Shown: positions 1 through 64,000, counted from the first letter of the stretch. The stretch: DNA of 64,000 nt from an uncultured Nitrospiraceae bacterium (GCA_963705105.1 CAVPIW010000006.1:160001-224000); one strand, 5' to 3'. The notes: a model not told the origin generated them from the letters alone. A program made the numbers and translations.

Positions 1-385
1 TCAACCCCTCGACGGCGCTGAGGAGACTGATCGCCGGGGTGATGACGCCGTCGCCGACGAGAAGCGAAATGCCTATGTATGCCATTAGAGATACGAGGGA
101 CACCTGCCTCCCGGACTTCAGAAGGGGGATGAGGAGTTCCCTGAGAACGATCGTGCCGCCTTCCCCCTTCTTTCCGAGGCTCATGGCGAGCCACGCATAT
201 TCAACGGTGACGATGATGACCAGGGTCCAGAAGATGAGGGAGAGGATGCCGATGACATTTCCCTCTGTCGGCTTGGTCAGGAGGAAAATGACGGTGAGCG
301 TGTAAATGGGGCTGGTGCCGATGTCCCCGAAAACGAGACCGAAGGACTTGATGATGCCCTTGACGGTACCTTCCTTCTCGATCAC
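1..385 (-). CDS. kup: KUP/HAK/KT potassium transporter, N-terminal part (runs off window)
   Basis: Own translation from GTG at 385 (after RBS AAAGGAG): IIKSFGLVFGDIGTSPIYT...VIGILSLIFWTL...GEGGTIVL...GDGVITPAISLLSAVEG, which are Kup signature motifs. Confidence 0.93.
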   Translation of the reverse strand, partial: MIEKEGTVKGIIKSFGLVFGDIGTSPIYTLTVIFLLTKPTEGNVIGILSLIFWTLVIIVTVEYAWLAMSLGKKGEGGTIVLRELLIPLLKSGRQVSLVSLMAYIGISLLVGDGVITPAISLLSAVEGL

Positions 386-422
386 GGCTTCTCCTTTCGG
401 GGTCGTGGCAAACGAGGAGGAC

Positions 423-445
423 AAAAAAACCACCGGTGCGGTGGT
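423..445 (-). terminator. Intrinsic terminator in the kup 5' leader
   Basis: Minus strand ACCACCG-CAC-CGGTGGT followed by a T-run, about 40 nt upstream of the kup start. Confidence 0.7.
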
Positions 446-471
446 CATATCGTCCATCCGATTCGGGTTGT

Positions 472-501
472 ATTTTCAGATTTAGGGGTTCACTTTGTCA
501 A
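472..501 (-). promoter_or_regulatory. Putative sigma70 promoter for the kup leader
   Basis: Minus strand perfect TTGACA (496-501), 17-18 nt spacer, then TGAAAAT as a weak -10. Confidence 0.45.
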
Positions 502-531
502 GACACTCCGCGGGCTGTTTCAAGGATCCGG

Positions 532-939
532 TTACATGCTGTGCACGAGATAAATCACGAGAAAGATCCCGATGGCGATAATCGTTAGGGTAAGGAGGGC
601 GTCGAGGAGGAGAGACGGACGATAGGAGTCCTCGTCGATCTGACGTTCGACCTTCTTGTATCTGACGAAAGCCATGAGGCCCATCAATGCGCCCAGGCCG
701 ACGAGGATGACGCCGAGAAAGGCCGAGAGGCCCGGCTGGACCTCGGCGCCTCCCGGTGAAGGCATTGTCCCCATGTACCATGTCATCTGTTTCAGAAAGA
801 AGCCGAACTTCTCGAGTACGAAGCCGAAGGCCATGATGCCGATGCTCGTCCGGATCCAGGCAAGAAAGGTCCGCTCGTTCGCCATGTGAACACGGCGGTT
901 CATTACCCTTGATTCCGTCTTTTTCACGTCCCGCGTCAT
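532..939 (-). CDS. DUF202 / YidH-family inner membrane protein
   Basis: HMANERTFLAWIRTSIGIMAFGF motif and three hydrophobic segments. Confidence 0.9.
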   Translation of the reverse strand: MTRDVKKTESRVMNRRVHMANERTFLAWIRTSIGIMAFGFVLEKFGFFLKQMTWYMGTMPSPGGAEVQPGLSAFLGVILVGLGALMGLMAFVRYKKVERQIDEDSYRPSLLLDALLTLTIIAIGIFLVIYLVHSM

Positions 940-1003
940 AATCGGCCGTTCCCGAGGGTGTAAATCTATTCCTCTTTAAACGCCCGCCCTTCCTGCAGGA
1001 CCG

Positions 1004-1840
1004 TCAGGGCTTATAGTACAGGAGTTGCCGTGCGTAGGGGGAGAGGGCGGCGATGCACTCCTGCATCTCTTCGTCCGACAGGGGTTTGAAGGAGCGGGCG
1101 AAGGTGACGTTCTCCTCGAGCTGCTCGACGCTGTCGCAGCCGATGACGGCCGTCGAGACGGGTTGGGAGAGGGCGAAGCGGTAGAAGGGCTCAAGGGTCT
1201 TCACGCCCGGCAATTTTGTCGCGAATCCCCTGAAATAGACCTTCATGGCGATGATCCCCATGTTTTTTTCCTGTGCCGCCGGAATGACTGTCCCGATAAA
1301 GCTCTTGTAATGGGGCTCTCCGGGATTGACCGGTAAGAGAACGGTGTCGAAGTCGTAAAGGCCGAGGCACTTCATGATGATCGCGGGATCATGGTGTCCC
1401 GTCACGCCCACGAACCGCGCCATGCCTTTCTGTTTTGCCTCGGCAAAGGCCTCGATTGCGCCACCGGGCCCGAAGATCTCTTTGATGTCCTCTTCGGTCC
1501 TCACGTCATGGACCTGCCAGAGGTCGAGATGGTCCGTTTTCATGTTCCGGAGCGTCTCTTCGAGGTGGACGAGGGCGCCTCCCTTATCGCGGTTGTGGGA
1601 TTTGCTCGTGAGGAAAATGTCTTTTCTTCGCTCCTTGAGCGAGAGGCCGTAATACGATTCGCTGCCCGAGTAGGCGCGGGCCGACTCGAAGTAGTTCACC
1701 CCGAGGTCGATGGCCCTGTTGATGAGATCGTATGCTTCCTTCTCATAGCCGAATGTCCTCAGGACGCCCTCGCCTCCGAGGCCGAAAATGGTGACATCGA
1801 CGCCTGTCCTGCCGAGTTTTCTCTTGGGGATGTCCGCCAT
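1004..1840 (-). CDS. Aldo/keto reductase family oxidoreductase
   Basis: IPKRKLGRTG, GVNYFESARAY, DHLDLWQVHD, RFVGVTGH, GIIAMK, IGCDSVEQLEEN. Confidence 0.92.
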   Translation of the reverse strand: MADIPKRKLGRTGVDVTIFGLGGEGVLRTFGYEKEAYDLINRAIDLGVNYFESARAYSGSESYYGLSLKERRKDIFLTSKSHNRDKGGALVHLEETLRNMKTDHLDLWQVHDVRTEEDIKEIFGPGGAIEAFAEAKQKGMARFVGVTGHHDPAIIMKCLGLYDFDTVLLPVNPGEPHYKSFIGTVIPAAQEKNMGIIAMKVYFRGFATKLPGVKTLEPFYRFALSQPVSTAVIGCDSVEQLEENVTFARSFKPLSDEEMQECIAALSPYARQLLYYKP

Positions 1841-1852
1841 AGATCAATTATA

Positions 1853-2041
1853 TCACACAGGAGGAGAGATATCCGGGACCCGCAAAGCTCCCTTCAGGTT
1901 GTGAAGACCGGCGATGGTCGGAATCGCGAGGAGATAGGAGAAGTATTTATTGGTGAAAAGGAACCGGGAAATGAAGCTGTAGTCGTAGAAGCTCCTGCCG
2001 TCTTCGCTCTTGTTGCGCAAGATGATCAGGGCGATTTTCAT
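1853..2041 (-). pseudogene. Short ORF, possibly a truncated N-terminus of a B12-binding radical SAM-type protein
   Basis: Good RBS (GAGGAG). MKIALII...LLAIPTIAGL resembles the start of B12-binding radical SAM proteins but stops after 62 aa, next to a repeat element. Confidence 0.35.
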
Positions 2042-2071
2042 GACCTGTGATTCTCCTCAGGCGATACGGAA

Positions 2072-2184
2072 ATCCTGTCGTTGCATGGAAAGGCGGGGCG
2101 AAGCGCCTCAAAGCCCTGCTGAAGGCGACGATGATTTCGCTGCATACGCCCCGCCTTTTCAGAGGGCGTATGCATTTTTTAGGT
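2072..2184. repeat. Palindromic family A element, copy 1 (type II, internally deleted)
   Basis: GTTGCATGGAAAGGCGGGGCGAAGCGCCTCAAAGCCCTGCTGAAGGCGACG...GCATACGCCCCGCCTTTTC...TATGCA, matching the copies at 15910 and 62557. Confidence 0.85.
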
Positions 2185-2190
2185 ACAGAC

Positions 2191-3513
2191 TTAGACCCGG
2201 CTGTCTCTTCTCCGCGTTGCCTGACCGAACGATTGCTGCCGGGCTGAGGGGTGATAACCGGTCTGCTGCGGATGATCTGTCCGCCCGTTGCCGCGCGGCG
2301 ATGACCAGGATTGCGCACCTGCTTCCCGTTTCCACTGCCGCTGAGGCGCCTTCGGCTGCTGTGTGACGGTCGCAGAAGCCGCCGGTGCGGGCTCCCTGTA
2401 ATCGAAGCCTGTCAACGTGCGGCGCTCCACCTTGTCGCCGAGGACGTTCTCGATGGCGCTCACCATGCCTCTGTCGTCAGCCGTGACGAGCGTATATGCG
2501 TCGCCCCTCCGGTCTGCGCGGCCGGTCCGTCCTATGCGATGGATATACGCGTCGGTCGTGTCGGGGATGTCATAGTTTATCACATGAGAGATCCGTGTCA
2601 CATCAATACCGCGCGCGGCGATGTCCGTTGCGACGAGGATGCGGAAGGCGCCTTTGCGGAAACCCTCCATGGCTGCCTGTCGCTGTGTCTGCGAGAGGTT
2701 CCCCTGCAGCGACGCTGCCCGGTACCCGGTCTTGATCAGTTGCTCCGCCAGACGTTTTGCCCGGTGCTTCGTGCGGGTAAAGACCAGGACGGACCCGGTG
2801 TCGGTGCGGTGCAGCAATTCCAGAAGCAGGGGCGTCTTCAGATGCGGGGCCACAGGGTAGAGGGCGTGGCTGACGGTGACCGCCGGGGCGGTAATGCCCA
2901 CCTGGACCGTCACCGGCTTGCGCAGGACCTCACCGGCCAGGCCGCGAATCTCCTGCGGCATGGTGGCCGAAAAGAGCAGTGTCTGCCTGTTCCGGGGCAG
3001 ATGCTGCAGGATACGCCGGATGTCGGGAAGAAAACCCATATCGAACATCCGGTCGGCCTCGTCGAGGACAAGCACTTCCAGCTTCGAGAGATCGATCGTC
3101 GCCTGGTTGATGTGGTCGAGCAGTCTGCCGGGGCAGGCTACAACGATGTCGACGCCCCGTCTCAGTTTGTCCGCCTGGGGACTGAACCCCACTCCCCCGT
3201 ATATCGTGACGCTCCGGAGACCTGTTTGACGACCCAGGGTGCTGATGGCCTCGCGGATCTGCTCCGCCAGTTCACGGGTGGGCGCAATAACAAGGGCCTT
3301 GACGTGCCGGCCCGGGGACTGGATCAGGCGGTGCAGGATGGGCAGCGCGTATGCGGCGGTCTTGCCGGTGCCCGTTTGTGCCATGCCCATGACGTCGCGT
3401 CCTGACATGACCTGGGGGATAGCCTGCACCTGGATGGGCGTCGGCGTGACAAATCCGGCCGTTGTGACTCCCGTCGCAACGCGCGGGTGTAAGTCGAATG
3501 CTTTGAATTCCAT
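2191..3513 (-). CDS. rhlE: DEAD-box ATP-dependent RNA helicase (RhlE-like)
   Basis: Q-motif PTPIQ, AQTGTGKT, PTRELA, LDEADRM, FSAT, ARGID, HRIGRTGR. Confidence 0.93.
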   Translation of the reverse strand: MEFKAFDLHPRVATGVTTAGFVTPTPIQVQAIPQVMSGRDVMGMAQTGTGKTAAYALPILHRLIQSPGRHVKALVIAPTRELAEQIREAISTLGRQTGLRSVTIYGGVGFSPQADKLRRGVDIVVACPGRLLDHINQATIDLSKLEVLVLDEADRMFDMGFLPDIRRILQHLPRNRQTLLFSATMPQEIRGLAGEVLRKPVTVQVGITAPAVTVSHALYPVAPHLKTPLLLELLHRTDTGSVLVFTRTKHRAKRLAEQLIKTGYRAASLQGNLSQTQRQAAMEGFRKGAFRILVATDIAARGIDVTRISHVINYDIPDTTDAYIHRIGRTGRADRRGDAYTLVTADDRGMVSAIENVLGDKVERRTLTGFDYREPAPAASATVTQQPKAPQRQWKREAGAQSWSSPRGNGRTDHPQQTGYHPSARQQSFGQATRRRDSRV

Positions 3514-3645
3514 AAAACTCCTTTTTTTCTGTTCGGGGGAAAAACGCGGATGTACTGAGAGGGCCTACAACTGCGCAGTTTCGTCCGGAGACAGCTGATT
3601 TGATTCCTTGTAGCATAACAGCCGGCGGAATGCCCTGTCAAGAAT

Positions 3646-3727
3646 AGTGTCAGTGTCAGTGCCTGTGTCGCAAGGTTTTCGGCGCATACACCCCGCCTTT
3701 CCTGGGAGTCTGTTGCAACGATAGGGT
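3646..3727. repeat. Family A element, copy 2 (right half only, with AGTGTC hexamers)
   Basis: AGTGTCAGTGTCAGTG...CAAGGTTTTCGGCGCATACACCCCGCCTTTCC...TGCAACGATAGGGT. Confidence 0.8.
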
Positions 3728-3737
3728 AAACTATCTC

Positions 3738-4874
3738 ATGGTTCGCGGTGAGACAAGAGGAGTCTTTCCCGGCGACGAGTTGCGGGATATCGCCGGGCGG
3801 TTTGCGCGGCGGGGCAAAGTCACGGACATCGCCGAACTGGGAAGCGGGAACGTCAATGACACCTTCCTCGTGACGCTTGAGGGCGCAGAGATGAGCCGTT
3901 TCGTGCTCCAGCGCGTCAACCGGCAGGTCTTCCGCCGGCCTGAGCTTGTCATGCTGAACATGAAGGTGACAACGGAACATATCCTGGACCGCCTGAGGCG
4001 GGAGCCGTCGGACGGCAGGCGCCGGGAAGTGCCGGAGGTGCTGCTGACAGGGGATGGCAGCGATCACGTGACAGGACCGGACGGGTCCTTCTGGCGGGCC
4101 GTCGCTTTCATAGACAAGGCCCGGTCGTTTGACAGGATCCGGGATGAGGATCATGCGAGAGAGGTCGGCTGGGCGGTCGGCACGTTTCACCGGCTCATCA
4201 GCGATCTGCCGCCGGACAGGCTGGAGGACACTCTGGAGGGTTTCCATGTCACCCCGCGCTATCTCCTGCATTTTGACCATGTCTGTGGAAAGGGGAAAAC
4301 GGTCAGGACCCCGGACGAGAGATACTGCCTCCGCTTCGTGACGGTGCGGCGAGACATTACGCCGGTGCTCGAGGAAGCGAAACGGTTGGGCCTGCTCAAA
4401 CTCCGGCCGATCCACGGCGACCCCAAGGTCGATAACGTCATGATCGACGACGAAACGGGCAGGGCCGTCGGCATGGTCGACTTCGACACCGTCAAGCCCG
4501 GTCTTGTTCAGTATGATATCGGCGACTGCCTGCGTTCCGGCTGCAATCCCCCCGGTGAAGAGACGTTGCAGTGGGACGTGGTCCGTTTCGAGCCGGACCT
4601 TTGCCGCGCCGTCCTGCAGGGATACATTGCGGAGGCGAGGGAGTTCCTCGCCGGCCCTGACTATGATTTCATCTATGACGCGGTCCGCCTGATCGCCTTC
4701 GAGCTGGGCCTGCGCTTTTTCACGGACCACCTGGAGGGAGACGTCTATTTCAAGGTCCGGCACCGGGGACAGAATCTCGCCAGGGCCCTCGTGCAGTTCA
4801 GGCTGACGGCCAGTATAGAATCACAGGAACCGGCGATTCGCGCCATCATCAGGGATCAGAGGCGAATTCGCTGA
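3738..4874 (+). CDS. Aminoglycoside phosphotransferase-fold kinase (N-acetylhexosamine 1-kinase-like)
   Basis: LGSGNVNDTFLV, FVLQRVN, HGDPKVDNVM, VDFDTVKPG, RFFTDHLEGDVYFK. Confidence 0.85.
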   Translation: MVRGETRGVFPGDELRDIAGRFARRGKVTDIAELGSGNVNDTFLVTLEGAEMSRFVLQRVNRQVFRRPELVMLNMKVTTEHILDRLRREPSDGRRREVPEVLLTGDGSDHVTGPDGSFWRAVAFIDKARSFDRIRDEDHAREVGWAVGTFHRLISDLPPDRLEDTLEGFHVTPRYLLHFDHVCGKGKTVRTPDERYCLRFVTVRRDITPVLEEAKRLGLLKLRPIHGDPKVDNVMIDDETGRAVGMVDFDTVKPGLVQYDIGDCLRSGCNPPGEETLQWDVVRFEPDLCRAVLQGYIAEAREFLAGPDYDFIYDAVRLIAFELGLRFFTDHLEGDVYFKVRHRGQNLARALVQFRLTASIESQEPAIRAIIRDQRRIR

Positions 4875-5451
4875 TGTCCGCATCGACGTCCCGCTGGACC
4901 TGCATCAGGATCTCTTCGCGCGTACCCCTGTCACGGTAGACGGCGAAGGGTGTGGCGATTTCAACGGTAAAGAGGTTATCGCCGACTTTCTTGAGATCCC
5001 GCACCTCACCGCCTGCCTTTTCGATTTCTTCCCGGAACTGCCGCAGATCAGGATGCACGGCGGGCCGGGAAGGCGCCGCATGTTCTTTCGGCGGCGCCTT
5101 TGGGGGCTCCGGGTGCTCCTGCGGCGGCAATTGGTTCTCGGGAGACAGGAGGGAAACGGTGATCGCCTCCTCGAGGGCCTCGATGAAGCCGGCGCTCTGG
5201 GCGACGGTGATGGCGTGATCGAGCTCCTTCTCCGAGTAATTCTTGGGTTTCGCCTCTTTTCTCTTTCCGTAGTGTTCGTTGAGGACGTCGATGGCGAAAT
5301 GCTCGGGCGATCTTACCCGGAAAGAGGCGCCCTTCTTCTTCCGGACATTTTCCCTCGCTTTGAGGAATGAACCCTTGAGGAGTCTCCAGAGGATGTTTTT
5401 CTTGTTGCCCCTCTGTACGTCTTTCTGTATATCTCTCTGTAGATCAGTCAT
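4849..5451 (-). CDS. Hypothetical protein with Pro-rich linker
   Basis: 200-aa ORF with RBS GGAG, downstream of the USP gene. Its 3' end overlaps the convergent kinase gene. Confidence 0.6.
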   Translation of the reverse strand: MTDLQRDIQKDVQRGNKKNILWRLLKGSFLKARENVRKKKGASFRVRSPEHFAIDVLNEHYGKRKEAKPKNYSEKELDHAITVAQSAGFIEALEEAITVSLLSPENQLPPQEHPEPPKAPPKEHAAPSRPAVHPDLRQFREEIEKAGGEVRDLKKVGDNLFTVEIATPFAVYRDRGTREEILMQVQRDVDADISEFASDP

Positions 5452-5505
5452 CGCTCCCGTCCGAAAAATCGACCTGAAGTCCTTCCCGTCACTCCGGCGG
5501 GAAGG

Positions 5506-5958
5506 TTATGCCTTCACGACGAGGACCGAGCAGGGCGCCTCGCCGATCACCTTTTCCGTGACGCTTCCCATGAGGAGCTTCTTCAAGCCCCTTTTGGCGC
5601 CGTGTTTCCCCATGACAATCATATCTACCCCGAGGCTCTTCGCCTCGTCGACGATCGCGATGGCCGTATCGTCACTCCTCCGTGAGATGATCTCGCAGTC
5701 TATCCCGTTCTTTACGGCCTGTTCCTTTGCCGCGTTGAGGATCTTTCCGCATTCGCCTTCGAGGGCGTCCATATGGCTCAACGCCATGGACTCGAACTCG
5801 ATGTTTGTCTCGATCACGGAGAGTATGTAGAGTTTCGTCGCGCAGGCCGACGCGAGTCTCATCGCATCGAGCAGGGCCGCTTCGCTGTAAATCGACCCGT
5901 CCGTCGCCACGAGGATCTTCCTCAGGCGGATAAGGGGACACGCCATTCCGGTTTCCAC
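5506..5958 (-). CDS. Universal stress protein (USP)
   Basis: KILVATDGS...DMIVMGKHG...LLMGSVTEKVIGEAPCSVLVVK; RBS AAGGAGG. Confidence 0.93.
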   Translation of the reverse strand: METGMACPLIRLRKILVATDGSIYSEAALLDAMRLASACATKLYILSVIETNIEFESMALSHMDALEGECGKILNAAKEQAVKNGIDCEIISRRSDDTAIAIVDEAKSLGVDMIVMGKHGAKRGLKKLLMGSVTEKVIGEAPCSVLVVKA

Positions 5959-6063
5959 AATGTCACCTCCTTAATCTCCGTAATGAGCGGACGCCCCGGC
6001 AGCAGGGATGCCGCCGGGGGATTCCATGCCCCCGCAATTAAACGGATGAAATGCACCATGCTT

Positions 6064-6149
6064 TGTCATTCCGGCTCGTCCGGAATCTTTCCGCTTTTCA
6101 GAAGTATTGCCGACGCCCCGCATCAAAGTGCGGGGTTGCTGCAATGACA
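6064..6149. repeat. Family B hairpin element (GTCATTCC...AATGAC)
   Basis: TGTCATTCCGGCTCGTCCGGAATC...CCCCGCATCAAAGTGCGGGG...CAATGACA, homologous to the copies at 19220 and 34380. Confidence 0.85.
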
Positions 6150-6229
6150 GAGGTGTGCAGGCATTTATATTAATTGCCGTGGTAATAAGCATGTTAATGT
6201 CCGGTTCCCTATCGCGTCGAAGGACACGC

Positions 6230-7012
6230 TTACACCTCGTCGGGGAAGGCCTGCGGCGGCTTCTCCACCTTGGTCCAGTATGCTTCCTTGACCCTGCCGG
6301 CGAGCATATCGATATCTGCAGGCTTCGTTACGAAATCGAAGGCGCCGTGTTTCTTCGCCTCCTCCCTGTCCTTCGGTGTTTCACGGCCGGACAGGATGAT
6401 CACCTGGGTGTCGGGGTGCTTTTCCTTCGTCTTTTTCAGCACGTCGATGCCGTCCATGCCGGGCATCCTGAGGTCGAGGATTATGATGTCGGGGTCGAAC
6501 TTGTCGACAAAGCCGAGGGCCTGCTCACCGTCCGTGACGACCTCTGTCTTGAGATTCCGCAGGGTCAGCCTCATCGAGAGGGACTTGACGAACATCTCCT
6601 CATCGTCGACGAGGAGCACTTTGAAGGTGGTGAAGTCCTTCGGGACGACGGAAACCTGGCAGGGGGCCTTCTTCGCGATCGCAGCATACCGCTGGGGGAC
6701 GAGCAGCAGGTTGATCTTGTTTTCCTTGATATAGGAGATGATCTCCTCCTTCGCATCGCCTTCAGCGGTCACAAAACTGACCCTCAGGCCTTTGCCCGCC
6801 TCGTCGATGATCTTTTTCACTTCTTCGAGATAATGCTCCGACTCCTGTTTCGCCCGCTCCTCGGCATCGATACCCTGATATTCCTGGAGCGAAAGACTGT
6901 CGACGACATGGAGCACGTCCAGCTGTCCCCTGAGTGTCTTCGCCTTGAACACACCGTACCGTAAAACATCCTTCGCATTCAGCGTACCGTCATAAGCCAC
7001 GAGAATCTTCAT
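6230..7012 (-). CDS. USP domain fused to a response-regulator receiver domain
   Basis: N-terminal MKILVAYDG...APCQVSVVP (USP); C-terminal KVLLVDDE...ILDLRMPGMDG...FDFVTKP (REC). Confidence 0.9.
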   Translation of the reverse strand: MKILVAYDGTLNAKDVLRYGVFKAKTLRGQLDVLHVVDSLSLQEYQGIDAEERAKQESEHYLEEVKKIIDEAGKGLRVSFVTAEGDAKEEIISYIKENKINLLLVPQRYAAIAKKAPCQVSVVPKDFTTFKVLLVDDEEMFVKSLSMRLTLRNLKTEVVTDGEQALGFVDKFDPDIIILDLRMPGMDGIDVLKKTKEKHPDTQVIILSGRETPKDREEAKKHGAFDFVTKPADIDMLAGRVKEAYWTKVEKPPQAFPDEV

Positions 7013-7084
7013 AAGCCCTCCCTGTGTAAGATAATTTCAATATTTCAACTCATGAAAGACAGCATGCCCTGAGCGGTCCTGCAA

Positions 7085-7939
7085 CTACCTCCTGACGATG
7101 AGGACCGCGCAGGGGGCGAGACCGACGACCCTCTCGGCGACACTGCCGAGGAAGACCCGCTCAAAACCCGTTCTGCCATGGGTACCCATGACGACGATGT
7201 CGACGTCTCTCTCCGTTGCGACCTGGTTGATCACCTCGACGGGATTGCCCACGAGTGCCAGAGGCTCCAAAGGGAGTTTCCGTTCATGGGCGTGCTGTTT
7301 CACCCTCTCGAGTATGGCCCGGGCCGCCGGAAGCTTGTCCTCGGAGGCGGCGACGGAGACTGCTATGAGATCCTTCATGATCACCCGGCAGCTCCTCCCC
7401 ATATCGAGGGCTTCACGTTCGGCGAGCTCGCTGTATTTCGATCCGTCCGTCGCGAGCAGGATCGTTTCGGCGTTCATGACCGTGTCTTTCGGCACGACCA
7501 GGACATTACAGGGCGAATAGGCGATCACCTTGGCCGTCGTGCTCCCCATGAGCATCTTCTTCAGGCCTGCTTCGCCCCTCCTGCCCATCACGATGATGTC
7601 GACCCTGTCTTTCTTGGCCTCTTCAATAATCGTCTTATAGGGGCTCCTGTCGCTCCTTCTCACGACGGCCTCGCATTCCACATTCTCCTCAGCCGAAACC
7701 TCGCGGATGAGCTCGACGTGGTCCCTCACTTTGAGCTCGTCCTTCTCTGCAAACTCCTGGCCTTCTGTCTCGAACTCCGGATTGTAGTCCATCACTCTGA
7801 GGACGATGAGGCGGGTGTCCTCGCACTCCCGGGCCAGGTTGATGGCCGCCCTGATCGCCCCGTTGCTGTGCTCGGAGCCGTCGGTGCAGAGCAGGACCGT
7901 CTTGATGTCGCCGAGATAATGTTTCCTCTCTTTCTCCAT
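7085..7939 (-). CDS. Tandem two-domain universal stress protein
   Basis: Start reset to MEKERKHY. Two USP repeats (VLLCTDGS...MGSTTAKV and ILLATDGS...LGSVAERV). Confidence 0.92.
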   Translation of the reverse strand: MEKERKHYLGDIKTVLLCTDGSEHSNGAIRAAINLARECEDTRLIVLRVMDYNPEFETEGQEFAEKDELKVRDHVELIREVSAEENVECEAVVRRSDRSPYKTIIEEAKKDRVDIIVMGRRGEAGLKKMLMGSTTAKVIAYSPCNVLVVPKDTVMNAETILLATDGSKYSELAEREALDMGRSCRVIMKDLIAVSVAASEDKLPAARAILERVKQHAHERKLPLEPLALVGNPVEVINQVATERDVDIVVMGTHGRTGFERVFLGSVAERVVGLAPCAVLIVRR

Positions 7940-7941
7940 AG

Positions 7942-8358
7942 TCAGTGCCCCCCCGCCTTCAGCAGGCCCGATGCCGCGAGGGCGAGCACCAAGACTTCGA
8001 TGGCAGCAATGATACCATAAATCCTGTCCCCTTTTTTGAAAAAGATCGGGATGATCCTCGCATAGCAGAGCAGGGTGACGCCGGCGAGAAAGGCGATGCC
8101 GACGAAGTTCAGGAAATCGCCCCTGCCGACAAGGCCGACCCATGCCCATCCCGGATGGACATCGGCCCGTTCGAGATATGTGTGGACGGACAATCCCCAG
8201 TAATCGGGGAGTTTATCGACGGGCACGTGAGGCGTGAGCACGCCGGACATGTAAAGCGTGAACGAGATGACGAGCATGAGGAGCCCGACCTTCATGCCCC
8301 AGTCGAGGAGGACGGAGTAGGCCCGCTGTTCCTCTGTTGCGCCTTTCTTTTGCTCCAT
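7942..8358 (-). CDS. DUF1634-like membrane protein (TSUP accessory)
   Basis: EEQRAYS...YWGLSV..YL..GWAW..GDFLNFVGIAFLAG; three TM segments; directly downstream of a TauE gene. Confidence 0.8.
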   Translation of the reverse strand: MEQKKGATEEQRAYSVLLDWGMKVGLLMLVISFTLYMSGVLTPHVPVDKLPDYWGLSVHTYLERADVHPGWAWVGLVGRGDFLNFVGIAFLAGVTLLCYARIIPIFFKKGDRIYGIIAAIEVLVLALAASGLLKAGGH

Positions 8359-8380
8359 TGGTATCACCCCCTCCCTGAGA

Positions 8381-9352
8381 TCACTTCCAGATGCCGAGGC
8401 CCTTCAGGAAGGCCCTCAGCCCGGCGAAGAGCAGCATTGTGATGACGATGTACCGGACGGCCGTGGGTTTCGTCCTGGCCAGTATCCGGACGCCCACCAT
8501 GGAACCGAGCATGATGCCGATCACCGAGGGCACCACGATCATCGGTAAAACAGCGCCGTTGTTTACGTATATCCACGCCGCCGAGGTGTCCGTGATGGAC
8601 AGGAGGAACTTGCTCGTCGCGACGGACACTTTCAGGGGCGCTCCCATCATGAGGTTGAGCACGGGGACGTTGGCCCAGCCCGCGCCGAGTCCGAACAGGC
8701 CGGCCATGAAACCGATGATGACGAAGGTGGCGAGACCGAGGGGCGTCCTGTGGATCTTCCAGGGGATCGTCTGGCCCGTCGTGGCCTCGTAATAGATACC
8801 GTTTATCCTGAGGGCGACAGAGAGGGCATCGGCCTCTTTCACGTCCGGCACGGCCGATTTCTTCGCCATGAGCATGATGGCGACGATGCCGAGGATCGTG
8901 GCGCCCAGCGCTGTCTGCACCACGTTGGTCGGCAGCGCGAGACCGACCATGGCGCCGGCAATGGCGCATGACGAGGCGATGAGCGCGACGGGCAGCGCGA
9001 GCCTGAGATCGGCCAGTCCTTTCTTGAGGAGTCCCGGCCCGGCCGCCAGGGCGCCGGCGAGGGCGACGAGGAGTCCCGCCCCCCTGACAAAGTCCAGGTG
9101 GAAGGGGAAGAACCCGCCGATGATCGGCACAAAGAGCACTCCTCCTCCGACGCCTCCCAGGACGGCGACGATGCCGAGGAAGAAGGTCACGACGAAAAGG
9201 ATGAGGGGCCAGGCCCACCAGGGCAGGGTGGACGGCGCAGCGGAGACGCCGGCTGCCTGTTCCGCCGCATCGGCGACGGCGTCATGGAACCCTCCCGTGA
9301 CGGCCAAGGCGATCAAGAGAAAGACACCGAGCATCCTGTAATGTAGCGCCAT
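8381..9352 (-). CDS. TSUP / sulfite exporter TauE/SafE family permease (1)
   Basis: GGVGGGVLFVP and GLFGLGAGWANVPVLNL repeats, KVSVATS; start MALHY after RBS GGGGAGG. Confidence 0.9.
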   Translation of the reverse strand: MALHYRMLGVFLLIALAVTGGFHDAVADAAEQAAGVSAAPSTLPWWAWPLILFVVTFFLGIVAVLGGVGGGVLFVPIIGGFFPFHLDFVRGAGLLVALAGALAAGPGLLKKGLADLRLALPVALIASSCAIAGAMVGLALPTNVVQTALGATILGIVAIMLMAKKSAVPDVKEADALSVALRINGIYYEATTGQTIPWKIHRTPLGLATFVIIGFMAGLFGLGAGWANVPVLNLMMGAPLKVSVATSKFLLSITDTSAAWIYVNNGAVLPMIVVPSVIGIMLGSMVGVRILARTKPTAVRYIVITMLLFAGLRAFLKGLGIWK

Positions 9353-9435
9353 GGGAATCCTCCCTTTCAGGGCTCTCGAACGAATGGTCATAGAATAACG
9401 GTCGTCAGTCATCACTCGGCAGTCTCAAAACATAC

Positions 9436-9625
9436 ACCTTTCTGTTGCATGAAAAGGCGGAGCGAAGCACTCTGAAAACAGTGTGAGTGTCAGTGTCGGA
9501 AAAGATGTCCAATCCTCCTGACATCGGCTTATGCCTCACCTTCCGTTTTGATACAGGTGTCGCCGCAGCAAGGTTTTCGGCGCCCACATCCCGCCTTTCC
9601 GGAAATCCTATTGCAACAGTAAGGT
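9436..9625. repeat. Family A element, copy 3 (type I core)
   Basis: ACCTTTCTGTTGCA...GCACTCTGAAAACAGTGTGAGTGTCAGTGTCGGAAAAGATGTCC...GGTGTCGCCGCAGCAAGGTTTTCGGCGC...TGCAACAGTAAGGT. Confidence 0.92.
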
Positions 9626-9637
9626 AAAATCAGGTAT

Positions 9638-10054
9638 TCAATATGTCAGTGGTCCCGCTGTCGGTTTGCCCGCGATCTTGCGGGTTGCTTCACGGATGCG
9701 GTTCATGAGCTTATCGATATCGACGGGTTTGTTGAGAAAATCGAACCCGCCAAGCTGTTTCGCCTCTTCCGCATCCTTGTCGCTTCCGTGGCCCGTCACC
9801 ATGATCACCTCGATCTTCGGAAAGGACCTCTTGACTTTCCGAAGGACGTCAAGGCCGCTCATGTCCGGCATCTTGAGGTCGAGGATCATGACGTCAGGTC
9901 CTTCATTTTCTTTCCGCTCCAGGAGGAACGAAAGGGCCTGGGTGCCGTCATAGACGGCATCGACTGCGAGGTCCCTCATCTTCAGCCTCAGCGCGAGCGT
10001 ATCGACGAAGGCCTTTTCATCATCGACCAGAAGGACCCTAATCTGTCGTGTCAC
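9638..10054 (-). CDS. Single-domain response regulator
   Basis: VLLVDDE, ILDLKMP, VTGHG, FLNKP. Confidence 0.92.
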   Translation of the reverse strand: MTRQIRVLLVDDEKAFVDTLALRLKMRDLAVDAVYDGTQALSFLLERKENEGPDVMILDLKMPDMSGLDVLRKVKRSFPKIEVIMVTGHGSDKDAEEAKQLGGFDFLNKPVDIDKLMNRIREATRKIAGKPTAGPLTY

Positions 10055-10086
10055 GGAGCCACCCCGGAACGCCCCCCCTCGGGTTA

Positions 10087-10100
10087 ACCTTACTGTTGCA
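10087..10100. repeat. Solo family A terminus
   Basis: ACCTTACTGTTGCA is the exact reverse complement of 9612-9625. Confidence 0.6.
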
Positions 10101-10114
10101 TAAAGCGTCAGGTC

Positions 10115-10789
10115 TCATGTCTGGACCGCATCAGCAGCAACAGCGGGCAATGAGAGGATCGTTTCACCATCCTCAGGCCTTCTCGAAATAGTCCCGTCAA
10201 GGTCCGTGAGGAGCACTTTAATGAGTTCGTCCGAACACAGCCCTCCTTCAGCCGGATCACCTGCCCGTTCCCCATTGGAGAGCACGGAGATCTTGATCGC
10301 ATTGCCCGACAACGCCGTTCGGACAGTCACCACACTCCTGCTGCCGAGGGTTTTCATCTCCTCATCGATAATGCAGAACAGGAGAAGCTCGAGCTTCCCC
10401 GGATCGCTGTACGTCATGGGCACGTCTTCGTCGTATTCGGCCCTCAATGAAATGCGTTTCAGCCGGCCGAACCGCACCGTCAGGGCGACGAGCTCCTCGA
10501 CGACCTCGTTCACGCTGAAAGAGGATCGTTCAGTGTCGTTCCTGTGGGCGTAACGGTTGAGGAACGTCGTCAGCCGGAGGGTCATCCGTACCTCGTCATC
10601 AATGGACTTCAGGAAATCGAGGAGCGCAGCAGGATCCAGTTTCACCTTTTTTCCCCCGAAGGTGATGATGTCGCTCTGCAGACCTGCCGATTCCTTGATC
10701 ACGGCGAGATGGTTTTTCAGTTCGTGCGTGTAACTGGCCAGGATGCGGCCGATAAAGTTGAGCTGTGCGATCCTCAGTTCATGCTCCAT
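10115..10789 (-). CDS. HisKA-containing protein with degenerate HATPase domain (phosphotransferase-like)
   Basis: Start MEHELR after RBS GGAGG. H-box YTHELKNHL is present, but N, G1 and G2 boxes are not recognisable. Confidence 0.8.
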   Translation of the reverse strand: MEHELRIAQLNFIGRILASYTHELKNHLAVIKESAGLQSDIITFGGKKVKLDPAALLDFLKSIDDEVRMTLRLTTFLNRYAHRNDTERSSFSVNEVVEELVALTVRFGRLKRISLRAEYDEDVPMTYSDPGKLELLLFCIIDEEMKTLGSRSVVTVRTALSGNAIKISVLSNGERAGDPAEGGLCSDELIKVLLTDLDGTISRRPEDGETILSLPAVAADAVQT

Positions 10790-11180
10790 GTCGCCTCCGG
10801 TTTTGTGCCGCCCGTTCGATCCGTGCCAACTGCGCCCTGTCGATGCTATCCGTGAGCTCGCGGATGTCGATCGGTTTGACGAGGTAATCGAAGACGCCTG
10901 CGACGTCTTTCGCATCAGACAGCCCTCCCTGCCCGGAAAGGATGATGATCTCCACGGTGGCGTCGAATTTCTTGAACTCGTCGACGACCTCGAAACCGTG
11001 GAGCCCGGGCATGTTCATATCGAGGAGGATCACGTCGGGAGGGTTGTTATGGATCGCCGCAAAGGCGTCTTCGGCGCAGAAGACGGCCTTTGCATCGTAG
11101 TTGCGCAGTTTGAGCCTCTCCGCAAGGGCCATGGCGAATTCGACCTCATCGTCGACAAGCAGGACTTGTGTGCGTTTCAT
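10779..11180 (-). CDS. Single-domain response regulator
   Basis: VLLVDDE, ILLDMNMP, LSGQG, DYLVKP. Confidence 0.92.
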   Translation of the reverse strand: MKRTQVLLVDDEVEFAMALAERLKLRNYDAKAVFCAEDAFAAIHNNPPDVILLDMNMPGLHGFEVVDEFKKFDATVEIIILSGQGGLSDAKDVAGVFDYLVKPIDIRELTDSIDRAQLARIERAAQNRRRHGA

Positions 11181-12940
11181 GACACTCCCGTTGAATGGTC
11201 TGCGTTGACAGGTATTTTGATGGTGAAGGTCGTCCCCTTGCTGACGATACTGTCGACCTGGATGGTGCCGCCGAGGCGCTGCATGATGCCGTAGGACAGG
11301 GAAAGGCCCAGCCCCGTGCCTTTACCCTTCTCCTTCGTCGTGTAAAAAGGCTCGAAGATGTGCTTCATGACCTCCCTCGGGATCCCCTCGCCGTTGTCCC
11401 TGATGATGACCCGGATGAAGCCGTCGTCAGGCACGGTCGAGACGGTTATGATACCGCCGTCGTCGACGGCGTCGATGGCGTTGTTGATGATATTGAGGAA
11501 GACCTGCTGGATCTGTCCCCGGTCACTCTGGACCATGGGGAGGTGCTCATTCAGGTTCAGTTCAAGATGAATATCCCGGTAAAGGATCTCACGCTCGAGG
11601 AACCCGCTCACTTCCTTGATCGCGTCGTTGATGTCGATCCCCTCGATCTTCACATCCATTCTTCTCGCAAAACCGAGGAGTCGATGGGTGATCGTCCGGC
11701 ACCTGTTGATATTGTCGACAATGCCGCTGATCAGGGGAGCGAATTTCTCCTTGCACGAAGAGACTTCGGGCGAGAACTCGAGCATGTCCTGCATGAGGCC
11801 CGCCTTTTCATTGATGACGGCGAGGGGATTGTTGATCTCGTGGGCGACACCGGCGGCGAGCCGCCCGACGGAGGCGAGCTTCGCCGAATGCTCCGTCTGG
11901 GAGATCGCTTCCTCCCTGTGCCGGTCGGCCTCCTCGATCCAGTTTACCACCCTCCGGGCGGTCCGGTAATTCAGTATGATACCGAAGACGATGAGCACGA
12001 CAATCACATAGACCGCCACCTTCTCCCGGCGGAATATCTCGAGGAGCCTCCCGAAGGAGGTGGACTTGATGACGACGCCGAGGATCCAGGGTGTCTGTTT
12101 GATAGAGGCATAGCCGAAGACGGCATCGTCACCCCAGGGCTGGATCTGGATCTGCGACGCATCCTGTCTCGGTGGGACGATATTCATGGCAATGTGGTCG
12201 AGGAGCTTGCCGTGAAAGCGCGACGGCGTCTGGAGTATCCCTTCCGTGTTGATGATGAAGGCGTCGTCGTTCTCTTTCAGCATGATCGACGCAACAAAGT
12301 GCGAGAGGGTTTCGACATCGATCGTTGCCCTGAGGACCCAGAAACTGTTTTTCTCGGGCATCTCCTGCTTCACCGCAATTGCGAAATGAGGGGTGTTCCG
12401 GTACCCGAGGAAGACGTCGCTCACGTAGACCCCCCGAACGATGACCTTCTGAAACCAGTCCTGGTTCGCGTAGTCTTTTCCGAGGAGATCGTACGGGCCT
12501 GAGTAGGCACGCTGAATACCTTTGTTGTCGATCACGCCGAGGTCGACGAGCTCGGCGAATTCCTTTTTCCTTTTTGTGAATATCTCGCTGAGCCCGCGCT
12601 GTTGGGAGAGCTCATCAAAGCTGTGGGCGGACGTGAGGAACTTGAGTCCCGATATTTTTTCTCCCAGGAACATCTCAAGTGACTTCCCTGCGCTCTCGAT
12701 CTGCCACCTCAACTGGACGTTGAAATTGTCGTCGAGAATGTCCCGCAGCCAGACGAATCCGATGAGGATGACGAGAATGAGCGGGACGCCTGCGAGAGCG
12801 CCGATGATGAAGAAGAGACGGAAGCGGAGGCTCTTGTAACGGTCTGTGCCGATAAGCGCAAGGGCTTCCTGAGGATGGAGGAACAGCGACTTGAGGATGC
12901 TCAGGCCTTTTTCGGTTATTTTTTCCGTGTCATCTTTCAT
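11177..12940 (-). CDS. Membrane sensor histidine kinase (Cache-type periplasmic domain, NtrB-like core)
   Basis: Two TMs, AHEINNPL, QVFLNIINNA, DNGEGI, GTGLGL. Confidence 0.94.
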   Translation of the reverse strand: MKDDTEKITEKGLSILKSLFLHPQEALALIGTDRYKSLRFRLFFIIGALAGVPLILVILIGFVWLRDILDDNFNVQLRWQIESAGKSLEMFLGEKISGLKFLTSAHSFDELSQQRGLSEIFTKRKKEFAELVDLGVIDNKGIQRAYSGPYDLLGKDYANQDWFQKVIVRGVYVSDVFLGYRNTPHFAIAVKQEMPEKNSFWVLRATIDVETLSHFVASIMLKENDDAFIINTEGILQTPSRFHGKLLDHIAMNIVPPRQDASQIQIQPWGDDAVFGYASIKQTPWILGVVIKSTSFGRLLEIFRREKVAVYVIVVLIVFGIILNYRTARRVVNWIEEADRHREEAISQTEHSAKLASVGRLAAGVAHEINNPLAVINEKAGLMQDMLEFSPEVSSCKEKFAPLISGIVDNINRCRTITHRLLGFARRMDVKIEGIDINDAIKEVSGFLEREILYRDIHLELNLNEHLPMVQSDRGQIQQVFLNIINNAIDAVDDGGIITVSTVPDDGFIRVIIRDNGEGIPREVMKHIFEPFYTTKEKGKGTGLGLSLSYGIMQRLGGTIQVDSIVSKGTTFTIKIPVNADHSTGVS

Positions 12941-13042
12941 AGGTTGTTATAACGTTAGTATATTATACCACCATTGGGTTGACTGGCAAGCATTTGTCGC
13001 CGTTTTGTAGCTCGCTGACATTTGAGCACCGCGACGGCAGGG

Positions 13043-14494
13043 TTACGTCCTGTAGAACCTCGGAACAAACATGATGATGACCGTGTAGATCTCCAACCGA
13101 CCGAGCAGCATGTCGATTGTGAGTATCCATTTGGCGAAAACGGGAAGACCGGCATAATTGTCCATGGGTCCGACGGCGCCGAGTCCGGGGCCGACATTGC
13201 CGATGCATGCTATTGCGGAGGTTATCGATGTGATCACGTCCACCCCGCTTGCGGCGACGAGAAAGATGGAAAGGGCCGTCAATCCCATATAGAGAATAAC
13301 AAAACTCCAGATGCCGCTCAGGACATCCGGCGGAACGGCCTGTCTGCCGATCTTGACGCGCGTCACCGCCCGGGGATGGATGACCTGGATGAGCTCCCGG
13401 TACGCGTGCTTGAGCAGGACCATAATGCGCATGCATTTCACGGCACCGCCCGTGGAGCCGACGCATCCGCCGACGAACATGCAGAGCAGGAGGAGGCACT
13501 GGGGCAGCGGCGGCCAGAGCTCGAAGTCCGCCGTTGCGAATCCTGTTGTGGTGAGAATGGAGGCGACCGTAAAGGAGGCATGCTGAAGCGACCGGCCGGG
13601 CGAATCACTACTCAATAAATAAACGCTCACTGTGACGATCGCCGTCACGGTCATGTAAAATCCCACGAAGAAACGGCATTCCGCGTCTCTCCACAGCACC
13701 AGGGGTTTGCCCCTGAAGAGCTGGAAGTGGAGAGCGAAGTTCATCCCACCGATCAGCATGAAGACAGTGGTGACGGTATCGATATACACGCTCCTGTAAT
13801 GGCCGATGGACGCGTTCTTTGTGGAGAATCCGCCCGTTGCGATGGTCCCGAAGGTGTGGCAGAGGGAGTCGAAGAGGTCCATGCCGCCGAGCATGTAGAG
13901 GATCGTCTGCATAACCGTGAAGATGGTGTAGACCTTCCAGAGAATCATGGCGGTGTCTTTGATACGCGGCTTCAGCTTATCCGGTATGGGCCCCGGGACC
14001 TCGGCCTTGTAAAGCTGCATGCCCCCCATTCCCAGGAAGGGAAGGATGGACAAGCCCAGGAGGATGATCCCCATGCCGCCGAGCCAGTGGGTGAAGCTGC
14101 GCCAGAACAGGATGCCTTTTGGGATGACCTCAACGTCTTTGAAGATCGAAGCGCCGGTGGTCGTGAATCCTGAAATTGTCTCGAACAGGCAGTCCACGGG
14201 GTGGGCATAGAGGCCGGCGAAATAATAGGGCAATCCGCCGAAGATACCCGCGGCGGTCCAGCAGAGGGTCGTGATGGCGATGCCTTCGCGGTGTGTGAGG
14301 GCCTTCCGGGGGCCGGAACCCCGAAAGAAGAAGGCGAGGACTGCACCGACAACGACTGTCAGGATGATCGATTCGATCAGGGGCCACACGCCCGCATCCG
14401 CGTAATACAGGGAAAATCCAAGGGGGAGGATCATGCAGAGACCGACGCAGACCAGGAGGACGCCGACTATATGGAAGACGACGCGCCAGCTCAT
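13043..14494 (-). CDS. trkH: Trk potassium uptake permease
   Basis: FETISGFTTTGAS, WLGGMG, ATGGFST, TTTGF, GCVGSTGG, GNVGPG, LLGRLEI. Confidence 0.96.
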   Translation of the reverse strand: MSWRVVFHIVGVLLVCVGLCMILPLGFSLYYADAGVWPLIESIILTVVVGAVLAFFFRGSGPRKALTHREGIAITTLCWTAAGIFGGLPYYFAGLYAHPVDCLFETISGFTTTGASIFKDVEVIPKGILFWRSFTHWLGGMGIILLGLSILPFLGMGGMQLYKAEVPGPIPDKLKPRIKDTAMILWKVYTIFTVMQTILYMLGGMDLFDSLCHTFGTIATGGFSTKNASIGHYRSVYIDTVTTVFMLIGGMNFALHFQLFRGKPLVLWRDAECRFFVGFYMTVTAIVTVSVYLLSSDSPGRSLQHASFTVASILTTTGFATADFELWPPLPQCLLLLCMFVGGCVGSTGGAVKCMRIMVLLKHAYRELIQVIHPRAVTRVKIGRQAVPPDVLSGIWSFVILYMGLTALSIFLVAASGVDVITSITSAIACIGNVGPGLGAVGPMDNYAGLPVFAKWILTIDMLLGRLEIYTVIIMFVPRFYRT

Positions 14495-14495
14495 C

Positions 14496-15860
14496 TCAGA
14501 GAAGTCTCGCCTTGCCGACCAGTAACTGCTCGACGCGGGGGATGCCGTGGCGCGTCGACATGATGATCACCCGGTCCCGGGGCCGAATGACGGTGTCGCC
14601 GCTGGGAATGATGACGTCCTCCCCCCGCACGAGGCACAGGATGAGGGAGTCTGCGGGCAGCTTCAACTGCTTGAGCGGCGTCTTGACGATATCGGAGCCG
14701 TCGAGGGCGATTGCCTCGAGGACCTCGGCCTCCTTCCCTTTGATCGAGACGGTGGAAAGCACCTTGCCTTGCCGGACAAAGGGAGATATGGAGTTGATCA
14801 CCGACCGGCGGGGGCTCACGACATGGTCGATGCCGATGGTGTGGACCAGCGGAATGTAGGCGAACTTGTTGACGCGGCAGATCGTTTTCTTTGCGCCCAT
14901 GCGCCGGGCCAGCAGGCACGCGAGGATGTTCATCTCCTCATCGTCCGTCACGGCGATGACCATGTCCATGGCGCCGACGTTTTCCTGTTCGAGCAATGCC
15001 TGGTCCGTGGCGTAGCCCTGGAGAACGATGACATTGTGGAGCCTGGCGGAAATGCTCTCGCAGCGGAGGGGGTCCATCTCGATCAGCTTCGTGTGGTATA
15101 CCTTCTTATCGATCGCCTGGGCCAGCCGGAAACCGATTCTTCCGCCCCCCACGATAAGGATGTTCCTGACCGTACCGGCCTGGCCTCCGAAGAGCCGCTG
15201 GACCTCACTGAGGTTCTTCTGTTCGCAGACATAGTAGACGAAGTCCCCTGCCCGCAGGACATCCTTTCCCTTGGGAATGATGAGGCGATCGTCCCTGATG
15301 ACGGCGGCGACGATTATCCTGTTCTTCTCGATCTTTTCGGGCAATTGCATGAGCTTGAGTCCGTTGAGGACGCTTTCATGGGGCAGCTTCTTGCCCACCA
15401 TCTTGATGCGGCCTCCCGCGAAATCGTTGATCTCCTCCACATCAGGCGCGTTGAGGACCCTGAGGATCGAGTTTACGACCTCCACTTCAGGATTGATGAC
15501 CAGGTCGATGCTGAGTATGTCCTTCGAAAGGGCGTCACGATACGCCGTATAATCGTCGCTGCTGATGAGGGCGACCTTGTGGATCTTCGGGGCGAGAATG
15601 TTCGTGAAGAGACAGGCGATAAGGTTGGTTTCGTCGCTGTTGGTGACGGCCAGCAGGATATCGGCGTCCCTGACACCTGCCTCGGCAAGCACCTTGGGGC
15701 TCGATCCCGAGCCGTGGAGCGTCTGGACGTCCACGTGATCGAGCATGATTTTGAGGGCCTGCTCGTTGCTGTCGATGACGACGACTTCCTTGCGCTCCGA
15801 GGCGAGCCACTCGGCAAAGTAAAATCCGACCTCTCCCGCGCCGACGATGACGACTTTCAT
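14496..15860 (-). CDS. trkA: Trk potassium uptake NAD-binding subunit
   Basis: Two RCK_N Rossmann motifs (VGAGEVG and VGGGRIG) and two RCK_C domains; 454 aa; adjacent to trkH. Confidence 0.96.
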   Translation of the reverse strand: MKVVIVGAGEVGFYFAEWLASERKEVVVIDSNEQALKIMLDHVDVQTLHGSGSSPKVLAEAGVRDADILLAVTNSDETNLIACLFTNILAPKIHKVALISSDDYTAYRDALSKDILSIDLVINPEVEVVNSILRVLNAPDVEEINDFAGGRIKMVGKKLPHESVLNGLKLMQLPEKIEKNRIIVAAVIRDDRLIIPKGKDVLRAGDFVYYVCEQKNLSEVQRLFGGQAGTVRNILIVGGGRIGFRLAQAIDKKVYHTKLIEMDPLRCESISARLHNVIVLQGYATDQALLEQENVGAMDMVIAVTDDEEMNILACLLARRMGAKKTICRVNKFAYIPLVHTIGIDHVVSPRRSVINSISPFVRQGKVLSTVSIKGKEAEVLEAIALDGSDIVKTPLKQLKLPADSLILCLVRGEDVIIPSGDTVIRPRDRVIIMSTRHGIPRVEQLLVGKARLL

Positions 15861-15909
15861 TGTGCCTCCTGACTCTTTACCGAAACCTCATGGATTTCCC
15901 GGGTTATCA

Positions 15910-16124
15910 ACCTTTCTGATGCATGGAAAGGCGTGGCGAAACGCCTCAAAGCCTTGCTGAAGGCGACGATAAGCCTCGTCAGGTTTGTCTTTCAGGATTC
16001 CACTCTTTGTGTGGTCGACCATTGGTTTGAAAGGTTGTCTTCTGTGAGAGTTATGGTGTCGCCGCAGCAATGTTTTCGGCGCATACGCCCCGCCTTTCCC
16101 GGAAGTGTATTGCAACGAAAAGGT
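15910..16124. repeat. Family A element, copy 4 (type II core)
   Basis: Long imperfect inverted arms. Core GTCAGGTTTGTCTTTCAGGATTCCACTCTTTGTGT is shared with 62557. Confidence 0.92.
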
Positions 16125-16176
16125 CAAGTCATTCATAGGGGACGACCTCGTAAAAAGTCCCGTAGAAGGCTTGTCC

Positions 16177-16241
16177 GTCATTCCCGCTTGTCAGGAATCC
16201 TTCTGCGCAACAGGGAAAGATGCCGGACAAGCCGGCATGAC
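16177..16241. repeat. Family B hairpin element
   Basis: GTCATTCCCGCTTGTCAGGAATC...GATGCCGGACAAGCCGGCATGAC. Confidence 0.8.
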
Positions 16242-16330
16242 AGACTAACCTTACGGTTCATTACTTGTGATATCCTTAAAGTCTCTGCAATCGATGGAGT
16301 ATCTCCGGAATGCCTGTTCTCTGCGAATCC

Positions 16331-17671
16331 TTAGATATGTAAAACATAATAGCGCAGCCAGACATAAACCGTCGAGACCGCGACGGTCACGATCATCACG
16401 GGCATGCCGACGGCCATGAACTTGAGGAACGAAATCCTGTGTCCCATCTTCTCCGACATCCCCACGACGATGACGTTTGCCGAGGCGCCGATGGCCGTTC
16501 CGTTACCGCCGAGACAGGCGCCGAGGGCGAGGGACCACCACAGAGGCATGAGGTCGGGGTGATGCAGAAGCTGAACTCCCGACATGTTCGGCCAGAGCTG
16601 CCTTGCCATGTCGATGATAAGGGGATTCATTGTCGCGACGTAGGGGATGTTGTCGACGACGGCAGACGCAAAGGCGGAGAACCACATGACGACCATCGCG
16701 GTGGCGAAGAGGTTGCCCTCCGTGATCGCCAGCACCTGAAGGGACATCCATTTGATGAGGCCCACCTTGACGACGCCGCCCACAATGATGAAGAGGCCCA
16801 TGAAAAAGAAGATCGTCGGCCATTCCACCTCCGCCAAAAGGTGGTGGGGTTCATGTGTGCCCGAGAGGAGCAGCAGGATGCCTGCTCCGAAAAGGGCGAT
16901 CGTCGCAGGCTCATAATGGAGTGCACCATGAAAGACAAATCCCGTCAGGACGAGAGCGAGGACGAAGAGCGACTTTTTCAGCATAGCGGGGTCCTTGATG
17001 GCTGACCTTTCGTCCATCTCCATGATCCGTGTCTTGAGCTCCTCATGGGTTGTGAGCTTTCGGCCCCAGATGATCCTGATAAGGAACAGGTAGGCGATCA
17101 TGACGACGATGATGCAGGGTGTCAGGTGATAGACGAAGTCCATAAAGTCGAGCTGCGCCTTCGAGGCGATCATGATGTTCGGCGGGTCGCCGATGAGTGT
17201 CGCCGTGCCGCCGATATTCGATGCAAGGGCGTTGGAAATGAGGTATGGAACGGGATCGACCTCGAGGGCGTCGGCGATGAGCAGCGTGACGGGAGTGATG
17301 AGCAGGACCGTCGTGACGTTGTCGAGGAAAGCGCTCAAGGTGGCCGTGATCACCGCGAAGATGGCGAGAATCCTGAAAGGATCCCCTTTGCCCAGCTTCG
17401 CGCTCCTGATGGCGAGGTATTCGAAGATACCCGTCGGCTTCATGATATTGATGATGATCATCATCGATATGAGGAGGAAGATGACGTTCCAGTCAATGCC
17501 GAATTCCTCGACATGAAAGGCCTCCCGCTGGTCAAGGATCTTAAGGATGACAATGAACGAAGCGCCGACGATGGCGACAACAGTTTTGTGTATCTTTTCC
17601 GACATGATGAGAGCGTAAGAAAGGAGAAAAATGATGGTGGCTGTCCAGAAGGCAAGGTCAGGCGGGAAAAT
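16331..17671 (-). CDS. ArsB/NhaD/SLC13 (IT superfamily) anion or Na+/H+ transporter
   Basis: IDWNVIFLL, SAFLDNVTT, SNIGGTATLIGDPPNI, VDNIP, LGGNGTAIGASAN. The frame is open 22 codons upstream of the called ATG (first TM), reaching an ATT after RBS AAAGGAG. Confidence 0.9.
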   Translation of the reverse strand: MFPPDLAFWTATIIFLLSYALIMSEKIHKTVVAIVGASFIVILKILDQREAFHVEEFGIDWNVIFLLISMMIIINIMKPTGIFEYLAIRSAKLGKGDPFRILAIFAVITATLSAFLDNVTTVLLITPVTLLIADALEVDPVPYLISNALASNIGGTATLIGDPPNIMIASKAQLDFMDFVYHLTPCIIVVMIAYLFLIRIIWGRKLTTHEELKTRIMEMDERSAIKDPAMLKKSLFVLALVLTGFVFHGALHYEPATIALFGAGILLLLSGTHEPHHLLAEVEWPTIFFFMGLFIIVGGVVKVGLIKWMSLQVLAITEGNLFATAMVVMWFSAFASAVVDNIPYVATMNPLIIDMARQLWPNMSGVQLLHHPDLMPLWWSLALGACLGGNGTAIGASANVIVVGMSEKMGHRISFLKFMAVGMPVMIVTVAVSTVYVWLRYYVLHI

Positions 17672-17691
17672 GGCTTCTGTTTCTCCTTTCG

Positions 17692-18186
17692 TTAGTCCGG
17701 GGGATTATCTTGTTCATCATCGAGCAGCGCTTTTGCGATCGCGAAGAATACGTCCCTCTCATAGAGCATGCCGACGAGCTTGCCCGATTTGTCCGTTACA
17801 GGCAGTCGCTTGATATTCTTCTTGATCATGTAGTCGACACATTCCATCAGCGGGGCATCGTCTTTCACTGTCATAACGTCCCTCGTCATGAGCATTCTGA
17901 CCCTCTTGTCGGCGTTTTTTTTCGCCATTTCCTCGAGCATGCCGTCCCAGGTGAACTGCCCGAGGTCACTGAGGGACATGTAGGAAGGCCAGACCACTTT
18001 CAGGATGTCCCGCATCGAGAGCACCCCGACGATCTTTCCCGTCTCTTCATCGACGACGGGCAGTCCCTTCACTCCGATCTTTTCCTCCCCCCTTCTCGCC
18101 ATCTTCAGCAGATTGACGGCATGCCTGAGCGTGTCGTCCGGCCTGAGACAGTCCTGGAGCGGTATCATGAGGTCCCGTGCTTTCAT
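17692..18186 (-). CDS. CBS-pair domain protein
   Basis: MKARDLMIP, GLPVVDE, LMTRDV, IKRLPVTD. Confidence 0.9.
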   Translation of the reverse strand: MKARDLMIPLQDCLRPDDTLRHAVNLLKMARRGEEKIGVKGLPVVDEETGKIVGVLSMRDILKVVWPSYMSLSDLGQFTWDGMLEEMAKKNADKRVRMLMTRDVMTVKDDAPLMECVDYMIKKNIKRLPVTDKSGKLVGMLYERDVFFAIAKALLDDEQDNPPD

Positions 18187-18335
18187 GATGGCATCGCCTC
18201 GTTGTGTCTCCAATACAAGAATTTTGACTTACGCAAAGTCGCAAAGAGCGCAAAGAAAGAAAACATCTTCATTATCGCGGCATCTTCACCTGACTTTCCG
18301 ATGGGCTTATGTATCCGTGGGGGAGACATTGCGAA

Positions 18336-18866
18336 TCAATCCGCGAGAAGGGGCTCCGCGATGGCCTCGAAGATCCTCGTGAGGCGGACGACCCCGACGA
18401 GCTGCATCTTCCTTTCGAGGACAGGGAGTATGATAAGGTCGTTGTGTATCATGAGGTATGCCGCCTTCGCGACGGACTCCTCAGGCCCTATGAAGAGCTT
18501 GGCAGGAATCATCACGTCACTGAGGGGACGGTCTGCCAGTCCATGGGCGGCATCGCCGAAGAGTGCGTCCCAGTCGGCGGAAGGGACGGAATCGGGCTCC
18601 TCGAGCATGGGGGGATGGACGGGGGAAGGCTTCATGACGTCCGGTTCGAGCCCGATGATGATGTCCTTGATGGAGACGCTTCCAAGGAGGTTGTACTTCT
18701 CGTCGAAGACAAGGACCGGAGGAGGGTAGTAGGCGATGTCGCCGCCCTCGCCCGGGATGGACCTCTTCATCATGTCCATTCCCTGCCTGACGGTGAACCA
18801 GTAGGGCATGTGGGGGTAGTTGAAGATGTCTTCCATGAGGTCCTTTACCTGTGCTTCGATTTTCAT
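18336..18866 (-). CDS. CBS-pair domain protein
   Basis: VKDLM..YPHMPYWFT, VLVFDEKYNLLG, DVMIP, ILPVLE; RBS GGAGG. Confidence 0.88.
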   Translation of the reverse strand: MKIEAQVKDLMEDIFNYPHMPYWFTVRQGMDMMKRSIPGEGGDIAYYPPPVLVFDEKYNLLGSVSIKDIIIGLEPDVMKPSPVHPPMLEEPDSVPSADWDALFGDAAHGLADRPLSDVMIPAKLFIGPEESVAKAAYLMIHNDLIILPVLERKMQLVGVVRLTRIFEAIAEPLLAD

Positions 18867-18943
18867 GGGCCTTTCACCTCCCGGTGTATTTGCAGGGTGC
18901 AGTATTATTTCATATTCGGGTCAATTTCGCAATGAAAAGAAAG

Positions 18944-19163
18944 TCAGTGTGAGTGTGAGTGTCAGTGTGAGTGAAAGGAAGATACAATAAAGACAGTGTG
19001 AGTGCGAGTGTGAGTGTCAGTGAAAGGGAGATACAATAAAGACAGTGTGAGTGTGAGTGTCAGTGTCAGTGAAAGGAAGATACAATAAAGACAGTGTGCG
19101 TGTGAGTGTGAGTGTCAGTGAAAGGAAGATACAATAAAGATAGTGTGAGTGTGAGTGTCAGTG
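18944..19163. repeat. Tandem array, 49-bp period: AGTGT(C/G) hexamers plus GAAAGGAAGATACAATAAAGAC
   Basis: Spacer starts at 18973, 19022, 19071 and 19120. Confidence 0.95.
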
Positions 19164-19349
19164 AAATCGGATAGCATATTAACGCGTTCCTTGGTAGAAC
19201 CACGGTCAGTCTATAGTGCTGTCATTCCGGCTTGTCCGGAATCTTTCTTTTTTCAGACGGATTCCCGACGCCCCCGCATCAAGTGCGGGGTTGCGGGAAT
19301 GACAACATGAGAGGTGGTCCCCACTGACACTGACACTCACACTGACACT
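19161..19349. repeat. Composite repeat (family B core plus inverted hexamer tract), direct-repeat copy 1
   Basis: 19161-19331 versus 34321-34491: 6 mismatches in 171 bp by eye. Confidence 0.95.
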
Positions 19350-19359
19350 ATTATGTTTC

Positions 19360-19389
19360 TTGATACATAAAAAATGGGTATGGTATGAT
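19360..19389 (+). promoter_or_regulatory. Putative sigma70 promoter for the dikinase-like gene
   Basis: TTGATA-N18-TATGAT with extended -10 TG. Confidence 0.45.
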
Positions 19390-19507
19390 GGGGATGCATT
19401 TGGTATACATGAGGTATGTATCAGTGCGGCGGCGGCATGATCCCGGCCATGGAGGGCCGGATATCGGGACGGAAGGACATAATCAACAGGCGGCATGGAA
19501 GGCGGGC

Positions 19508-22069
19508 ATGAGAATCTGGAAGGAGCTGCGGTGGATATTGGGGATGGATGAGGAGGGCCGGGAAAAGGAGAACAAGGAGAGAATGGACCCTTTCAAGAAA
19601 AGGTACGAAGCCTTTCGTGCCCTGCTCATGGGGAACAATGCCGTGCTGGAGACCATGGCGGACATGGAAGAGAAGCTCTCGGGCGAGTATCTCTTCGACA
19701 GGCATTACGTCGAATCGAATGTGCAAAAGGTGAAAGATGCGGTCAGGACCATCATCGAAAGCCTGAATTTCGTAGCAAGGAACAAATACGATGCACTCAA
19801 CGAGCGGTATGCGGGCATCTCGGCCCAGATCGATTACGATCTCGCGAGCAGGCACGAAATACCGGTCAGCGCCCATATCATCACCTTTGACGAGCTGACG
19901 AGAGACTATTCCGACAGGGTGGGGAGCAAGAGCGCCAACCTGGGAGAGATGAAGAAAAGGCTCTTCGTCCCCGTCCCTCAGGGATTCGCCATCAGCGCAT
20001 ACGCCTTCAAGAAATTCATGGACTATAACGGTCTGCCCCAGAGGATCCATGACAGGCTCGACAACCTCGCCATCAACGACATCGAGGCGTTGAACGCGGC
20101 GAGCAGGGAGATCCAGGCCCTCGTCATAGCTGGAGAAGTTCCTCCCGACGTGACTCAGGACATCCTTCAAGCTTTCGAAGCCCTGAAGGAGAGGGTGGGT
20201 CCTGATGTGAAGGTCTCCGTCAGGAGCAGCGCTTACCAGGAAGACGGGGATTTCAGCTTCGCCGGGCAGTACGCGACGTACCTCAATGTCCCGGGGGGAC
20301 AGATACTCCAGAGATACAAGGAAGTCATGGCAAGCCTCTTCAGCCAGCGGGCCCTCTTTTATTTCAAGACCAAGGGCCTTCAGGAGTCCGATATGGTCAT
20401 GCCTGTGGGCGTCCTCTCCATGGTCGATGCAAGGGCCGGCGGCGTCATGTACACGCGGGACCCCAATGAGCCGAAGAAGGACATGATCATGATCAGCGCC
20501 GTGAGGGGCCTGGGCACCGGAGTCGTCGACGGTACCGTCACCCCTGAAACCTACCTCATTGCGCGTGAGGGTGACCTCGACATCCTGGAGAGGAGGCCTT
20601 CGCACCAGGAGAAGATGACCCTCTGCAAGGAGGAGGGCGGTATCGAAGAGGTTCCCCTGGCCGAGTCAGAGAGAGAGGCGTCATTCCTGAACGACAATGA
20701 AGTCAAACTGCTTGCCCGCTATGCCCTCTCCCTGGAGAGGCATTTCAAGAGCCCCCAGGACATCGAATGGGCCATCGACCGGAACGGCCGCGTCTTCATC
20801 CTCCAGGCGAGACCCCTGCGCCTGCTCGTCAAGGAAACGGCGAAGCCCGTCCCGAGACGCGTGGAGGGGTACCGGCTCCTGATCGAAAGGGGCGTCATCG
20901 CCTGCAAGGGCATCGGCTTCGGAAAGGTGCATGTCGTCAGGATGGACGAGGACCTCAAGGACTTCCCCGATGGCGGCGTTCTCGTTGCCAAGCACACATC
21001 GACGAAGTTCGTCACCGTCATGAACAGGGCGAGCGCCATCGTCACCGATGTCGGATCGGCAGCGGGCCATATGGCCTCCCTGTCCCGCGAATTCGACGTA
21101 CCGACGATCCTCGACGCCGAGTCGGCCACGTCGGTCATGCAGAACGGCCAGGACGTGACGGTGGACGCCGTCAATTGCAACATTTATGACGGAAGGGTTG
21201 CGGAGCTCGAAGAGTTCGCCGGGAAGAAGGACGAATCCTTCAAGGAGACGCAGCTCTTCCGGATCCTCCAGAAGGTGCTCAAGAAGGTCACGCCTCTCAA
21301 TCTCATCGATCCCGACAGCGAGGACTTCAAGCCCGAGTCCTGCAAGACCTACCATGATATTACGCGCTTCTGTCATGAGATGGTCGTCCGGGAGCTCTTC
21401 AGCATCGTCGACACCTCGGCTGACGACGTGAGTTCCGTCCGTCTCGTTTCGGGCATGCCCGTCGAGATCTGGCTTCTCGACCTGGGAGGAGGAATTGAGG
21501 GCGCGCCGAAGTATCTCAACCCCGAGCACCTCCGGTCGATACCCTTCAACGCCTTTCTCAAGGGGCTCATGTCCATGAAGTGGCCCGAGGCAAGGGCCTT
21601 CGACGTCAAGGGGTTCCTCGGCGCCGTCGCCCACACCGCCACGACCTCGGAAGAGGAGCTCCAGAAGACGGCCGAAAAGAGCTTTTCCTTCATCACTGAT
21701 ACGTATATGAACTTCGCAATCCGGCTCGGCTACCACCTCTCGACGGTCGAGTCGTTTGTGGGGGACAACATCAACGACAACTACATCCGGTTCCACTTCA
21801 AGGGTGGAGGCGCCGTCGTCGACAGGAGGCTGCGGAGGGTAAGGCTCATAACGGAGATCCTCAAGCAGATGGACTTCAACGTCAAAATCACCGGCGACGT
21901 CATCGACGCGTCCCTTATGAAGTACAAGAGGGAGACGCTGGAGCGGAAGCTCGAGAGCATGGGGAAGATGACCGTCTTCACCAAGCAGCTCGACATGGTG
22001 ATGTACAACGACGCGATTACGGATTCCTACATCAAGGAGTTCTGCAAGAAGCACCTGATCGCCGAGTAA
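19508..22069 (+). CDS. PEP synthase / pyruvate-phosphate-dikinase-like protein (ATP-grasp + phospho-His swivel + non-canonical C-terminus)
   Basis: GSKSANLGEM, VSVRSSA, SFAGQY, PQDIEWA, LQARP; swivel GSAAGHMASLSREFDVP. The C-terminus (YHDITRFCHE...) is unlike the PEP/pyruvate barrel. Start is uncertain (MRIWKE chosen). Confidence 0.88.
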   Translation: MRIWKELRWILGMDEEGREKENKERMDPFKKRYEAFRALLMGNNAVLETMADMEEKLSGEYLFDRHYVESNVQKVKDAVRTIIESLNFVARNKYDALNERYAGISAQIDYDLASRHEIPVSAHIITFDELTRDYSDRVGSKSANLGEMKKRLFVPVPQGFAISAYAFKKFMDYNGLPQRIHDRLDNLAINDIEALNAASREIQALVIAGEVPPDVTQDILQAFEALKERVGPDVKVSVRSSAYQEDGDFSFAGQYATYLNVPGGQILQRYKEVMASLFSQRALFYFKTKGLQESDMVMPVGVLSMVDARAGGVMYTRDPNEPKKDMIMISAVRGLGTGVVDGTVTPETYLIAREGDLDILERRPSHQEKMTLCKEEGGIEEVPLAESEREASFLNDNEVKLLARYALSLERHFKSPQDIEWAIDRNGRVFILQARPLRLLVKETAKPVPRRVEGYRLLIERGVIACKGIGFGKVHVVRMDEDLKDFPDGGVLVAKHTSTKFVTVMNRASAIVTDVGSAAGHMASLSREFDVPTILDAESATSVMQNGQDVTVDAVNCNIYDGRVAELEEFAGKKDESFKETQLFRILQKVLKKVTPLNLIDPDSEDFKPESCKTYHDITRFCHEMVVRELFSIVDTSADDVSSVRLVSGMPVEIWLLDLGGGIEGAPKYLNPEHLRSIPFNAFLKGLMSMKWPEARAFDVKGFLGAVAHTATTSEEELQKTAEKSFSFITDTYMNFAIRLGYHLSTVESFVGDNINDNYIRFHFKGGGAVVDRRLRRVRLITEILKQMDFNVKITGDVIDASLMKYKRETLERKLESMGKMTVFTKQLDMVMYNDAITDSYIKEFCKKHLIAE

Positions 22070-22088
22070 TACGGCATAGACGCCGTAT

Positions 22089-22298
22089 AGATTGTCGCTG
22101 CATGAAAAGGCAGGGCAAATCGCCTCAAAGCCTCGCTGATCGCGAGAATGATCATTTATTATTGGGTTCGCGATTCCATCAGCCTGTCATATGGCGTCAG
22201 CTTAAAATGATCAGCTTGGGAAGGCAAATGTTTCGCAGCACCGATGCTTTTCGGCGCCTTCGCCCCGCCTTGCCTGAGGGCATATGCAGCAATAAGGT
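22089..22298. repeat. Family A element, copy 5 (diverged, unique core)
   Basis: GCTGCATGAAAAGGCAGGGC...CGCCTCAAAGCC...TTTTCGGCGCC..GCCCCGCCTT...TGCAGCAATAAGGT. Confidence 0.8.
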
Positions 22299-22397
22299 AG
22301 ACACGGCAAAGGGTGGTCTGGAGATCAACAAGGTATCTTAGCGGAAAGGCTTTTCACCACATCAGCCTTCCCGCGAGTGTATTTGCGGTCTTGTTCC

Positions 22398-22436
22398 GAC
22401 TACTGACTACTGTCTACTGACTACTGACTACTGTCT
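22398..22436. repeat. Heptamer tandem repeat CTACTG(A/T), about 5 units
   Basis: GACTACTGACTACTGTCTACTGACTACTGACTACTGTCT, immediately after a stop codon. Confidence 0.9.
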
Positions 22437-22438
22437 TA

Positions 22439-22855
22439 TTATCCCTTCCCGAGCTTCTCCCGTAGCATCTTGTTCTCCCTCTCCGTCTGCTGCCATTTGA
22501 GGGCCTTGTCGATGGTGAAGAGGATCTGCTCCTTCCTGAAGGGCTTCGTGATGAAGTCGAAGGCCTTCTTGCCCATCGCCTCCTGGGCGGACTCCAGTGT
22601 GGCGTAGGCGGTCACGATGATGACGGGGATCTCTTCGTTGAATTTCCTGATTTCTTCGAGGAGTTCAAGACCGTCAAGACCGGGCATCTTGAGGTCGGAG
22701 ACGACTAGATCGAAGCCTCCCTGTTTCACGAGTTCGAGGGCCTCCAGAGGGTTGTTCGTAGTGACCACGGAGTACGGGGTCTTGTCCCGTATGATCATGC
22801 TGAGCAGTTTCAGCATGTCCGGCTCGTCATCGACGAGGAGCAGCTTTTCGGCCAT
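22439..22855 (-). CDS. Single-domain response regulator
   Basis: LLLVDDE, VSDLKMPG, VTAYA, FITKPF. Confidence 0.93.
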   Translation of the reverse strand: MAEKLLLVDDEPDMLKLLSMIIRDKTPYSVVTTNNPLEALELVKQGGFDLVVSDLKMPGLDGLELLEEIRKFNEEIPVIIVTAYATLESAQEAMGKKAFDFITKPFRKEQILFTIDKALKWQQTERENKMLREKLGKG

Positions 22856-22864
22856 TGTGCCTCC

Positions 22865-25093
<2,229 letters not shown>

Positions 25094-25151
25094 AGTCTCT
25101 TTACCGGTAGTATAGCAATCTCACTGTCGTATTAGAAAGGCGGGATGAAGA

Positions 25152-25175
25152 GTAGGGGCGGATGCATCCCGCCCC
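25152..25175. repeat. GTAG-prefixed GC hairpin (REP-like or terminator)
   Basis: GTAGGGGCGG-ATGCATC-CCGCCCC. Confidence 0.5.
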
Positions 25176-25186
25176 CCCTTACAGTA

Positions 25187-25642
25187 TCAGATGTTGCAGA
25201 AGTCCAGGCAGCTCTCCTTGACGACGTAAACGCAGCAGGGAGCATGCTTGACCACCTTCGGCGACTCCGCGCCGAGGAGGAAGCGGGCCTGCCCGCTCGT
25301 GCCCCTGGCGCCGATGATGATGAGGTTTATCTTTTCCTTCTCGGCGTAATCGATGATCTCCGCTGAGGGTGACGCGCCCATCTGGATGACGGCCTTGATG
25401 TTCTTCAGTCCCTGGCCCTGGAGATATTCTCTTGCCTTATTGAGAAGGTCCGTGGCCCTCTTCTCGAAACCTTCCCGGATCACCTCCCGGTTACCCGGCG
25501 TGATCTCGAAGTCGAAGTCCGCCACCTGATGAATGACATTCAGGAGATGGATCTCGTTTTCTCTGTCCTTGCAGAAGAACGCCGCCGATTTGAGGCACAT
25601 GTCGGTAAACTTCGATCCGTCGATGGGGACAAGGATTTTCAT
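25187..25642 (-). CDS. Universal stress protein
   Basis: MKILVPIDGS...IIIGARG...LLGAESPKVVKHAPCCV. Confidence 0.92.
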   Translation of the reverse strand: MKILVPIDGSKFTDMCLKSAAFFCKDRENEIHLLNVIHQVADFDFEITPGNREVIREGFEKRATDLLNKAREYLQGQGLKNIKAVIQMGASPSAEIIDYAEKEKINLIIIGARGTSGQARFLLGAESPKVVKHAPCCVYVVKESCLDFCNI

Positions 25643-25650
25643 TTTTCCTC

Positions 25651-26364
25651 CTATACCTCTTTCCTGACCTTAACCTTTTTCGTCGTCAGCCCGACTCCTT
25701 CGAAGAGGTGGTAGAGCGCGTATCCCCACCAGATCGTGTAGAAAACGTAGAAGACGAGGAGAACGGACATCGTGCCGAGCCTGTCGGTGACCTTCTGGGG
25801 CTCAATCTTATAGAAGTTGTAGGCCGGCTCGATGACCTTCGAGGCCACCTCGTTCATCATCTTCGCGCTCGGAAACTCGCTCTTGAGCTGGAGGGCCTTG
25901 TCGATCTTCTTAAGGGAGTTCCACCAGTCCTTCATGACCTGTTTCTCGTCGTACCCGTACGCGGTCTTGACCTTTTCCCCGTCGTTATTGTACATGTTGT
26001 CCGAATCCCTGATGACGACGGAGAGGACCTTTCCGACATCGCCCGATATCTTGAGCGTGCCCTCTTTCTGGTCAGCCGCGGCGCCGGCGGCCGTGAAGAG
26101 ACCGGCGATCCTCTTCGCGTCTTCGGGTTTGTCGATCTTGATCTCGACGTCGAAGGCCTTGCCGACGAACTTCTCGTTGGCTGCGGAGGTTTTGGGGACA
26201 TAATAGGCCGATCCCTTCGAGAGCTTGTTGAATATGTCGTCAGAGAACTCGAGGCCGTTTCTTCCTTCGCCGAAGATAGGCGACATGATGGCGAAGAAAA
26301 GCACAAAGAAGGCGGCGGCCATGACGAGGCCGGTGGTGAAGTGCTTCTTATCTTTTACTAACAT
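25651..26364 (-). CDS. Conserved membrane protein (TSUP accessory, 2 TM + periplasmic domain)
   Basis: N- and C-terminal TMs, FNKLSKGSAYY, EPAYNFYKIEP; 2 nt downstream of the TauE gene. Confidence 0.8.
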   Translation of the reverse strand: MLVKDKKHFTTGLVMAAAFFVLFFAIMSPIFGEGRNGLEFSDDIFNKLSKGSAYYVPKTSAANEKFVGKAFDVEIKIDKPEDAKRIAGLFTAAGAAADQKEGTLKISGDVGKVLSVVIRDSDNMYNNDGEKVKTAYGYDEKQVMKDWWNSLKKIDKALQLKSEFPSAKMMNEVASKVIEPAYNFYKIEPQKVTDRLGTMSVLLVFYVFYTIWWGYALYHLFEGVGLTTKKVKVRKEV

Positions 26365-26366
26365 GG

Positions 26367-27659
26367 TTATCCCTCCCTGAAGGTTTTGATGTTTCTGAGG
26401 AAGCTGCTCAGGACCCAGCCGACGAAGGCCACGATGACGATCCAGAAGAGGATGTTGCCCAGGAGCTGAAACCCGTCAACCAGGGATTGCGGGAGGTTCA
26501 GGTATCCCATGTCGGTGAACTGTTTCGGGAGCGTCGTGAATCTGTTGATGAAGCCTGCGAGAATGGTCGTGGCCCAGAACATTCTGATGGTGAGACCGCT
26601 GACGACCTTCGTGACGAGGGCGCCGATCTGGATGCCCAGCAGCGAGCCCAGGAGCATACCCATGGCGAGGGTGTAGAAGACGAAGCCGTAAATGGCATAC
26701 TGGGTGATACCCGCATAGCCGGCGGTGAAGATGATCTGGAAGATGTCGGTGCCGACGGTGGTGAAGGTGGAGATACCGAAGACGTAGACGAACATGGGGA
26801 AGGTGATGAAGCCGCCGCCCACGCCCATCATGGAAGAGGCGAGGCCGACGATCAAGCCGCCGCAGGCGAGTATCACGGCGGAAATGCTCCTGCCGCCCGG
26901 CACCATGTCCTCATCGAACTTGACCATGGGCGGAATGCTGATCGCCTGGAGCTTGCCCGCTACGCCGGGGACCTCCGAGACGGTCGGCACGACGAGTTTT
27001 TTCCCCCCTTCGTCGTGATCGCCGCCGTGACCGGCGATGGGTTTGCCGCTCTTCCTCTTTTTCAGGTAGTCCGAGATGCCGTACCAGCTCAGGAAGCCGA
27101 GGATCGCGGCGTAGATGATGCTCACGACGGCGTCGCTCATGATGGGGTTCCACTCGTAGACGGCCTTCTGGATCAGGCCGCCGATGGTGGCGCCGGCAAT
27201 GGACCCGACGAGGAAGTACATGGCCAGTTTCACGTTGACGTTGCCCATCTTCTTGTGGAGCACCGATCCCATGATCGCCTTGGCGAAGATATGGAAAAGG
27301 TCGGTGCCGACGGCGAGGATGCCCTTGACGCCGGCGGCCATGAGGGCCGGCGTGATGATGAAGCCGCCTCCCGCGCCGATGCACCCGGTAATGAGGCCCG
27401 CACAAAAGCCGATGGCGATGGACACGAGGAAAACGATGGTCGTGTAGAACGACGGTGCGTACGACTTCTTGCCTCCCAGGATGTCCGCCGCGTCGGCGAA
27501 AAAGTACATGCCGACGATGGGAAGGACCGCCGCAAAGAACGCGACGACGAGGAGACGTTTTCGGTTGTGCAGGATGTTCATCGACACCTCATAGTCCCAC
27601 TGGGCGTGGTATATGGCGGCCGCCTTCATGCATTCATAAACCTTTCTCGGAAAACTCAT
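26367..27659 (-). CDS. TSUP / TauE/SafE permease (2)
   Basis: GCIGAGGGFIITP, AVGTDLFH, MGVGGGFITFP, VGTDIFQI. Confidence 0.92.
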   Translation of the reverse strand: MSFPRKVYECMKAAAIYHAQWDYEVSMNILHNRKRLLVVAFFAAVLPIVGMYFFADAADILGGKKSYAPSFYTTIVFLVSIAIGFCAGLITGCIGAGGGFIITPALMAAGVKGILAVGTDLFHIFAKAIMGSVLHKKMGNVNVKLAMYFLVGSIAGATIGGLIQKAVYEWNPIMSDAVVSIIYAAILGFLSWYGISDYLKKRKSGKPIAGHGGDHDEGGKKLVVPTVSEVPGVAGKLQAISIPPMVKFDEDMVPGGRSISAVILACGGLIVGLASSMMGVGGGFITFPMFVYVFGISTFTTVGTDIFQIIFTAGYAGITQYAIYGFVFYTLAMGMLLGSLLGIQIGALVTKVVSGLTIRMFWATTILAGFINRFTTLPKQFTDMGYLNLPQSLVDGFQLLGNILFWIVIVAFVGWVLSSFLRNIKTFREG

Positions 27660-28180
27660 TCCTTGCCCTCCTTGCTCTTTATTATCTTTATTAAATTAAA
27701 TGTGTGATTTTTCACCCGGGTTTCCCTCCTCCATGTCAGGGATGTCTCGACAAAACATGCAACCTATTGTTGCGGGAATGATTGCCCGAAACAAAACGGG
27801 ACGGTCGCAGAAATAAATATAATTCAATGAAATGATCAGCCATCAAATCTGCAACGATTTCTTTACATGAAACATATTGATTCAACCGCTAATCCTCTCG
27901 CTTCATGCCGTCGAACCTGTGTGCCTTTTTGCGCCGAACGTGCGTGCCCGGAAGCCGGCAGGCGGATATGCGGCCTGTTGCCGTCAGGCGTGACCATGCC
28001 GTGTATAGATTCACTTTTTGATTGTTTGCCTGCAGTGAAAGGACTGCAGGGGTGCGTCAGAGTGGCACTATAATATCAAAAAGGAGGGCAAAAAACAATT
28101 GAAAGGATTATGAGAAATTTTTATAGGCCTATTTGTCTTTGAGCCTTGGGCGGGCTATTTTGAATACATCTCACCGGGGG

Positions 28181-28270
28181 TCACCGGTCCTTTTTCCTGA
28201 ATTTGTTTCCTATGGCAAGTCCGACGAGGACGGCCATGAGAAGGACGAGTATAATGATCAGATATTCCAT
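28181..28270 (-). CDS. Small single-TM membrane peptide, 29 aa (not in ORF track)
   Basis: MEYLIIILVLLMAVLVGLAIGNKFRKKDR*, RBS GAGGG upstream, hydrophobic helix with a basic tail. Confidence 0.7.
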   Translation of the reverse strand: MEYLIIILVLLMAVLVGLAIGNKFRKKDR

Positions 28271-28360
28271 AGAACCCTCAATTCAGTGTGAGTGTGAGTG
28301 TCAGTGTCAGTGAAAGGAAAACATAGAACCCTCAATTCAGTGTGAGTGTGAGTGTCAGTG
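28268..28360. repeat. Two-unit tandem array (54-bp period) of flank plus AGTGT(C/G) hexamers
   Basis: CATAGAACCCTCAATTCAGTGTGAGTGTGAGTGTCAGTG at 28268 and 28322. Confidence 0.92.
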
Positions 28361-28363
28361 CCA

Positions 28364-28402
28364 AACCCGTAACCCGCAACGCGTAACCCGTAACCCGTAA
28401 CC
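28364..28402. repeat. Heptamer tandem repeat AACCCGT, about 5.5 units
   Basis: AACCCGT AACCCGC AACGCGT AACCCGT AACCCGT AACC, abutting a stop codon. Confidence 0.9.
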
Positions 28403-29190
28403 TATTTCCTCACCGCTATGACGAATCCCTCTCTCATGTTCCTGATGGCGCCGGCGAGGGCCGTCGAATCCGCCTCCCACGATTCCTTCACCGTGATCGA
28501 CCCGAGCCTTCTTCCCTCATCGTCAAGCACATCGAGCTGCATGCCGGGGCTCACGCCGTGGTTCGTCCCCAGGCCGAACTTGATCTCCAGATCACTGTCC
28601 GTCTTCTTGACCATGTAAACTTCCGCCTTCCCGGCGTCAGCCATGAGCCCTTCCTCCTTCCAGGCAAGGTAGAAGACGATGCCGAAGGAAAGGACAAGAA
28701 AGGGGACGCAGGCGACGGCGAACCACCAGGGTGTGATCCCCGTCGTGCGATGGATGAGGGATGTGTAACTCTGTTGCAGGCTTGCACTGTCGCTGAAGAC
28801 GACGATCTTGAAGAAGGAGAACGGCGCCGGCACCTTTCTGTCTTTCGGCATGACCGATATCTTGTACGAGCCCGGCTTCGTCTGTCCGCTTACCGTTAAA
28901 ATGCCGTGCCACATGTTGCCGCCGAACCAGAAGCCCGTGTGGATCGCATCGAAGGTCAGGCTGATATCGTCGGAAGTGCTCGTGTAGGTGAGTTCCCCGA
29001 AGCTTTTCGTCTTTTCGTCCATCTGGCCGTTGATCTCCATCGTGGTGCCGGGCAGGACGTTGAGGACGTTCAGGGGATGCCGGAACTGGGCGATGATGCC
29101 GTCGAGGAGAAAGAACAGGAGGAGCAGGAAGAGGAGGGCGCCGGTTTTTCCGGCTATTTTTCTGAAACGGGTAATCTGAAGAATGTCCAT
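28402..29190 (-). CDS. Conserved hypothetical membrane protein of the TSUP module
   Basis: N-terminal TM, GFWFGGNMWHG, second TM, C-terminal FGLGTNHGV. Confidence 0.8.
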   Translation of the reverse strand: MDILQITRFRKIAGKTGALLFLLLLFFLLDGIIAQFRHPLNVLNVLPGTTMEINGQMDEKTKSFGELTYTSTSDDISLTFDAIHTGFWFGGNMWHGILTVSGQTKPGSYKISVMPKDRKVPAPFSFFKIVVFSDSASLQQSYTSLIHRTTGITPWWFAVACVPFLVLSFGIVFYLAWKEEGLMADAGKAEVYMVKKTDSDLEIKFGLGTNHGVSPGMQLDVLDDEGRRLGSITVKESWEADSTALAGAIRNMREGFVIAVRK

Positions 29191-29208
29191 AGTCTCCCTG
29201 GAGCCTGA

Positions 29209-29237
29209 GGAAGCCTCCGGCAGGACCGGAGGCTTCC
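29209..29237. other. Perfect 12-bp intergenic hairpin (mRNA stability or partial termination)
   Basis: GGAAGCCTCCGG-CAGGA-CCGGAGGCTTCC with no T-tract. Confidence 0.7.
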
Positions 29238-29247
29238 CCGTTCATTC

Positions 29248-29838
29248 CTACTTCTTGAAGATGTCCGTCTTGCTGATGTTCATGAGCCGCTGCGCCTTGC
29301 CCGGCTGATGATAGTATATACGAACTTCGTCCCCCGCTTCCCAGGTATTGTCGGGATAGGCGAAATTCTCCTCAGGCACGGTGAAGGTCGTCATGATTTT
29401 CTGCCTGCCCGAGTAGACGGTGATCGTCTTTTTCTCCCTGTCGACTATGGGGAACTTCTTGTCCTTCACGAGGGGATTGTCCCTGGCGACGCCTTCCTTC
29501 TGGTCCAGGAGAGTGTATTTGATCGTCTTGAAGTTCTGCGACGCCTTATCGAAAATGACGATCTCCAGGTTCTTCGTGTCGAGCTTCATCCGCATACCCG
29601 CTTTGGGATCAGGCCCCATTTCCCCGGGGTCCTTGGGGATCTCGTAGACATGGGGCGGCAGTTCGGTGTATTCCGGCTTCTGTGGGTCGGCCTTCATGTC
29701 CTTGATCAGGGTGACCGTCCCCTTCTCCTTGTTGAATTCGATCACCCGTCCCTGATCCACCTTCCCGAGCTCTCCGCAACCGAGGAGCAGTGCGAGGGGC
29801 AGGACGGCCAGTATCGAAAACCAGAGCAGTTTCTTCAT
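29248..29838 (-). CDS. Lipoprotein (DUF4881-like)
   Basis: Lipobox LLLGC, GKVDQGRVI, EMGPDPKAG, TWEAGDEVRIYY, MNISKTDIFKK. Confidence 0.82.
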   Translation of the reverse strand: MKKLLWFSILAVLPLALLLGCGELGKVDQGRVIEFNKEKGTVTLIKDMKADPQKPEYTELPPHVYEIPKDPGEMGPDPKAGMRMKLDTKNLEIVIFDKASQNFKTIKYTLLDQKEGVARDNPLVKDKKFPIVDREKKTITVYSGRQKIMTTFTVPEENFAYPDNTWEAGDEVRIYYHQPGKAQRLMNISKTDIFKK

Positions 29839-29895
29839 TCTCATTTCCTCCTTCAACATGATCGTGGTCATCTGTGTGCCTCTCCGACCCTCTTC

Positions 29896-30948
29896 TTATT
29901 TTTTCTTCTTCATCGCGATTTCCTGTTTCGCTCCCTGCAACATCTTGATGAAGATGTAGATCGACAGTGTCGCCACGAGACCGAGGATGAGGGCCGTCGC
30001 GGCGTTGTCGAAGATGGCGGCCTGTGCAGGTACTGCCTTGGCTATGAGCTTCAGGACGATCGAGACGGCGCAGCCGATGACGGCGATGCCGAAGGCGATG
30101 CGGATGCCGTAGCCTTTGATGTACTTCGTGGCGACGGTGCCGACCTGGGCGCCGATGGCTGCGCCGACGAGCATGATGATCGCCGCGACGAGCTCGGTGC
30201 GGCCCTTATAGGTATACGTGCCGGCACCGTAGAGACCGGAGATCATGACCTCGAAGAGGTCCGTACCGACGGCTACATGGGTGGGGCAGCCGATGAAGTA
30301 GATGAGGGCGGGCATGCGGATGAGACCGCCGCCGATGCCGAGGATGCCGGCGAGCCAGCCTGTCAGGAAGCTCACGGCGATGGGCAGCCAGGCGGAACAG
30401 TAGATCTGGGCCTCCTTGAACTGCACCATCGGGGGGATCTTGAGCTTGTGGAAGGTCTTGTGCCACTCGATGCCGGTGGCGAGCTTGTCGACCTCCCCGC
30501 CGGCGGCCTTCATCGCCTGCTCCTTTGCCCTTTTCTTCGCCACGTCGTGGAAGACCATCCAGGCGATGAGGCTGAGGAGGACGAGGTAGAGATACCGGAC
30601 ATACTGCTCGACCTTGCCGATGCGCTCGAGCCACATGACCATCTGGGCGCCCACCTCGAAGCCGACGATGGTCCCCACGAGCATGATCATGCCCAGTTTA
30701 TAATCGACGTTGCCGAACTTTCCGTGCCGCATCGTCGAGATAAGGGATTTGCCCGCCATGTGGGCTATATCCGTCCCGATGGCGAAGGCCATGGGAAAAC
30801 CGAGAATATTGAGTCCCGGAGTCACCATCCAGGCGCCGCCCATACCGAAGAAGCCGCCGATGATACCGACGCCGATGCCGAGGATGATGAGGCCCGGCCA
30901 GAAAATCGTTACACCAGAGATTGGCATGAGAATATACAAAAAGTCCAT
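29896..30948 (-). CDS. TSUP / TauE/SafE permease (3)
   Basis: GGFFGMGGAWMVTP, AIGTDIAH, GILGIGGGLIRMP, AVGTDLFE. Confidence 0.92.
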   Translation of the reverse strand: MDFLYILMPISGVTIFWPGLIILGIGVGIIGGFFGMGGAWMVTPGLNILGFPMAFAIGTDIAHMAGKSLISTMRHGKFGNVDYKLGMIMLVGTIVGFEVGAQMVMWLERIGKVEQYVRYLYLVLLSLIAWMVFHDVAKKRAKEQAMKAAGGEVDKLATGIEWHKTFHKLKIPPMVQFKEAQIYCSAWLPIAVSFLTGWLAGILGIGGGLIRMPALIYFIGCPTHVAVGTDLFEVMISGLYGAGTYTYKGRTELVAAIIMLVGAAIGAQVGTVATKYIKGYGIRIAFGIAVIGCAVSIVLKLIAKAVPAQAAIFDNAATALILGLVATLSIYIFIKMLQGAKQEIAMKKKK

Positions 30949-30983
30949 AAATTATCCTCCTTTGTGCGGAATGGGCTGTCGAG

Positions 30984-31280
30984 TCAGTGCTCGGCCAGTT
31001 CCCTCGACTTCAGGTCAATACCGATGTGACTCATGATGATGTCCGCAACCGTGCCGAATACAAGCCCGATGACGGGGATGACGGCGACGGTGAGGAGCGT
31101 GAAATAGATGTGGCTCTCGTTGTACAGGTCAGCGAACCACTTCTCCCAGCCGCTCAGCTTCCTCGTGTCGGCGACGATGACGAGCCCTGCCGCTTTCTCA
31201 CCCGCCGCGAGGGCGATCTCGGGCAGCAGCAGAACGCATACTGCGATTAATAAGACGATGTAAGACCCGATCCTTTTCAT
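30984..31280 (-). CDS. DVU0150-family small membrane protein
   Basis: Signal-like N-terminus, VIVADTRKL, ADLYNES, IGIDLKSRELAEH; directly upstream of TauE. Confidence 0.8.
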   Translation of the reverse strand: MKRIGSYIVLLIAVCVLLLPEIALAAGEKAAGLVIVADTRKLSGWEKWFADLYNESHIYFTLLTVAVIPVIGLVFGTVADIIMSHIGIDLKSRELAEH

Positions 31281-31385
31281 TGTGAAAACCTCCTTTTCGT
31301 AATTTTTTCTATGGTCAATTCCAGTCTCTGCATCGATAGGAAACGTCTTCTCTCACCCCCCTTTCCTGTCTATGGAGGCTGAAAC

Positions 31386-31799
31386 CTACCGGACGATGGT
31401 GACACTGCAGGGGGCCTGGGCCACGACCTTCGAGGCCGTGCTGCCCATGAGGGCCCTCTTGATGCCGGTCACTCCCGTGCTTCCCATGATGATGAGGTCG
31501 ATCTTGTCTTCTTCGGCCCTGCGGAGGATGTTGTTTGCCGGAACGATGCCCGCCTCCAGGATCGCCTCAACCTTGATGCCCTTCTGGTCAAAGACGGCCG
31601 TCGCCTTCTTCAGCGCCTCGACAGCCTGGGTCTCCAGCTTGTCCTGGATATTGGGCGGCATATCGTCGAAGTAGTCCTTGGCGTAATACGCCACAGCCAT
31701 GACCGACACCTCGGCCCCCTCCTTTTCCGCCATTTCCAGGGCCCTCTGCACCGCCTTCATCGAGTTATCCGAGCCATCCGTCGTAACCAACACCTTCAT
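31386..31799 (-). CDS. Universal stress protein
   Basis: MKVLVTTDGS...LIIMGSTG...LMGSTASKVVAQAPCSV. Confidence 0.93.
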   Translation of the reverse strand: MKVLVTTDGSDNSMKAVQRALEMAEKEGAEVSVMAVAYYAKDYFDDMPPNIQDKLETQAVEALKKATAVFDQKGIKVEAILEAGIVPANNILRRAEEDKIDLIIMGSTGVTGIKRALMGSTASKVVAQAPCSVTIVR

Positions 31800-31840
31800 G
31801 GAAGACCTCCTTTTCTGACGTACCTTTCAGTCAGTAGTTG

Positions 31841-32599
31841 TTATTTCATCTTCTCGAATTCAGTCTGGATCCGGAACTTTTTCTTCTTTCCCGACAGACG
31901 CACATATGCGATCGGCGAGCCGTCGGCGCTGATCAGGACCTTGTGGACGACGAGAGCGGGAACGCCCTCGGGGACGTCGAGGTGGGCCGCCGCATACCAC
32001 GTCATTTCTCCGACCTCGATGGTCTGCTGCACCCTGTTGATCTTCTTCAGCCCTTTTTCCTGGATAAGGTCATAGAGATGGATGTGGCAGACGTCGTCGG
32101 TCTCGATATCGGGGACAAGTGAAGGAGGGATGAACATCTCTTCGATGAAGACCGGTTCCTTCTCCAGGATGCCCCGGCAAAGGACGTAGTAGATCTCCTT
32201 TTCGGCCCTGAAGAAGGGGGCGATGTCGTCGGCCGTCTTCCTGATTCCTTTCGACACGAGTTCCCGGGTGATCTCGTCTTCATCACTGAAGATGCCGTCT
32301 GTCAGCTTCGTCTTGAAGAACCCCTGGTGGGTGATGGAGTGGAGGACGAAGGTCCCCTTTCCCTGCTGCCTTCTGACATAACCGTACCGGACAAGCTCGG
32401 AGACGGCGAGCCTCACTGTCGCCTTGCTCACATCGAAGATCCGGCACAGCTCGTCTTCCGACGGGATGTGCATGCCCGAGGCCCATTCCCCCTTTTCGAT
32501 CTTTCCCTTGATGATATTGTAGATCTGGACATAAAGCTTTTCGGGACTCTCCCTATCAATCGCTTCTTCGATTATCATAAGGTTATCCTTTTCGGTCAT
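31841..32599 (-). CDS. GntR family (HutC/UTRA) transcriptional regulator
   Basis: LYVQI, IPSEDEL, VSKATVRLA, RQQGKGTFV, then a UTRA-like domain. The true start may be the ATG at 32578. Confidence 0.92.
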   Translation of the reverse strand: MTEKDNLMIIEEAIDRESPEKLYVQIYNIIKGKIEKGEWASGMHIPSEDELCRIFDVSKATVRLAVSELVRYGYVRRQQGKGTFVLHSITHQGFFKTKLTDGIFSDEDEITRELVSKGIRKTADDIAPFFRAEKEIYYVLCRGILEKEPVFIEEMFIPPSLVPDIETDDVCHIHLYDLIQEKGLKKINRVQQTIEVGEMTWYAAAHLDVPEGVPALVVHKVLISADGSPIAYVRLSGKKKKFRIQTEFEKMK

Positions 32600-32614
32600 T
32601 ATAATGATATATTG

Positions 32615-32630
32615 AGCAATATGCGTGCCA
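32615..32630 (-). promoter_or_regulatory. Sigma54 (-24/-12) promoter
   Basis: Minus strand TGGCACGCATATTGCT matches consensus TGGCAC-N5-TTGC; it lies just downstream of a sigma54 activator gene. Confidence 0.88.
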
Positions 32631-32805
32631 CATTTCGATTGCTCTGGATTATCAAAAGGTTTGTCAGGAGGGAATGTCTGCCAGGGGCGCTGTTATGGCG
32701 GCTGAGAGCACCTTTGCGATGCACCCCCCGGCACAGGGACGGGTGAAAGGCGCTGTATTTTAGAGATTCAAGTGCAACAAAGAGTTGCTGCGCATAATGG
32801 AGTTG

Positions 32806-34089
32806 CTATTTCATATGCTTTATCTTCCTCTGGAGCTGCTGCCGGTGGATGCCGAGGCTGTCCGCGGCCCTCGAAATGTTCCCCCGCGAGTCCTGCAGGG
32901 CCGACCAGATGAGCTCCTTTTCCGCCGCTTCGAGAGTTTCCTTGAGCTTCGAGATGCGCCTGGGCGCCGGTGACTGCTGCAGGGCCGACGGGAGGTCCGC
33001 AGGGTAGATGAGGGGGGCGTTGGCAAAGGATATGGCCCGCTCAATGATGTTTTCGAGCTCCCTCACGTTGCCGGGATAGGAATAGTTCATCAGGATGGCG
33101 AGCGCATCATCCGAGATGCCCCTGATGAGAAGGTCTTTTCTTTTCGCCGCGTGTTTGACGATGAAGTGGTCCACGAGCAGAGGGATGTCTTCCATGCGCT
33201 CTCTGAGCGGGGGGAGGTGGATGTTGATGACGTTCAGCCTGTAATAGAGGTCTTCCCTGAAGGTCCCTTTCTTCTTTGCCGTTTTGAGGTCCCTGTTCGT
33301 CGCGGCGAGGATACGCACGTCGACCGTGATGGGTTTCATCCCGCCGATCCTCATGATTTCGCCTTCCTGGATGACCCGCAGGACCTTGATCTGGAAAAGA
33401 GGGGACACGTCGCCGATCTCGTCGAGGAGGACGGTGCCGCCGTCGGCCAGTTCGAGAATGCCCTTCTTGGTGTAGTTGGCCCCCGTGAACGCGCCCTTTT
33501 CGAAGCCGAAGAGCTCCGATTCGAGGAGGGTGTCGGGGATGGCGCTGCAGTTGATGGTCATGAAGGCCCGGTCTTTCCGGGGGCTCCAGCGGTGAATCGC
33601 CTGGGCCACCGGTTCTTTGCCCGTGCCGCTCTCGCCGGTGATGAGGACGGTGCTCTCGCTCATCGCCGCCTTCCGGATGAGGCCGAAGACCTCCTGCATC
33701 GGTCTGCTCATGCCGACGATCTCGTCAAGACCGGTAGGATTGTCGTTTGTGCTCTGTCCGAACCCGGTGAGGACTGCGCGGAGCGATGTGAGTGAGAGGG
33801 GCTTGTCGGCATAATCGGCTGCGCCGAGTTTCATCGCCTCCACACACCGCCTGATGTCGGCCCGCGAGAAGGCGATCACCGGGAGGTGCGTCCTCAGCTC
33901 GATCATCCGCCTCTGCCATTCATCCCTGTCGATGTCGAGGATGGCCACATCATAGCGGTTGAGCTTCGGCGGCTTCGCCTGCGCCCCGCTGTCTCCGGTG
34001 TCGGCGACGACATCGATGGACAAGCCGGGGGACTTGCCGGGGATGGAGACGGCGCCGGGGTCGTCTGTCACGATGAGCACATGGAGCAT
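32806..34089 (-). CDS. Sigma54-dependent activator (degenerate REC + AAA+ + Fis HTH)
   Basis: GESGTGKE, ESELFGFEKGAFTGA, LLDEIGD, FREDLYYRL, YPGNVREL. Confidence 0.94.
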   Translation of the reverse strand: MLHVLIVTDDPGAVSIPGKSPGLSIDVVADTGDSGAQAKPPKLNRYDVAILDIDRDEWQRRMIELRTHLPVIAFSRADIRRCVEAMKLGAADYADKPLSLTSLRAVLTGFGQSTNDNPTGLDEIVGMSRPMQEVFGLIRKAAMSESTVLITGESGTGKEPVAQAIHRWSPRKDRAFMTINCSAIPDTLLESELFGFEKGAFTGANYTKKGILELADGGTVLLDEIGDVSPLFQIKVLRVIQEGEIMRIGGMKPITVDVRILAATNRDLKTAKKKGTFREDLYYRLNVINIHLPPLRERMEDIPLLVDHFIVKHAAKRKDLLIRGISDDALAILMNYSYPGNVRELENIIERAISFANAPLIYPADLPSALQQSPAPRRISKLKETLEAAEKELIWSALQDSRGNISRAADSLGIHRQQLQRKIKHMK

Positions 34090-34100
34090 GGTCGTTCATT

Positions 34101-34323
34101 ATACAATAAAGACAGTGTGAGTGTGAGTGTCAGTGTCAGTGAAAGAAAGACAGGAAGAACAGTGTGAGTGTGAGTGTCAGTGTCAGGAAGACAGGAGGAA
34201 CAGTGTGAGTGTGAGTGACAGTGTGAGTGAAGGGAAGACAGGAAGAACAGTGTGAGTGTGAGTGTCAGTGTCAGTGAAAGGAAGACAGGAAGAACAGTGT
34301 GAGTGTGAGTGTCAGTGTCAGTG
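34101..34323. repeat. Tandem array of AGTGT(C/G) hexamers with GAAAGGAAGACAGGAAGAAC spacers
   Basis: Spacers at about 34141, 34186, 34229 and 34276; the leading flank ATACAATAAAGAC equals the spacer of the 18.9-kb array. Confidence 0.95.
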
Positions 34324-34525
34324 AAATCGGATAGCAAATTAACGCGTTCCCTGGCAGAGCCACGGTCAGTTTATAGTGCTGTCATTCCGGCTTGTCCGGA
34401 ATCTTTCTTTTTTCAGACGGATTCCCGACGCCCCCGCATCAAGTGCGGGGTTGCGGCAATGACAACATGAGAGGTGGTCCCCACTGACACTCGCACTCAG
34501 ACTCACACTGACACTGACACTCACA
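34321..34525. repeat. Composite repeat, direct-repeat copy 2
   Basis: Near-identical to 19161-19331; ends in an inverted GACACT/CACACT tract. Confidence 0.95.
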
Positions 34526-34567
34526 TTGATACCGTGGAGACTGGTATAATACTAAGTGAGGTAATAT

Positions 34568-37087
34568 GTGAGTCCCCTTTGGGCCGATCCGAAAGCAAGT
34601 TCGACCCTGTCGACGCGGGCGCTGAGCAAGCATGCCGTCGAATATCTGCGGCGTGACGGCACGGAGCGCCATTACCCGGCAGGATCGGTCATCGTCCAGC
34701 GCACAGAAACGCATCGTCCCTTTTATGTCATCCTGAAGGGACAGGTCGAGGTCCGCTACACGAGCGACGACGGACTCGTCCTCCGCCTCTCCCGCCTCGG
34801 ACCCCGGTCGACCTTCGGTGAAACGGCACTTCTCCGGAAGCACTTCGAGGCCTCCGAGGTCATTGCCATAACAGACGTCGACGTCCTCGTCTATCCCGCC
34901 GAAAAATTTCATCAGGCCGTCGAGGAAAACGAAGAGCTGCAAACCTATCTGCTCTCTCAGCTCGCGGGCAACCTCCATCACATGAGGTCGCTGGCGTGGC
35001 GTTTCTACCGCCGCACAAAGGCCCTCGACCGCCTTGTCATGTCCGATTACACGAAGGAGCCGATCATCGCCTTCTCGCGGAGGATGCGCGCCCTGGAACA
35101 GCGGATCCCGGAGGTTGCGCAGAATGCCAGGCCCCTTCTGATCAGCGGAGAGGAGGGCACGGGCAAGTTCTTCATTGCGAAGAAAGTCTACGAGGCGATG
35201 GGGAATCCGCAGATGCCCTTCCTCGTCGTCGACTGTTCCAAACTGGAGGAAGGCAACGGGCACCATATCCTCTTCGGCACGGGAGCCCATGCCGACTCTT
35301 TCCATGCCGCCTTCGGCGCCGTCCACCTGGCCGAGGGTGGGGTCCTGGTACTTCGCAATATCGACGCACTGGACAGGCAGAGCCAGGAACAACTCTCCCG
35401 TTACCTCTCGGAGATGACGTCCCGCACGTCCCGCTTCGCCCCCCGCATCATCGCGACGACGCAGGAGAAAATCCAGGAGCTTGTGCAGTCCGAGAAGTTC
35501 CCGGCGACGCTTGCCATGATCTTTTCGGGGAATGTGCTGCAGGTACCCGCCCTTGGCGAACGCAGATCCGATATCCTCCCCCTGGCCCGGCACATCCTTT
35601 CATCACGGCGCGGCCGCGATGCGTCAGGGGAACTGACGCCGGAAGCCGAGGCCCTTCTGTTCTCCTTGCGCTTCCAGCACAAAAACGTGACGGAGCTGAA
35701 AGAGACGATCAACCTCGCCGACTTCCTCTCCGAAGGCGGCATGATCCGCCCCGAACACCTGTCCGCCGGGCCTGCCGATGAGCGGATGCTCGAATTCGAC
35801 CTCTTCAGGTTCCGGTGGGTCCGGTGGCTCATCAGTCCCCGTACGCTCAGCGTCCTCCGGTATCTCACTCTCGCTGTTTTCCTCGGCGTCGTGGGGCTGA
35901 CGCTTTTCTTCCCTGACACCCCCGCGGGAGAGACGGCGAACAGGCTGATCTGGAGCTTCTGGGAGCCCGCGCTCGTTGTCGCATTCCTGCTGTCGGGACG
36001 TCTCTGGTGCACCATATGCCCCTTGTCCACGGCGGACAACGTGCTGCAGAGGCTTGGTTCCCTCGGACGCGCCGCCCCGGCCTTCATCAGGAAGTACGGG
36101 ATCTTTTTCGCGATCATCGGGCTGGTGGCGATCATATGGAGCGAGCATGCCTTTCACATGACGGAGAAGCCTTTCGGGTCGGGCCTCCTGCTGCTGGCGC
36201 TCCTGGCGGGCGCCGTCATATTCGGACTGATCTATCAACGGCAGCATGTCTGGTGCCGGTACATCTGCCCCCTCGGCGTCTGGGGCGCCGCCTTTTCGGC
36301 CACCTCGTTCCTCCAGCTCCGGGCAAACCCGTCGGTCTGTTCGACGCGGTGCACGACCCAGGACTGCTACAAAGGGAACAAGGAACAGACGGGCTGTCCC
36401 ACTTTCCATCACCCCCTGTATACGAGCGACGGGTATGCCTGCAAGCTCTGTTTCAAGTGCATCTCCCTCTGTCCCTATGACTCCCCGCGGCTTTATATCA
36501 GGCCCCTGCTCCGCGGCCTCTGGGGGCTGGGCAGCCTGAACGGGGTCCTCATCCCCTTCAATCTCTCCCTTTTCGCCTTTTCCCTTGCCATGCTCGCGTC
36601 ATGGCACGGGCGCTGGCTGTCGACGCCCCTCGGTCTCGCCGTCGGGGCGGCCGTTGCAGTGGCCGCCGCGTATCTCTTCCAGCGGACCCTGCCCCACCTG
36701 CTCAGCGCGGAAACGGAGCGCGACCCTTCCATCACGGCGCGGATCGCCTTCGCCTTTCTGGTGCTCGCCTGGGGCCCTCTCTTTGCGTACCAGATCGAGA
36801 ACATCCCCATACTCCCGAGCCTGACCGTCCATGCCATCGAGGGGTCCCCCTGGGGCGCTTACCTTCCTGACCCGGGCATCAGCTTCCTGGGACTCACGCA
36901 GGCGCTGATCATCCTCTTTGCCGCCAGCCTCTCCTTCGTCTGTTTCGTCGAGATCCGGGCCCGCCTGACCCGGCTGGGGGTCGAACTGTCACGCAGGGCC
37001 TGGAAGCTCTTCGCCCTTATTTTCTCCGTCTATATCGTGCTGGCGCTCCTCATCGTCGTCATGCATGAAATCCGCCATCCGGGGTGA
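34568..37087 (+). CDS. cNMP-binding + degenerate sigma54 AAA+ + membrane 4Fe-4S (NapH/NosR-like) fusion protein
   Basis: FYVILKGQVEV/TFGETALL (cNMP); GEEGTGK with no GAFTGA; GRLWCTICP, WCRYICPLG, CKLCFKCISLCP; many TMs. Confidence 0.85.
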   Translation: MSPLWADPKASSTLSTRALSKHAVEYLRRDGTERHYPAGSVIVQRTETHRPFYVILKGQVEVRYTSDDGLVLRLSRLGPRSTFGETALLRKHFEASEVIAITDVDVLVYPAEKFHQAVEENEELQTYLLSQLAGNLHHMRSLAWRFYRRTKALDRLVMSDYTKEPIIAFSRRMRALEQRIPEVAQNARPLLISGEEGTGKFFIAKKVYEAMGNPQMPFLVVDCSKLEEGNGHHILFGTGAHADSFHAAFGAVHLAEGGVLVLRNIDALDRQSQEQLSRYLSEMTSRTSRFAPRIIATTQEKIQELVQSEKFPATLAMIFSGNVLQVPALGERRSDILPLARHILSSRRGRDASGELTPEAEALLFSLRFQHKNVTELKETINLADFLSEGGMIRPEHLSAGPADERMLEFDLFRFRWVRWLISPRTLSVLRYLTLAVFLGVVGLTLFFPDTPAGETANRLIWSFWEPALVVAFLLSGRLWCTICPLSTADNVLQRLGSLGRAAPAFIRKYGIFFAIIGLVAIIWSEHAFHMTEKPFGSGLLLLALLAGAVIFGLIYQRQHVWCRYICPLGVWGAAFSATSFLQLRANPSVCSTRCTTQDCYKGNKEQTGCPTFHHPLYTSDGYACKLCFKCISLCPYDSPRLYIRPLLRGLWGLGSLNGVLIPFNLSLFAFSLAMLASWHGRWLSTPLGLAVGAAVAVAAAYLFQRTLPHLLSAETERDPSITARIAFAFLVLAWGPLFAYQIENIPILPSLTVHAIEGSPWGAYLPDPGISFLGLTQALIILFAASLSFVCFVEIRARLTRLGVELSRRAWKLFALIFSVYIVLALLIVVMHEIRHPG

Positions 37088-37096
37088 CGCAAACCA

Positions 37097-37849
37097 CTAT
37101 TTCTCCATCGCCTCTCTCAGCATTGCATAAACTTCCCTGTGGCCATGTTCCAATGCGATGTCAGCCGCCGTTTTGCCGTTTTTCGCCCTGACCTTCACGT
37201 CTGCGCCTTTGCCGATGAGCAGTTCCGCACACTCCGCACAACCGTTGCCTGCCGTCATGTACAGCGCCGTCTGTCCCTCCTTGTCTTTTGCATTTACGTC
37301 GGCGCCCTTCTCGATGAGCAGCCGCACCATATCGATCCTGCAATTGAACGCCGGCCGGTGCAGAGTCGTCTGGCCGAGCTTGTCCCTCTCGTTCACCTTC
37401 GCTCCTTTTTCGATCAGATAGCGGACGAGATCGAGAGCGGTCTCTGCTGAGAAGTAATCGTTTGCTGCCTCATGGAGCGGTGTTGCACCGAGGCTGTTCT
37501 TGGCGTTCACGTTTGCCCCTTTGCTGACGAGGAGGGAGACGATGTCGGCATAGCCCCGGTATGAAGCCGCATGCAGGGCCGTATTCCCCGAGGCGCTTTG
37601 GATGTTCACCTTTGCGCCCTTTTCGATGAGAAGACGGGCGATGTCGAGGTGGCCCATCGCTATCGCGTAGTGCAGAGCCGATTCCTTCTCCGCACCTCTT
37701 ACATTGATGTCCGCGCCTTTCTTGATCAGCGTGCGGACGGCATCGATGTCACCATAGCCGACGGCATCGATCAGCGAAGCCGCCGGGGCCGGGACCACCG
37801 ACAAAACGATGACAACTGCGCACAGGATAACGACACACAACGATTTCAT
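37097..37849 (-). CDS. Secreted ankyrin-repeat protein
   Basis: Signal peptide and about six repeats of G.TALH.A...LLIEKGA.VN. Confidence 0.93.
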   Translation of the reverse strand: MKSLCVVILCAVVIVLSVVPAPAASLIDAVGYGDIDAVRTLIKKGADINVRGAEKESALHYAIAMGHLDIARLLIEKGAKVNIQSASGNTALHAASYRGYADIVSLLVSKGANVNAKNSLGATPLHEAANDYFSAETALDLVRYLIEKGAKVNERDKLGQTTLHRPAFNCRIDMVRLLIEKGADVNAKDKEGQTALYMTAGNGCAECAELLIGKGADVKVRAKNGKTAADIALEHGHREVYAMLREAMEK

Positions 37850-38001
37850 GGGACACCTCCGGAGGATGAATTTAGATACAGAAGGTACTATACCGATTGA
37901 GAAAAGTCTTGGCAATTGTTGCGATAGGGGCCGGTTTGTTCCGGATTTGTATGAGCCTGCGTCGAAATCATTTATAATACTGATACGGTTGGTGAGGTTG
38001 C

Positions 38002-38184
38002 GTGAAATTCAGCGAACTCGTAAGATTGTTGGAAGAAAACGGCTTTAAGATCCTGAAAGAGAAAGGATCAATTCGCTATTATATGAAACCAGGCTGGGAC
38101 AGGCTCATTCGGGTTGACTTCCATGGCTCGAAGGAGGTGCCTACAGGCACGTGTCATGCCATTCTGAAAGCTGCCGGACTGTAA
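38002..38184 (+). CDS. hicA: HicA family toxin
   Basis: 60 aa: LLEENGF...KGS...VDFHGSKEVPTGTCHAILKAAGL. Confidence 0.85.
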   Translation: MKFSELVRLLEENGFKILKEKGSIRYYMKPGWDRLIRVDFHGSKEVPTGTCHAILKAAGL

Positions 38185-38215
38185 AGAAGAAGCATAATCG
38201 TAACGGAGATGATAA

Positions 38216-38461
38216 ATGATCGAGCTGCCATACTCCTTGGTTATTGAAGCAACGGTGGAACCGGATTATTTCGGTTTCTATTCCCCCGAACTTGAAGGTT
38301 TCTCAGGCATCGGGCACTCCATTGAAGACTGCCTGTATAAGGCCAAATGGGGAATGGCCGAACACGTAGACCTTTTGAAAGACCAGGGCCTTCCTGTGCC
38401 ACCCGTAAATAATAACCCGAAAATAATCATTCAGAACGAACAGACGGCAAAGGCTGCATGA
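38216..38461 (+). CDS. hicB: HicB family antitoxin (short, no DNA-binding domain)
   Basis: YSLVIE...YSPELEGFSGIGHSIEDCL...LKDQGLPVP; follows hicA. Confidence 0.85.
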   Translation: MIELPYSLVIEATVEPDYFGFYSPELEGFSGIGHSIEDCLYKAKWGMAEHVDLLKDQGLPVPPVNNNPKIIIQNEQTAKAA

Positions 38462-38616
38462 GCCACGGCGCTCGTGGCAGGGGCATATGTGGAAGAGACG
38501 AGGTTCCGGATCAATTCAGCGGATCAGCCCGAATGGGCATGATACTCGTTGACTCATGCGAAACTTTGACTCTGTGATGACTTCACACTGCTTGATTGCT
38601 TGAGAATTTCTTCACA

Positions 38617-38701
38617 GCCGGAGTGGCGGAACTGGCAGACGCAAGGGACTTAAAATCCCTCGCTCCTTGCGGGCATACGGGTTCGACCCCCGTCTCCGGC
38701 A
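38617..38701 (+). tRNA. tRNA-Leu (anticodon TAA), CCA not encoded
   Basis: GCCGGAG acceptor stem, anticodon arm AGGGA-CTTAAAA-TCCCT, long variable arm, GGTTCGAC T-loop. Confidence 0.96.
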
Positions 38702-38708
38702 TTATATT

Positions 38709-38957
38709 TCAATGGATATGGTCCCTCTTCATCGTGAGGGTGAGTGCCGGCAGGCATGAAAAAAAGCACACTATTCTGGTAATGCCGGGATATCCGTCAA
38801 AGCCCGCGTCGAAACTCATGATCGAATGAATGCCCTGTCGCTCCATGACGGCCAGGTGGAGCGCGTCCCTGGCAGAGATGTGCTGAGAGCCTGCCAAAAT
38901 ATCTTTCGCGCGGTTGACATCCGTCAGTTCGACGGCAAAGACATTGTCGACATTTAC
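38709..38957 (-). pseudogene. VapC/PIN toxin C-terminal fragment
   Basis: VDNVFAVELTDVNRAKDILAG...SARDALHLAVMERQGIHSIMSFDAGFDGYPGITRI, with no PIN N-terminus in frame. Confidence 0.8.
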
Positions 38958-39103
38958 GGTATCCCCGGGATAAAACCAGATACCCTCCTCTCACCATTCC
39001 CCATTGACACCACATCTGTATTTCAGCAGTCTCTCTCATGGAAGAAGCCGTCTTCAGGCGCCTATGCCAGAGGCGGCATGTGCCGTATGAAGAAGGCTGA
39101 TAA

Positions 39104-39155
39104 GTCAGGGCAGGCTTGTTTCACCAATCAGAGCAATTCGCAAGTCTGACCCTGA
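39104..39155. repeat. Imperfect inverted repeat (REP-like)
   Basis: GTCAGGGCAGGCTTG ... CAAGTCTGACCCTGA. Confidence 0.55.
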
Positions 39156-39276
39156 GACCCTGACGAATGCCGTTTTTCATCGGCTGACAGGCAAAGCAAA
39201 TTAATGGAGCGCTGTCCCACTGAAATTAATTATGGTTTACTTTAAGTTCGATATAAAGTATTATATATTTATCTAT

Positions 39277-40497
39277 ATGGACGGGAAGATCTACAAACGG
39301 GATATAGTTGCCGAGATAGACAGATATCTCACTACTGATGATGTCATTGTCCTGCACGGGGCACGGCAGGTGGGAAAGACGTCGCTGATGCGCTATCTCG
39401 AGGCTGAACTGAAAGCCAAAGGGGAAAAGACCCTCTTCATCGACCTCGAAGACTCCAGGTATGTGAAGGTACTCGACGCGGGGACCGGGGAGTTTCTGAA
39501 GCTGCTGGAAGAGGAGGGCGCGAGGACTGTCCATCCTGAGAGGAAGGTTTATGTCTTCATAGATGAGATACAGTATCTGTCCGACCCTTCGTCGTTTCTC
39601 AAGCTGATTGCGGACCATCAAAAGTCAATCAAGCTGATCGTATCGGGCTCGTCGAGCTTTGCCATCAAGTCCCGCTTCAGGGATTCCCTTGTCGGCAGAA
39701 CAGTCAATTTCGACATATTCAACCTTTCCTTCAGGGAGTTCCTGCTTTTCAAGGGCATAACGTTCCGGGAAGGAGCGGAAGACACGGCAAGGAAAACGGA
39801 GGAGTTGAAGCGCCTTTTCAGGCAGTACCTGCTCTATGGCGGCTATCCGAAGATCGTCCTGACACCCGAGGTGCAGATGAAGGAGAAATACCTGCAGCAG
39901 ATCATCGACACCTATGTGAAGAGGGACATCAGGGACCTGGCGAGCGTGAAGGACATAGAGAAATTCAATAAGCTCCTCGAAGCGCTCGCGGCCCAGAGCA
40001 GCCAGATGCTGAATGTCGCCGAACTGGCGGGAACGACCCGCATCGCGAAGCAGACAGTCGAGAAGTACCTGTTCATCATGGAAAACACCTATATCCTGAA
40101 GCTGGTCAGGCCTTTCAGCGGCAATATACGGTCGGAACTGTTCAAGATGCCCAAGATCTTCTTCTATGATACCGGCATCATGCAGATGCTCTGGCTGAAA
40201 GGCCTGCAGAAAGAGATCATCGGCAACGTTTTTGAGACCGCTGTCTTCAGCGAGCTGGTGAAAAAATACGGAAAGGAAGCGGTCTATTACTGGAGGACGA
40301 AAGACAAAAAGGAAATAGATTTCGTCCTGAGGATAAAGAGAGACGTCCTGCCCGTTGAGGCGAAACTTAACTTCGGTCAGTTCAAGACGACGGCCATCAA
40401 CTATTTCAGGGAGAGATACGGTATAGACCGGTACGTTGTCGCCGGCCTGGAAGGGGAGCGGAAGAACGAATTCCAAGTGTATCCGTGGCGCCTCTGA
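39277..40497 (+). CDS. AAA+ ATPase (AAA_14) with DUF4143 / C-terminal nuclease-like motif
   Basis: GARQVGKT, FIDEIQ, SGSSS, YGGYP, PKIFFYDTG, EIDFV...VEAK. Confidence 0.92.
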   Translation: MDGKIYKRDIVAEIDRYLTTDDVIVLHGARQVGKTSLMRYLEAELKAKGEKTLFIDLEDSRYVKVLDAGTGEFLKLLEEEGARTVHPERKVYVFIDEIQYLSDPSSFLKLIADHQKSIKLIVSGSSSFAIKSRFRDSLVGRTVNFDIFNLSFREFLLFKGITFREGAEDTARKTEELKRLFRQYLLYGGYPKIVLTPEVQMKEKYLQQIIDTYVKRDIRDLASVKDIEKFNKLLEALAAQSSQMLNVAELAGTTRIAKQTVEKYLFIMENTYILKLVRPFSGNIRSELFKMPKIFFYDTGIMQMLWLKGLQKEIIGNVFETAVFSELVKKYGKEAVYYWRTKDKKEIDFVLRIKRDVLPVEAKLNFGQFKTTAINYFRERYGIDRYVVAGLEGERKNEFQVYPWRL

Positions 40498-40697
40498 AAG
40501 GCCTGTTCCATCACGTTTTCCAATCATGTGCCGGTGCAGCTGATTCAACAGGCTGGTCGCCAGCATGACCATGTTAATGTTGCGATGCTCTGTCCACGTC
40601 TCCGATTCTCTGTTCCTGCGCAACTGCGCCATCCTGTATGCGGGAGGGGGAGCGAGGCCATCTCTCCGGGGGAAATGAGGCCGTTCCCGTCGCCGTC

Positions 40698-41153
40698 TCA
40701 TCGCGGCTCGGCAACGGTTGTCGGCGTGTCAACGACGCCGGCATAAAAGACGAGAATCTCAGCAGGATCATTCCCCTCGTTGATGCCGTAGTGCAACGTG
40801 TCGACCACCTCGATGATGGGATCTCCCGCCTTGAGATGCAGCTTCTTCCCTTCCGTCGTCACGACCGTGAGCCGCCCGCTTATCAGGACGCCGGCGTTTA
40901 TCACGGGGTGACGGTGCGCGTTGAGCAGGGCTCCCGCAGGTATGGTAATCCTCAGAATCGTGATCTCCGGCTGACCCTTTGGATAGGCAGGCAGCAGCGC
41001 TCCGTCCCAGCTTCGGGTCGTTTTCATGAGCTGTTCCCTGACGACCGGCGACCCCTCTCCCGCTTGCGTTCCGCTCCGAAACTGAGCACAGCCGGACTGC
41101 AGGAGCAGAATGACGGAAAGGGCCGCGAGGATTCGTATGGTTTGTTGCTTCAC
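40698..41153 (-). CDS. Cupin-domain lipoprotein
   Basis: Lipobox-like LQSGC; SWDGALLPAYP; HRHPVINAG...EVVDTLHYG. Confidence 0.88.
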   Translation of the reverse strand: MKQQTIRILAALSVILLLQSGCAQFRSGTQAGEGSPVVREQLMKTTRSWDGALLPAYPKGQPEITILRITIPAGALLNAHRHPVINAGVLISGRLTVVTTEGKKLHLKAGDPIIEVVDTLHYGINEGNDPAEILVFYAGVVDTPTTVAEPR

Positions 41154-41488
41154 CGGCAGTCGCGCATCGGCTCACTGTCGATCTCGTGCACGCGGCCGTT
41201 GCGCATGTGTACTTTGGCGCAACTGCCGACCGTCAGGGGTCCCTCGGACAGATCGAATTGCGTCCCGGCGTCGGTCTTGAAGGTACGCCCGCCGATCACC
41301 CATTCACCATGCAGTGCCTTCTCCGGTCGTGATTGGACAATGCCGTAGAACTCCGACCGACTGTCGCCGTCGCCGCCGCGCTTGGCGAGCGCCATATCAG
41401 GTGCCACAATCAGCACCAGGGCAATGGTGAATACAAGTGCGCTGATAATGATGGTAGAGACTTTTACCTGATTTGTTGAAAGAAGCAT
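41150..41488 (-). CDS. Small secreted protein (DUF5666-like)
   Basis: Signal peptide; FYGIVQSRP..GEWVIGG...VGSCAKV...EIDSE. Confidence 0.7.
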   Translation of the reverse strand: MLLSTNQVKVSTIIISALVFTIALVLIVAPDMALAKRGGDGDSRSEFYGIVQSRPEKALHGEWVIGGRTFKTDAGTQFDLSEGPLTVGSCAKVHMRNGRVHEIDSEPMRDCR

Positions 41489-41542
41489 TTTCGATCCTCC
41501 TTCCTGAGTTCATTTGTAAAGCCACGGTCAGCATAAGATTCT

Positions 41543-41614
41543 GTCATTATGTATAGCCCGGAATCCTTCTCATTTTCAGAAGGATTGCCGACGCGCTCCG
41601 CTTGCGGCAATGAC
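41543..41614. repeat. Family B hairpin element (diverged)
   Basis: GTCATT...CCGGAATC...TTTTCAGA.GGATTGCCGACG...TTGCGGCAATGAC, preceded by CCACGGTCAG as in the 19/34-kb copies. Confidence 0.75.
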
Positions 41615-41813
41615 GGCTTTACGAGTGTTTGATTGCCGGGCTAACATTTCATTTTAGCTAATCATATCCAAAGAAGGACGGCCTGTCAACGCTGAAGACC
41701 ATGGATGGCCTCGCCTTTTCGCCCCTCGAAGGGCCGGTCGTTGACCTTCAATCCTGATCCCGGGGTCTGTGATGAAACGATTCACCCTGCCTTTTCATAC
41801 GGCAGGAAGGTAT

Positions 41814-42014
41814 GTCGTAACGTTGCATACGATCCTTGGAAAAGCGGGGTGTATGCGCCGAAAACCTTGATGCGGCGACACCTGTATCAAAACGAAAGAC
41901 GAGGCATACGCCGATGTCAGGAGAATTGGACATCTTTTCCGACACTGACACTGACACTGACACTGACACTGTTTTCAGAGTGCTTCGCCCCGCTTTTTTG
42001 TGCAACTACAAGGT
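41814..42014. repeat. Family A element, copy 6 (type I, reverse orientation)
   Basis: Reverse complement of copies 3 and 7, with a GACACT tract. Confidence 0.93.
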
Positions 42015-42057
42015 ATACTAACATTATAAAGACCTTGTTCACAGGAGATGAGTTTTA

Positions 42058-44208
42058 GTGGAAGCGAAACCGGGAAAGGAAGTATTCGGTCTCCGGCGCA
42101 TCGGTTCGGTGCCCGCCAAGGTCGCGCTTGTTTATGTGCTCGTCGGGTGCCTCTGGATCCTCCTTTCCGACCGCGCCATATCGGCTCTCTTTCAGGATCC
42201 CCTCACGATCGCCCGGATGCAAACCATCAAGGGATGGGGCTTTGTCCTGGTCACGGGCCTCATACTCTATATTCTCCTCCGGAACATCTTCTCCAAGCTC
42301 GGCCATTCCGAGGATGCCCTCCGCTACGCCGAGAACAAGTTCCGCACTCTCGTGGAACAGGCGCTCGTCGGCATCTACATCATCCGGGAGGGCAGGTTCA
42401 TTTACGTCAATCCGGGGTTCCAGGAGATTTTCGGATACACGATGGATGAAATCCTCGCTATGCCGTCAATCCTGGAGCTTGTCGCCGAGAGTGACCGGCA
42501 TATCGTCGCCGATAATGTGCGCATGCGTCTTGCGGGCGCCGTTCAGAGCCTTCATTACTCGTTCACGGGGAGAAAAAAGGACGGCGCCCGCATCGACGTC
42601 GAAGTGCACGGTTCCGCCATCGATTTCGAGGGGAAAAAGGCCATTATCGGAGTCCTCCTGGACATAACGGAGCGCAGGAGGGCGGAAGCGGCCCTGAGGG
42701 ACAGCGAAGAACGCACGCGGCTGCTCATCGACAGCGCCGAGGACATCATCGTCATGCATGACACTGAAGGGACCTACCTCTATTACAACGGTTCCGCCCG
42801 GTACGGCCTGACGGCTGAAGAGGTCGTGGGTAAGAAACCCCGCGATATCTTCGATGAAGCCGTGGCGGAGAAGATCATGGACCAGATCAGGACGGTTGCG
42901 GCAAGCGGCGAAGGCCTTTCCGACGAAAGGGAGGTCCTCTGGCGGGGCGAGCATATGTGGTTTCTCGATCAGGTTTCGCCGGTAAAGGACGCACAGGGAA
43001 AGGTCACGGCAGTTGTCAGGATTTCCCGCAACATCACCGACCGGAAGAAGGCCGAAAGGACGATCGGGGAGAGCGAGGAACGGTACAGGGTCATCGCGGA
43101 GACGGCGTCGGATGCCATTATTACCGTCGATGAGGACAGCAGGGTCGTCTTTGCGAACCGTGCGGTGCTGGACATTTTCGGGTATGAGCCGGAAGATCTG
43201 AAGGGGAAGTTGATGACGGTCATCGTTCCTCCGCGTTTCCGTGACGGTCACATGCAGGGCATGAGGAGGTATCTCGACAGCGGCGTGAAGAAGGCGGGCT
43301 GGAGAGCGAGGGAGCTTCCGGGACTTCACAGGGACGGCTACGAGATACCGCTCGAAATCTCGTATGGTGAATTCGAAAAGGACGGCAGAAGGTACTTCAC
43401 CGGCGTGATCCGTGACATCACGGAGCGAAAGGTCGCTGAAAAAGAGAAGCAGTACAGCGACATGCTCGAAAGATTCAGTCAGCAGATGCAGTCGCTCATC
43501 GCCGAGAGGACGATCAGCCTCCTTGCGCTCAGGCTGGCGGACAGGGTGCGGAACCCTGCCGCCGTCATCGGATGGACGGGAAAGCGGCTGCTGAAACAGG
43601 CCGAGGTCCCCCAGGCATGGAAAGAGCATATGAGCACGATTATCGAGGAGGTGGAGAACCTGGAGGGAATCGTCAAGGAATTCCAGTCCCTGCTGACGCA
43701 CAAGGATCCCGTTTACGCCTACAACGATCTCAACGGGGTTGTGAGAGGAGTCCTGAGCGTTATCGGAAAGGAGGCGGACCGCAGGCATATCAGGCTTGAG
43801 GAGAGCCTCTTTGCGGGGGCTCTCACGATGAACATGCAGAAAGAAACCATGCGCATGGCGATCTTCATCATCATGAGAAACGCCGTCGAGTCAAGCCCTG
43901 AGGGCGGCGCCGTCACTGTCATGACGTCGGAGGAAGACGACAAAGTCATGCTCTCCGTCGCCGACTCGGGGGCGGGCATTCCGAAACGCATGCAGGAGCG
44001 CCTGTTCGATCCCTTTTACAGCGCCAGGATGGAGAGGTACGGCATCGGGTGGCCGCTCGTAAAACAGATCGTGTACGAGCATATGGGGACCGTGGAGATC
44101 GAAAGTGAAAAGGGTGCCGGAAGCCTGTTCACGGTCATTTTTCCAAAAAGGTGGATCGACAGCACCGTGGGAGTCCCGGGTGGAGAGGGCGGCGTTAAAG
44201 GAATATGA
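42058..44208 (+). CDS. Membrane multi-PAS histidine-kinase-like protein lacking the phospho-His
   Basis: Two TMs and three PAS domains; H-box reads LADRVRNP; NAVE, DSGAGI, FDPF and GIG are present. Confidence 0.85.
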   Translation: MEAKPGKEVFGLRRIGSVPAKVALVYVLVGCLWILLSDRAISALFQDPLTIARMQTIKGWGFVLVTGLILYILLRNIFSKLGHSEDALRYAENKFRTLVEQALVGIYIIREGRFIYVNPGFQEIFGYTMDEILAMPSILELVAESDRHIVADNVRMRLAGAVQSLHYSFTGRKKDGARIDVEVHGSAIDFEGKKAIIGVLLDITERRRAEAALRDSEERTRLLIDSAEDIIVMHDTEGTYLYYNGSARYGLTAEEVVGKKPRDIFDEAVAEKIMDQIRTVAASGEGLSDEREVLWRGEHMWFLDQVSPVKDAQGKVTAVVRISRNITDRKKAERTIGESEERYRVIAETASDAIITVDEDSRVVFANRAVLDIFGYEPEDLKGKLMTVIVPPRFRDGHMQGMRRYLDSGVKKAGWRARELPGLHRDGYEIPLEISYGEFEKDGRRYFTGVIRDITERKVAEKEKQYSDMLERFSQQMQSLIAERTISLLALRLADRVRNPAAVIGWTGKRLLKQAEVPQAWKEHMSTIIEEVENLEGIVKEFQSLLTHKDPVYAYNDLNGVVRGVLSVIGKEADRRHIRLEESLFAGALTMNMQKETMRMAIFIIMRNAVESSPEGGAVTVMTSEEDDKVMLSVADSGAGIPKRMQERLFDPFYSARMERYGIGWPLVKQIVYEHMGTVEIESEKGAGSLFTVIFPKRWIDSTVGVPGGEGGVKGI

Positions 44209-44854
44209 GGACGCTCATGGTGGCGATGGACCAGATCACGTCCGTCGGGATCTGGAGGTCGCAGCTCGAATCAAAGAGCAGTTCAGCACGGGCCCCGAAT
44301 TCTTCGTCGGACCGCCAGACGGTGATGACGACGGGCACCCTCGGGAAGGGCAGCAGCCTGACGGCGGCGTCTCCCTGATCAAAGGCCTCACCGCCGAATT
44401 CCGCACCCCGCGCAAAGAACCCGTCAATGTCCTTGTCGTACTTTTCGGCCAGGAGATCGAGAGGCAGAATGTGCGTTCCCCTGAAGAAAATCTGGCCTCC
44501 CTTGATATGGATCGGGTTGACGAGCCGTCCTGAAAACCCGATGTCCCTTGCGCTGACGAGATACCAGACGAGGGAAAGTCCGTAAAAGTACTCCGGGTTG
44601 TTCAGCAGGACGGCGCCCTGCGCCGAGGCCGTGGCTATCCTCTTGTCACGCGGAAAGACCCTGAAGTCGGCGCCGAAGGACGGGACCGTGTAGAAGCCTT
44701 CATCGGCATCGTACGAGATGGAGGCCCTCCGGCAGACGTCGGCCGGGTCGAGCTGAGCCAGCTCCTGCCAGGCCTTCTCCTCGCCCGAGTAGGTCTTGAT
44801 CGTGTCCAGTCCCGCTCCCGCGACGTACTCGTATCGTCTCGTGTCTTCAGACAT
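44195..44854 (-). CDS. DUF3786-family protein
   Basis: GGQIFFRG, PFPRVPV..W..DEEF.ARAELLFD. Confidence 0.85.
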   Translation of the reverse strand: MSEDTRRYEYVAGAGLDTIKTYSGEEKAWQELAQLDPADVCRRASISYDADEGFYTVPSFGADFRVFPRDKRIATASAQGAVLLNNPEYFYGLSLVWYLVSARDIGFSGRLVNPIHIKGGQIFFRGTHILPLDLLAEKYDKDIDGFFARGAEFGGEAFDQGDAAVRLLPFPRVPVVITVWRSDEEFGARAELLFDSSCDLQIPTDVIWSIATMSVLIFL

Positions 44855-44865
44855 ATGAATAGTAT

Positions 44866-45076
44866 ACCTTATCGTTGCAATACACTTCCGGGAAAGGCGG
44901 GGCGAAGCACTCTGAAAACAGTGTCAGTGTGAGTGTCAGTGTCAGTGTCGGAAAAGATGTCCAATTCTCCTGACATCGGCTTATGCCTCGTCCTTCGTTT
45001 TGATACAGGTGTCGCCGCAGCAAGGTTTTCGGCGCATACACCCCGCCTTACCGAATGGCGTATGCAACGATAAGAT
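44866..45076. repeat. Family A element, copy 7 (type I, two right-type ends)
   Basis: ACCTTATCGTTGCAATACACTTCCGGGAAAGGCGGGG...TGCAACGATAAGAT. Confidence 0.93.
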
Positions 45077-45088
45077 ATATCCTGAAAC

Positions 45089-45318
45089 AGTGTGAGTGTG
45101 AGTAACACAGACACTGTTGTGCCCGTTGTGCCGTTTTTCTTTCACTGTCACTGACACTGACACAGACACTGTTGTGCCTGTTGTGCCGTTTTTCTCACAC
45201 TGACACTGACACAGACACTGTTGTGCCTGTTGTGCTGTTTTTCTTTCACTGTCACTGACACTGACACACACACTGTTGTGCCGTTTTTCTCTCACTGTCA
45301 CTGACACTCACACTCACA
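45089..45318. repeat. Tandem array of GACACT/CACACT hexamers with TGTTGTGCC spacers
   Basis: About four units of CACTGTTGTGCC(..GTTGTGCC)GTTTTTCT(T/C)TCACTGTCACTGACAC. Confidence 0.9.
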
Positions 45319-45339
45319 TTGTTGTGCTATCATATTGAT

Positions 45340-46203
45340 ATGGAAATGGTGAGAAACAGGGTGGTCCTCTACCTCAGGATGATCAAGATCGCCCACTCCG
45401 TCTTCGCCCTTCCTTTTGCCTTCACAGGCGCAATACTCGCCGCGTCGGGTTTGCCGTCACTGTGGCAGGTCGCGTGGATCACCGTGGCGATGGTGGGTGC
45501 GCGGTCAGGCGCCATGGGTATGAACAGGATCATCGATGCCCGGATCGACGCCCGGAACCCGAGGACGATGAACAGGGAGATCCCCGCCGGCAAGATCAGC
45601 ACACGGGACGCCGCAATTTTCTCCGTCCTGTCCTTCGCTGTCTTCGCGCTCGCCGCATACAACCTGAACCGCCTCTGTTTCATCCTCTCGCCCATCGCCA
45701 TTGTCGTCATGGTCGTGTATTCGTTCACGAAGCGCTTCACATGGTTCTCGCACGTCGTCCTCGGCCTCGCCCTCTCGGGCGCCCCTCTCGGCGCATGGAT
45801 CGCCGTCCGGGGCGGCATCGACATCACCATCATCCCCCTTGCTGCGGCGGTTGTTTTCTGGCTCGCCGGCTTTGACATCCTCTATGCCCTGCAGGATATC
45901 GAATTCGACCATGCCCACGGCCTCCACTCCATGCCGAAAAGTTTCGGCATCAGGCGGTCTCTCATTCTCTCCAGAATCTTCCATTTCCTCACCTGGGTTC
46001 TCCTCGTGCTGACGGGTCATCTCTTCGGACTTGGGATGCCCTACTGGATCGGGATGACCGTCGTCGGTGTGCTCCTCCTTTATGAGCACTCCCTCGTGAA
46101 AGCCGACGACCTCAGCAGGCTCGACATGGCCTTCTTCAACATGAACGGCTACATCAGCCTCACCGTATTCATCTTCACCCTCTTTGCGGTCCTGTGGACA
46201 TAG
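45340..46203 (+). CDS. UbiA-family prenyltransferase (MqnP-like, futalosine menaquinone pathway)
   Basis: MIKIAHSVFALPFA, MNRIIDARIDARNPRT, YSFTKRFT, FDILYALQD, AFFNMNG. Confidence 0.9.
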   Translation: MEMVRNRVVLYLRMIKIAHSVFALPFAFTGAILAASGLPSLWQVAWITVAMVGARSGAMGMNRIIDARIDARNPRTMNREIPAGKISTRDAAIFSVLSFAVFALAAYNLNRLCFILSPIAIVVMVVYSFTKRFTWFSHVVLGLALSGAPLGAWIAVRGGIDITIIPLAAAVVFWLAGFDILYALQDIEFDHAHGLHSMPKSFGIRRSLILSRIFHFLTWVLLVLTGHLFGLGMPYWIGMTVVGVLLLYEHSLVKADDLSRLDMAFFNMNGYISLTVFIFTLFAVLWT

Positions 46204-47519
46204 CGGAATCGGTCATCTGCGGCGATTACGTCGTCACAATGAACGGGACGTTCGATGTCATCCGGAACGGGGCCGTTGCGGTCGGGGGCAACAGGATCAT
46301 CGATGTCGGCGACGCCGGGTCCGTTCTCAGGAAATATCCCGCCGCAACCGTCAGGGCGGGAGAGGGGAGGGCGTTGCTCCCGGGACTCGTCAATACGCAC
46401 ACCCATGCGGCAATGGTCCTTTTCAGGGGGCTTGCAGACGACCTCCCGCTGAAGGAGTGGCTCGAGCGCCACATATGGCCCGCGGAAAACAGGTGGCTCG
46501 GCGGAGAGTTCGTCTCCGACGCCGTCGCCCTCGCCTGCCTCGAAATGCTGAAGGCCGGCGTGACGACATACAATGACATGTATTTCTTCGGCGATCGCAC
46601 GGCCGAAATAACGAGAAGCATGGGTATGCGGGCGGTGCTCGGCGTGGGCATCCTCGATTTCCCCTCCGTCGCGGCGGAGACGCAGGATCAGTATTTCGCG
46701 AACGCAGAAAGGTTCATCGAACGATGGAAGGATGATGAGTATATCGCCCCCTGCATCGCCCCCCATGCCTCATACACGTGCGGGCCTGACACCCTCAGGA
46801 GGGCCAGGAATCTCGCGGACAGGCTCTCCGTTCCCCTGCACATCCACCTCTCCGAAACGGCCTGGGAGGTTGAAGAGATCCTGCGGCGCTATGGAAGAAG
46901 GCCTGTGGATCACCTCGACCAGATCGGTTTTCTCGGCCCTGACGTCGTTGCCGTTCATTGTGTCCACGTCAGCCATGACGAGATCGGGACCCTGGCGAGC
47001 AGGGGAGTGGGAGTTTCCCATTGCATCGAAAGCAACCTGAAGCTCGCATCGGGCATCGCCCCGGTCCCGGCGATGATCCGGGCGGGCATCAGGGTCGGCT
47101 TCGGCACCGACGGCGCCGCGAGCAACAACGATCTCAACATTCTCGGCGAGTTGTCGACGGCCGCAAAAGTCCACAAGGCTGTTGCCGGAGACCCCACGGC
47201 CCTCGACGCGAAAACGGCGCTCCTCATGGCGACCCGCTGGGGCGCGGAGATCCTGGGTATGGGAGAGACGACGGGGAGTATCGAGAAGGGAAAGTGCGCC
47301 GACATTATTTCGGTCAATCTGCAGAGGCCTCATATGACCCCCTTGTACGACATCTGTTCCCACCTTGCCTATTCGGCGATGGCTTCGGATGTCGACATGG
47401 TTGTTATCGGCGGGAAGACCGTTGTTGAAGGAGGCGCCGTTGTCGCGGGAAGTGAGGAAGAGATCATGTCGAGGGCATCGGCGTGGGGGAGAAAGATTGC
47501 CGTCTTCAACACGAAATAG
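46194..47519 (+). CDS. Amidohydrolase, MTA/SAH deaminase (MtaD) family
   Basis: PGLVNTHTH, APHASYT, HIHLSET, HCIESNLKLASG, GTDGAASNN. Confidence 0.9.
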   Translation: MDIAESVICGDYVVTMNGTFDVIRNGAVAVGGNRIIDVGDAGSVLRKYPAATVRAGEGRALLPGLVNTHTHAAMVLFRGLADDLPLKEWLERHIWPAENRWLGGEFVSDAVALACLEMLKAGVTTYNDMYFFGDRTAEITRSMGMRAVLGVGILDFPSVAAETQDQYFANAERFIERWKDDEYIAPCIAPHASYTCGPDTLRRARNLADRLSVPLHIHLSETAWEVEEILRRYGRRPVDHLDQIGFLGPDVVAVHCVHVSHDEIGTLASRGVGVSHCIESNLKLASGIAPVPAMIRAGIRVGFGTDGAASNNDLNILGELSTAAKVHKAVAGDPTALDAKTALLMATRWGAEILGMGETTGSIEKGKCADIISVNLQRPHMTPLYDICSHLAYSAMASDVDMVVIGGKTVVEGGAVVAGSEEEIMSRASAWGRKIAVFNTK

Positions 47520-47573
47520 AGCCTATGGCATTCGACGAAACCATGGAGCAGGAATAGAGAACAGATCGGTGTT

Positions 47574-50500
47574 ATGAGCATTTCCGGGAAATTATCTGCA
47601 GGATTCATCGGCATGTCCCTCTTCGTTGCCCTCGTCGGCATCGTCGGCTTTTTCGCCAGCGGAGAGATCATCCGGTCCATGGAAGGAGGGGAGAAGCACT
47701 TCCGGACCATCGTATCGATGGCGACCTCGATGAATTACACGATCAAGGCGGCTGAGAGCCACGTGATGCTGTATCTCGTGCTCCATGACCCCGACGACAA
47801 GGCGGAGCATGCCGTCTGGCAGGAAAGACTCGATCAGTTGATTGCCGACGTCGAAGAAGAGGTCGCGATCAAGGAAGCAAAAGATATCGTTGCAACGATC
47901 AGGAAGGAATCCACCCAGTTCCGCAGCTTCAGTAAGGCCCTGTTCGAGTTGTACGAGGCCGATATGAAAAAGAAAGGCTCCTTCAGGATGGAGGAGCATG
48001 CGAACCAGATCAGGAGGTTGAACGGGAGCGCCTCCCTCATCCGTGAACAGGCGATCAAACTCGCCCGCTTCGAAACGGATTTCCTCAACAGGCAGGCGGT
48101 GATCACCGCTGCGACGGACGCCAGCAGTTATGTAAAAAGAGCGGAGGGGCATTTGCTCCTCTATCTGACGCTTCACAATCCCGCTGACAAAGATAAGTTT
48201 TTAAAGCGTCAGGCAGCTATCGGAGACCAGATCTCCGTGCTTCAGGACCGCATCGAAACGGACGAGGGAAAACAGAGGCTCCGGACCATCGTCGACAAGA
48301 CGGAAGAGTTCGCTGCTGCAGGAAAGGCGCTGATCGATTACTACGATGAGGACATGAAAACGTCCGGCGCTTTTGATGTCGTGAGACGTGCCGGCACGTT
48401 GCGGGCATTTCACGATGCGGCACAAATCGTTGCCGAAAGCTGCGTGCATCTTGCGACGCTGAATGTGACGCTCGAGCAGAAACTCAAGGATACGGCGATC
48501 GAGCGGGCCACAGCATACCGCCGGATCATTCTCGGCGTGATCATGGCCTCCTTCATCCTTTCCCTCATCCTCGGGTACCTGAGCGTACAGACCATATCAA
48601 AGCCCATTCTCCGCCTGAGCGAGGCCGTTGCCGAAATCGGCGGGGGAAATCTCGACCGGAAGATCACGTCGATGCCGAAGGACGAGATCGGGCAACTTGC
48701 CGGGACCTTCAACCGGATGGTCGATGACCTCAGGAGGTCAAGGGATGAAGTGGTGTCGGCCAGGGATTTTCTGGACAGCATCATCACGAGCATAACGAGT
48801 TCACTTATCGTGCTGTCGAAGGAGGGGTCCATCAGGTCGGTCAATGAGGAAACGTGCACAATGCTCGGCTATGACGAGGAGGAACTCATCGGAAAACCCC
48901 TGAAGATCATCTTCCCGAGGGAAGCCTCGTTCAGGGCCATCACGATCGAGTTGTGCGATATCCTGAGCGGCCGCGGCTGCATCAGGAACAGGGAGACGTA
49001 TTACAGGACGAGGGACGGGCGGAATATCAACGTCGTCATCTCGGCCTCACCCATCCCTGGTCCGACCGGAGAGATCCAGGGCATCGTCTGTGTCGCCCAG
49101 GACATGACGGAGCGGAAGCAGGCCGAAGACGACCTCAGGGAACGGGAGGAGCAATTCCGCATGACCTTCGACTACGCGCCCAGCGGCATGGCCATGGCAG
49201 GCCTTGACGGGAGGCTGCTCCGCGTCAACAAGGCCTTTTGCAGCATCGTCGGCTACGGCAACGATGAACTTCTGAGCAAAACCTTTGGAGAAATCACTCA
49301 TCCCGATGACCTTGCCCTGAATGTCGCCATGAACGAGAAACTGATCAGGGGAGAAATCACGCACCACGAGATCGAGAAACGATACATCAGGAAGGACGGA
49401 AGTGCCGTATCGACGATTCTGGGAGTCGCGCTGCTTCGGGACAACATCGGCGCGCCCCGTTATTTCATCGCCCAGGTCATCGATATTTCGGAGCGGAAGA
49501 TGGCGGAGGAGGCCCTCGAGTGGTCGGACCGCCAGACGAAGCTCCTCATCGACTCGGTGGGTGAGGGAATATACGGTGTCGGCTGCGACGGGAGAACGAC
49601 CTTCATCAACCACGCCGCGGCGGAGATGCTCGGGTTTGCGGCCGACGAGATCATCGGGCGGGAGATCCACGATTTGATCCATCATCACCGGAGCGACGGC
49701 ACGCCTTATCCCCGGGAGCTATGCCCCATGATCAGGGCTATTTGTGACGGCAAGAGCCGCCGTGTTTCTGATGAACGCTTCTGGAGGAAGGACGGGAGCA
49801 GTTTCCCCGTCGATTACCTGAGCGCTCCGATCCGGGAGAAGGACGGCAGGATCGTCGGGTCCGTGGTGGTCTTCGTCGATATCACGGAGCGAAAGAGACT
49901 GGAGGACGAGCTCATCCGCGCCCGCAAGCTTGAGTCGATCGGGGTCCTTGCCGGCGGTATCGCCCATGATTTCAACAACCTGATCACGGGCGTGCTCAAC
50001 TGCCTGAACCTCATCAAACGGCCGGACACGAATCCTGAGGAGGCCCAACAGGCGATGACCATGGCCGTTGATGCAGCCCGTCAGGCCAGCAGTCTCACAC
50101 AGCAGCTCTTCAGCTTCACCAGGATCGGTGAGCCTGCAAAGAAGACCATGTCCATCGTCAATCTTATCAGGGATGCCGTCAGGCTCTCCCTGAGCAGTTC
50201 GCCGATGACATGCAATCTCATCGTTCCCGACGACCTCTGGCCCGTCGACGTGGATGAAATCCAGATGAGCAGGGTCATTCATAATCTCGTGATCAATGCG
50301 GCAGAATCGATGCCCGACGGAGGAACGGTCACCGTCCGGGCGGAAAATGATAGCGATGTCCGGCAGCATTCGTCATCCGATTGGGAAGGCAGGCATGTCG
50401 TGATTACGGTCGAAGACCAGGGAAAGGGCATTCCGGAGGAGCACCTCGAAAAGATCTTCGATCCCTATTTCTCGACGAAGAAGCGCGGCGACAGGCGGGG

Positions 50501-50660
50501 CATGGGCCTCGGACTGGCGATCTGTTACTCCATCGTGAGAAACCATGACGGTTTCATGACCGTTGCGTCGAAGGTCGGAGAGGGGACAAAAGTATCCGTC
50601 CATCTCCGGGCATCTTCCGCCGTTGCCCCGGACAGGGAAACAGCGGTGTCGTCGCTATGA
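47574..50660 (+). CDS. Sensor histidine kinase (duplicated periplasmic domain, HAMP, 3 PAS)
   Basis: Two TMs, HAMP DEIGQLA, three PAS domains, AHDFNNL, DQGKGI, GMGLGL. Confidence 0.94.
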   Translation: MSISGKLSAGFIGMSLFVALVGIVGFFASGEIIRSMEGGEKHFRTIVSMATSMNYTIKAAESHVMLYLVLHDPDDKAEHAVWQERLDQLIADVEEEVAIKEAKDIVATIRKESTQFRSFSKALFELYEADMKKKGSFRMEEHANQIRRLNGSASLIREQAIKLARFETDFLNRQAVITAATDASSYVKRAEGHLLLYLTLHNPADKDKFLKRQAAIGDQISVLQDRIETDEGKQRLRTIVDKTEEFAAAGKALIDYYDEDMKTSGAFDVVRRAGTLRAFHDAAQIVAESCVHLATLNVTLEQKLKDTAIERATAYRRIILGVIMASFILSLILGYLSVQTISKPILRLSEAVAEIGGGNLDRKITSMPKDEIGQLAGTFNRMVDDLRRSRDEVVSARDFLDSIITSITSSLIVLSKEGSIRSVNEETCTMLGYDEEELIGKPLKIIFPREASFRAITIELCDILSGRGCIRNRETYYRTRDGRNINVVISASPIPGPTGEIQGIVCVAQDMTERKQAEDDLREREEQFRMTFDYAPSGMAMAGLDGRLLRVNKAFCSIVGYGNDELLSKTFGEITHPDDLALNVAMNEKLIRGEITHHEIEKRYIRKDGSAVSTILGVALLRDNIGAPRYFIAQVIDISERKMAEEALEWSDRQTKLLIDSVGEGIYGVGCDGRTTFINHAAAEMLGFAADEIIGREIHDLIHHHRSDGTPYPRELCPMIRAICDGKSRRVSDERFWRKDGSSFPVDYLSAPIREKDGRIVGSVVVFVDITERKRLEDELIRARKLESIGVLAGGIAHDFNNLITGVLNCLNLIKRPDTNPEEAQQAMTMAVDAARQASSLTQQLFSFTRIGEPAKKTMSIVNLIRDAVRLSLSSSPMTCNLIVPDDLWPVDVDEIQMSRVIHNLVINAAESMPDGGTVTVRAENDSDVRQHSSSDWEGRHVVITVEDQGKGIPEEHLEKIFDPYFSTKKRGDRRGMGLGLAICYSIVRNHDGFMTVASKVGEGTKVSVHLRASSAVAPDRETAVSSL

Positions 50661-52183
50661 AGAGCCTGCTGAAGAGCACACGTTTCGCGCTGCTTTCCCT
50701 GGCGCTCCTGATCGTGTTCCTCGTCTTCGTCTTCGTCGCCCTGTCGGACCTGCACGAGACGAGGAAGGTGCTTGTCGCCCTCGACAAGGAAAAGGCGGTC
50801 AAACTCGCGAACATCGTCGAAAAGAACATCATCATTCTCATGATGGAAAACCGTCCCGAAGACCTCCGGCCTCTCGTGGAAAGGCTGCCGAAAGATAACC
50901 CCGAGCTGACGGAAGTACGCCTCTTCAATCCCGTCACGGCGATCATCACCGCCTCGTCCCAGAAAGACGAGATCGGACGGCAGATCTACGAGAGGGACTG
51001 GAACAGTTTCGTCAGCCGTGACATGTCCCCCTTCGTTATAGAGAAGCATGGGAAGACCTTTGCGACAATCGTGATGCCTGTCAGGAGCAGCGCCTTCTGT
51101 AAGCGCTGTCATCCTGCAGCCCAGGAGATCATCTCCGTGATGGACGTCGAGGTCTCTCTCGCGGGAGCGGATGCAGCGATCGCGAGGGTGGCAGGACGTC
51201 ACCTGGTCACTTTTGTAATCGCCATGACCATCATCGGCATTGTCTTCTTCGCGGGCGGCGCGTATCTGATCAACAAGCCCCTGGAAGATCTCATGCAGGC
51301 CATGAGGCGCGTCTCCTCCGGAGATCTGACAGCGAGGGCGCAGGGCTTCAGGGATGACGAGTTCGGGTATCTTGCGGAGGGCTTCAACTCCATGGTCGGG
51401 AGTCTTCAGGAGGCGCACGGACAGGTCGAATCTTTCCACAGGGAGCAGATGGAAAAGACGGAAAAACTGGCTGCCCTCGGGGAAATCATGTCCTACCTCG
51501 CCCACGAGATCAAGACACCCCTGACGGGCATCAGCCTGGCCATGCAGATGCTGAACACCGAATTCAGGGGGGACGAGCAAAAAAAGCGTATCATATGCGA
51601 GGTGTTGCAGCAGATAAAGCGCCTCGACAGGACAGTGAAGGACGTTTTGAGCTATGCAAGGCCCAGACCCCCCGCCTTTTCCGCGACGCAGGTCGGTGAT
51701 GTCATCGAGAAGGCGCTCTTTCTCGTCCACCCGGAGGCGAAAGAAAGGGGGGTGGTGATTGAGACTGCCCTGGACGGTACTCTTCCCGTCGTCGTCGTCG
51801 ATCCTGACCAGATACAGCAGGTGTTTCTCAACATCATGATCAATTCGATCCAGGCGATGCCTTCCGGGGGGACTCTCACCATCGGTGTCAGTGCCTCGGG
51901 GAACACTCAAGGAAGCCCTTCTTCCGGAAAGGCTGGAAAACCGCCCTACATCGTCGTCACCATCAGCGATACCGGTCGGGGTATTGATCCCGCCGATCTC
52001 GATCACGTCTTCGATCCCTTTTTCACGAAAAAGCAGAAGGGATCGGGCCTCGGCCTCACCATCAGCCGGAACATCATCCACGACCATGGGGGAAAGATCG
52101 TCGTTGAAAGCGGGATTGGCAAAGGCACAACATTTGCGATATACTTGCCGACAAACAGTAAAGACATTGCGACGGGAACATAA
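50657..52183 (+). CDS. Sensor histidine kinase with periplasmic CxxCH and HAMP
   Basis: FCKRCH between the TMs, AHEIKTPL, DTGRGI, GSGLGL. Confidence 0.93.
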   Translation: MKSLLKSTRFALLSLALLIVFLVFVFVALSDLHETRKVLVALDKEKAVKLANIVEKNIIILMMENRPEDLRPLVERLPKDNPELTEVRLFNPVTAIITASSQKDEIGRQIYERDWNSFVSRDMSPFVIEKHGKTFATIVMPVRSSAFCKRCHPAAQEIISVMDVEVSLAGADAAIARVAGRHLVTFVIAMTIIGIVFFAGGAYLINKPLEDLMQAMRRVSSGDLTARAQGFRDDEFGYLAEGFNSMVGSLQEAHGQVESFHREQMEKTEKLAALGEIMSYLAHEIKTPLTGISLAMQMLNTEFRGDEQKKRIICEVLQQIKRLDRTVKDVLSYARPRPPAFSATQVGDVIEKALFLVHPEAKERGVVIETALDGTLPVVVVDPDQIQQVFLNIMINSIQAMPSGGTLTIGVSASGNTQGSPSSGKAGKPPYIVVTISDTGRGIDPADLDHVFDPFFTKKQKGSGLGLTISRNIIHDHGGKIVVESGIGKGTTFAIYLPTNSKDIATGT

Positions 52184-52189
52184 TAAACA

Positions 52190-53560
52190 ATGCAGACCGC
52201 GAAAATACTGATCATCGACGACGAGAAGTTCATCACCTGGTCACTTTGCCAGCATCTTGAGCGTGAGGAGCACGAGGTGCTGACAGCCGGGACGGGGGAG
52301 GAGGGCCTCGAAATCTTCAAACAGGAAACGCCCGATGTGGTCCTTCTCGACATCCACCTGCCCGGCATGGGCGGCATCGACGTCCTCAAGGCGATGAAGA
52401 AACTCAATAGTGATGTGTCAGTCATCATGATCACCGGGCACGGGGACATCGAGACGGCCGTGTCGACCATCAAGGCGGGAGCGGACGATTTCGTCGAAAA
52501 GCCTTTCGAACTCGAAAAGATCTCCGTGCTTGTCAACAGGGCCCTCGAATCGATCCGGCTGAGAAGAAAGGTGAGCCTCCTCAGTCAGGAGCAGTATGAA
52601 AAATACGGATATGACAGCCTCATCGCCGTCTCGGCTTCCATGAAAAGCGTGAAGGCCCTGCTGAAAAAAGTGACCGAGAGCGACGCCAATACCGTTCTGA
52701 TTCAGGGAGAGAGCGGGACCGGCAAGAACCTCATCGCACGGGTGATCCATTACAACAGCTCACGGGCGTTGGAGCCCTTCATCGAGGTGACGAGCACGGC
52801 CATTCCGGAGACCCTCATCGAGAGTGAGCTTTTCGGATACGAAAAGGGGGCTTTCACCGGCGCTTCAGCGACGAAAAAAGGGCTCTTCGAACTGGCCGAC
52901 GGCGGGACGCTGTATCTGGACGAGATCGGAGACACGAAACCCTCGACGCAGGCAAAGCTCCTGCGCGTCATCGAAGACAGGAGATTCAAGCGCCTCGGCG
53001 GATTGAGGGATATCAGCATCAACGTGAGGATCATCGCTGCGACGAACAGAAACCTCGAAGATGCGGTGAGGGAAGGCAGTTTCAGGACGGATCTCTATTA
53101 TCGTCTCAAGGTCATCCCGATCCACCTTCCGCCCCTGAGAGAGCGGAAGGAGGACATCATCCCCCTTGCGCTGCACTATTTGAACGCCTTCAACAGGGAG
53201 TTCAAGAAGAACGTCTCCGATATATCTCCCGAGGCCCGGACGATTTTCGTGAACTATCCGTGGCACGGCAATGCGAGGGAGCTGAAAAACGTCATCGAGC
53301 GCATCTGTATCCTCGAAGACACCGAGCTGATTTACCCGGAGAATATTCCTCCGGAGATAGCCGACACCGTGAAGGAGGAAAGCGATGAGTACATGGCGGT
53401 GAACCTGCCCCCGAGCGGTGTGGCCCTCAAGGACATCGAGAAACAGCTTGTCCTTCAGGCCCTGCAGACGGTGAGCGGCAATCAGACAAGGGCTGCGAGG
53501 CTCCTCGGCATATCGAGAGACTCACTGCGCTACAAGATGCAAAAGATGGGGCTCCTCTGA
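52190..53560 (+). CDS. Sigma54-dependent response regulator (NtrC/AtoC family)
   Basis: REC domain, GESGTGK, GAFTGA, LDEIG, Fis HTH GNQTRAARLLGI. Confidence 0.96.
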   Translation: MQTAKILIIDDEKFITWSLCQHLEREEHEVLTAGTGEEGLEIFKQETPDVVLLDIHLPGMGGIDVLKAMKKLNSDVSVIMITGHGDIETAVSTIKAGADDFVEKPFELEKISVLVNRALESIRLRRKVSLLSQEQYEKYGYDSLIAVSASMKSVKALLKKVTESDANTVLIQGESGTGKNLIARVIHYNSSRALEPFIEVTSTAIPETLIESELFGYEKGAFTGASATKKGLFELADGGTLYLDEIGDTKPSTQAKLLRVIEDRRFKRLGGLRDISINVRIIAATNRNLEDAVREGSFRTDLYYRLKVIPIHLPPLRERKEDIIPLALHYLNAFNREFKKNVSDISPEARTIFVNYPWHGNARELKNVIERICILEDTELIYPENIPPEIADTVKEESDEYMAVNLPPSGVALKDIEKQLVLQALQTVSGNQTRAARLLGISRDSLRYKMQKMGLL

Positions 53561-53703
53561 ATGATATAGCAGTGTGAGTGTCAGTGGAAGGATTATTTCG
53601 GGCCGCCGGCGGCCGAATCATGACGTACTATCTGTTCCGGTGGCACAGCCACCCCGCCTTTCCCCCCCGATTTGCTCTTTCATTTTAGGGCGAATTCCCG
53701 CAG

Positions 53704-53734
53704 TTTCCGCAGGGGACTGCGGAAAATCACGCAG
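53704..53734. promoter_or_regulatory. Putative upstream activator sequence
   Basis: Overlapping palindromes TTTCCGCAG-GGGA-CTGCGGAAA and CTGCG-N8-CGCAG, about 130-160 bp upstream of a -24/-12-like motif. Confidence 0.5.
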
Positions 53735-53862
53735 TCCTCCTGTCTTGCATCACGTCCGACCGCGCACTGCTTTGCCGGTGTGTCCCTTCAGATTCCTGAA
53801 ATTCCGGGAGAAGTCGTTTTTGACGATAAGGCACGGGCGTGATTCTGCGAAAGGATGATGAC

Positions 53863-53878
53863 TGGCACGTTCTTTGAT
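53863..53878 (+). promoter_or_regulatory. Sigma54-like promoter
   Basis: TGGCAC-GTTCT-TTGAT: perfect -24 box; -12 box is TTGA rather than TTGC. Confidence 0.55.
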
Positions 53879-53888
53879 AATTTATTTC

Positions 53889-54014
53889 TGCACGACGTTG
53901 AAAAAATACAGTCTCAAAGGTATACGTTTGCGGCCGGTCTGTGCTGTGTGATTTTTGAGACTGACGTAATGACCGTCCGCATGGGGGGAGAGCGGGGAGG
54001 CTCCCCCCTTTTTT
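53889..54014 (+). ncRNA. Candidate sigma54-dependent small RNA (about 125 nt)
   Basis: No RBS-led ORF; stem CAGTCTCAAA/TTTGAGACTG, then a terminator. Confidence 0.45.
53983..54014 (+). terminator. Intrinsic terminator
   Basis: GGGGGGAG-N10-CTCCCCCC-TTTTTT. Confidence 0.8.
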
Positions 54015-54088
54015 CGTCCCCTGTCCGGCCCTTTCATCACCTGATTCATCGGGGCGTCTTCAGCCGGGGAGAGTATGCGTTCGGCGCG

Positions 54089-54556
54089 TCATTCGACGAC
54101 CCAGACGCAGCAGTTCCTGGCCGCATGGAGGATCTTGTTCGACGTGCTCCCGAAGATGAATTCCTCCTTTTTCGACAGGCCTCTTCGGCCGATGACGATC
54201 GTCGTTGCGCCGAGGTTTCTCTGCTCCTCGAGAATGCACTCGCCGATGGACGGGCACCGTTTCATGATAACGACGGGCGAGACCATATCCGGAGGAAACC
54301 CCGCCTGAACGAGGCGCTGCCTGTAGTGTCCGACCATATCCGTCGTCCTCTTCCTTGCGGAGTCGATCCACTTTGTCCGCTCCTCATCGGACGTGAAGTA
54401 GTCTTCGGTCGGTTCCGGCAGTATTGAAAGGACGGTGACGCGGAAACCGGTGAGCCCCCCGAGGAAGTCGGCGACATGGAGGACAGCCCTGCGCGCGTTG
54501 TCTGATTCATCGACGGCGATGAGGATATGTTTCTCCTTTTGCTGGATTGAAGCCAT
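54089..54556 (-). CDS. Universal stress protein
   Basis: HILIAVDES...IVIGRRG...FGSTSNKILHAARNCCVWVV. Confidence 0.92.
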   Translation of the reverse strand: MASIQQKEKHILIAVDESDNARRAVLHVADFLGGLTGFRVTVLSILPEPTEDYFTSDEERTKWIDSARKRTTDMVGHYRQRLVQAGFPPDMVSPVVIMKRCPSIGECILEEQRNLGATTIVIGRRGLSKKEEFIFGSTSNKILHAARNCCVWVVE

Positions 54557-54581
54557 TCTTTGACCTCCTCTGTGAAAAGGT

Positions 54582-55571
54582 TCACTGCAGCCCGGCCCGC
54601 GCCTCGGTCAGGTCGGCGAGCAACTGCTGCGTCGATTCATAGTATACGTTGGCGCCGACGGAAAAATGGAGCAGAACGAGATTCAGGTCTTTTGGGATGT
54701 AAGGATAAATCTTTCTCAGGTTCACGATGCGGTTGTTGAATATGATATTCATGTCATCGGCCGTCAACCGGCCGAAGGTCTCAGGGTCCTGCTGCTTCAC
54801 TGCCTGCTGGGTGACTTCCCCCCGGCCCGTCAGGTAGATGATGACGTTGCCGAGACCGAAGAGATCGAAACCGAACATGCTTTCCTTGTGAATGAAGTTG
54901 AAGTCGAAGTCTATCCATTTGTTTCTGCCCGTAACCTTGTCCATGACGATATGGTCGCGCCGGATGTCGCCGTGCTTCTCTCCGTTGTCATGAAGAAAAC
55001 GGATCGCCTGGGCAAGTTCGATGTATGCGTCGAGAACGCCCGGAAAGTGATTATGGAAGTAGTCCTCGTGATCACCCCCGAGCTTCAGGACGGCATCGCA
55101 CATCTTGGTTCCCTGGATGTAATCGATGACCCTCACGATGTTTCCGGCACTGTCCGGGACGGCGAAGCCCTGCATGAAGTTCGGGTGATCCGCGACGAGT
55201 CGGAGGATGCGCGCCTCCTTTTTCGGGCTCCGGAAGCATTCAAAGACGATCCCGCCGATGTTTGCCGTGTATTTTTCGTGAAAGACCATCTTGAGTATCT
55301 TCGTCGTCCCGTCCACAAGATCAACGGCCCTCCTGACCCAGAATTTGGGCTCGTCGTCTATGCTGAAACGGCCCTCGCGCTCCGTATTCCGGCAGAGGTA
55401 GGGATGGCCGTCGAGGATGACGACGTCGTCATATTCGACGCGGAAGAAATCGGAGGTGTCGGTGACGATGCTGAACCTCTTCGGTACGCGCGACGGCTCC
55501 ACCCACCGTGCCATCATCTCCTGCAGTTGATCTCTGCTGAAATCGTTCATGGTCGTTCCGTCCTGCGTCAT
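54582..55571 (-). CDS. Atypical protein-kinase-like fold protein
   Basis: EPKFWVRRA, KILK, KHGDIRRDHI, WIDFD, DLFGLG. Confidence 0.8.
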   Translation of the reverse strand: MTQDGTTMNDFSRDQLQEMMARWVEPSRVPKRFSIVTDTSDFFRVEYDDVVILDGHPYLCRNTEREGRFSIDDEPKFWVRRAVDLVDGTTKILKMVFHEKYTANIGGIVFECFRSPKKEARILRLVADHPNFMQGFAVPDSAGNIVRVIDYIQGTKMCDAVLKLGGDHEDYFHNHFPGVLDAYIELAQAIRFLHDNGEKHGDIRRDHIVMDKVTGRNKWIDFDFNFIHKESMFGFDLFGLGNVIIYLTGRGEVTQQAVKQQDPETFGRLTADDMNIIFNNRIVNLRKIYPYIPKDLNLVLLHFSVGANVYYESTQQLLADLTEARAGLQ

Positions 55572-55636
55572 AAGAGTTATTTACCACAGAAAAACCGAAA
55601 ATGCAACACTGACATCTCACTAGAGTTTGTTTATAA

Positions 55637-55837
55637 ACCTTGGAGTTGCTTAGAAAGGCGTGGCGAAGCACTCTTAAAAATAGTGTCAGTGACAGTGTGA
55701 GTGTCAGTGTCGGAAAAGATGTCTAATTCTCCTGACATTGGCCTACCGTTCCTCTTTCCTTTCGATAAGGTGTCGCCGCATCAAGGTTTTCGGCGCATAC
55801 ACCCCGCCTTTACGGAGGGAGTATGCAACGACAGGTT
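55637..55837. repeat. Family A element, copy 8 (type I)
   Basis: ACCTTGGAGTTGCT...hexamers...CGGAAAAGATGTC...GGTGTCGCCGC...CCCCGCCTTT...TGCAACGACAGGT. Confidence 0.9.
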
Positions 55838-55998
55838 TGATCAGAACTTGAGAAAGAGCGGCTTGTGGACTTTCGGCTTTTTGTGCGGGCACTTTTTCCT
55901 GCCATGCTGCGGGACGCACATATTGCAGCGCGAATCGGAGCACTGCTGGCAGAATGTGCAGTCAGGACACGGTTTCTTCTGCGGCGTCTTCTTTTCCA

Positions 55999-58383
55999 TC
56001 ACCGGTCCGGGCCATTCATGACGCTGTGCACGGCTTCACTCAATTCGGCAATGTTATAGGGTTTCGTCACGACACCGCTGAAGCCGTAATCCCGGAAATC
56101 GGCCATGACGGGATCCGTCGAATAGCCGCTCGACACGATCGCCCGGACGCCCTGATCGATGTCGCGGAGCCTCCTGACAGCCTCCTTCCCGCCCATCGCC
56201 CCGGGCACCGTCAGGTCCAGAATGACGGCGTCGAAGGAATCGCCGTTATCGAGTGCCTTCTGATACTCCTGAAGGGCGGCGTCCCCGTCAGCGGTCACGG
56301 TGACCGAATAACCGAGGCTCGTGAGCATCTCCCCCGCCACATCCCTGACGGTCTCTTCATCGTCCATCAGGAGGACCCTGCCGTTCCCGCTCACCGCCTG
56401 CACATCCCGGGCGACTCCGGTTTCGATGTCCTGTCCGGACGCGGGAAGGTAGAGATGAAACGCCGTCCCTCTTCCGACCGCCGACTCGACGAGGATTTGA
56501 CCTTTGTGCCGTCTCATGATCGAGTATGCGGAGGTGAGACCGAGCCCCGTTCCTTTCGGCTTTGTCGAGAAAAAGGGGTCGAACAGTTTCGGTATCAATT
56601 CCTCGGGGATGCCTTCGCCGTGGTCCCCGACCGTTATCATGACGTAGGAACCGGCACTCAGCGGGGGGATCTCCCCTGGGGTGATCTGAAGATTTCTGCC
56701 GGACACGGTCACCGTTCCTCCCCCTGCCATAGCCTCGCTCGCGTTCGTGACGAGGTTGCCGATGACCTGTCCGATCTGTCCTGCATCCACCTCCGCCGAC
56801 CAGAGATCATCAGGCATGGAAATTACGCATTTCGTGCCGGAACCCCTGAGGACGAATTCAGACATGTCTCTAATGATGCCGGACAGCGATTCCACCTTCT
56901 TGATCGGCTCTCCGCCCCTGGCAAATGTCAGCAACTGTCTTGTCAGGTCCTTTGCTCTCAGTGACGCCTGCTCGGCCCGCTGCAGCAGTTCGGGTACTCT
57001 GGCGTCGGGCTGCTCGACCATGCGGGCCAGGGATATGTATCCCATGATACCGGTCAACAGGTTGTTGAAGTCATGGGCAAGCCCCCCAGCCAGAACGCCG
57101 AGCGATTCAAGTTTCTGGACTTTGGCGAGTTCCTCCTCCATCCTCCTTCTTTCCGTGATATCCCGGGAGTTGATGATGACCTTCGTCGACCCCGTATAGT
57201 CCGTCATGCTCTTGCCGATCGCTTCGAAGATGCTCCACGAGCCGCTCCGATGCCGCACCCTGACGACGATCGACTCGACTGTTCCGGGCCTCTCGATTAC
57301 CCTGACGAATGCGTTCCGGCATGCCATGAGATCATCGTGATGCACAAAATCAAAGACGCGTCTTCCCCGTAACTCATACGGCGAATATCCGAGCAATCGT
57401 TCCAGGGACGGCGTATCGTAGAGAATCACACCGTTGCCGTCGGTAACAGTGATGAGATCAAGCGAATTCTCTATGAGGGAGCGGAAATTCTCCTCGCTGA
57501 GCTTGAGCGCTTCTTCAGCCCGGACCCGGTCCTGGATCTCCTTCCTGAGCTGCTCGTTCATGGCGACGAGCTCGGCCGTGCGCTCCTGAACGAGCTCTGT
57601 CAGATGCTCCCGGTGCTTTGTGAGCTCCGCTTCGGTTTGCTTTCTGACGTCGATCTCCGCAGAGAGGTCCAGGGCAAGATTTTCGGCGTCCTCTTTGGCC
57701 GACGCGAGATAGGAGAGGAGGTTCATGTTGATGTATCGCACCTTAATGGATGTGAGAGTCATTGTATGGATCTGGAGCGCCACGGCGGTCATGAGGATAG
57801 TGAAAAGAAGGGCCATGCCGCTCATGGCGAGATGCATGGAGTCGCCGAGGATCAGGAAATAGACGAAAAGGGGGACGGCGGCGGGAATGCTGAATGCAAA
57901 GAAGGCCCGCCTGACAACTGCGTATGCGCCTGCGGAGCCGATCACCATCCCGCCGAGCACGAACGCGAGAAAGGCCTGGTGAGCGACGGACGTGTCAGGT
58001 GATATGAGCAGACCGGACGCCCCCCAGGCGACTCCCGAAAGGGCGGTGGCGGCCACGAAACGTTTTTCGGCGCTTACCGCTGAGAGGGGATCATCGGATG
58101 CCCGGCGGAACCTGATGACGTCGTAATACCGAAAGGCTGTCACGATGAAGATGCCAGCGACCCATGCCATCAGGAGTGCGCGGTCGGTCACACTCCACAG
58201 GATGACGGCGAGTAAGACGGAATTGACGAGGCTGCCGATCATCGATATGGAGGCGTTTTTGTAAAGCAGGCGCACCTGCTCGGCCCGGATTTTGACGGAC
58301 TCTTCAGGCGACGTCAGATCTTCAGGATTCTTTCCGGGCATTCCGCTCATTCCGCTACCCGTCTTATTGACAACATCATCCAT
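55999..58383 (-). CDS. Hybrid sensor kinase (multi-TM sensor, PAS, HisKA/HATPase, REC)
   Basis: About six TMs, PAS, AHDFNNLL, DHGEGI, VLLMDDE...ILDLTVP...KPY. Start is uncertain. Confidence 0.93.
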   Translation of the reverse strand: MDDVVNKTGSGMSGMPGKNPEDLTSPEESVKIRAEQVRLLYKNASISMIGSLVNSVLLAVILWSVTDRALLMAWVAGIFIVTAFRYYDVIRFRRASDDPLSAVSAEKRFVAATALSGVAWGASGLLISPDTSVAHQAFLAFVLGGMVIGSAGAYAVVRRAFFAFSIPAAVPLFVYFLILGDSMHLAMSGMALLFTILMTAVALQIHTMTLTSIKVRYINMNLLSYLASAKEDAENLALDLSAEIDVRKQTEAELTKHREHLTELVQERTAELVAMNEQLRKEIQDRVRAEEALKLSEENFRSLIENSLDLITVTDGNGVILYDTPSLERLLGYSPYELRGRRVFDFVHHDDLMACRNAFVRVIERPGTVESIVVRVRHRSGSWSIFEAIGKSMTDYTGSTKVIINSRDITERRRMEEELAKVQKLESLGVLAGGLAHDFNNLLTGIMGYISLARMVEQPDARVPELLQRAEQASLRAKDLTRQLLTFARGGEPIKKVESLSGIIRDMSEFVLRGSGTKCVISMPDDLWSAEVDAGQIGQVIGNLVTNASEAMAGGGTVTVSGRNLQITPGEIPPLSAGSYVMITVGDHGEGIPEELIPKLFDPFFSTKPKGTGLGLTSAYSIMRRHKGQILVESAVGRGTAFHLYLPASGQDIETGVARDVQAVSGNGRVLLMDDEETVRDVAGEMLTSLGYSVTVTADGDAALQEYQKALDNGDSFDAVILDLTVPGAMGGKEAVRRLRDIDQGVRAIVSSGYSTDPVMADFRDYGFSGVVTKPYNIAELSEAVHSVMNGPDR

Positions 58384-58558
58384 ATTATATTTATAACACA
58401 AATAAGTGTCGGGAGTTGCATGAAATTTGAGGGAGAAGGCCCCGGATGTGTCGTCATAGGATAGGATGTGATTCATGTATTCCGGGTCCTGTTCATGTTA
58501 CTATTGGCAGTCCTGCAACGGAAAAAGTTCTTACTGTTCATCCGGAAGATGAAGATAA

Positions 58559-58737
58559 ACCCTGCAGTTGCATAGAAAGGCGGGGCGAAGCGCTCTGAAA
58601 ACAGTGTCGGTGTGAGTGTGAGTGTCAGTGTCGGAAAAGATGTCCAATTCCCCCATGTCACGATACAGGTGTCGCCGCAGCAAGGTTTTCGGCGCATACA
58701 CCCCGCCTTTCGGTTCGGGCGTATGCAACGATAAGGT
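58559..58737. repeat. Family A element, copy 9 (type I, shortened core)
   Basis: Same arms and hexamer tract as copies 3 and 7. Confidence 0.92.
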
Positions 58738-58801
58738 AAGGATTTCGCGCCAATGACAACCGGATCTGAACCATTGACTTCACCACCGGAGGGCTGATGA
58801 A

Positions 58802-59383
58802 ATGACCAAAAGATGTGACTCTTGTTTTTCACCGGGGACATGGGGAACATGCGCTGTTGTGTTGCTGTGCGTTTTCATGGCGGGATGCGCGACGATTCCG
58901 GCCGAGGAATGTGCAAGAGTAAACTGGTATGCCCTGGGCTTCGAGGACGGACTCAAGGGATACACGGCCGATCGCATCGGCAAGCACCGGGAGGCTTGTG
59001 CGTCGGTCAATGTGATACCCGACGAAAGGGCGTACTACTCCGGCCGCGCCGAGGGCCTGTATGAATACTGCAAGCCGGAAAACGCCTTTGTCGAGGGACT
59101 GGCGGGACGAGAATACCGCGGCGTTTGTCTTCCCCCGGTGGACCGCGTCTTTGCGCGCAACCACAGCGCTGCCTATGCGGTGTTCAAGGCCAGGGACAAT
59201 CTCCGGAGTGTCGAGAACAGGATCGACAGCAAGGAGAAGGAGCTGCGAAAGAAAGACAGGAATGACCGTGAGCGAAAGGAACTGCGGGACGAGATACGGA
59301 CGCTTGACGAAAAGCGCAGGGACTTGCGGAATGAGCTGTACCGTCTCGAGGCGGAGCTCGATCGACTGCGTGGGAACAGGTAG
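58802..59383 (+). CDS. DUF2799-like lipoprotein
   Basis: MAGC lipobox, EECARVNWYALGFEDG, YC.PENA..G..G..Y.GVC, C-terminal coiled coil. Confidence 0.82.
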   Translation: MTKRCDSCFSPGTWGTCAVVLLCVFMAGCATIPAEECARVNWYALGFEDGLKGYTADRIGKHREACASVNVIPDERAYYSGRAEGLYEYCKPENAFVEGLAGREYRGVCLPPVDRVFARNHSAAYAVFKARDNLRSVENRIDSKEKELRKKDRNDRERKELRDEIRTLDEKRRDLRNELYRLEAELDRLRGNR

Positions 59384-59517
59384 CATGGCGTTTCATCTGA
59401 CCGGGCGCCCCTGGTCCGTAACCGTTAGACTCATCCATGATCCGGCGTGAGCGGCCAGACAGGCCGCCGGGACAATCGCCAGGGCTGTTTTAAGGATTGT
59501 CATGCCCCTTTATCGCA

Positions 59518-59718
59518 TCATCCGAGCTTGTCCATCGCCTCTTTCATGAGGGGGGTCAGTTTTTTTGTCTCATCGCAGAGTTTCATAAGCACTGCGGCCA
59601 CGTCCTGCTTCCCCGTTGCAGAAGCCTTCTCGGCCCACTCGCGATACGTCTCGGCATGCTCATCGTTGTGTTCCATCCAGTGGTGAAGCAAAGTCCTCAG
59701 CTTTTCATGATTTTCCAT
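59518..59718 (-). CDS. Small His-rich helical protein (putative metal-binding)
   Basis: KLRTLLHHWMEHNDEHAETYREWA; RBS AAAGGAGG; divergent from the CDF gene. Confidence 0.8.
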   Translation of the reverse strand: MENHEKLRTLLHHWMEHNDEHAETYREWAEKASATGKQDVAAVLMKLCDETKKLTPLMKEAMDKLG

Positions 59719-59948
59719 GATGCCTCCTTTTTATATTTCAATACACTGTTGTCCAAAATAATCTGACACGAGGATAGGGCACGATTTCTTCGCAAAATAA
59801 ACCCTTATCGCCGCCATGAGATCTCCGGAAAGACGGTGCGAATGCGCCGAAAAGCCCTGCCGGGACCTTCCATTGTACCAGAAAGGCATGTTTCGGGTGT
59901 TGTCAAAGGACGATTTCGCTTCGCACCATTTTGTGGTAATCTTTAGAT

Positions 59949-60866
59949 ATGTCACTCTCATCACAGAAGCGGCTTGCTCTGAGCCTGTTCGTCACGGTCG
60001 TCATCCTTGTCGGTGAGACGATCGGCGGCATCGTCAGCAACAGCCTCGCCCTCCTGAGCGACGCCGGGCATGTGCTGACCGATGCGTTTGCCCTGGGGCT
60101 CAGTCTTATCGCCGCACTGATCATGCGGAGGCCCTCCGATTACCGGGCCACATACGGCTATCAGCGCATAGGGCTCCTCGCGGCGCTCATCAACGGAGTC
60201 AGCCTCATCGTCATCGCTATCTTCATTTTCATCGAGGCCTACAGGCGTCTCAAGGCGCCGCCTGAGATCGATCTCACGGTCATGCTGGGCGTCGCGTCGG
60301 CTGGCCTGGCGGGAAATGTCCTGATGGCTCTCATTCTCATGAAGGGGGTCCACGATCTCAACGTCAAGAGCGCCTGGCTCCATGTGCTGGGTGACACGGT
60401 ATCTTCGCTGGGAGTCATTTGCTCCGGTCTCATTATCTTTTTTACGGGGTGGCAGCCGGCGGACCCGATCGCCAGCGGCATCGTCGGGATCATGATCATC
60501 GTCGGCGGGGTGCGCGTCATCAAGGAGGCCCTCTGGGTCTTTCTCGAAATGAGCCCCGCCAATATGCACGCCGGTGAGATTTCCCGGACCATCTGCGATA
60601 TTCCCGGCGTTCTGGGCGTCCACGACCTGCATATCTGGTCCATCGGCCACGGTATACCCGCCTTTTCGGGCCATGTGATCGTGAAGGACCAGAAGATCAG
60701 CGATGTCGATGTGATCCGCAAAGAGATCGAACACAAGCTGGAGCACATCGGCATCAAGCACTCGGTGATCCAGATGGAGTGCGCCGAGTGCGCCAGTGGC
60801 AGCCTTCTCTGCCAGATGCCCGGCCGGGGTGAGCACGAGCCGTTCCATGAGCACCATAACCACTGA
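59949..60866 (+). CDS. Cation diffusion facilitator (CzcD/ZitB-like Zn/Co/Cd exporter)
   Basis: SLALLSDAGHVLTD, TYGYQR, NVKSAWLHVLGD, HDLHIW, His/Cys-rich tail. Confidence 0.94.
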   Translation: MSLSSQKRLALSLFVTVVILVGETIGGIVSNSLALLSDAGHVLTDAFALGLSLIAALIMRRPSDYRATYGYQRIGLLAALINGVSLIVIAIFIFIEAYRRLKAPPEIDLTVMLGVASAGLAGNVLMALILMKGVHDLNVKSAWLHVLGDTVSSLGVICSGLIIFFTGWQPADPIASGIVGIMIIVGGVRVIKEALWVFLEMSPANMHAGEISRTICDIPGVLGVHDLHIWSIGHGIPAFSGHVIVKDQKISDVDVIRKEIEHKLEHIGIKHSVIQMECAECASGSLLCQMPGRGEHEPFHEHHNH

Positions 60867-61002
60867 ACCGGCCTTCATCATTTCAACGATATTAACGTTG
60901 CTGTGAAGGCGAAGGACGATCCCGACTTCGTCCAGGCAAAGTATTCAGGCCCCTTCCTCGGTGTCGCCGTCAGGTTTTAGCTGCCGGGCTGAGAGTTGAA
61001 TG

Positions 61003-61041
61003 AAAAAGAACAGGCAGGATCTCTTTCCTGCCTGTTCTTTT
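61003..61041. terminator. Bidirectional intrinsic terminator
   Basis: AAAAAGAACAGGCAGGA-TCTCTT-TCCTGCCTGTTCTTTT between convergent genes. Confidence 0.85.
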
Positions 61042-61065
61042 CTTGCGGAAACCCTGTCTTGCCTT

Positions 61066-61350
61066 TTACTTCATTCTCTTGACGAACTCCTCGGCGGGAA
61101 GGGCGGGGAGGGAGATGATCTCGACGGACCCGCGGGCGCCGAGTTCGACGGACATCTTCATGATCGTCTCGTTGTTTGCGGATTCGACGATATTGATGAA
61201 ATCGTAGGGACCGAGAACGGCGAACTGCTCGCGGACCTTGACGCCCATCGACTCCAGCTCCTTGTTCACTTCGAAAATCCTTGCAGGATTCTCCTTGATC
61301 GTCTTTCTCCCCTCATCGGTCAGTTTGCTGAGAAGCACATAGTAGGCCAT
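61066..61350 (-). CDS. GYD-domain protein
   Basis: LSKLTDEGRKTIKENP...LGPYDFINIVE...ELGARGSV. Confidence 0.88.
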   Translation of the reverse strand: MAYYVLLSKLTDEGRKTIKENPARIFEVNKELESMGVKVREQFAVLGPYDFINIVESANNETIMKMSVELGARGSVEIISLPALPAEEFVKRMK

Positions 61351-61420
61351 GATTATCCCTCCTGTTGGACATGCTCATTCTTGTATGAAAACTCTTTGTT
61401 TCCGAAGAACCCCGGACGCC

Positions 61421-61738
61421 TCAGGCGCACCGCCAGACCGACGGCTGAAGCACCTTCCTCATCCTTTCGGCGAAATCCTCTGCGGGCACTGCAGCGAGAG
61501 AGAGCAGCTTGAGAGTTCCCCGGGACCCGAGTTCAAGGGACATCTTCATGACGGCATCGTTGTTTTTCGCTTCAATGATGTTGACGAAGTCGTACTGTCC
61601 CGTTACGACATACTGCTGCTTCACCGTAATCCCCATTGCCGCGAGTTCCTCGTTGACCTTCAATATCCTCTCGGGTTTCTCCTGAATCGTTTTTCTTCCC
61701 TCTTCGGTCAGTTTCGTCAGGATAACGTAAAACGGCAT
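61421..61738 (-). CDS. GYD-domain protein (tandem paralog)
   Basis: LTKLTEEGRKTIQEKP...TGQYDFVNIIE...ELGSRGTL; start MPFY after RBS GGAGG. Confidence 0.88.
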   Translation of the reverse strand: MPFYVILTKLTEEGRKTIQEKPERILKVNEELAAMGITVKQQYVVTGQYDFVNIIEAKNNDAVMKMSLELGSRGTLKLLSLAAVPAEDFAERMRKVLQPSVWRCA

Positions 61739-61843
61739 AAGGAGCCCTCCTTCATGAAAAAAGTTCCTTCTTTTATACAATTTATACGGACGATTGTCAA
61801 CCGCAATACGTTGATTCTCAGCCGGCGTCAGGCGATATGCGGC

Positions 61844-62461
61844 TTATCCCTGCGGCTCCGGTCCGGCGGGACAACGGATGCCGTCGAAGGCGTAGAGAAT
61901 TCTTTTTTCCCTGTCCAGTTTGTCCTTCGGGAATGAACGGGGAACTGACCGCTCCAGCATGGCGATGGCTTCCTGCCGGGAAGGAAAGACGTCGGGACCT
62001 TCGGCGATGACACCATCCGTCACGGTGTCGATGATCTTGAGGAGTATGCCGTCGGTGACGGCTGCATAGGGAATCTGTGCCTCTTCAGCGACACGGCAGA
62101 AGGCGACGGCGTGGCGCTCCCACGAGTCGGGGGAACTCAGGGCGCATCGTATGAGAAACGCCCTGCGGCCCTGCAGTGCGATGAGTATGTCGGCCTTCAC
62201 CGTGAAGGTATTTCCCGCAAGGTCGACGCTGAACTCCCGGTTGATCTCTATTTCATCGGCGCTGTAGTCCTTTTCCCCGACGAGGAATTCCGCCACCTGT
62301 TTCTGAAGATATGTTGCTCCCCTTTCACTGAGCGATTCCTCAAGGCGGACCCTTTCGGCGACGAGGGCGGCCCTTTCCTCGGGGCTATCGGGATTTTTCC
62401 CAAGAGGGATTTTCATGGACACGGGTTCACCTCTTCGTAGAGTCGTAAAGTCGTCAGTCAT
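61844..62461 (-). CDS. Stand-alone type I restriction HsdR N-terminal-like domain protein
   Basis: FLVGEKDY..EIE, KADILI, IPYAAVTDG; no helicase motor. Confidence 0.65.
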   Translation of the reverse strand: MTDDFTTLRRGEPVSMKIPLGKNPDSPEERAALVAERVRLEESLSERGATYLQKQVAEFLVGEKDYSADEIEINREFSVDLAGNTFTVKADILIALQGRRAFLIRCALSSPDSWERHAVAFCRVAEEAQIPYAAVTDGILLKIIDTVTDGVIAEGPDVFPSRQEAIAMLERSVPRSFPKDKLDREKRILYAFDGIRCPAGPEPQG

Positions 62462-62556
62462 CAGTCTTCAATCGACAGTCGGAACAAGGACAGGAACACC
62501 CGGACGGAAAGGCCTTGAACCATATCTGCCTCCCCGAAGCTGATCAATGGAAATAA

Positions 62557-62770
62557 ACCTCACAGTTGCATGGAAAGGCGGGGCGAAGCGCCTCAAAGCC
62601 TTGCTGAAGGCGACGATGAGCATTGTCAGGTTCGTCTTTCAGGATCCCACTCTTTGTGTCGTCGACCATCGGCTTAAAAAGTCGTCTTCCGTAACGGTTA
62701 AGGTGTCGCCGCATCAAGGTTTTCGGAGCATACACCCCGCCTTTCCAGAAGGCGTATGCAACGATAAGGT
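62557..62770. repeat. Family A element, copy 10 (type II core)
   Basis: Full arms; core homologous to 15910-16124. Confidence 0.93.
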
Positions 62771-62817
62771 GAAATTGGTGAAGCTGAAATCCACGCGCCC
62801 GGATGATGCGCCTGGTC

Positions 62818-63381
62818 TCAGCCCTTGATCCCCTCTTTCAGGATGATGCCGTACCGCTCGTGCTGGAAGGGGTGCACTTCAGGCATCTTCGAGAAGAGCC
62901 ATCCCTTGTACACCTGTTTGCCCTTTTCGGTGATCTCTATTTTCACGGCGGGGTTTTTCGGATCATTGCTGGCGGATGTGATCGTCGTGCCGTCCATCCT
63001 GAACTCGGGGAGAAATTCTGTGACGGTCACTTTCAGGCCCGTGTTGGGAATGGCGTATTCAGAACCGATTTTGACGGTATGGTCGGATTTCTTGTTCGAC
63101 TTCCTGTCTTCGAGGACCAGGACCACCTTGCTCCATTTGCCCTTGACGCTGTCGGGGATGACGACGGTCTTTTCCACCTTAGGTCCCATGGGACCGTGGG
63201 GAGTCGGCGGGGCCTGCATGGGCGCCTGGCCCTGCGACTGCATGGGTTGCTGGATCGGGGCCTGAATGGGTTGTTCCTGTGCCGGGGTTTTCGGTACGGG
63301 TTGTTCCTCCTTTTTCTTACAGCCTGTAAAAAGGAGACATGCGGTTATCCCGACGGCTATGATCATGGCAACTTTTTTCAT
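62818..63381 (-). CDS. Lipoprotein with Pro/Gln linker (DUF2155-like C-terminus)
   Basis: Start MKKVAM after RBS GGAGGAG; lipobox FTGC; SNDPKNPAV, GWLF..MP.VHPF.H.RY. Confidence 0.8.
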   Translation of the reverse strand: MKKVAMIIAVGITACLLFTGCKKKEEQPVPKTPAQEQPIQAPIQQPMQSQGQAPMQAPPTPHGPMGPKVEKTVVIPDSVKGKWSKVVLVLEDRKSNKKSDHTVKIGSEYAIPNTGLKVTVTEFLPEFRMDGTTITSASNDPKNPAVKIEITEKGKQVYKGWLFSKMPEVHPFQHERYGIILKEGIKG

Positions 63382-63405
63382 CTGTTCTCCTCCGTTGTCA
63401 TTTCG

Positions 63406-63497
63406 TGGCGGAGAGGCAGGGATTCGAACCCTGGGTGAGGTGTTACCCCCACAACCGCTTAGCAGGCGGCTGCCTTCGACCACTCGGCCACCTCTCC
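63406..63497 (-). tRNA. tRNA-Ser (anticodon GCT), CCA encoded
   Basis: GGAGAGG...GCCGC-CTGCTAA-GCGGT, long variable arm, GGTTCGAATCC...CCTCTCCGCCA. Confidence 0.97.
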
Positions 63498-63540
63498 ACA
63501 AAATATCCTGTATATTATCAGGAGCCCGGAATAATTGTAA

Positions 63541-63609
63541 ACCTTCCCGTTGCGTGAAAAGGCGAGGCGTTGAGGCGTTTTGCCCCGCCTTTTCGCGCAA
63601 CTGCCGGGA
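63541..63609. repeat. Family A element, copy 11 (minimal, core-less hairpin)
   Basis: ACCTTCCCGTTGCGTGAAAAGGCGAGGC...GCCCCGCCTTTTCGCGCAAC. Confidence 0.8.
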
Positions 63610-63654
63610 TCAATGACTGCCCTCGGGCGGGTTTTTCCGTTATAATGAAAGACG

Positions 63655-64000
63655 ATGGACATCAGGAAAAAAGTCGCACAAACAATCGAAAAGTACTCCA
63701 TGATCCGGAAAGGGGACTCCGTCCTCGTCGCCCTCTCCGGAGGTCCCGATTCGGTCTGTCTCCTCGATATTCTGGACGGCCTGCGCTCCGACGGGTCGAT
63801 CGCCCTGTCGGCGGCCTATATTGATCACGGACTACGGCCGGAAGAGGCACTTCGTGAAGCGGCATTCTGCGGTGAACTCTGCCGGACCAGGGAGATCCCC
63901 TTCGTCACGAAGGCCGTGGATGTCAGGGCCTTCGCGCAGTCCGAAAAGCTGACCATCCAGGAAGCGGCCCGGGAGCTGCGGTACGGCAACCTCAGCGGGA
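63655..64000 (+). CDS. tilS: tRNA(Ile)-lysidine synthetase, N-terminal part (runs off window)
   Basis: Own translation: VLVALSGGPDSVCLL...IDHGLR...IQEAARELRY. Confidence 0.93.
   Translation, partial: MDIRKKVAQTIEKYSMIRKGDSVLVALSGGPDSVCLLDILDGLRSDGSIALSAAYIDHGLRPEEALREAAFCGELCRTREIPFVTKAVDVRAFAQSEKLTIQEAARELRYGNLSG

Follow-up and report, generated by a model that had tools for sequence, protein, structure and literature searches.

The runs of the hexamer AGTGTS in the genome studied here probably represent the terminal arms of a small, transposase-less four-helix-bundle cassette, and the arrays formed by these runs would be its local duplications. Within the window, i.e. the whole 64-kb stretch of DNA that was analysed (64,000 nt), a 16-nt tract pattern gave 43 matches versus 0 in each of 30 shuffles, which confirms, with their positions, the arrays reported in a preliminary description of this DNA. 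All arrays in the window are intergenic, and Rfam identified two tRNAs on this stretch and nothing at the arrays. The adjoining genes are of mixed functions. The features are:

18946..19163 (+), 18.9-kb array of five hexamer tracts (18946-18973, 18995-19022, 19044-19071, 19093-19120, 19142-19163) with a 49-nt unit and 21-nt spacers
18974..18984 (+), linker AAAGGAAGATA in the 18.9-kb array, repeated at 19072 and 19121
19164..19321 (strand not assigned), inner segment, common to 34324-34481
19322..19349 (-), opposing (convergent) hexamer arm, upstream of a PPDK-family gene
28181..28270 (-), ORF of a 29-aa hydrophobic peptide; its RBS and ATG are the duplicated flank
28268..28284 (+), native 17-nt flank of the 28.3-kb array
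28285..28360 (+), 28.3-kb two-unit array, 54-nt unit: tract 28285-28312, linker 28313-28321, exact flank copy 28322-28338, tract 28339-28360
28364..28402 (-), opposing arm at 28.3 kb with a different unit (heptamer)
34098..34113 (-), promoter-like TATAAT site (ends at 34098) and native flank 34101-34113
34114..34323 (+), 34.1-kb array of five tracts (34114-34141, 34161-34184, 34202-34229, 34249-34276, 34296-34323) in 41-47-nt units
34324..34481 (strand not assigned), inner segment, copy of 19164-19321
34482..34527 (-), opposing hexamer arm at the 34.1-kb locus
44866..45075 (+), family A MITE-like element with one tract (44920-44949)
45089..45103 (+), short opposing arm, with which the 45.1-45.3-kb array ends in a fold-back
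45104..45320 (-), 45.1-45.3-kb array of four full tracts (45291-45320, 45247-45274, 45196-45219, 45143-45170) and a partial fifth
45321..45327 (-), native 7-nt flank, 13 nt upstream of the UbiA-family start at 45340

The preliminary description had proposed that the spacers of four arrays repeat the adjacent flank. This was found at 28.3 kb, where the 17 nt recur at 28322 and contain, in antisense, the RBS and ATG of the 29-aa ORF, and at 45.1-45.3 kb, where the spacers consist of a purine linker and a copy of just 7 nt of the flank beside the ubiA-like gene, together with nested 9-nt duplications. The 18.9-kb spacers do match the flank at 34101 beside the TATAAT site, but that locus is 15 kb away and the suffix score against their own flank is 3. 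Here, each unit is composed of the arm, the cassette leader and a flank copied from the 34.1-kb locus, with native flank 34101-34113 as the source of the spacers; the final three letters of the linker overlap the start of the flank copy. The 34.1-kb spacers failed as flank copies (suffix score 2) and contain a nested 8-9-nt duplication of the flank end plus AG. The inner segment shared by both loci (19164-19321) is a REP-like palindrome flanked by both halves of an IS3-type end, which stand in permuted order, and the heptamer arm at 28.3 kb begins at the stop codon of ORF 28402-29190.

Genome-wide, we counted 432 AGTGTS tracts at 372 loci, 132 of them non-MITE and 240 MITE. Multi-unit arrays were present at 27 loci and strongly concentrated outside the MITEs (24/132 vs 3/240, p=4e-9). 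The array unit measured 41-57 nt in 51 of 60 cases, and spacers below 14 nt were almost absent. After trimming, 423 of the 432 tracts were at most 28 nt long; five AGTG cores were found at 65 of the 132 non-MITE loci and more than five at 17, while the commonest 28-mer accounted for 10 of 130. The AGTG cores differed at 2/376 sites compared with 30/597 in the spacers, a conservation that is partly built into the tract finder. The C/G choice does vary from unit to unit, as had been described, but no more than the spacers drift (12/148 sites, p=0.16). The common units contain no G-runs. Among non-genic long-period repeats, 20 of 47 fall on the tract motif, which covers <1% of non-genic DNA.

The tract pattern matched 467 times in this genome, and none of 250 further genomes of the phylum exceeded 5 matches. 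Most of the 132 non-MITE modules of this genome (G000) are solo, and 35 have an opposing tract ahead of the next gene, whereas 11 of 15 loci in G030 and G163 are convergent pairs. A GTDB scan with a 26-nt pattern yielded seven loci, six planctomycete-type and one from Rikenellaceae, three of them with convergent tracts. No four-helix-bundle gene was found within 1 kb of these seven loci, nor near eight tract loci in six genomes of the phylum.

We compared the 3′ end of the spacers with the array's own 5′ flank. The match score was at least 7 in 13 of 27 arrays and at least 8 in 10, while permuted flanks averaged 0.5-1.4 and never exceeded 4 (2000 permutations); the flank-copy rule thus holds for these 13 arrays and not for the remaining 14. 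The proposed insertion with target-site duplication was not supported. A flank copy within 60 nt downstream of solo tracts was seen in 1 of 108 cases (control 0.55), and the result stayed negative when the distance was widened to 150 or 400 nt and when 3-5 terminal nt were trimmed off; at 150 nt, three of the four hits (4/108 vs control 1.6) are further tract-bearing duplications. In 26 of 27 arrays no flank match of at least 7 nt follows the last tract within 60 nt, so that the arrays end on a tract.

Identical tracts were far more frequent within arrays (24/50 pairs) than between arrays (12/940), and all five tracts of the array at C5:404302 are the same. Tracts were therefore copied from one another inside an array, and the units are not fresh insertions. 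A telomerase-like or DRT-type synthesis of each unit from a fixed RNA template was rejected, as tract variants are array-specific and copied with the unit; a first, solo tract may nevertheless have been synthesised de novo. Both native flanks account for the spacers in 6 of the 27 arrays, the 5′ flank only in 6, the 3′ flank only in 5 and neither in 10. The six arrays with both flanks are fully explained by them, their junctions being offset by -7 to +3 nt. A further array is a linker-free duplication. Junction microhomology is short or absent, and three arrays contain nested 8-9-nt restarts of flank end plus AG. For the 16 arrays that match neither flank or the 5′ flank only, we have to assume a later inner-side replacement or block transfer, which could be demonstrated only for 18.9 kb and C10:229021.

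Judged by their sequences, the arrays appear to have arisen by head-to-tail duplication of a 41-57-nt segment spanning the arm, with one apparent breakpoint 7-21 nt outside the arm and the other 0-17 nt inside. The earlier view that they are more than plain hexamer slippage is upheld, and the order of flank, tract, linker and flank copy can be reduced to tandem duplication. Plain duplication does not account for the scarcity of duplicated MITE-borne tracts.

The linker itself is evidently the Shine-Dalgarno leader of the cassette's four-helix-bundle gene: AAAGGAAGATA opens three of the four spacers of the 18.9-kb array and precedes the start codon of the four-helix-bundle gene in two other genomes (L140, L169). 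A match of at least 5 nt to the Shine-Dalgarno consensus follows 69 of the 132 non-MITE tracts versus 7-21 in three control windows. It had been taken for a constant purine linker; it is indeed common to unrelated loci, but the strict form GAAAG(G/A)AA opens just 14 of 60 spacers (9 of 27 arrays), with a looser AAGG-type core in 19 of 27 arrays. The exact linker pattern was absent from 30 relatives.

An intact cassette lies between convergent arrays of this genome at C9:319901-320281, between an ABC permease gene and an ATPase gene. Its gene scores above the curated cut-offs of PF05635 (125 bits, cut-off 33.8) and TIGR02436 (120 bits, cut-off 24), and the protein is related to the five-chain structure 2GSC (E=5e-17), described in the available part of its source as a homopentamer (PMC4990558). 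By analogy, the C9 protein may form a homopentameric ring. In the fold of the intact cassette RNA, arm pairs with arm (z -5.7, 20 shuffles). No transposase or RT is located inside the cassette. The sole RVT_1 gene found is Drt4-like and lies on another contig than the C9 gene, 28 kb from the nearest tract; four Y1 transposases were matched, and the three whose flanks were inspected have other ends and no tract. The similarity to the Avd profile NF033474 is weak (37.8 bits, cut-off 80). Our literature search returned no description of such a gene-plus-arms cassette.

The set of homologous loci numbers 41 after the removal of duplicates, of L033 for its short flank and of L042, which is no homologue; the protein tree has 84 rows after removal of identical proteins and those under 85 aa. 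Of the 16 closest homologues, 10 are flanked by AGTGWC arms on both sides, compared with 1 of 31 homologues at greater distance. Six AGTGWC-armed proteins group in the tree (95/71), in a clade that is not starred at an SH-aLRT of 71. Of 8 genomes that carry this gene clade, 6 had at least five tract matches, versus 9 of 152 without it; two carriers show no tract matches, and 7 of the 9 tract-rich non-carriers come from one family. A gene tracking the tracts, as had been expected for the arrays, does exist, but it is the four-helix-bundle gene and not an RT, primase or nuclease gene. The same protein clade occupies different gene junctions in different genomes, and arms of several blocks separated by purine spacers are known from other organisms as well (L023, L136, L169). 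Together, the comparison of these loci points clearly to the cassette layout and to a tie between arm sequence and one protein clade. In one relative, L169, the cassette is internally deleted, which indicates that gene-less copies can arise in this manner. Pure internal deletion does not account for the mostly solo modules here versus the convergent pairs in G030 and G163.

Family A elements had been suggested as template or donor. As 354 of 539 family A left ends carry no tract and none of six related cassettes from other organisms sits inside its frame, family A is not needed as donor; 30 of its end pairs, listed as places where an autonomous partner might lie, are 400-3000 nt apart. In the cassette reading, the element at 44866-45075 would be a passive carrier of its tract.

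Relative to host genes, whose boundaries were taken from gene calls made for this analysis, the tract 5′ end was at most 10 nt from a stop codon at 44 of the 132 non-MITE loci (25 at 3-6 nt; control 2.4, maximum 7). On the outer side, a stop was found within 30 nt at 53 loci and a start within 30 nt at 12 and at 31-100 nt at 23; on the inner side, 2 loci were within 30 nt of a gene boundary. Arrays occur alike on the coding strand after stops and on the non-coding strand before starts. The near-stop position is not unique to the tracts, because MITE copies are also close to stop codons.

In the cassette layout, a short gap of a few nt, in many cases RAC, separates the host stop codon from about five AGTG-NN units; then come the Shine-Dalgarno leader, the four-helix-bundle gene (TIGR02436, S23p/Avd-like), the inverted arm and the next host gene. 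The lineage presumably built up ~130 gene-less arm-plus-leader modules at gene boundaries, and a MITE may have acquired one or few tracts and carried them to ~240 more sites. The duplicated unit was then apparently amplified whole to 2-9 copies, and blocks of units sometimes moved between loci, as from 34.1 kb to 18.9 kb. Tentatively, a pentameric protein may bind the five AGTG cores on single-stranded nucleic acid; such putative binding would keep the cores unchanged and limit the run to about 28 nt, and segments centred on the arm would be looped out when the DNA is replicated or repaired, creating duplication hot spots. We consider it doubtful, though conceivable, that a transposase-free mobile system has an Avd-like pentamer as its sole dedicated factor. 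Bound to five AGTG cores, the pentamer would recruit a host polymerase, which would use a donor copy to write arm and leader, and at times the entire gene, into DNA 3-6 nt past a stop codon; no target duplication would result, and upstream re-priming would yield the first flank-containing duplication. Each protein clade would then specify its own repeat, and this would explain the intergenic repeats of 6-9 nt that have long been known from many bacterial phyla.

One-step templated capture, directed by the four-helix-bundle protein with a host polymerase, is likewise an unlikely account of the arrays themselves. From a break or nick a few nt after the stop, the 3′ end would invade a donor arm, copy tract and leader and drop off; it would then either anneal downstream, leaving a solo module and no target duplication, or anneal 7-21 nt upstream, leaving a flank copy, and re-prime, so that the first duplication is part of the insertion and later units follow by ordinary unit copying. 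The clustering near stops, the prevalence of solo arm-plus-leader modules, the confinement of arrays to primary sites with few in MITE copies, the near absence of short spacers and the nested restarts in three arrays all agree with this. Set against it are the lack of a linked catalytic partner in the RT and Y1 searches, the arrays on both strands, the likewise stop-proximal MITE copies and the ability of post-insertion duplication to yield all present-day arrays. The originally proposed iterative, telomere-like insertion of tract and linker with target-site duplication, RNA-templated or target-primed from family A, is very improbable. Flank copies are significant, the linker core is shared, the arms of both sides are directed inward as is expected of added telomeric repeats, and the protein resembles, below the cut-off, the RT partner Avd. 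However, the solo-site test largely refutes it (107 of 108 without target duplication), arrays terminate on tracts, units share array-specific variants, the linker is an ordinary and variable leader, family A is mostly tract-free and absent from relatives' cassettes, the RT is unlinked and the polarity of the cassette mRNA would be wrong for templating tract, then leader.

That the tracts are selected host regulatory sites (RNA-binding or RNase III stems), with arrays as neutral slippage and no link to mobility, appears improbable to us. Their tight placement after stops and upstream of starts, the conserved cores and the arm-to-arm RNA fold would fit, and a regulatory role is proposed for similar heptamers in the available part of one article (PMC4679880); the great excess over all 250 phylum genomes, the different junctions of one protein clade and the functionally mixed window neighbours argue against it. 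An assembly artefact inflating single modules into arrays is hardly credible: Logan contigs of the best-matching run do break at arrays, as do the contigs of all four runs covered, but units differ from each other in tract and spacer letters and similar multi-block arms occur in independent assemblies. The RNA run contributed small shares only. We therefore retain the cassette with local duplications as the preferred explanation.

This reading brings together two old puzzles: what the S23p protein does, and the intergenic repeats of 6-9 nt, one of which has expanded ~hundredfold in this genome relative to its relatives. It offers concrete handles: a named protein, a repeat specific to its clade, a ceiling of five cores that matches a five-subunit ring and a sharp position 3-6 nt after stops. 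The duplication hot spot often copies promoter or RBS sequence. As the S23p/PF05635 family is very common, the question is raised whether it drives its own spread.

In microhomology-mediated tandem duplication and VNTRs, whole units are copied head to tail, variants are array-specific and blocks are transferred between homologous loci. The arrays described here share all of this and differ in the one favoured motif, the narrow unit length and the little junction homology. With MITEs and other internal-deletion derivatives of transposons, the system has inverted ends, gene-less derivatives (L169) and high copy number in common, whereas the cassette lacks transposase and target duplication and its arms are mostly solo here. 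Short intergenic repeats are known from Xanthomonas and Nostoc (GGGAATC), for which the available part of the source reports that no mobile-element association was found (Rehm 2015, PMC4692102), and from Beggiatoaceae (TAACTGA; MacGregor 2015, PMC4679880). As far as these excerpts go, the 6-9-nt repeats likewise lie on the coding strand just after a stop and on the non-coding strand before a start and are near 28 nt long (four heptamers there, five AGTG cores here); a linked gene, a leader or a higher-order duplication is not described in them, and the AGTGTS units lack the G-runs of the G-quadruplex-forming Rehm class. The DGR protein Avd, which according to the part of the preprint available binds RNA and is required for RT activity (bioRxiv 10.1101/2023.10.23.563531), acts in the bRT-Avd complex and has a pentameric fold related to the C9 protein, but the C9 score is below the Avd cut-off and there is no adjacent RT; nor did a template/variable repeat pair or A-specific mutagenesis come to notice. 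The ORF-bearing 23S rRNA intervening sequences (Coxiella, Leptospira, Xanthomonas Xcc0516 = PDB 2GSC) encode proteins of the same family, S23p/PF05635/TIGR02436. In contrast to these, the C9 cassette lies between protein-coding genes and not in rRNA, and has tandem-hexamer arms, hundreds of gene-less arm-plus-leader modules and higher-order arrays. Both share the sporadic distribution and a gene within complementary, stem-forming ends, which in Coxiella are described, in the section available, as a 28-bp stem (PMC4990558).

All four hexamer arrays that had been reported for the window, at 18.9 kb, 28.3 kb, 34.1 kb and 45.1-45.3 kb, were recovered, and a 16-nt pattern for the tract (a run of AGTGTS hexamers with AGTG cores) occurred 43 times in the window vs 0 in 30 shuffles. 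The array feature is real. The proposed grammar, in which the spacers between tracts repeat a flank, held to a different extent in each array. At 28.3 kb, the 17-nt flank at 28268, the antisense of the RBS and ATG of a 29-aa ORF, indeed has an exact second copy at 28322. The ORF itself (window 28181-28270, minus strand) encodes a hydrophobic peptide, has an RBS and was missed by the 80-aa ORF cut-off. A flank copy is also present at 45.1-45.3 kb, but is just 7 nt long. The spacers at 18.9 kb end in a copy of a flank that belongs to the 34.1-kb locus, at a distance of 15 kb, but do not copy their own flank, and at 34.1 kb no flank is copied by the spacers.

Genome-wide, we counted 432 tracts, distributed over 372 loci, and 27 of these loci are multi-unit arrays. 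The expectation that each spacer equals the linker plus its own flank held for part of them: the spacer 3' end matched the array's own 5' flank in 13 of the 27 arrays at a score of at least 7 and in 10 at a score of at least 8, but not in the rest. The spacer 5' end matched the sequence 3' of the last tract in 9/27 (score of at least 8), and 2000 permutations of the flanks served as control (means 0.5-1.4, maximum 4). Both native flanks account for six arrays, in which the offset at the junction ranges from -7 to +3 nt, the 5' flank alone for six, including one linker-free duplication, the 3' flank alone for five and neither flank for ten. The linker, a purine string described as constant, opens only 14/60 spacers in its strict form, whereas a looser AAGG core is enriched, following 67 of 132 tracts outside MITE-like elements vs 15 and 19 in control windows. 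Tract expansion is lineage-specific: the pattern has 467 matches in this genome, and none of 250 further genomes from the phylum has more than 5. Four planctomycete-titled records (L017, L019, L020, L021) have AGTGTG runs at gene junctions, with GAAAG or GAAA after the run; three show the runs as convergent pairs, of which two lie in operons of ribosomal proteins.

Genes of the PF05635/TIGR02436 family are often bordered by short repeats, and for this reason the family was searched for in the window's genome.

C9:319901-320281: PF05635/TIGR02436 four-helix-bundle gene between ABC permease and ATPase genes (profile match, contig C9)

This gene is bordered on one side by a six-unit array on the same strand and, downstream, by an array in inverted orientation. 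Of the 41 distinct loci of homologues, 20 have a 5-mer that is common at least three times to the upstream flank and the reverse-complemented downstream flank, compared with 6/41 in direct orientation and 1.9 (maximum 7) for mismatched flanks. AGTGWC arms, i.e. repeat tracts at the cassette ends, flank the gene on both sides in 10 of its 16 nearest homologues (53-64% identity); the remaining six comprise one with mainly one-sided arms, one with an AGTGTA variant and four whose arms consist of other units. Only 1/31 more distant loci carries AGTGWC-type arms, and six AGTGWC-armed proteins cluster in an 84-row tree (support 95/71, not starred) within a 100/98 clade. The arm sequence tracks the protein. 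Across 160 genomes of the order, at least five tract matches occur in 6/8 genomes with the gene clade vs 9/152 without it, counts in which related genomes are not independent; seven of these nine tract-rich genomes belong to one family, and two gene carriers have zero matches. The preliminary description had advised a search for reverse transcriptase, primase-polymerase or nuclease genes that track the arrays: a tracking gene exists, but it encodes a four-helix-bundle protein. The C9 protein has a relative in 2GSC, a structure of five chains, and its match to the Avd protein of diversity-generating retroelements (DGRs) is weak and below the cut-off. A second, divergent four-helix-bundle gene (locus L012 3430-3867; G000:C6:828540-828851) has other hexamer-type arms and abuts a partial family A copy. 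Further cassettes (L024-L030, L108, L111, L112, L044, L070) presumably lie between cas genes or beside CRISPR-like repeats.

The linker is the Shine-Dalgarno leader of the four-helix-bundle gene. In intact cassettes, the ribosome-binding site of the gene is located 3' of the left arm, and in loci L140 and L169 the arm is followed by AAAGGAAGATA and a GTG start. At 18.9 kb, three of the four spacers begin with these 11 letters, of which the last three are shared with the beginning of the flank copy. Non-MITE tracts are followed in 69/132 cases by a match of at least 5 nt to the Shine-Dalgarno consensus vs 15, 21 and 7 in controls, and the complementary 16S end is present in the genome. L169 (G474:C134) is an internally deleted cassette, as both arms and the leader are still present while the gene is reduced to 17 N-terminal codons and its C-terminal end.

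The 18.9-kb and 34.1-kb loci have in common an inner segment of 156 nt as well as an opposing arm and are therefore two copies of one composite element. The inner segment (window 19164-19322 and 34324-34482) has the inner half of an IS3-type terminal repeat at its start and the outer half at its end; in an IS at C6:830-831 kb (L012; G000:C6:830047 and 831315-831330) the two halves are contiguous. It looks like a circularly permuted IS3-type fragment that may have been captured between two arms in a single event, with one later copying. At window 28339-28402, a hexamer arm stands opposite a heptamer arm that begins at the neighbouring stop codon, a chimeric cassette with two arm types. Nested 8-9-nt duplications of the flank end plus AG directly precede tracts at window 34234-34295 and 45116-45237 and at G000:C9:320327. 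They were found at 6/432 tract junctions, five of the six in arrays, and resemble what aborted restarts at the 5' edge of the tract might leave.

How did the arrays form? Insertion with target duplication, as previously suggested, predicts a flank copy after solo (single-tract) loci and at array ends. A copy within 60 nt was detected at 1/108 solo loci (control 0.55) and at the end of 1/27 arrays, that one running on into a partial unit. As solo tracts and array ends do not have the expected copies, this model is rejected. Identical 28-mer tract pairs make up 24/50 pairs inside arrays vs 12/940 between arrays. The C/G choice, described as varying from unit to unit, drifts no faster than the spacers (12/148 variable hexamer positions vs 30/597, p=0.16), and AGTG cores are changed at just 2/376 sites, a figure partly due to the tract finder. 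Tracts are thus inherited within arrays and drift like spacers, indicating that units were copied whole. The array grammar is put down to tandem duplication of cassette arm plus leader, and arrays would arise as flank, arm and leader are duplicated together. Blocks were also transferred between loci (34.1 kb to 18.9 kb; C10:204750 to 229021), and purine-spaced multi-block arms exist elsewhere (L023, L136, L169).

The MITE-like family A, with 539 left ends and modular interiors genome-wide, had been put forward as template or donor.

Window 2080, 9444, 15918, 22097, 41811-42017, 44866-45075, 55631, 58553 and 62551: family A MITE-like copies

The tract is present on 185/539 left ends and the six related cassettes all lie outside the family A frame, so that a carrier is the best reading of family A. 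As some copies carry the tract and AAAGGA, it could be a local reservoir of tracts. A link to a reverse transcriptase was not borne out: the sole RVT_1 match lies 28 kb from the closest tract. It is Drt4-like (246 bits vs a cut-off of 450; L014 4942-6480, G000:C14), adjoins a large methyltransferase-like gene and IS elements and is unlinked to tracts.

Several observations go beyond plain slippage. The tract lies inside 20/47 non-genic tandem repeats of period 25-120, while all tracts total 9,880 nt of ~1.19 Mb non-genic DNA. The gene calls that define this set extend over just 76% of the genome, so that some of the 27 repeats that lack a tract probably lie in coding sequence; three of the 27 are CRISPR-like. 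At G000:C6:516593-523598 there are three CRISPR-like arrays whose period is ~70 nt. Unit length is 41-57 nt in 51/60 units, which are not independent within arrays. Arrays occur at 24/132 non-MITE vs 3/240 MITE loci (p=4e-9), a contrast to which age could contribute. The start of a non-MITE tract is at most 10 nt from a stop codon in 44/132 cases; six of the 44 have negative distances, and 25 lie 3-6 nt away (control 2.4, maximum 7). Five cores are the mode, 423/432 trimmed tracts span at most 28 nt, and 35/132 loci have an opposing tract ahead of the next gene vs 11/15 in two other genomes (G030 and G163). Taken together, repeat concentration, unit range, MITE contrast, stop position, five-core mode and the few opposing tracts make a protein-directed step possible, and we infer that a putatively pentameric four-helix-bundle protein might bind the five AGTG cores. 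Other 7-, 8- and 9-nt repeat arms (window 22398-22433 and 18232-18256; G000:C4:38857, C6:485618, C7:245511) are included in three 83-97-nt higher-order duplications.

Among known systems, the tracts follow the same position rule as the intergenic heptamers of Rehm 2015 (PMC4692102), for which the portions consulted describe a preference for four units and no mobile-element link. A regulatory role for repeats is proposed in MacGregor 2015 (PMC4679880), where a term search did not find the four-helix-bundle protein. None of the papers listed in the literature searches linked such a protein to repeat arms. An S23p-type protein is placed in cas loci and rRNA insertions (PMC3936711, bioRxiv 2024.02.27.582315), the former being consistent with cassettes among apparent cas genes, and Avd is described as a pentameric, RNA-binding partner of the RT (bioRxiv 2023.10.23.563531). 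An S23p-bearing 23S rRNA intervening sequence (IVS) is reported to have a 28-bp terminal stem and to be cleaved by RNase III (PMC4990558). The cassette resembles an IVS in being stem-bounded and differs in lying outside rRNA. By membership tests it belongs to neither the IVS, DGR nor target-site-duplicating classes, and it acts like an IVS-type stem-bounded element.
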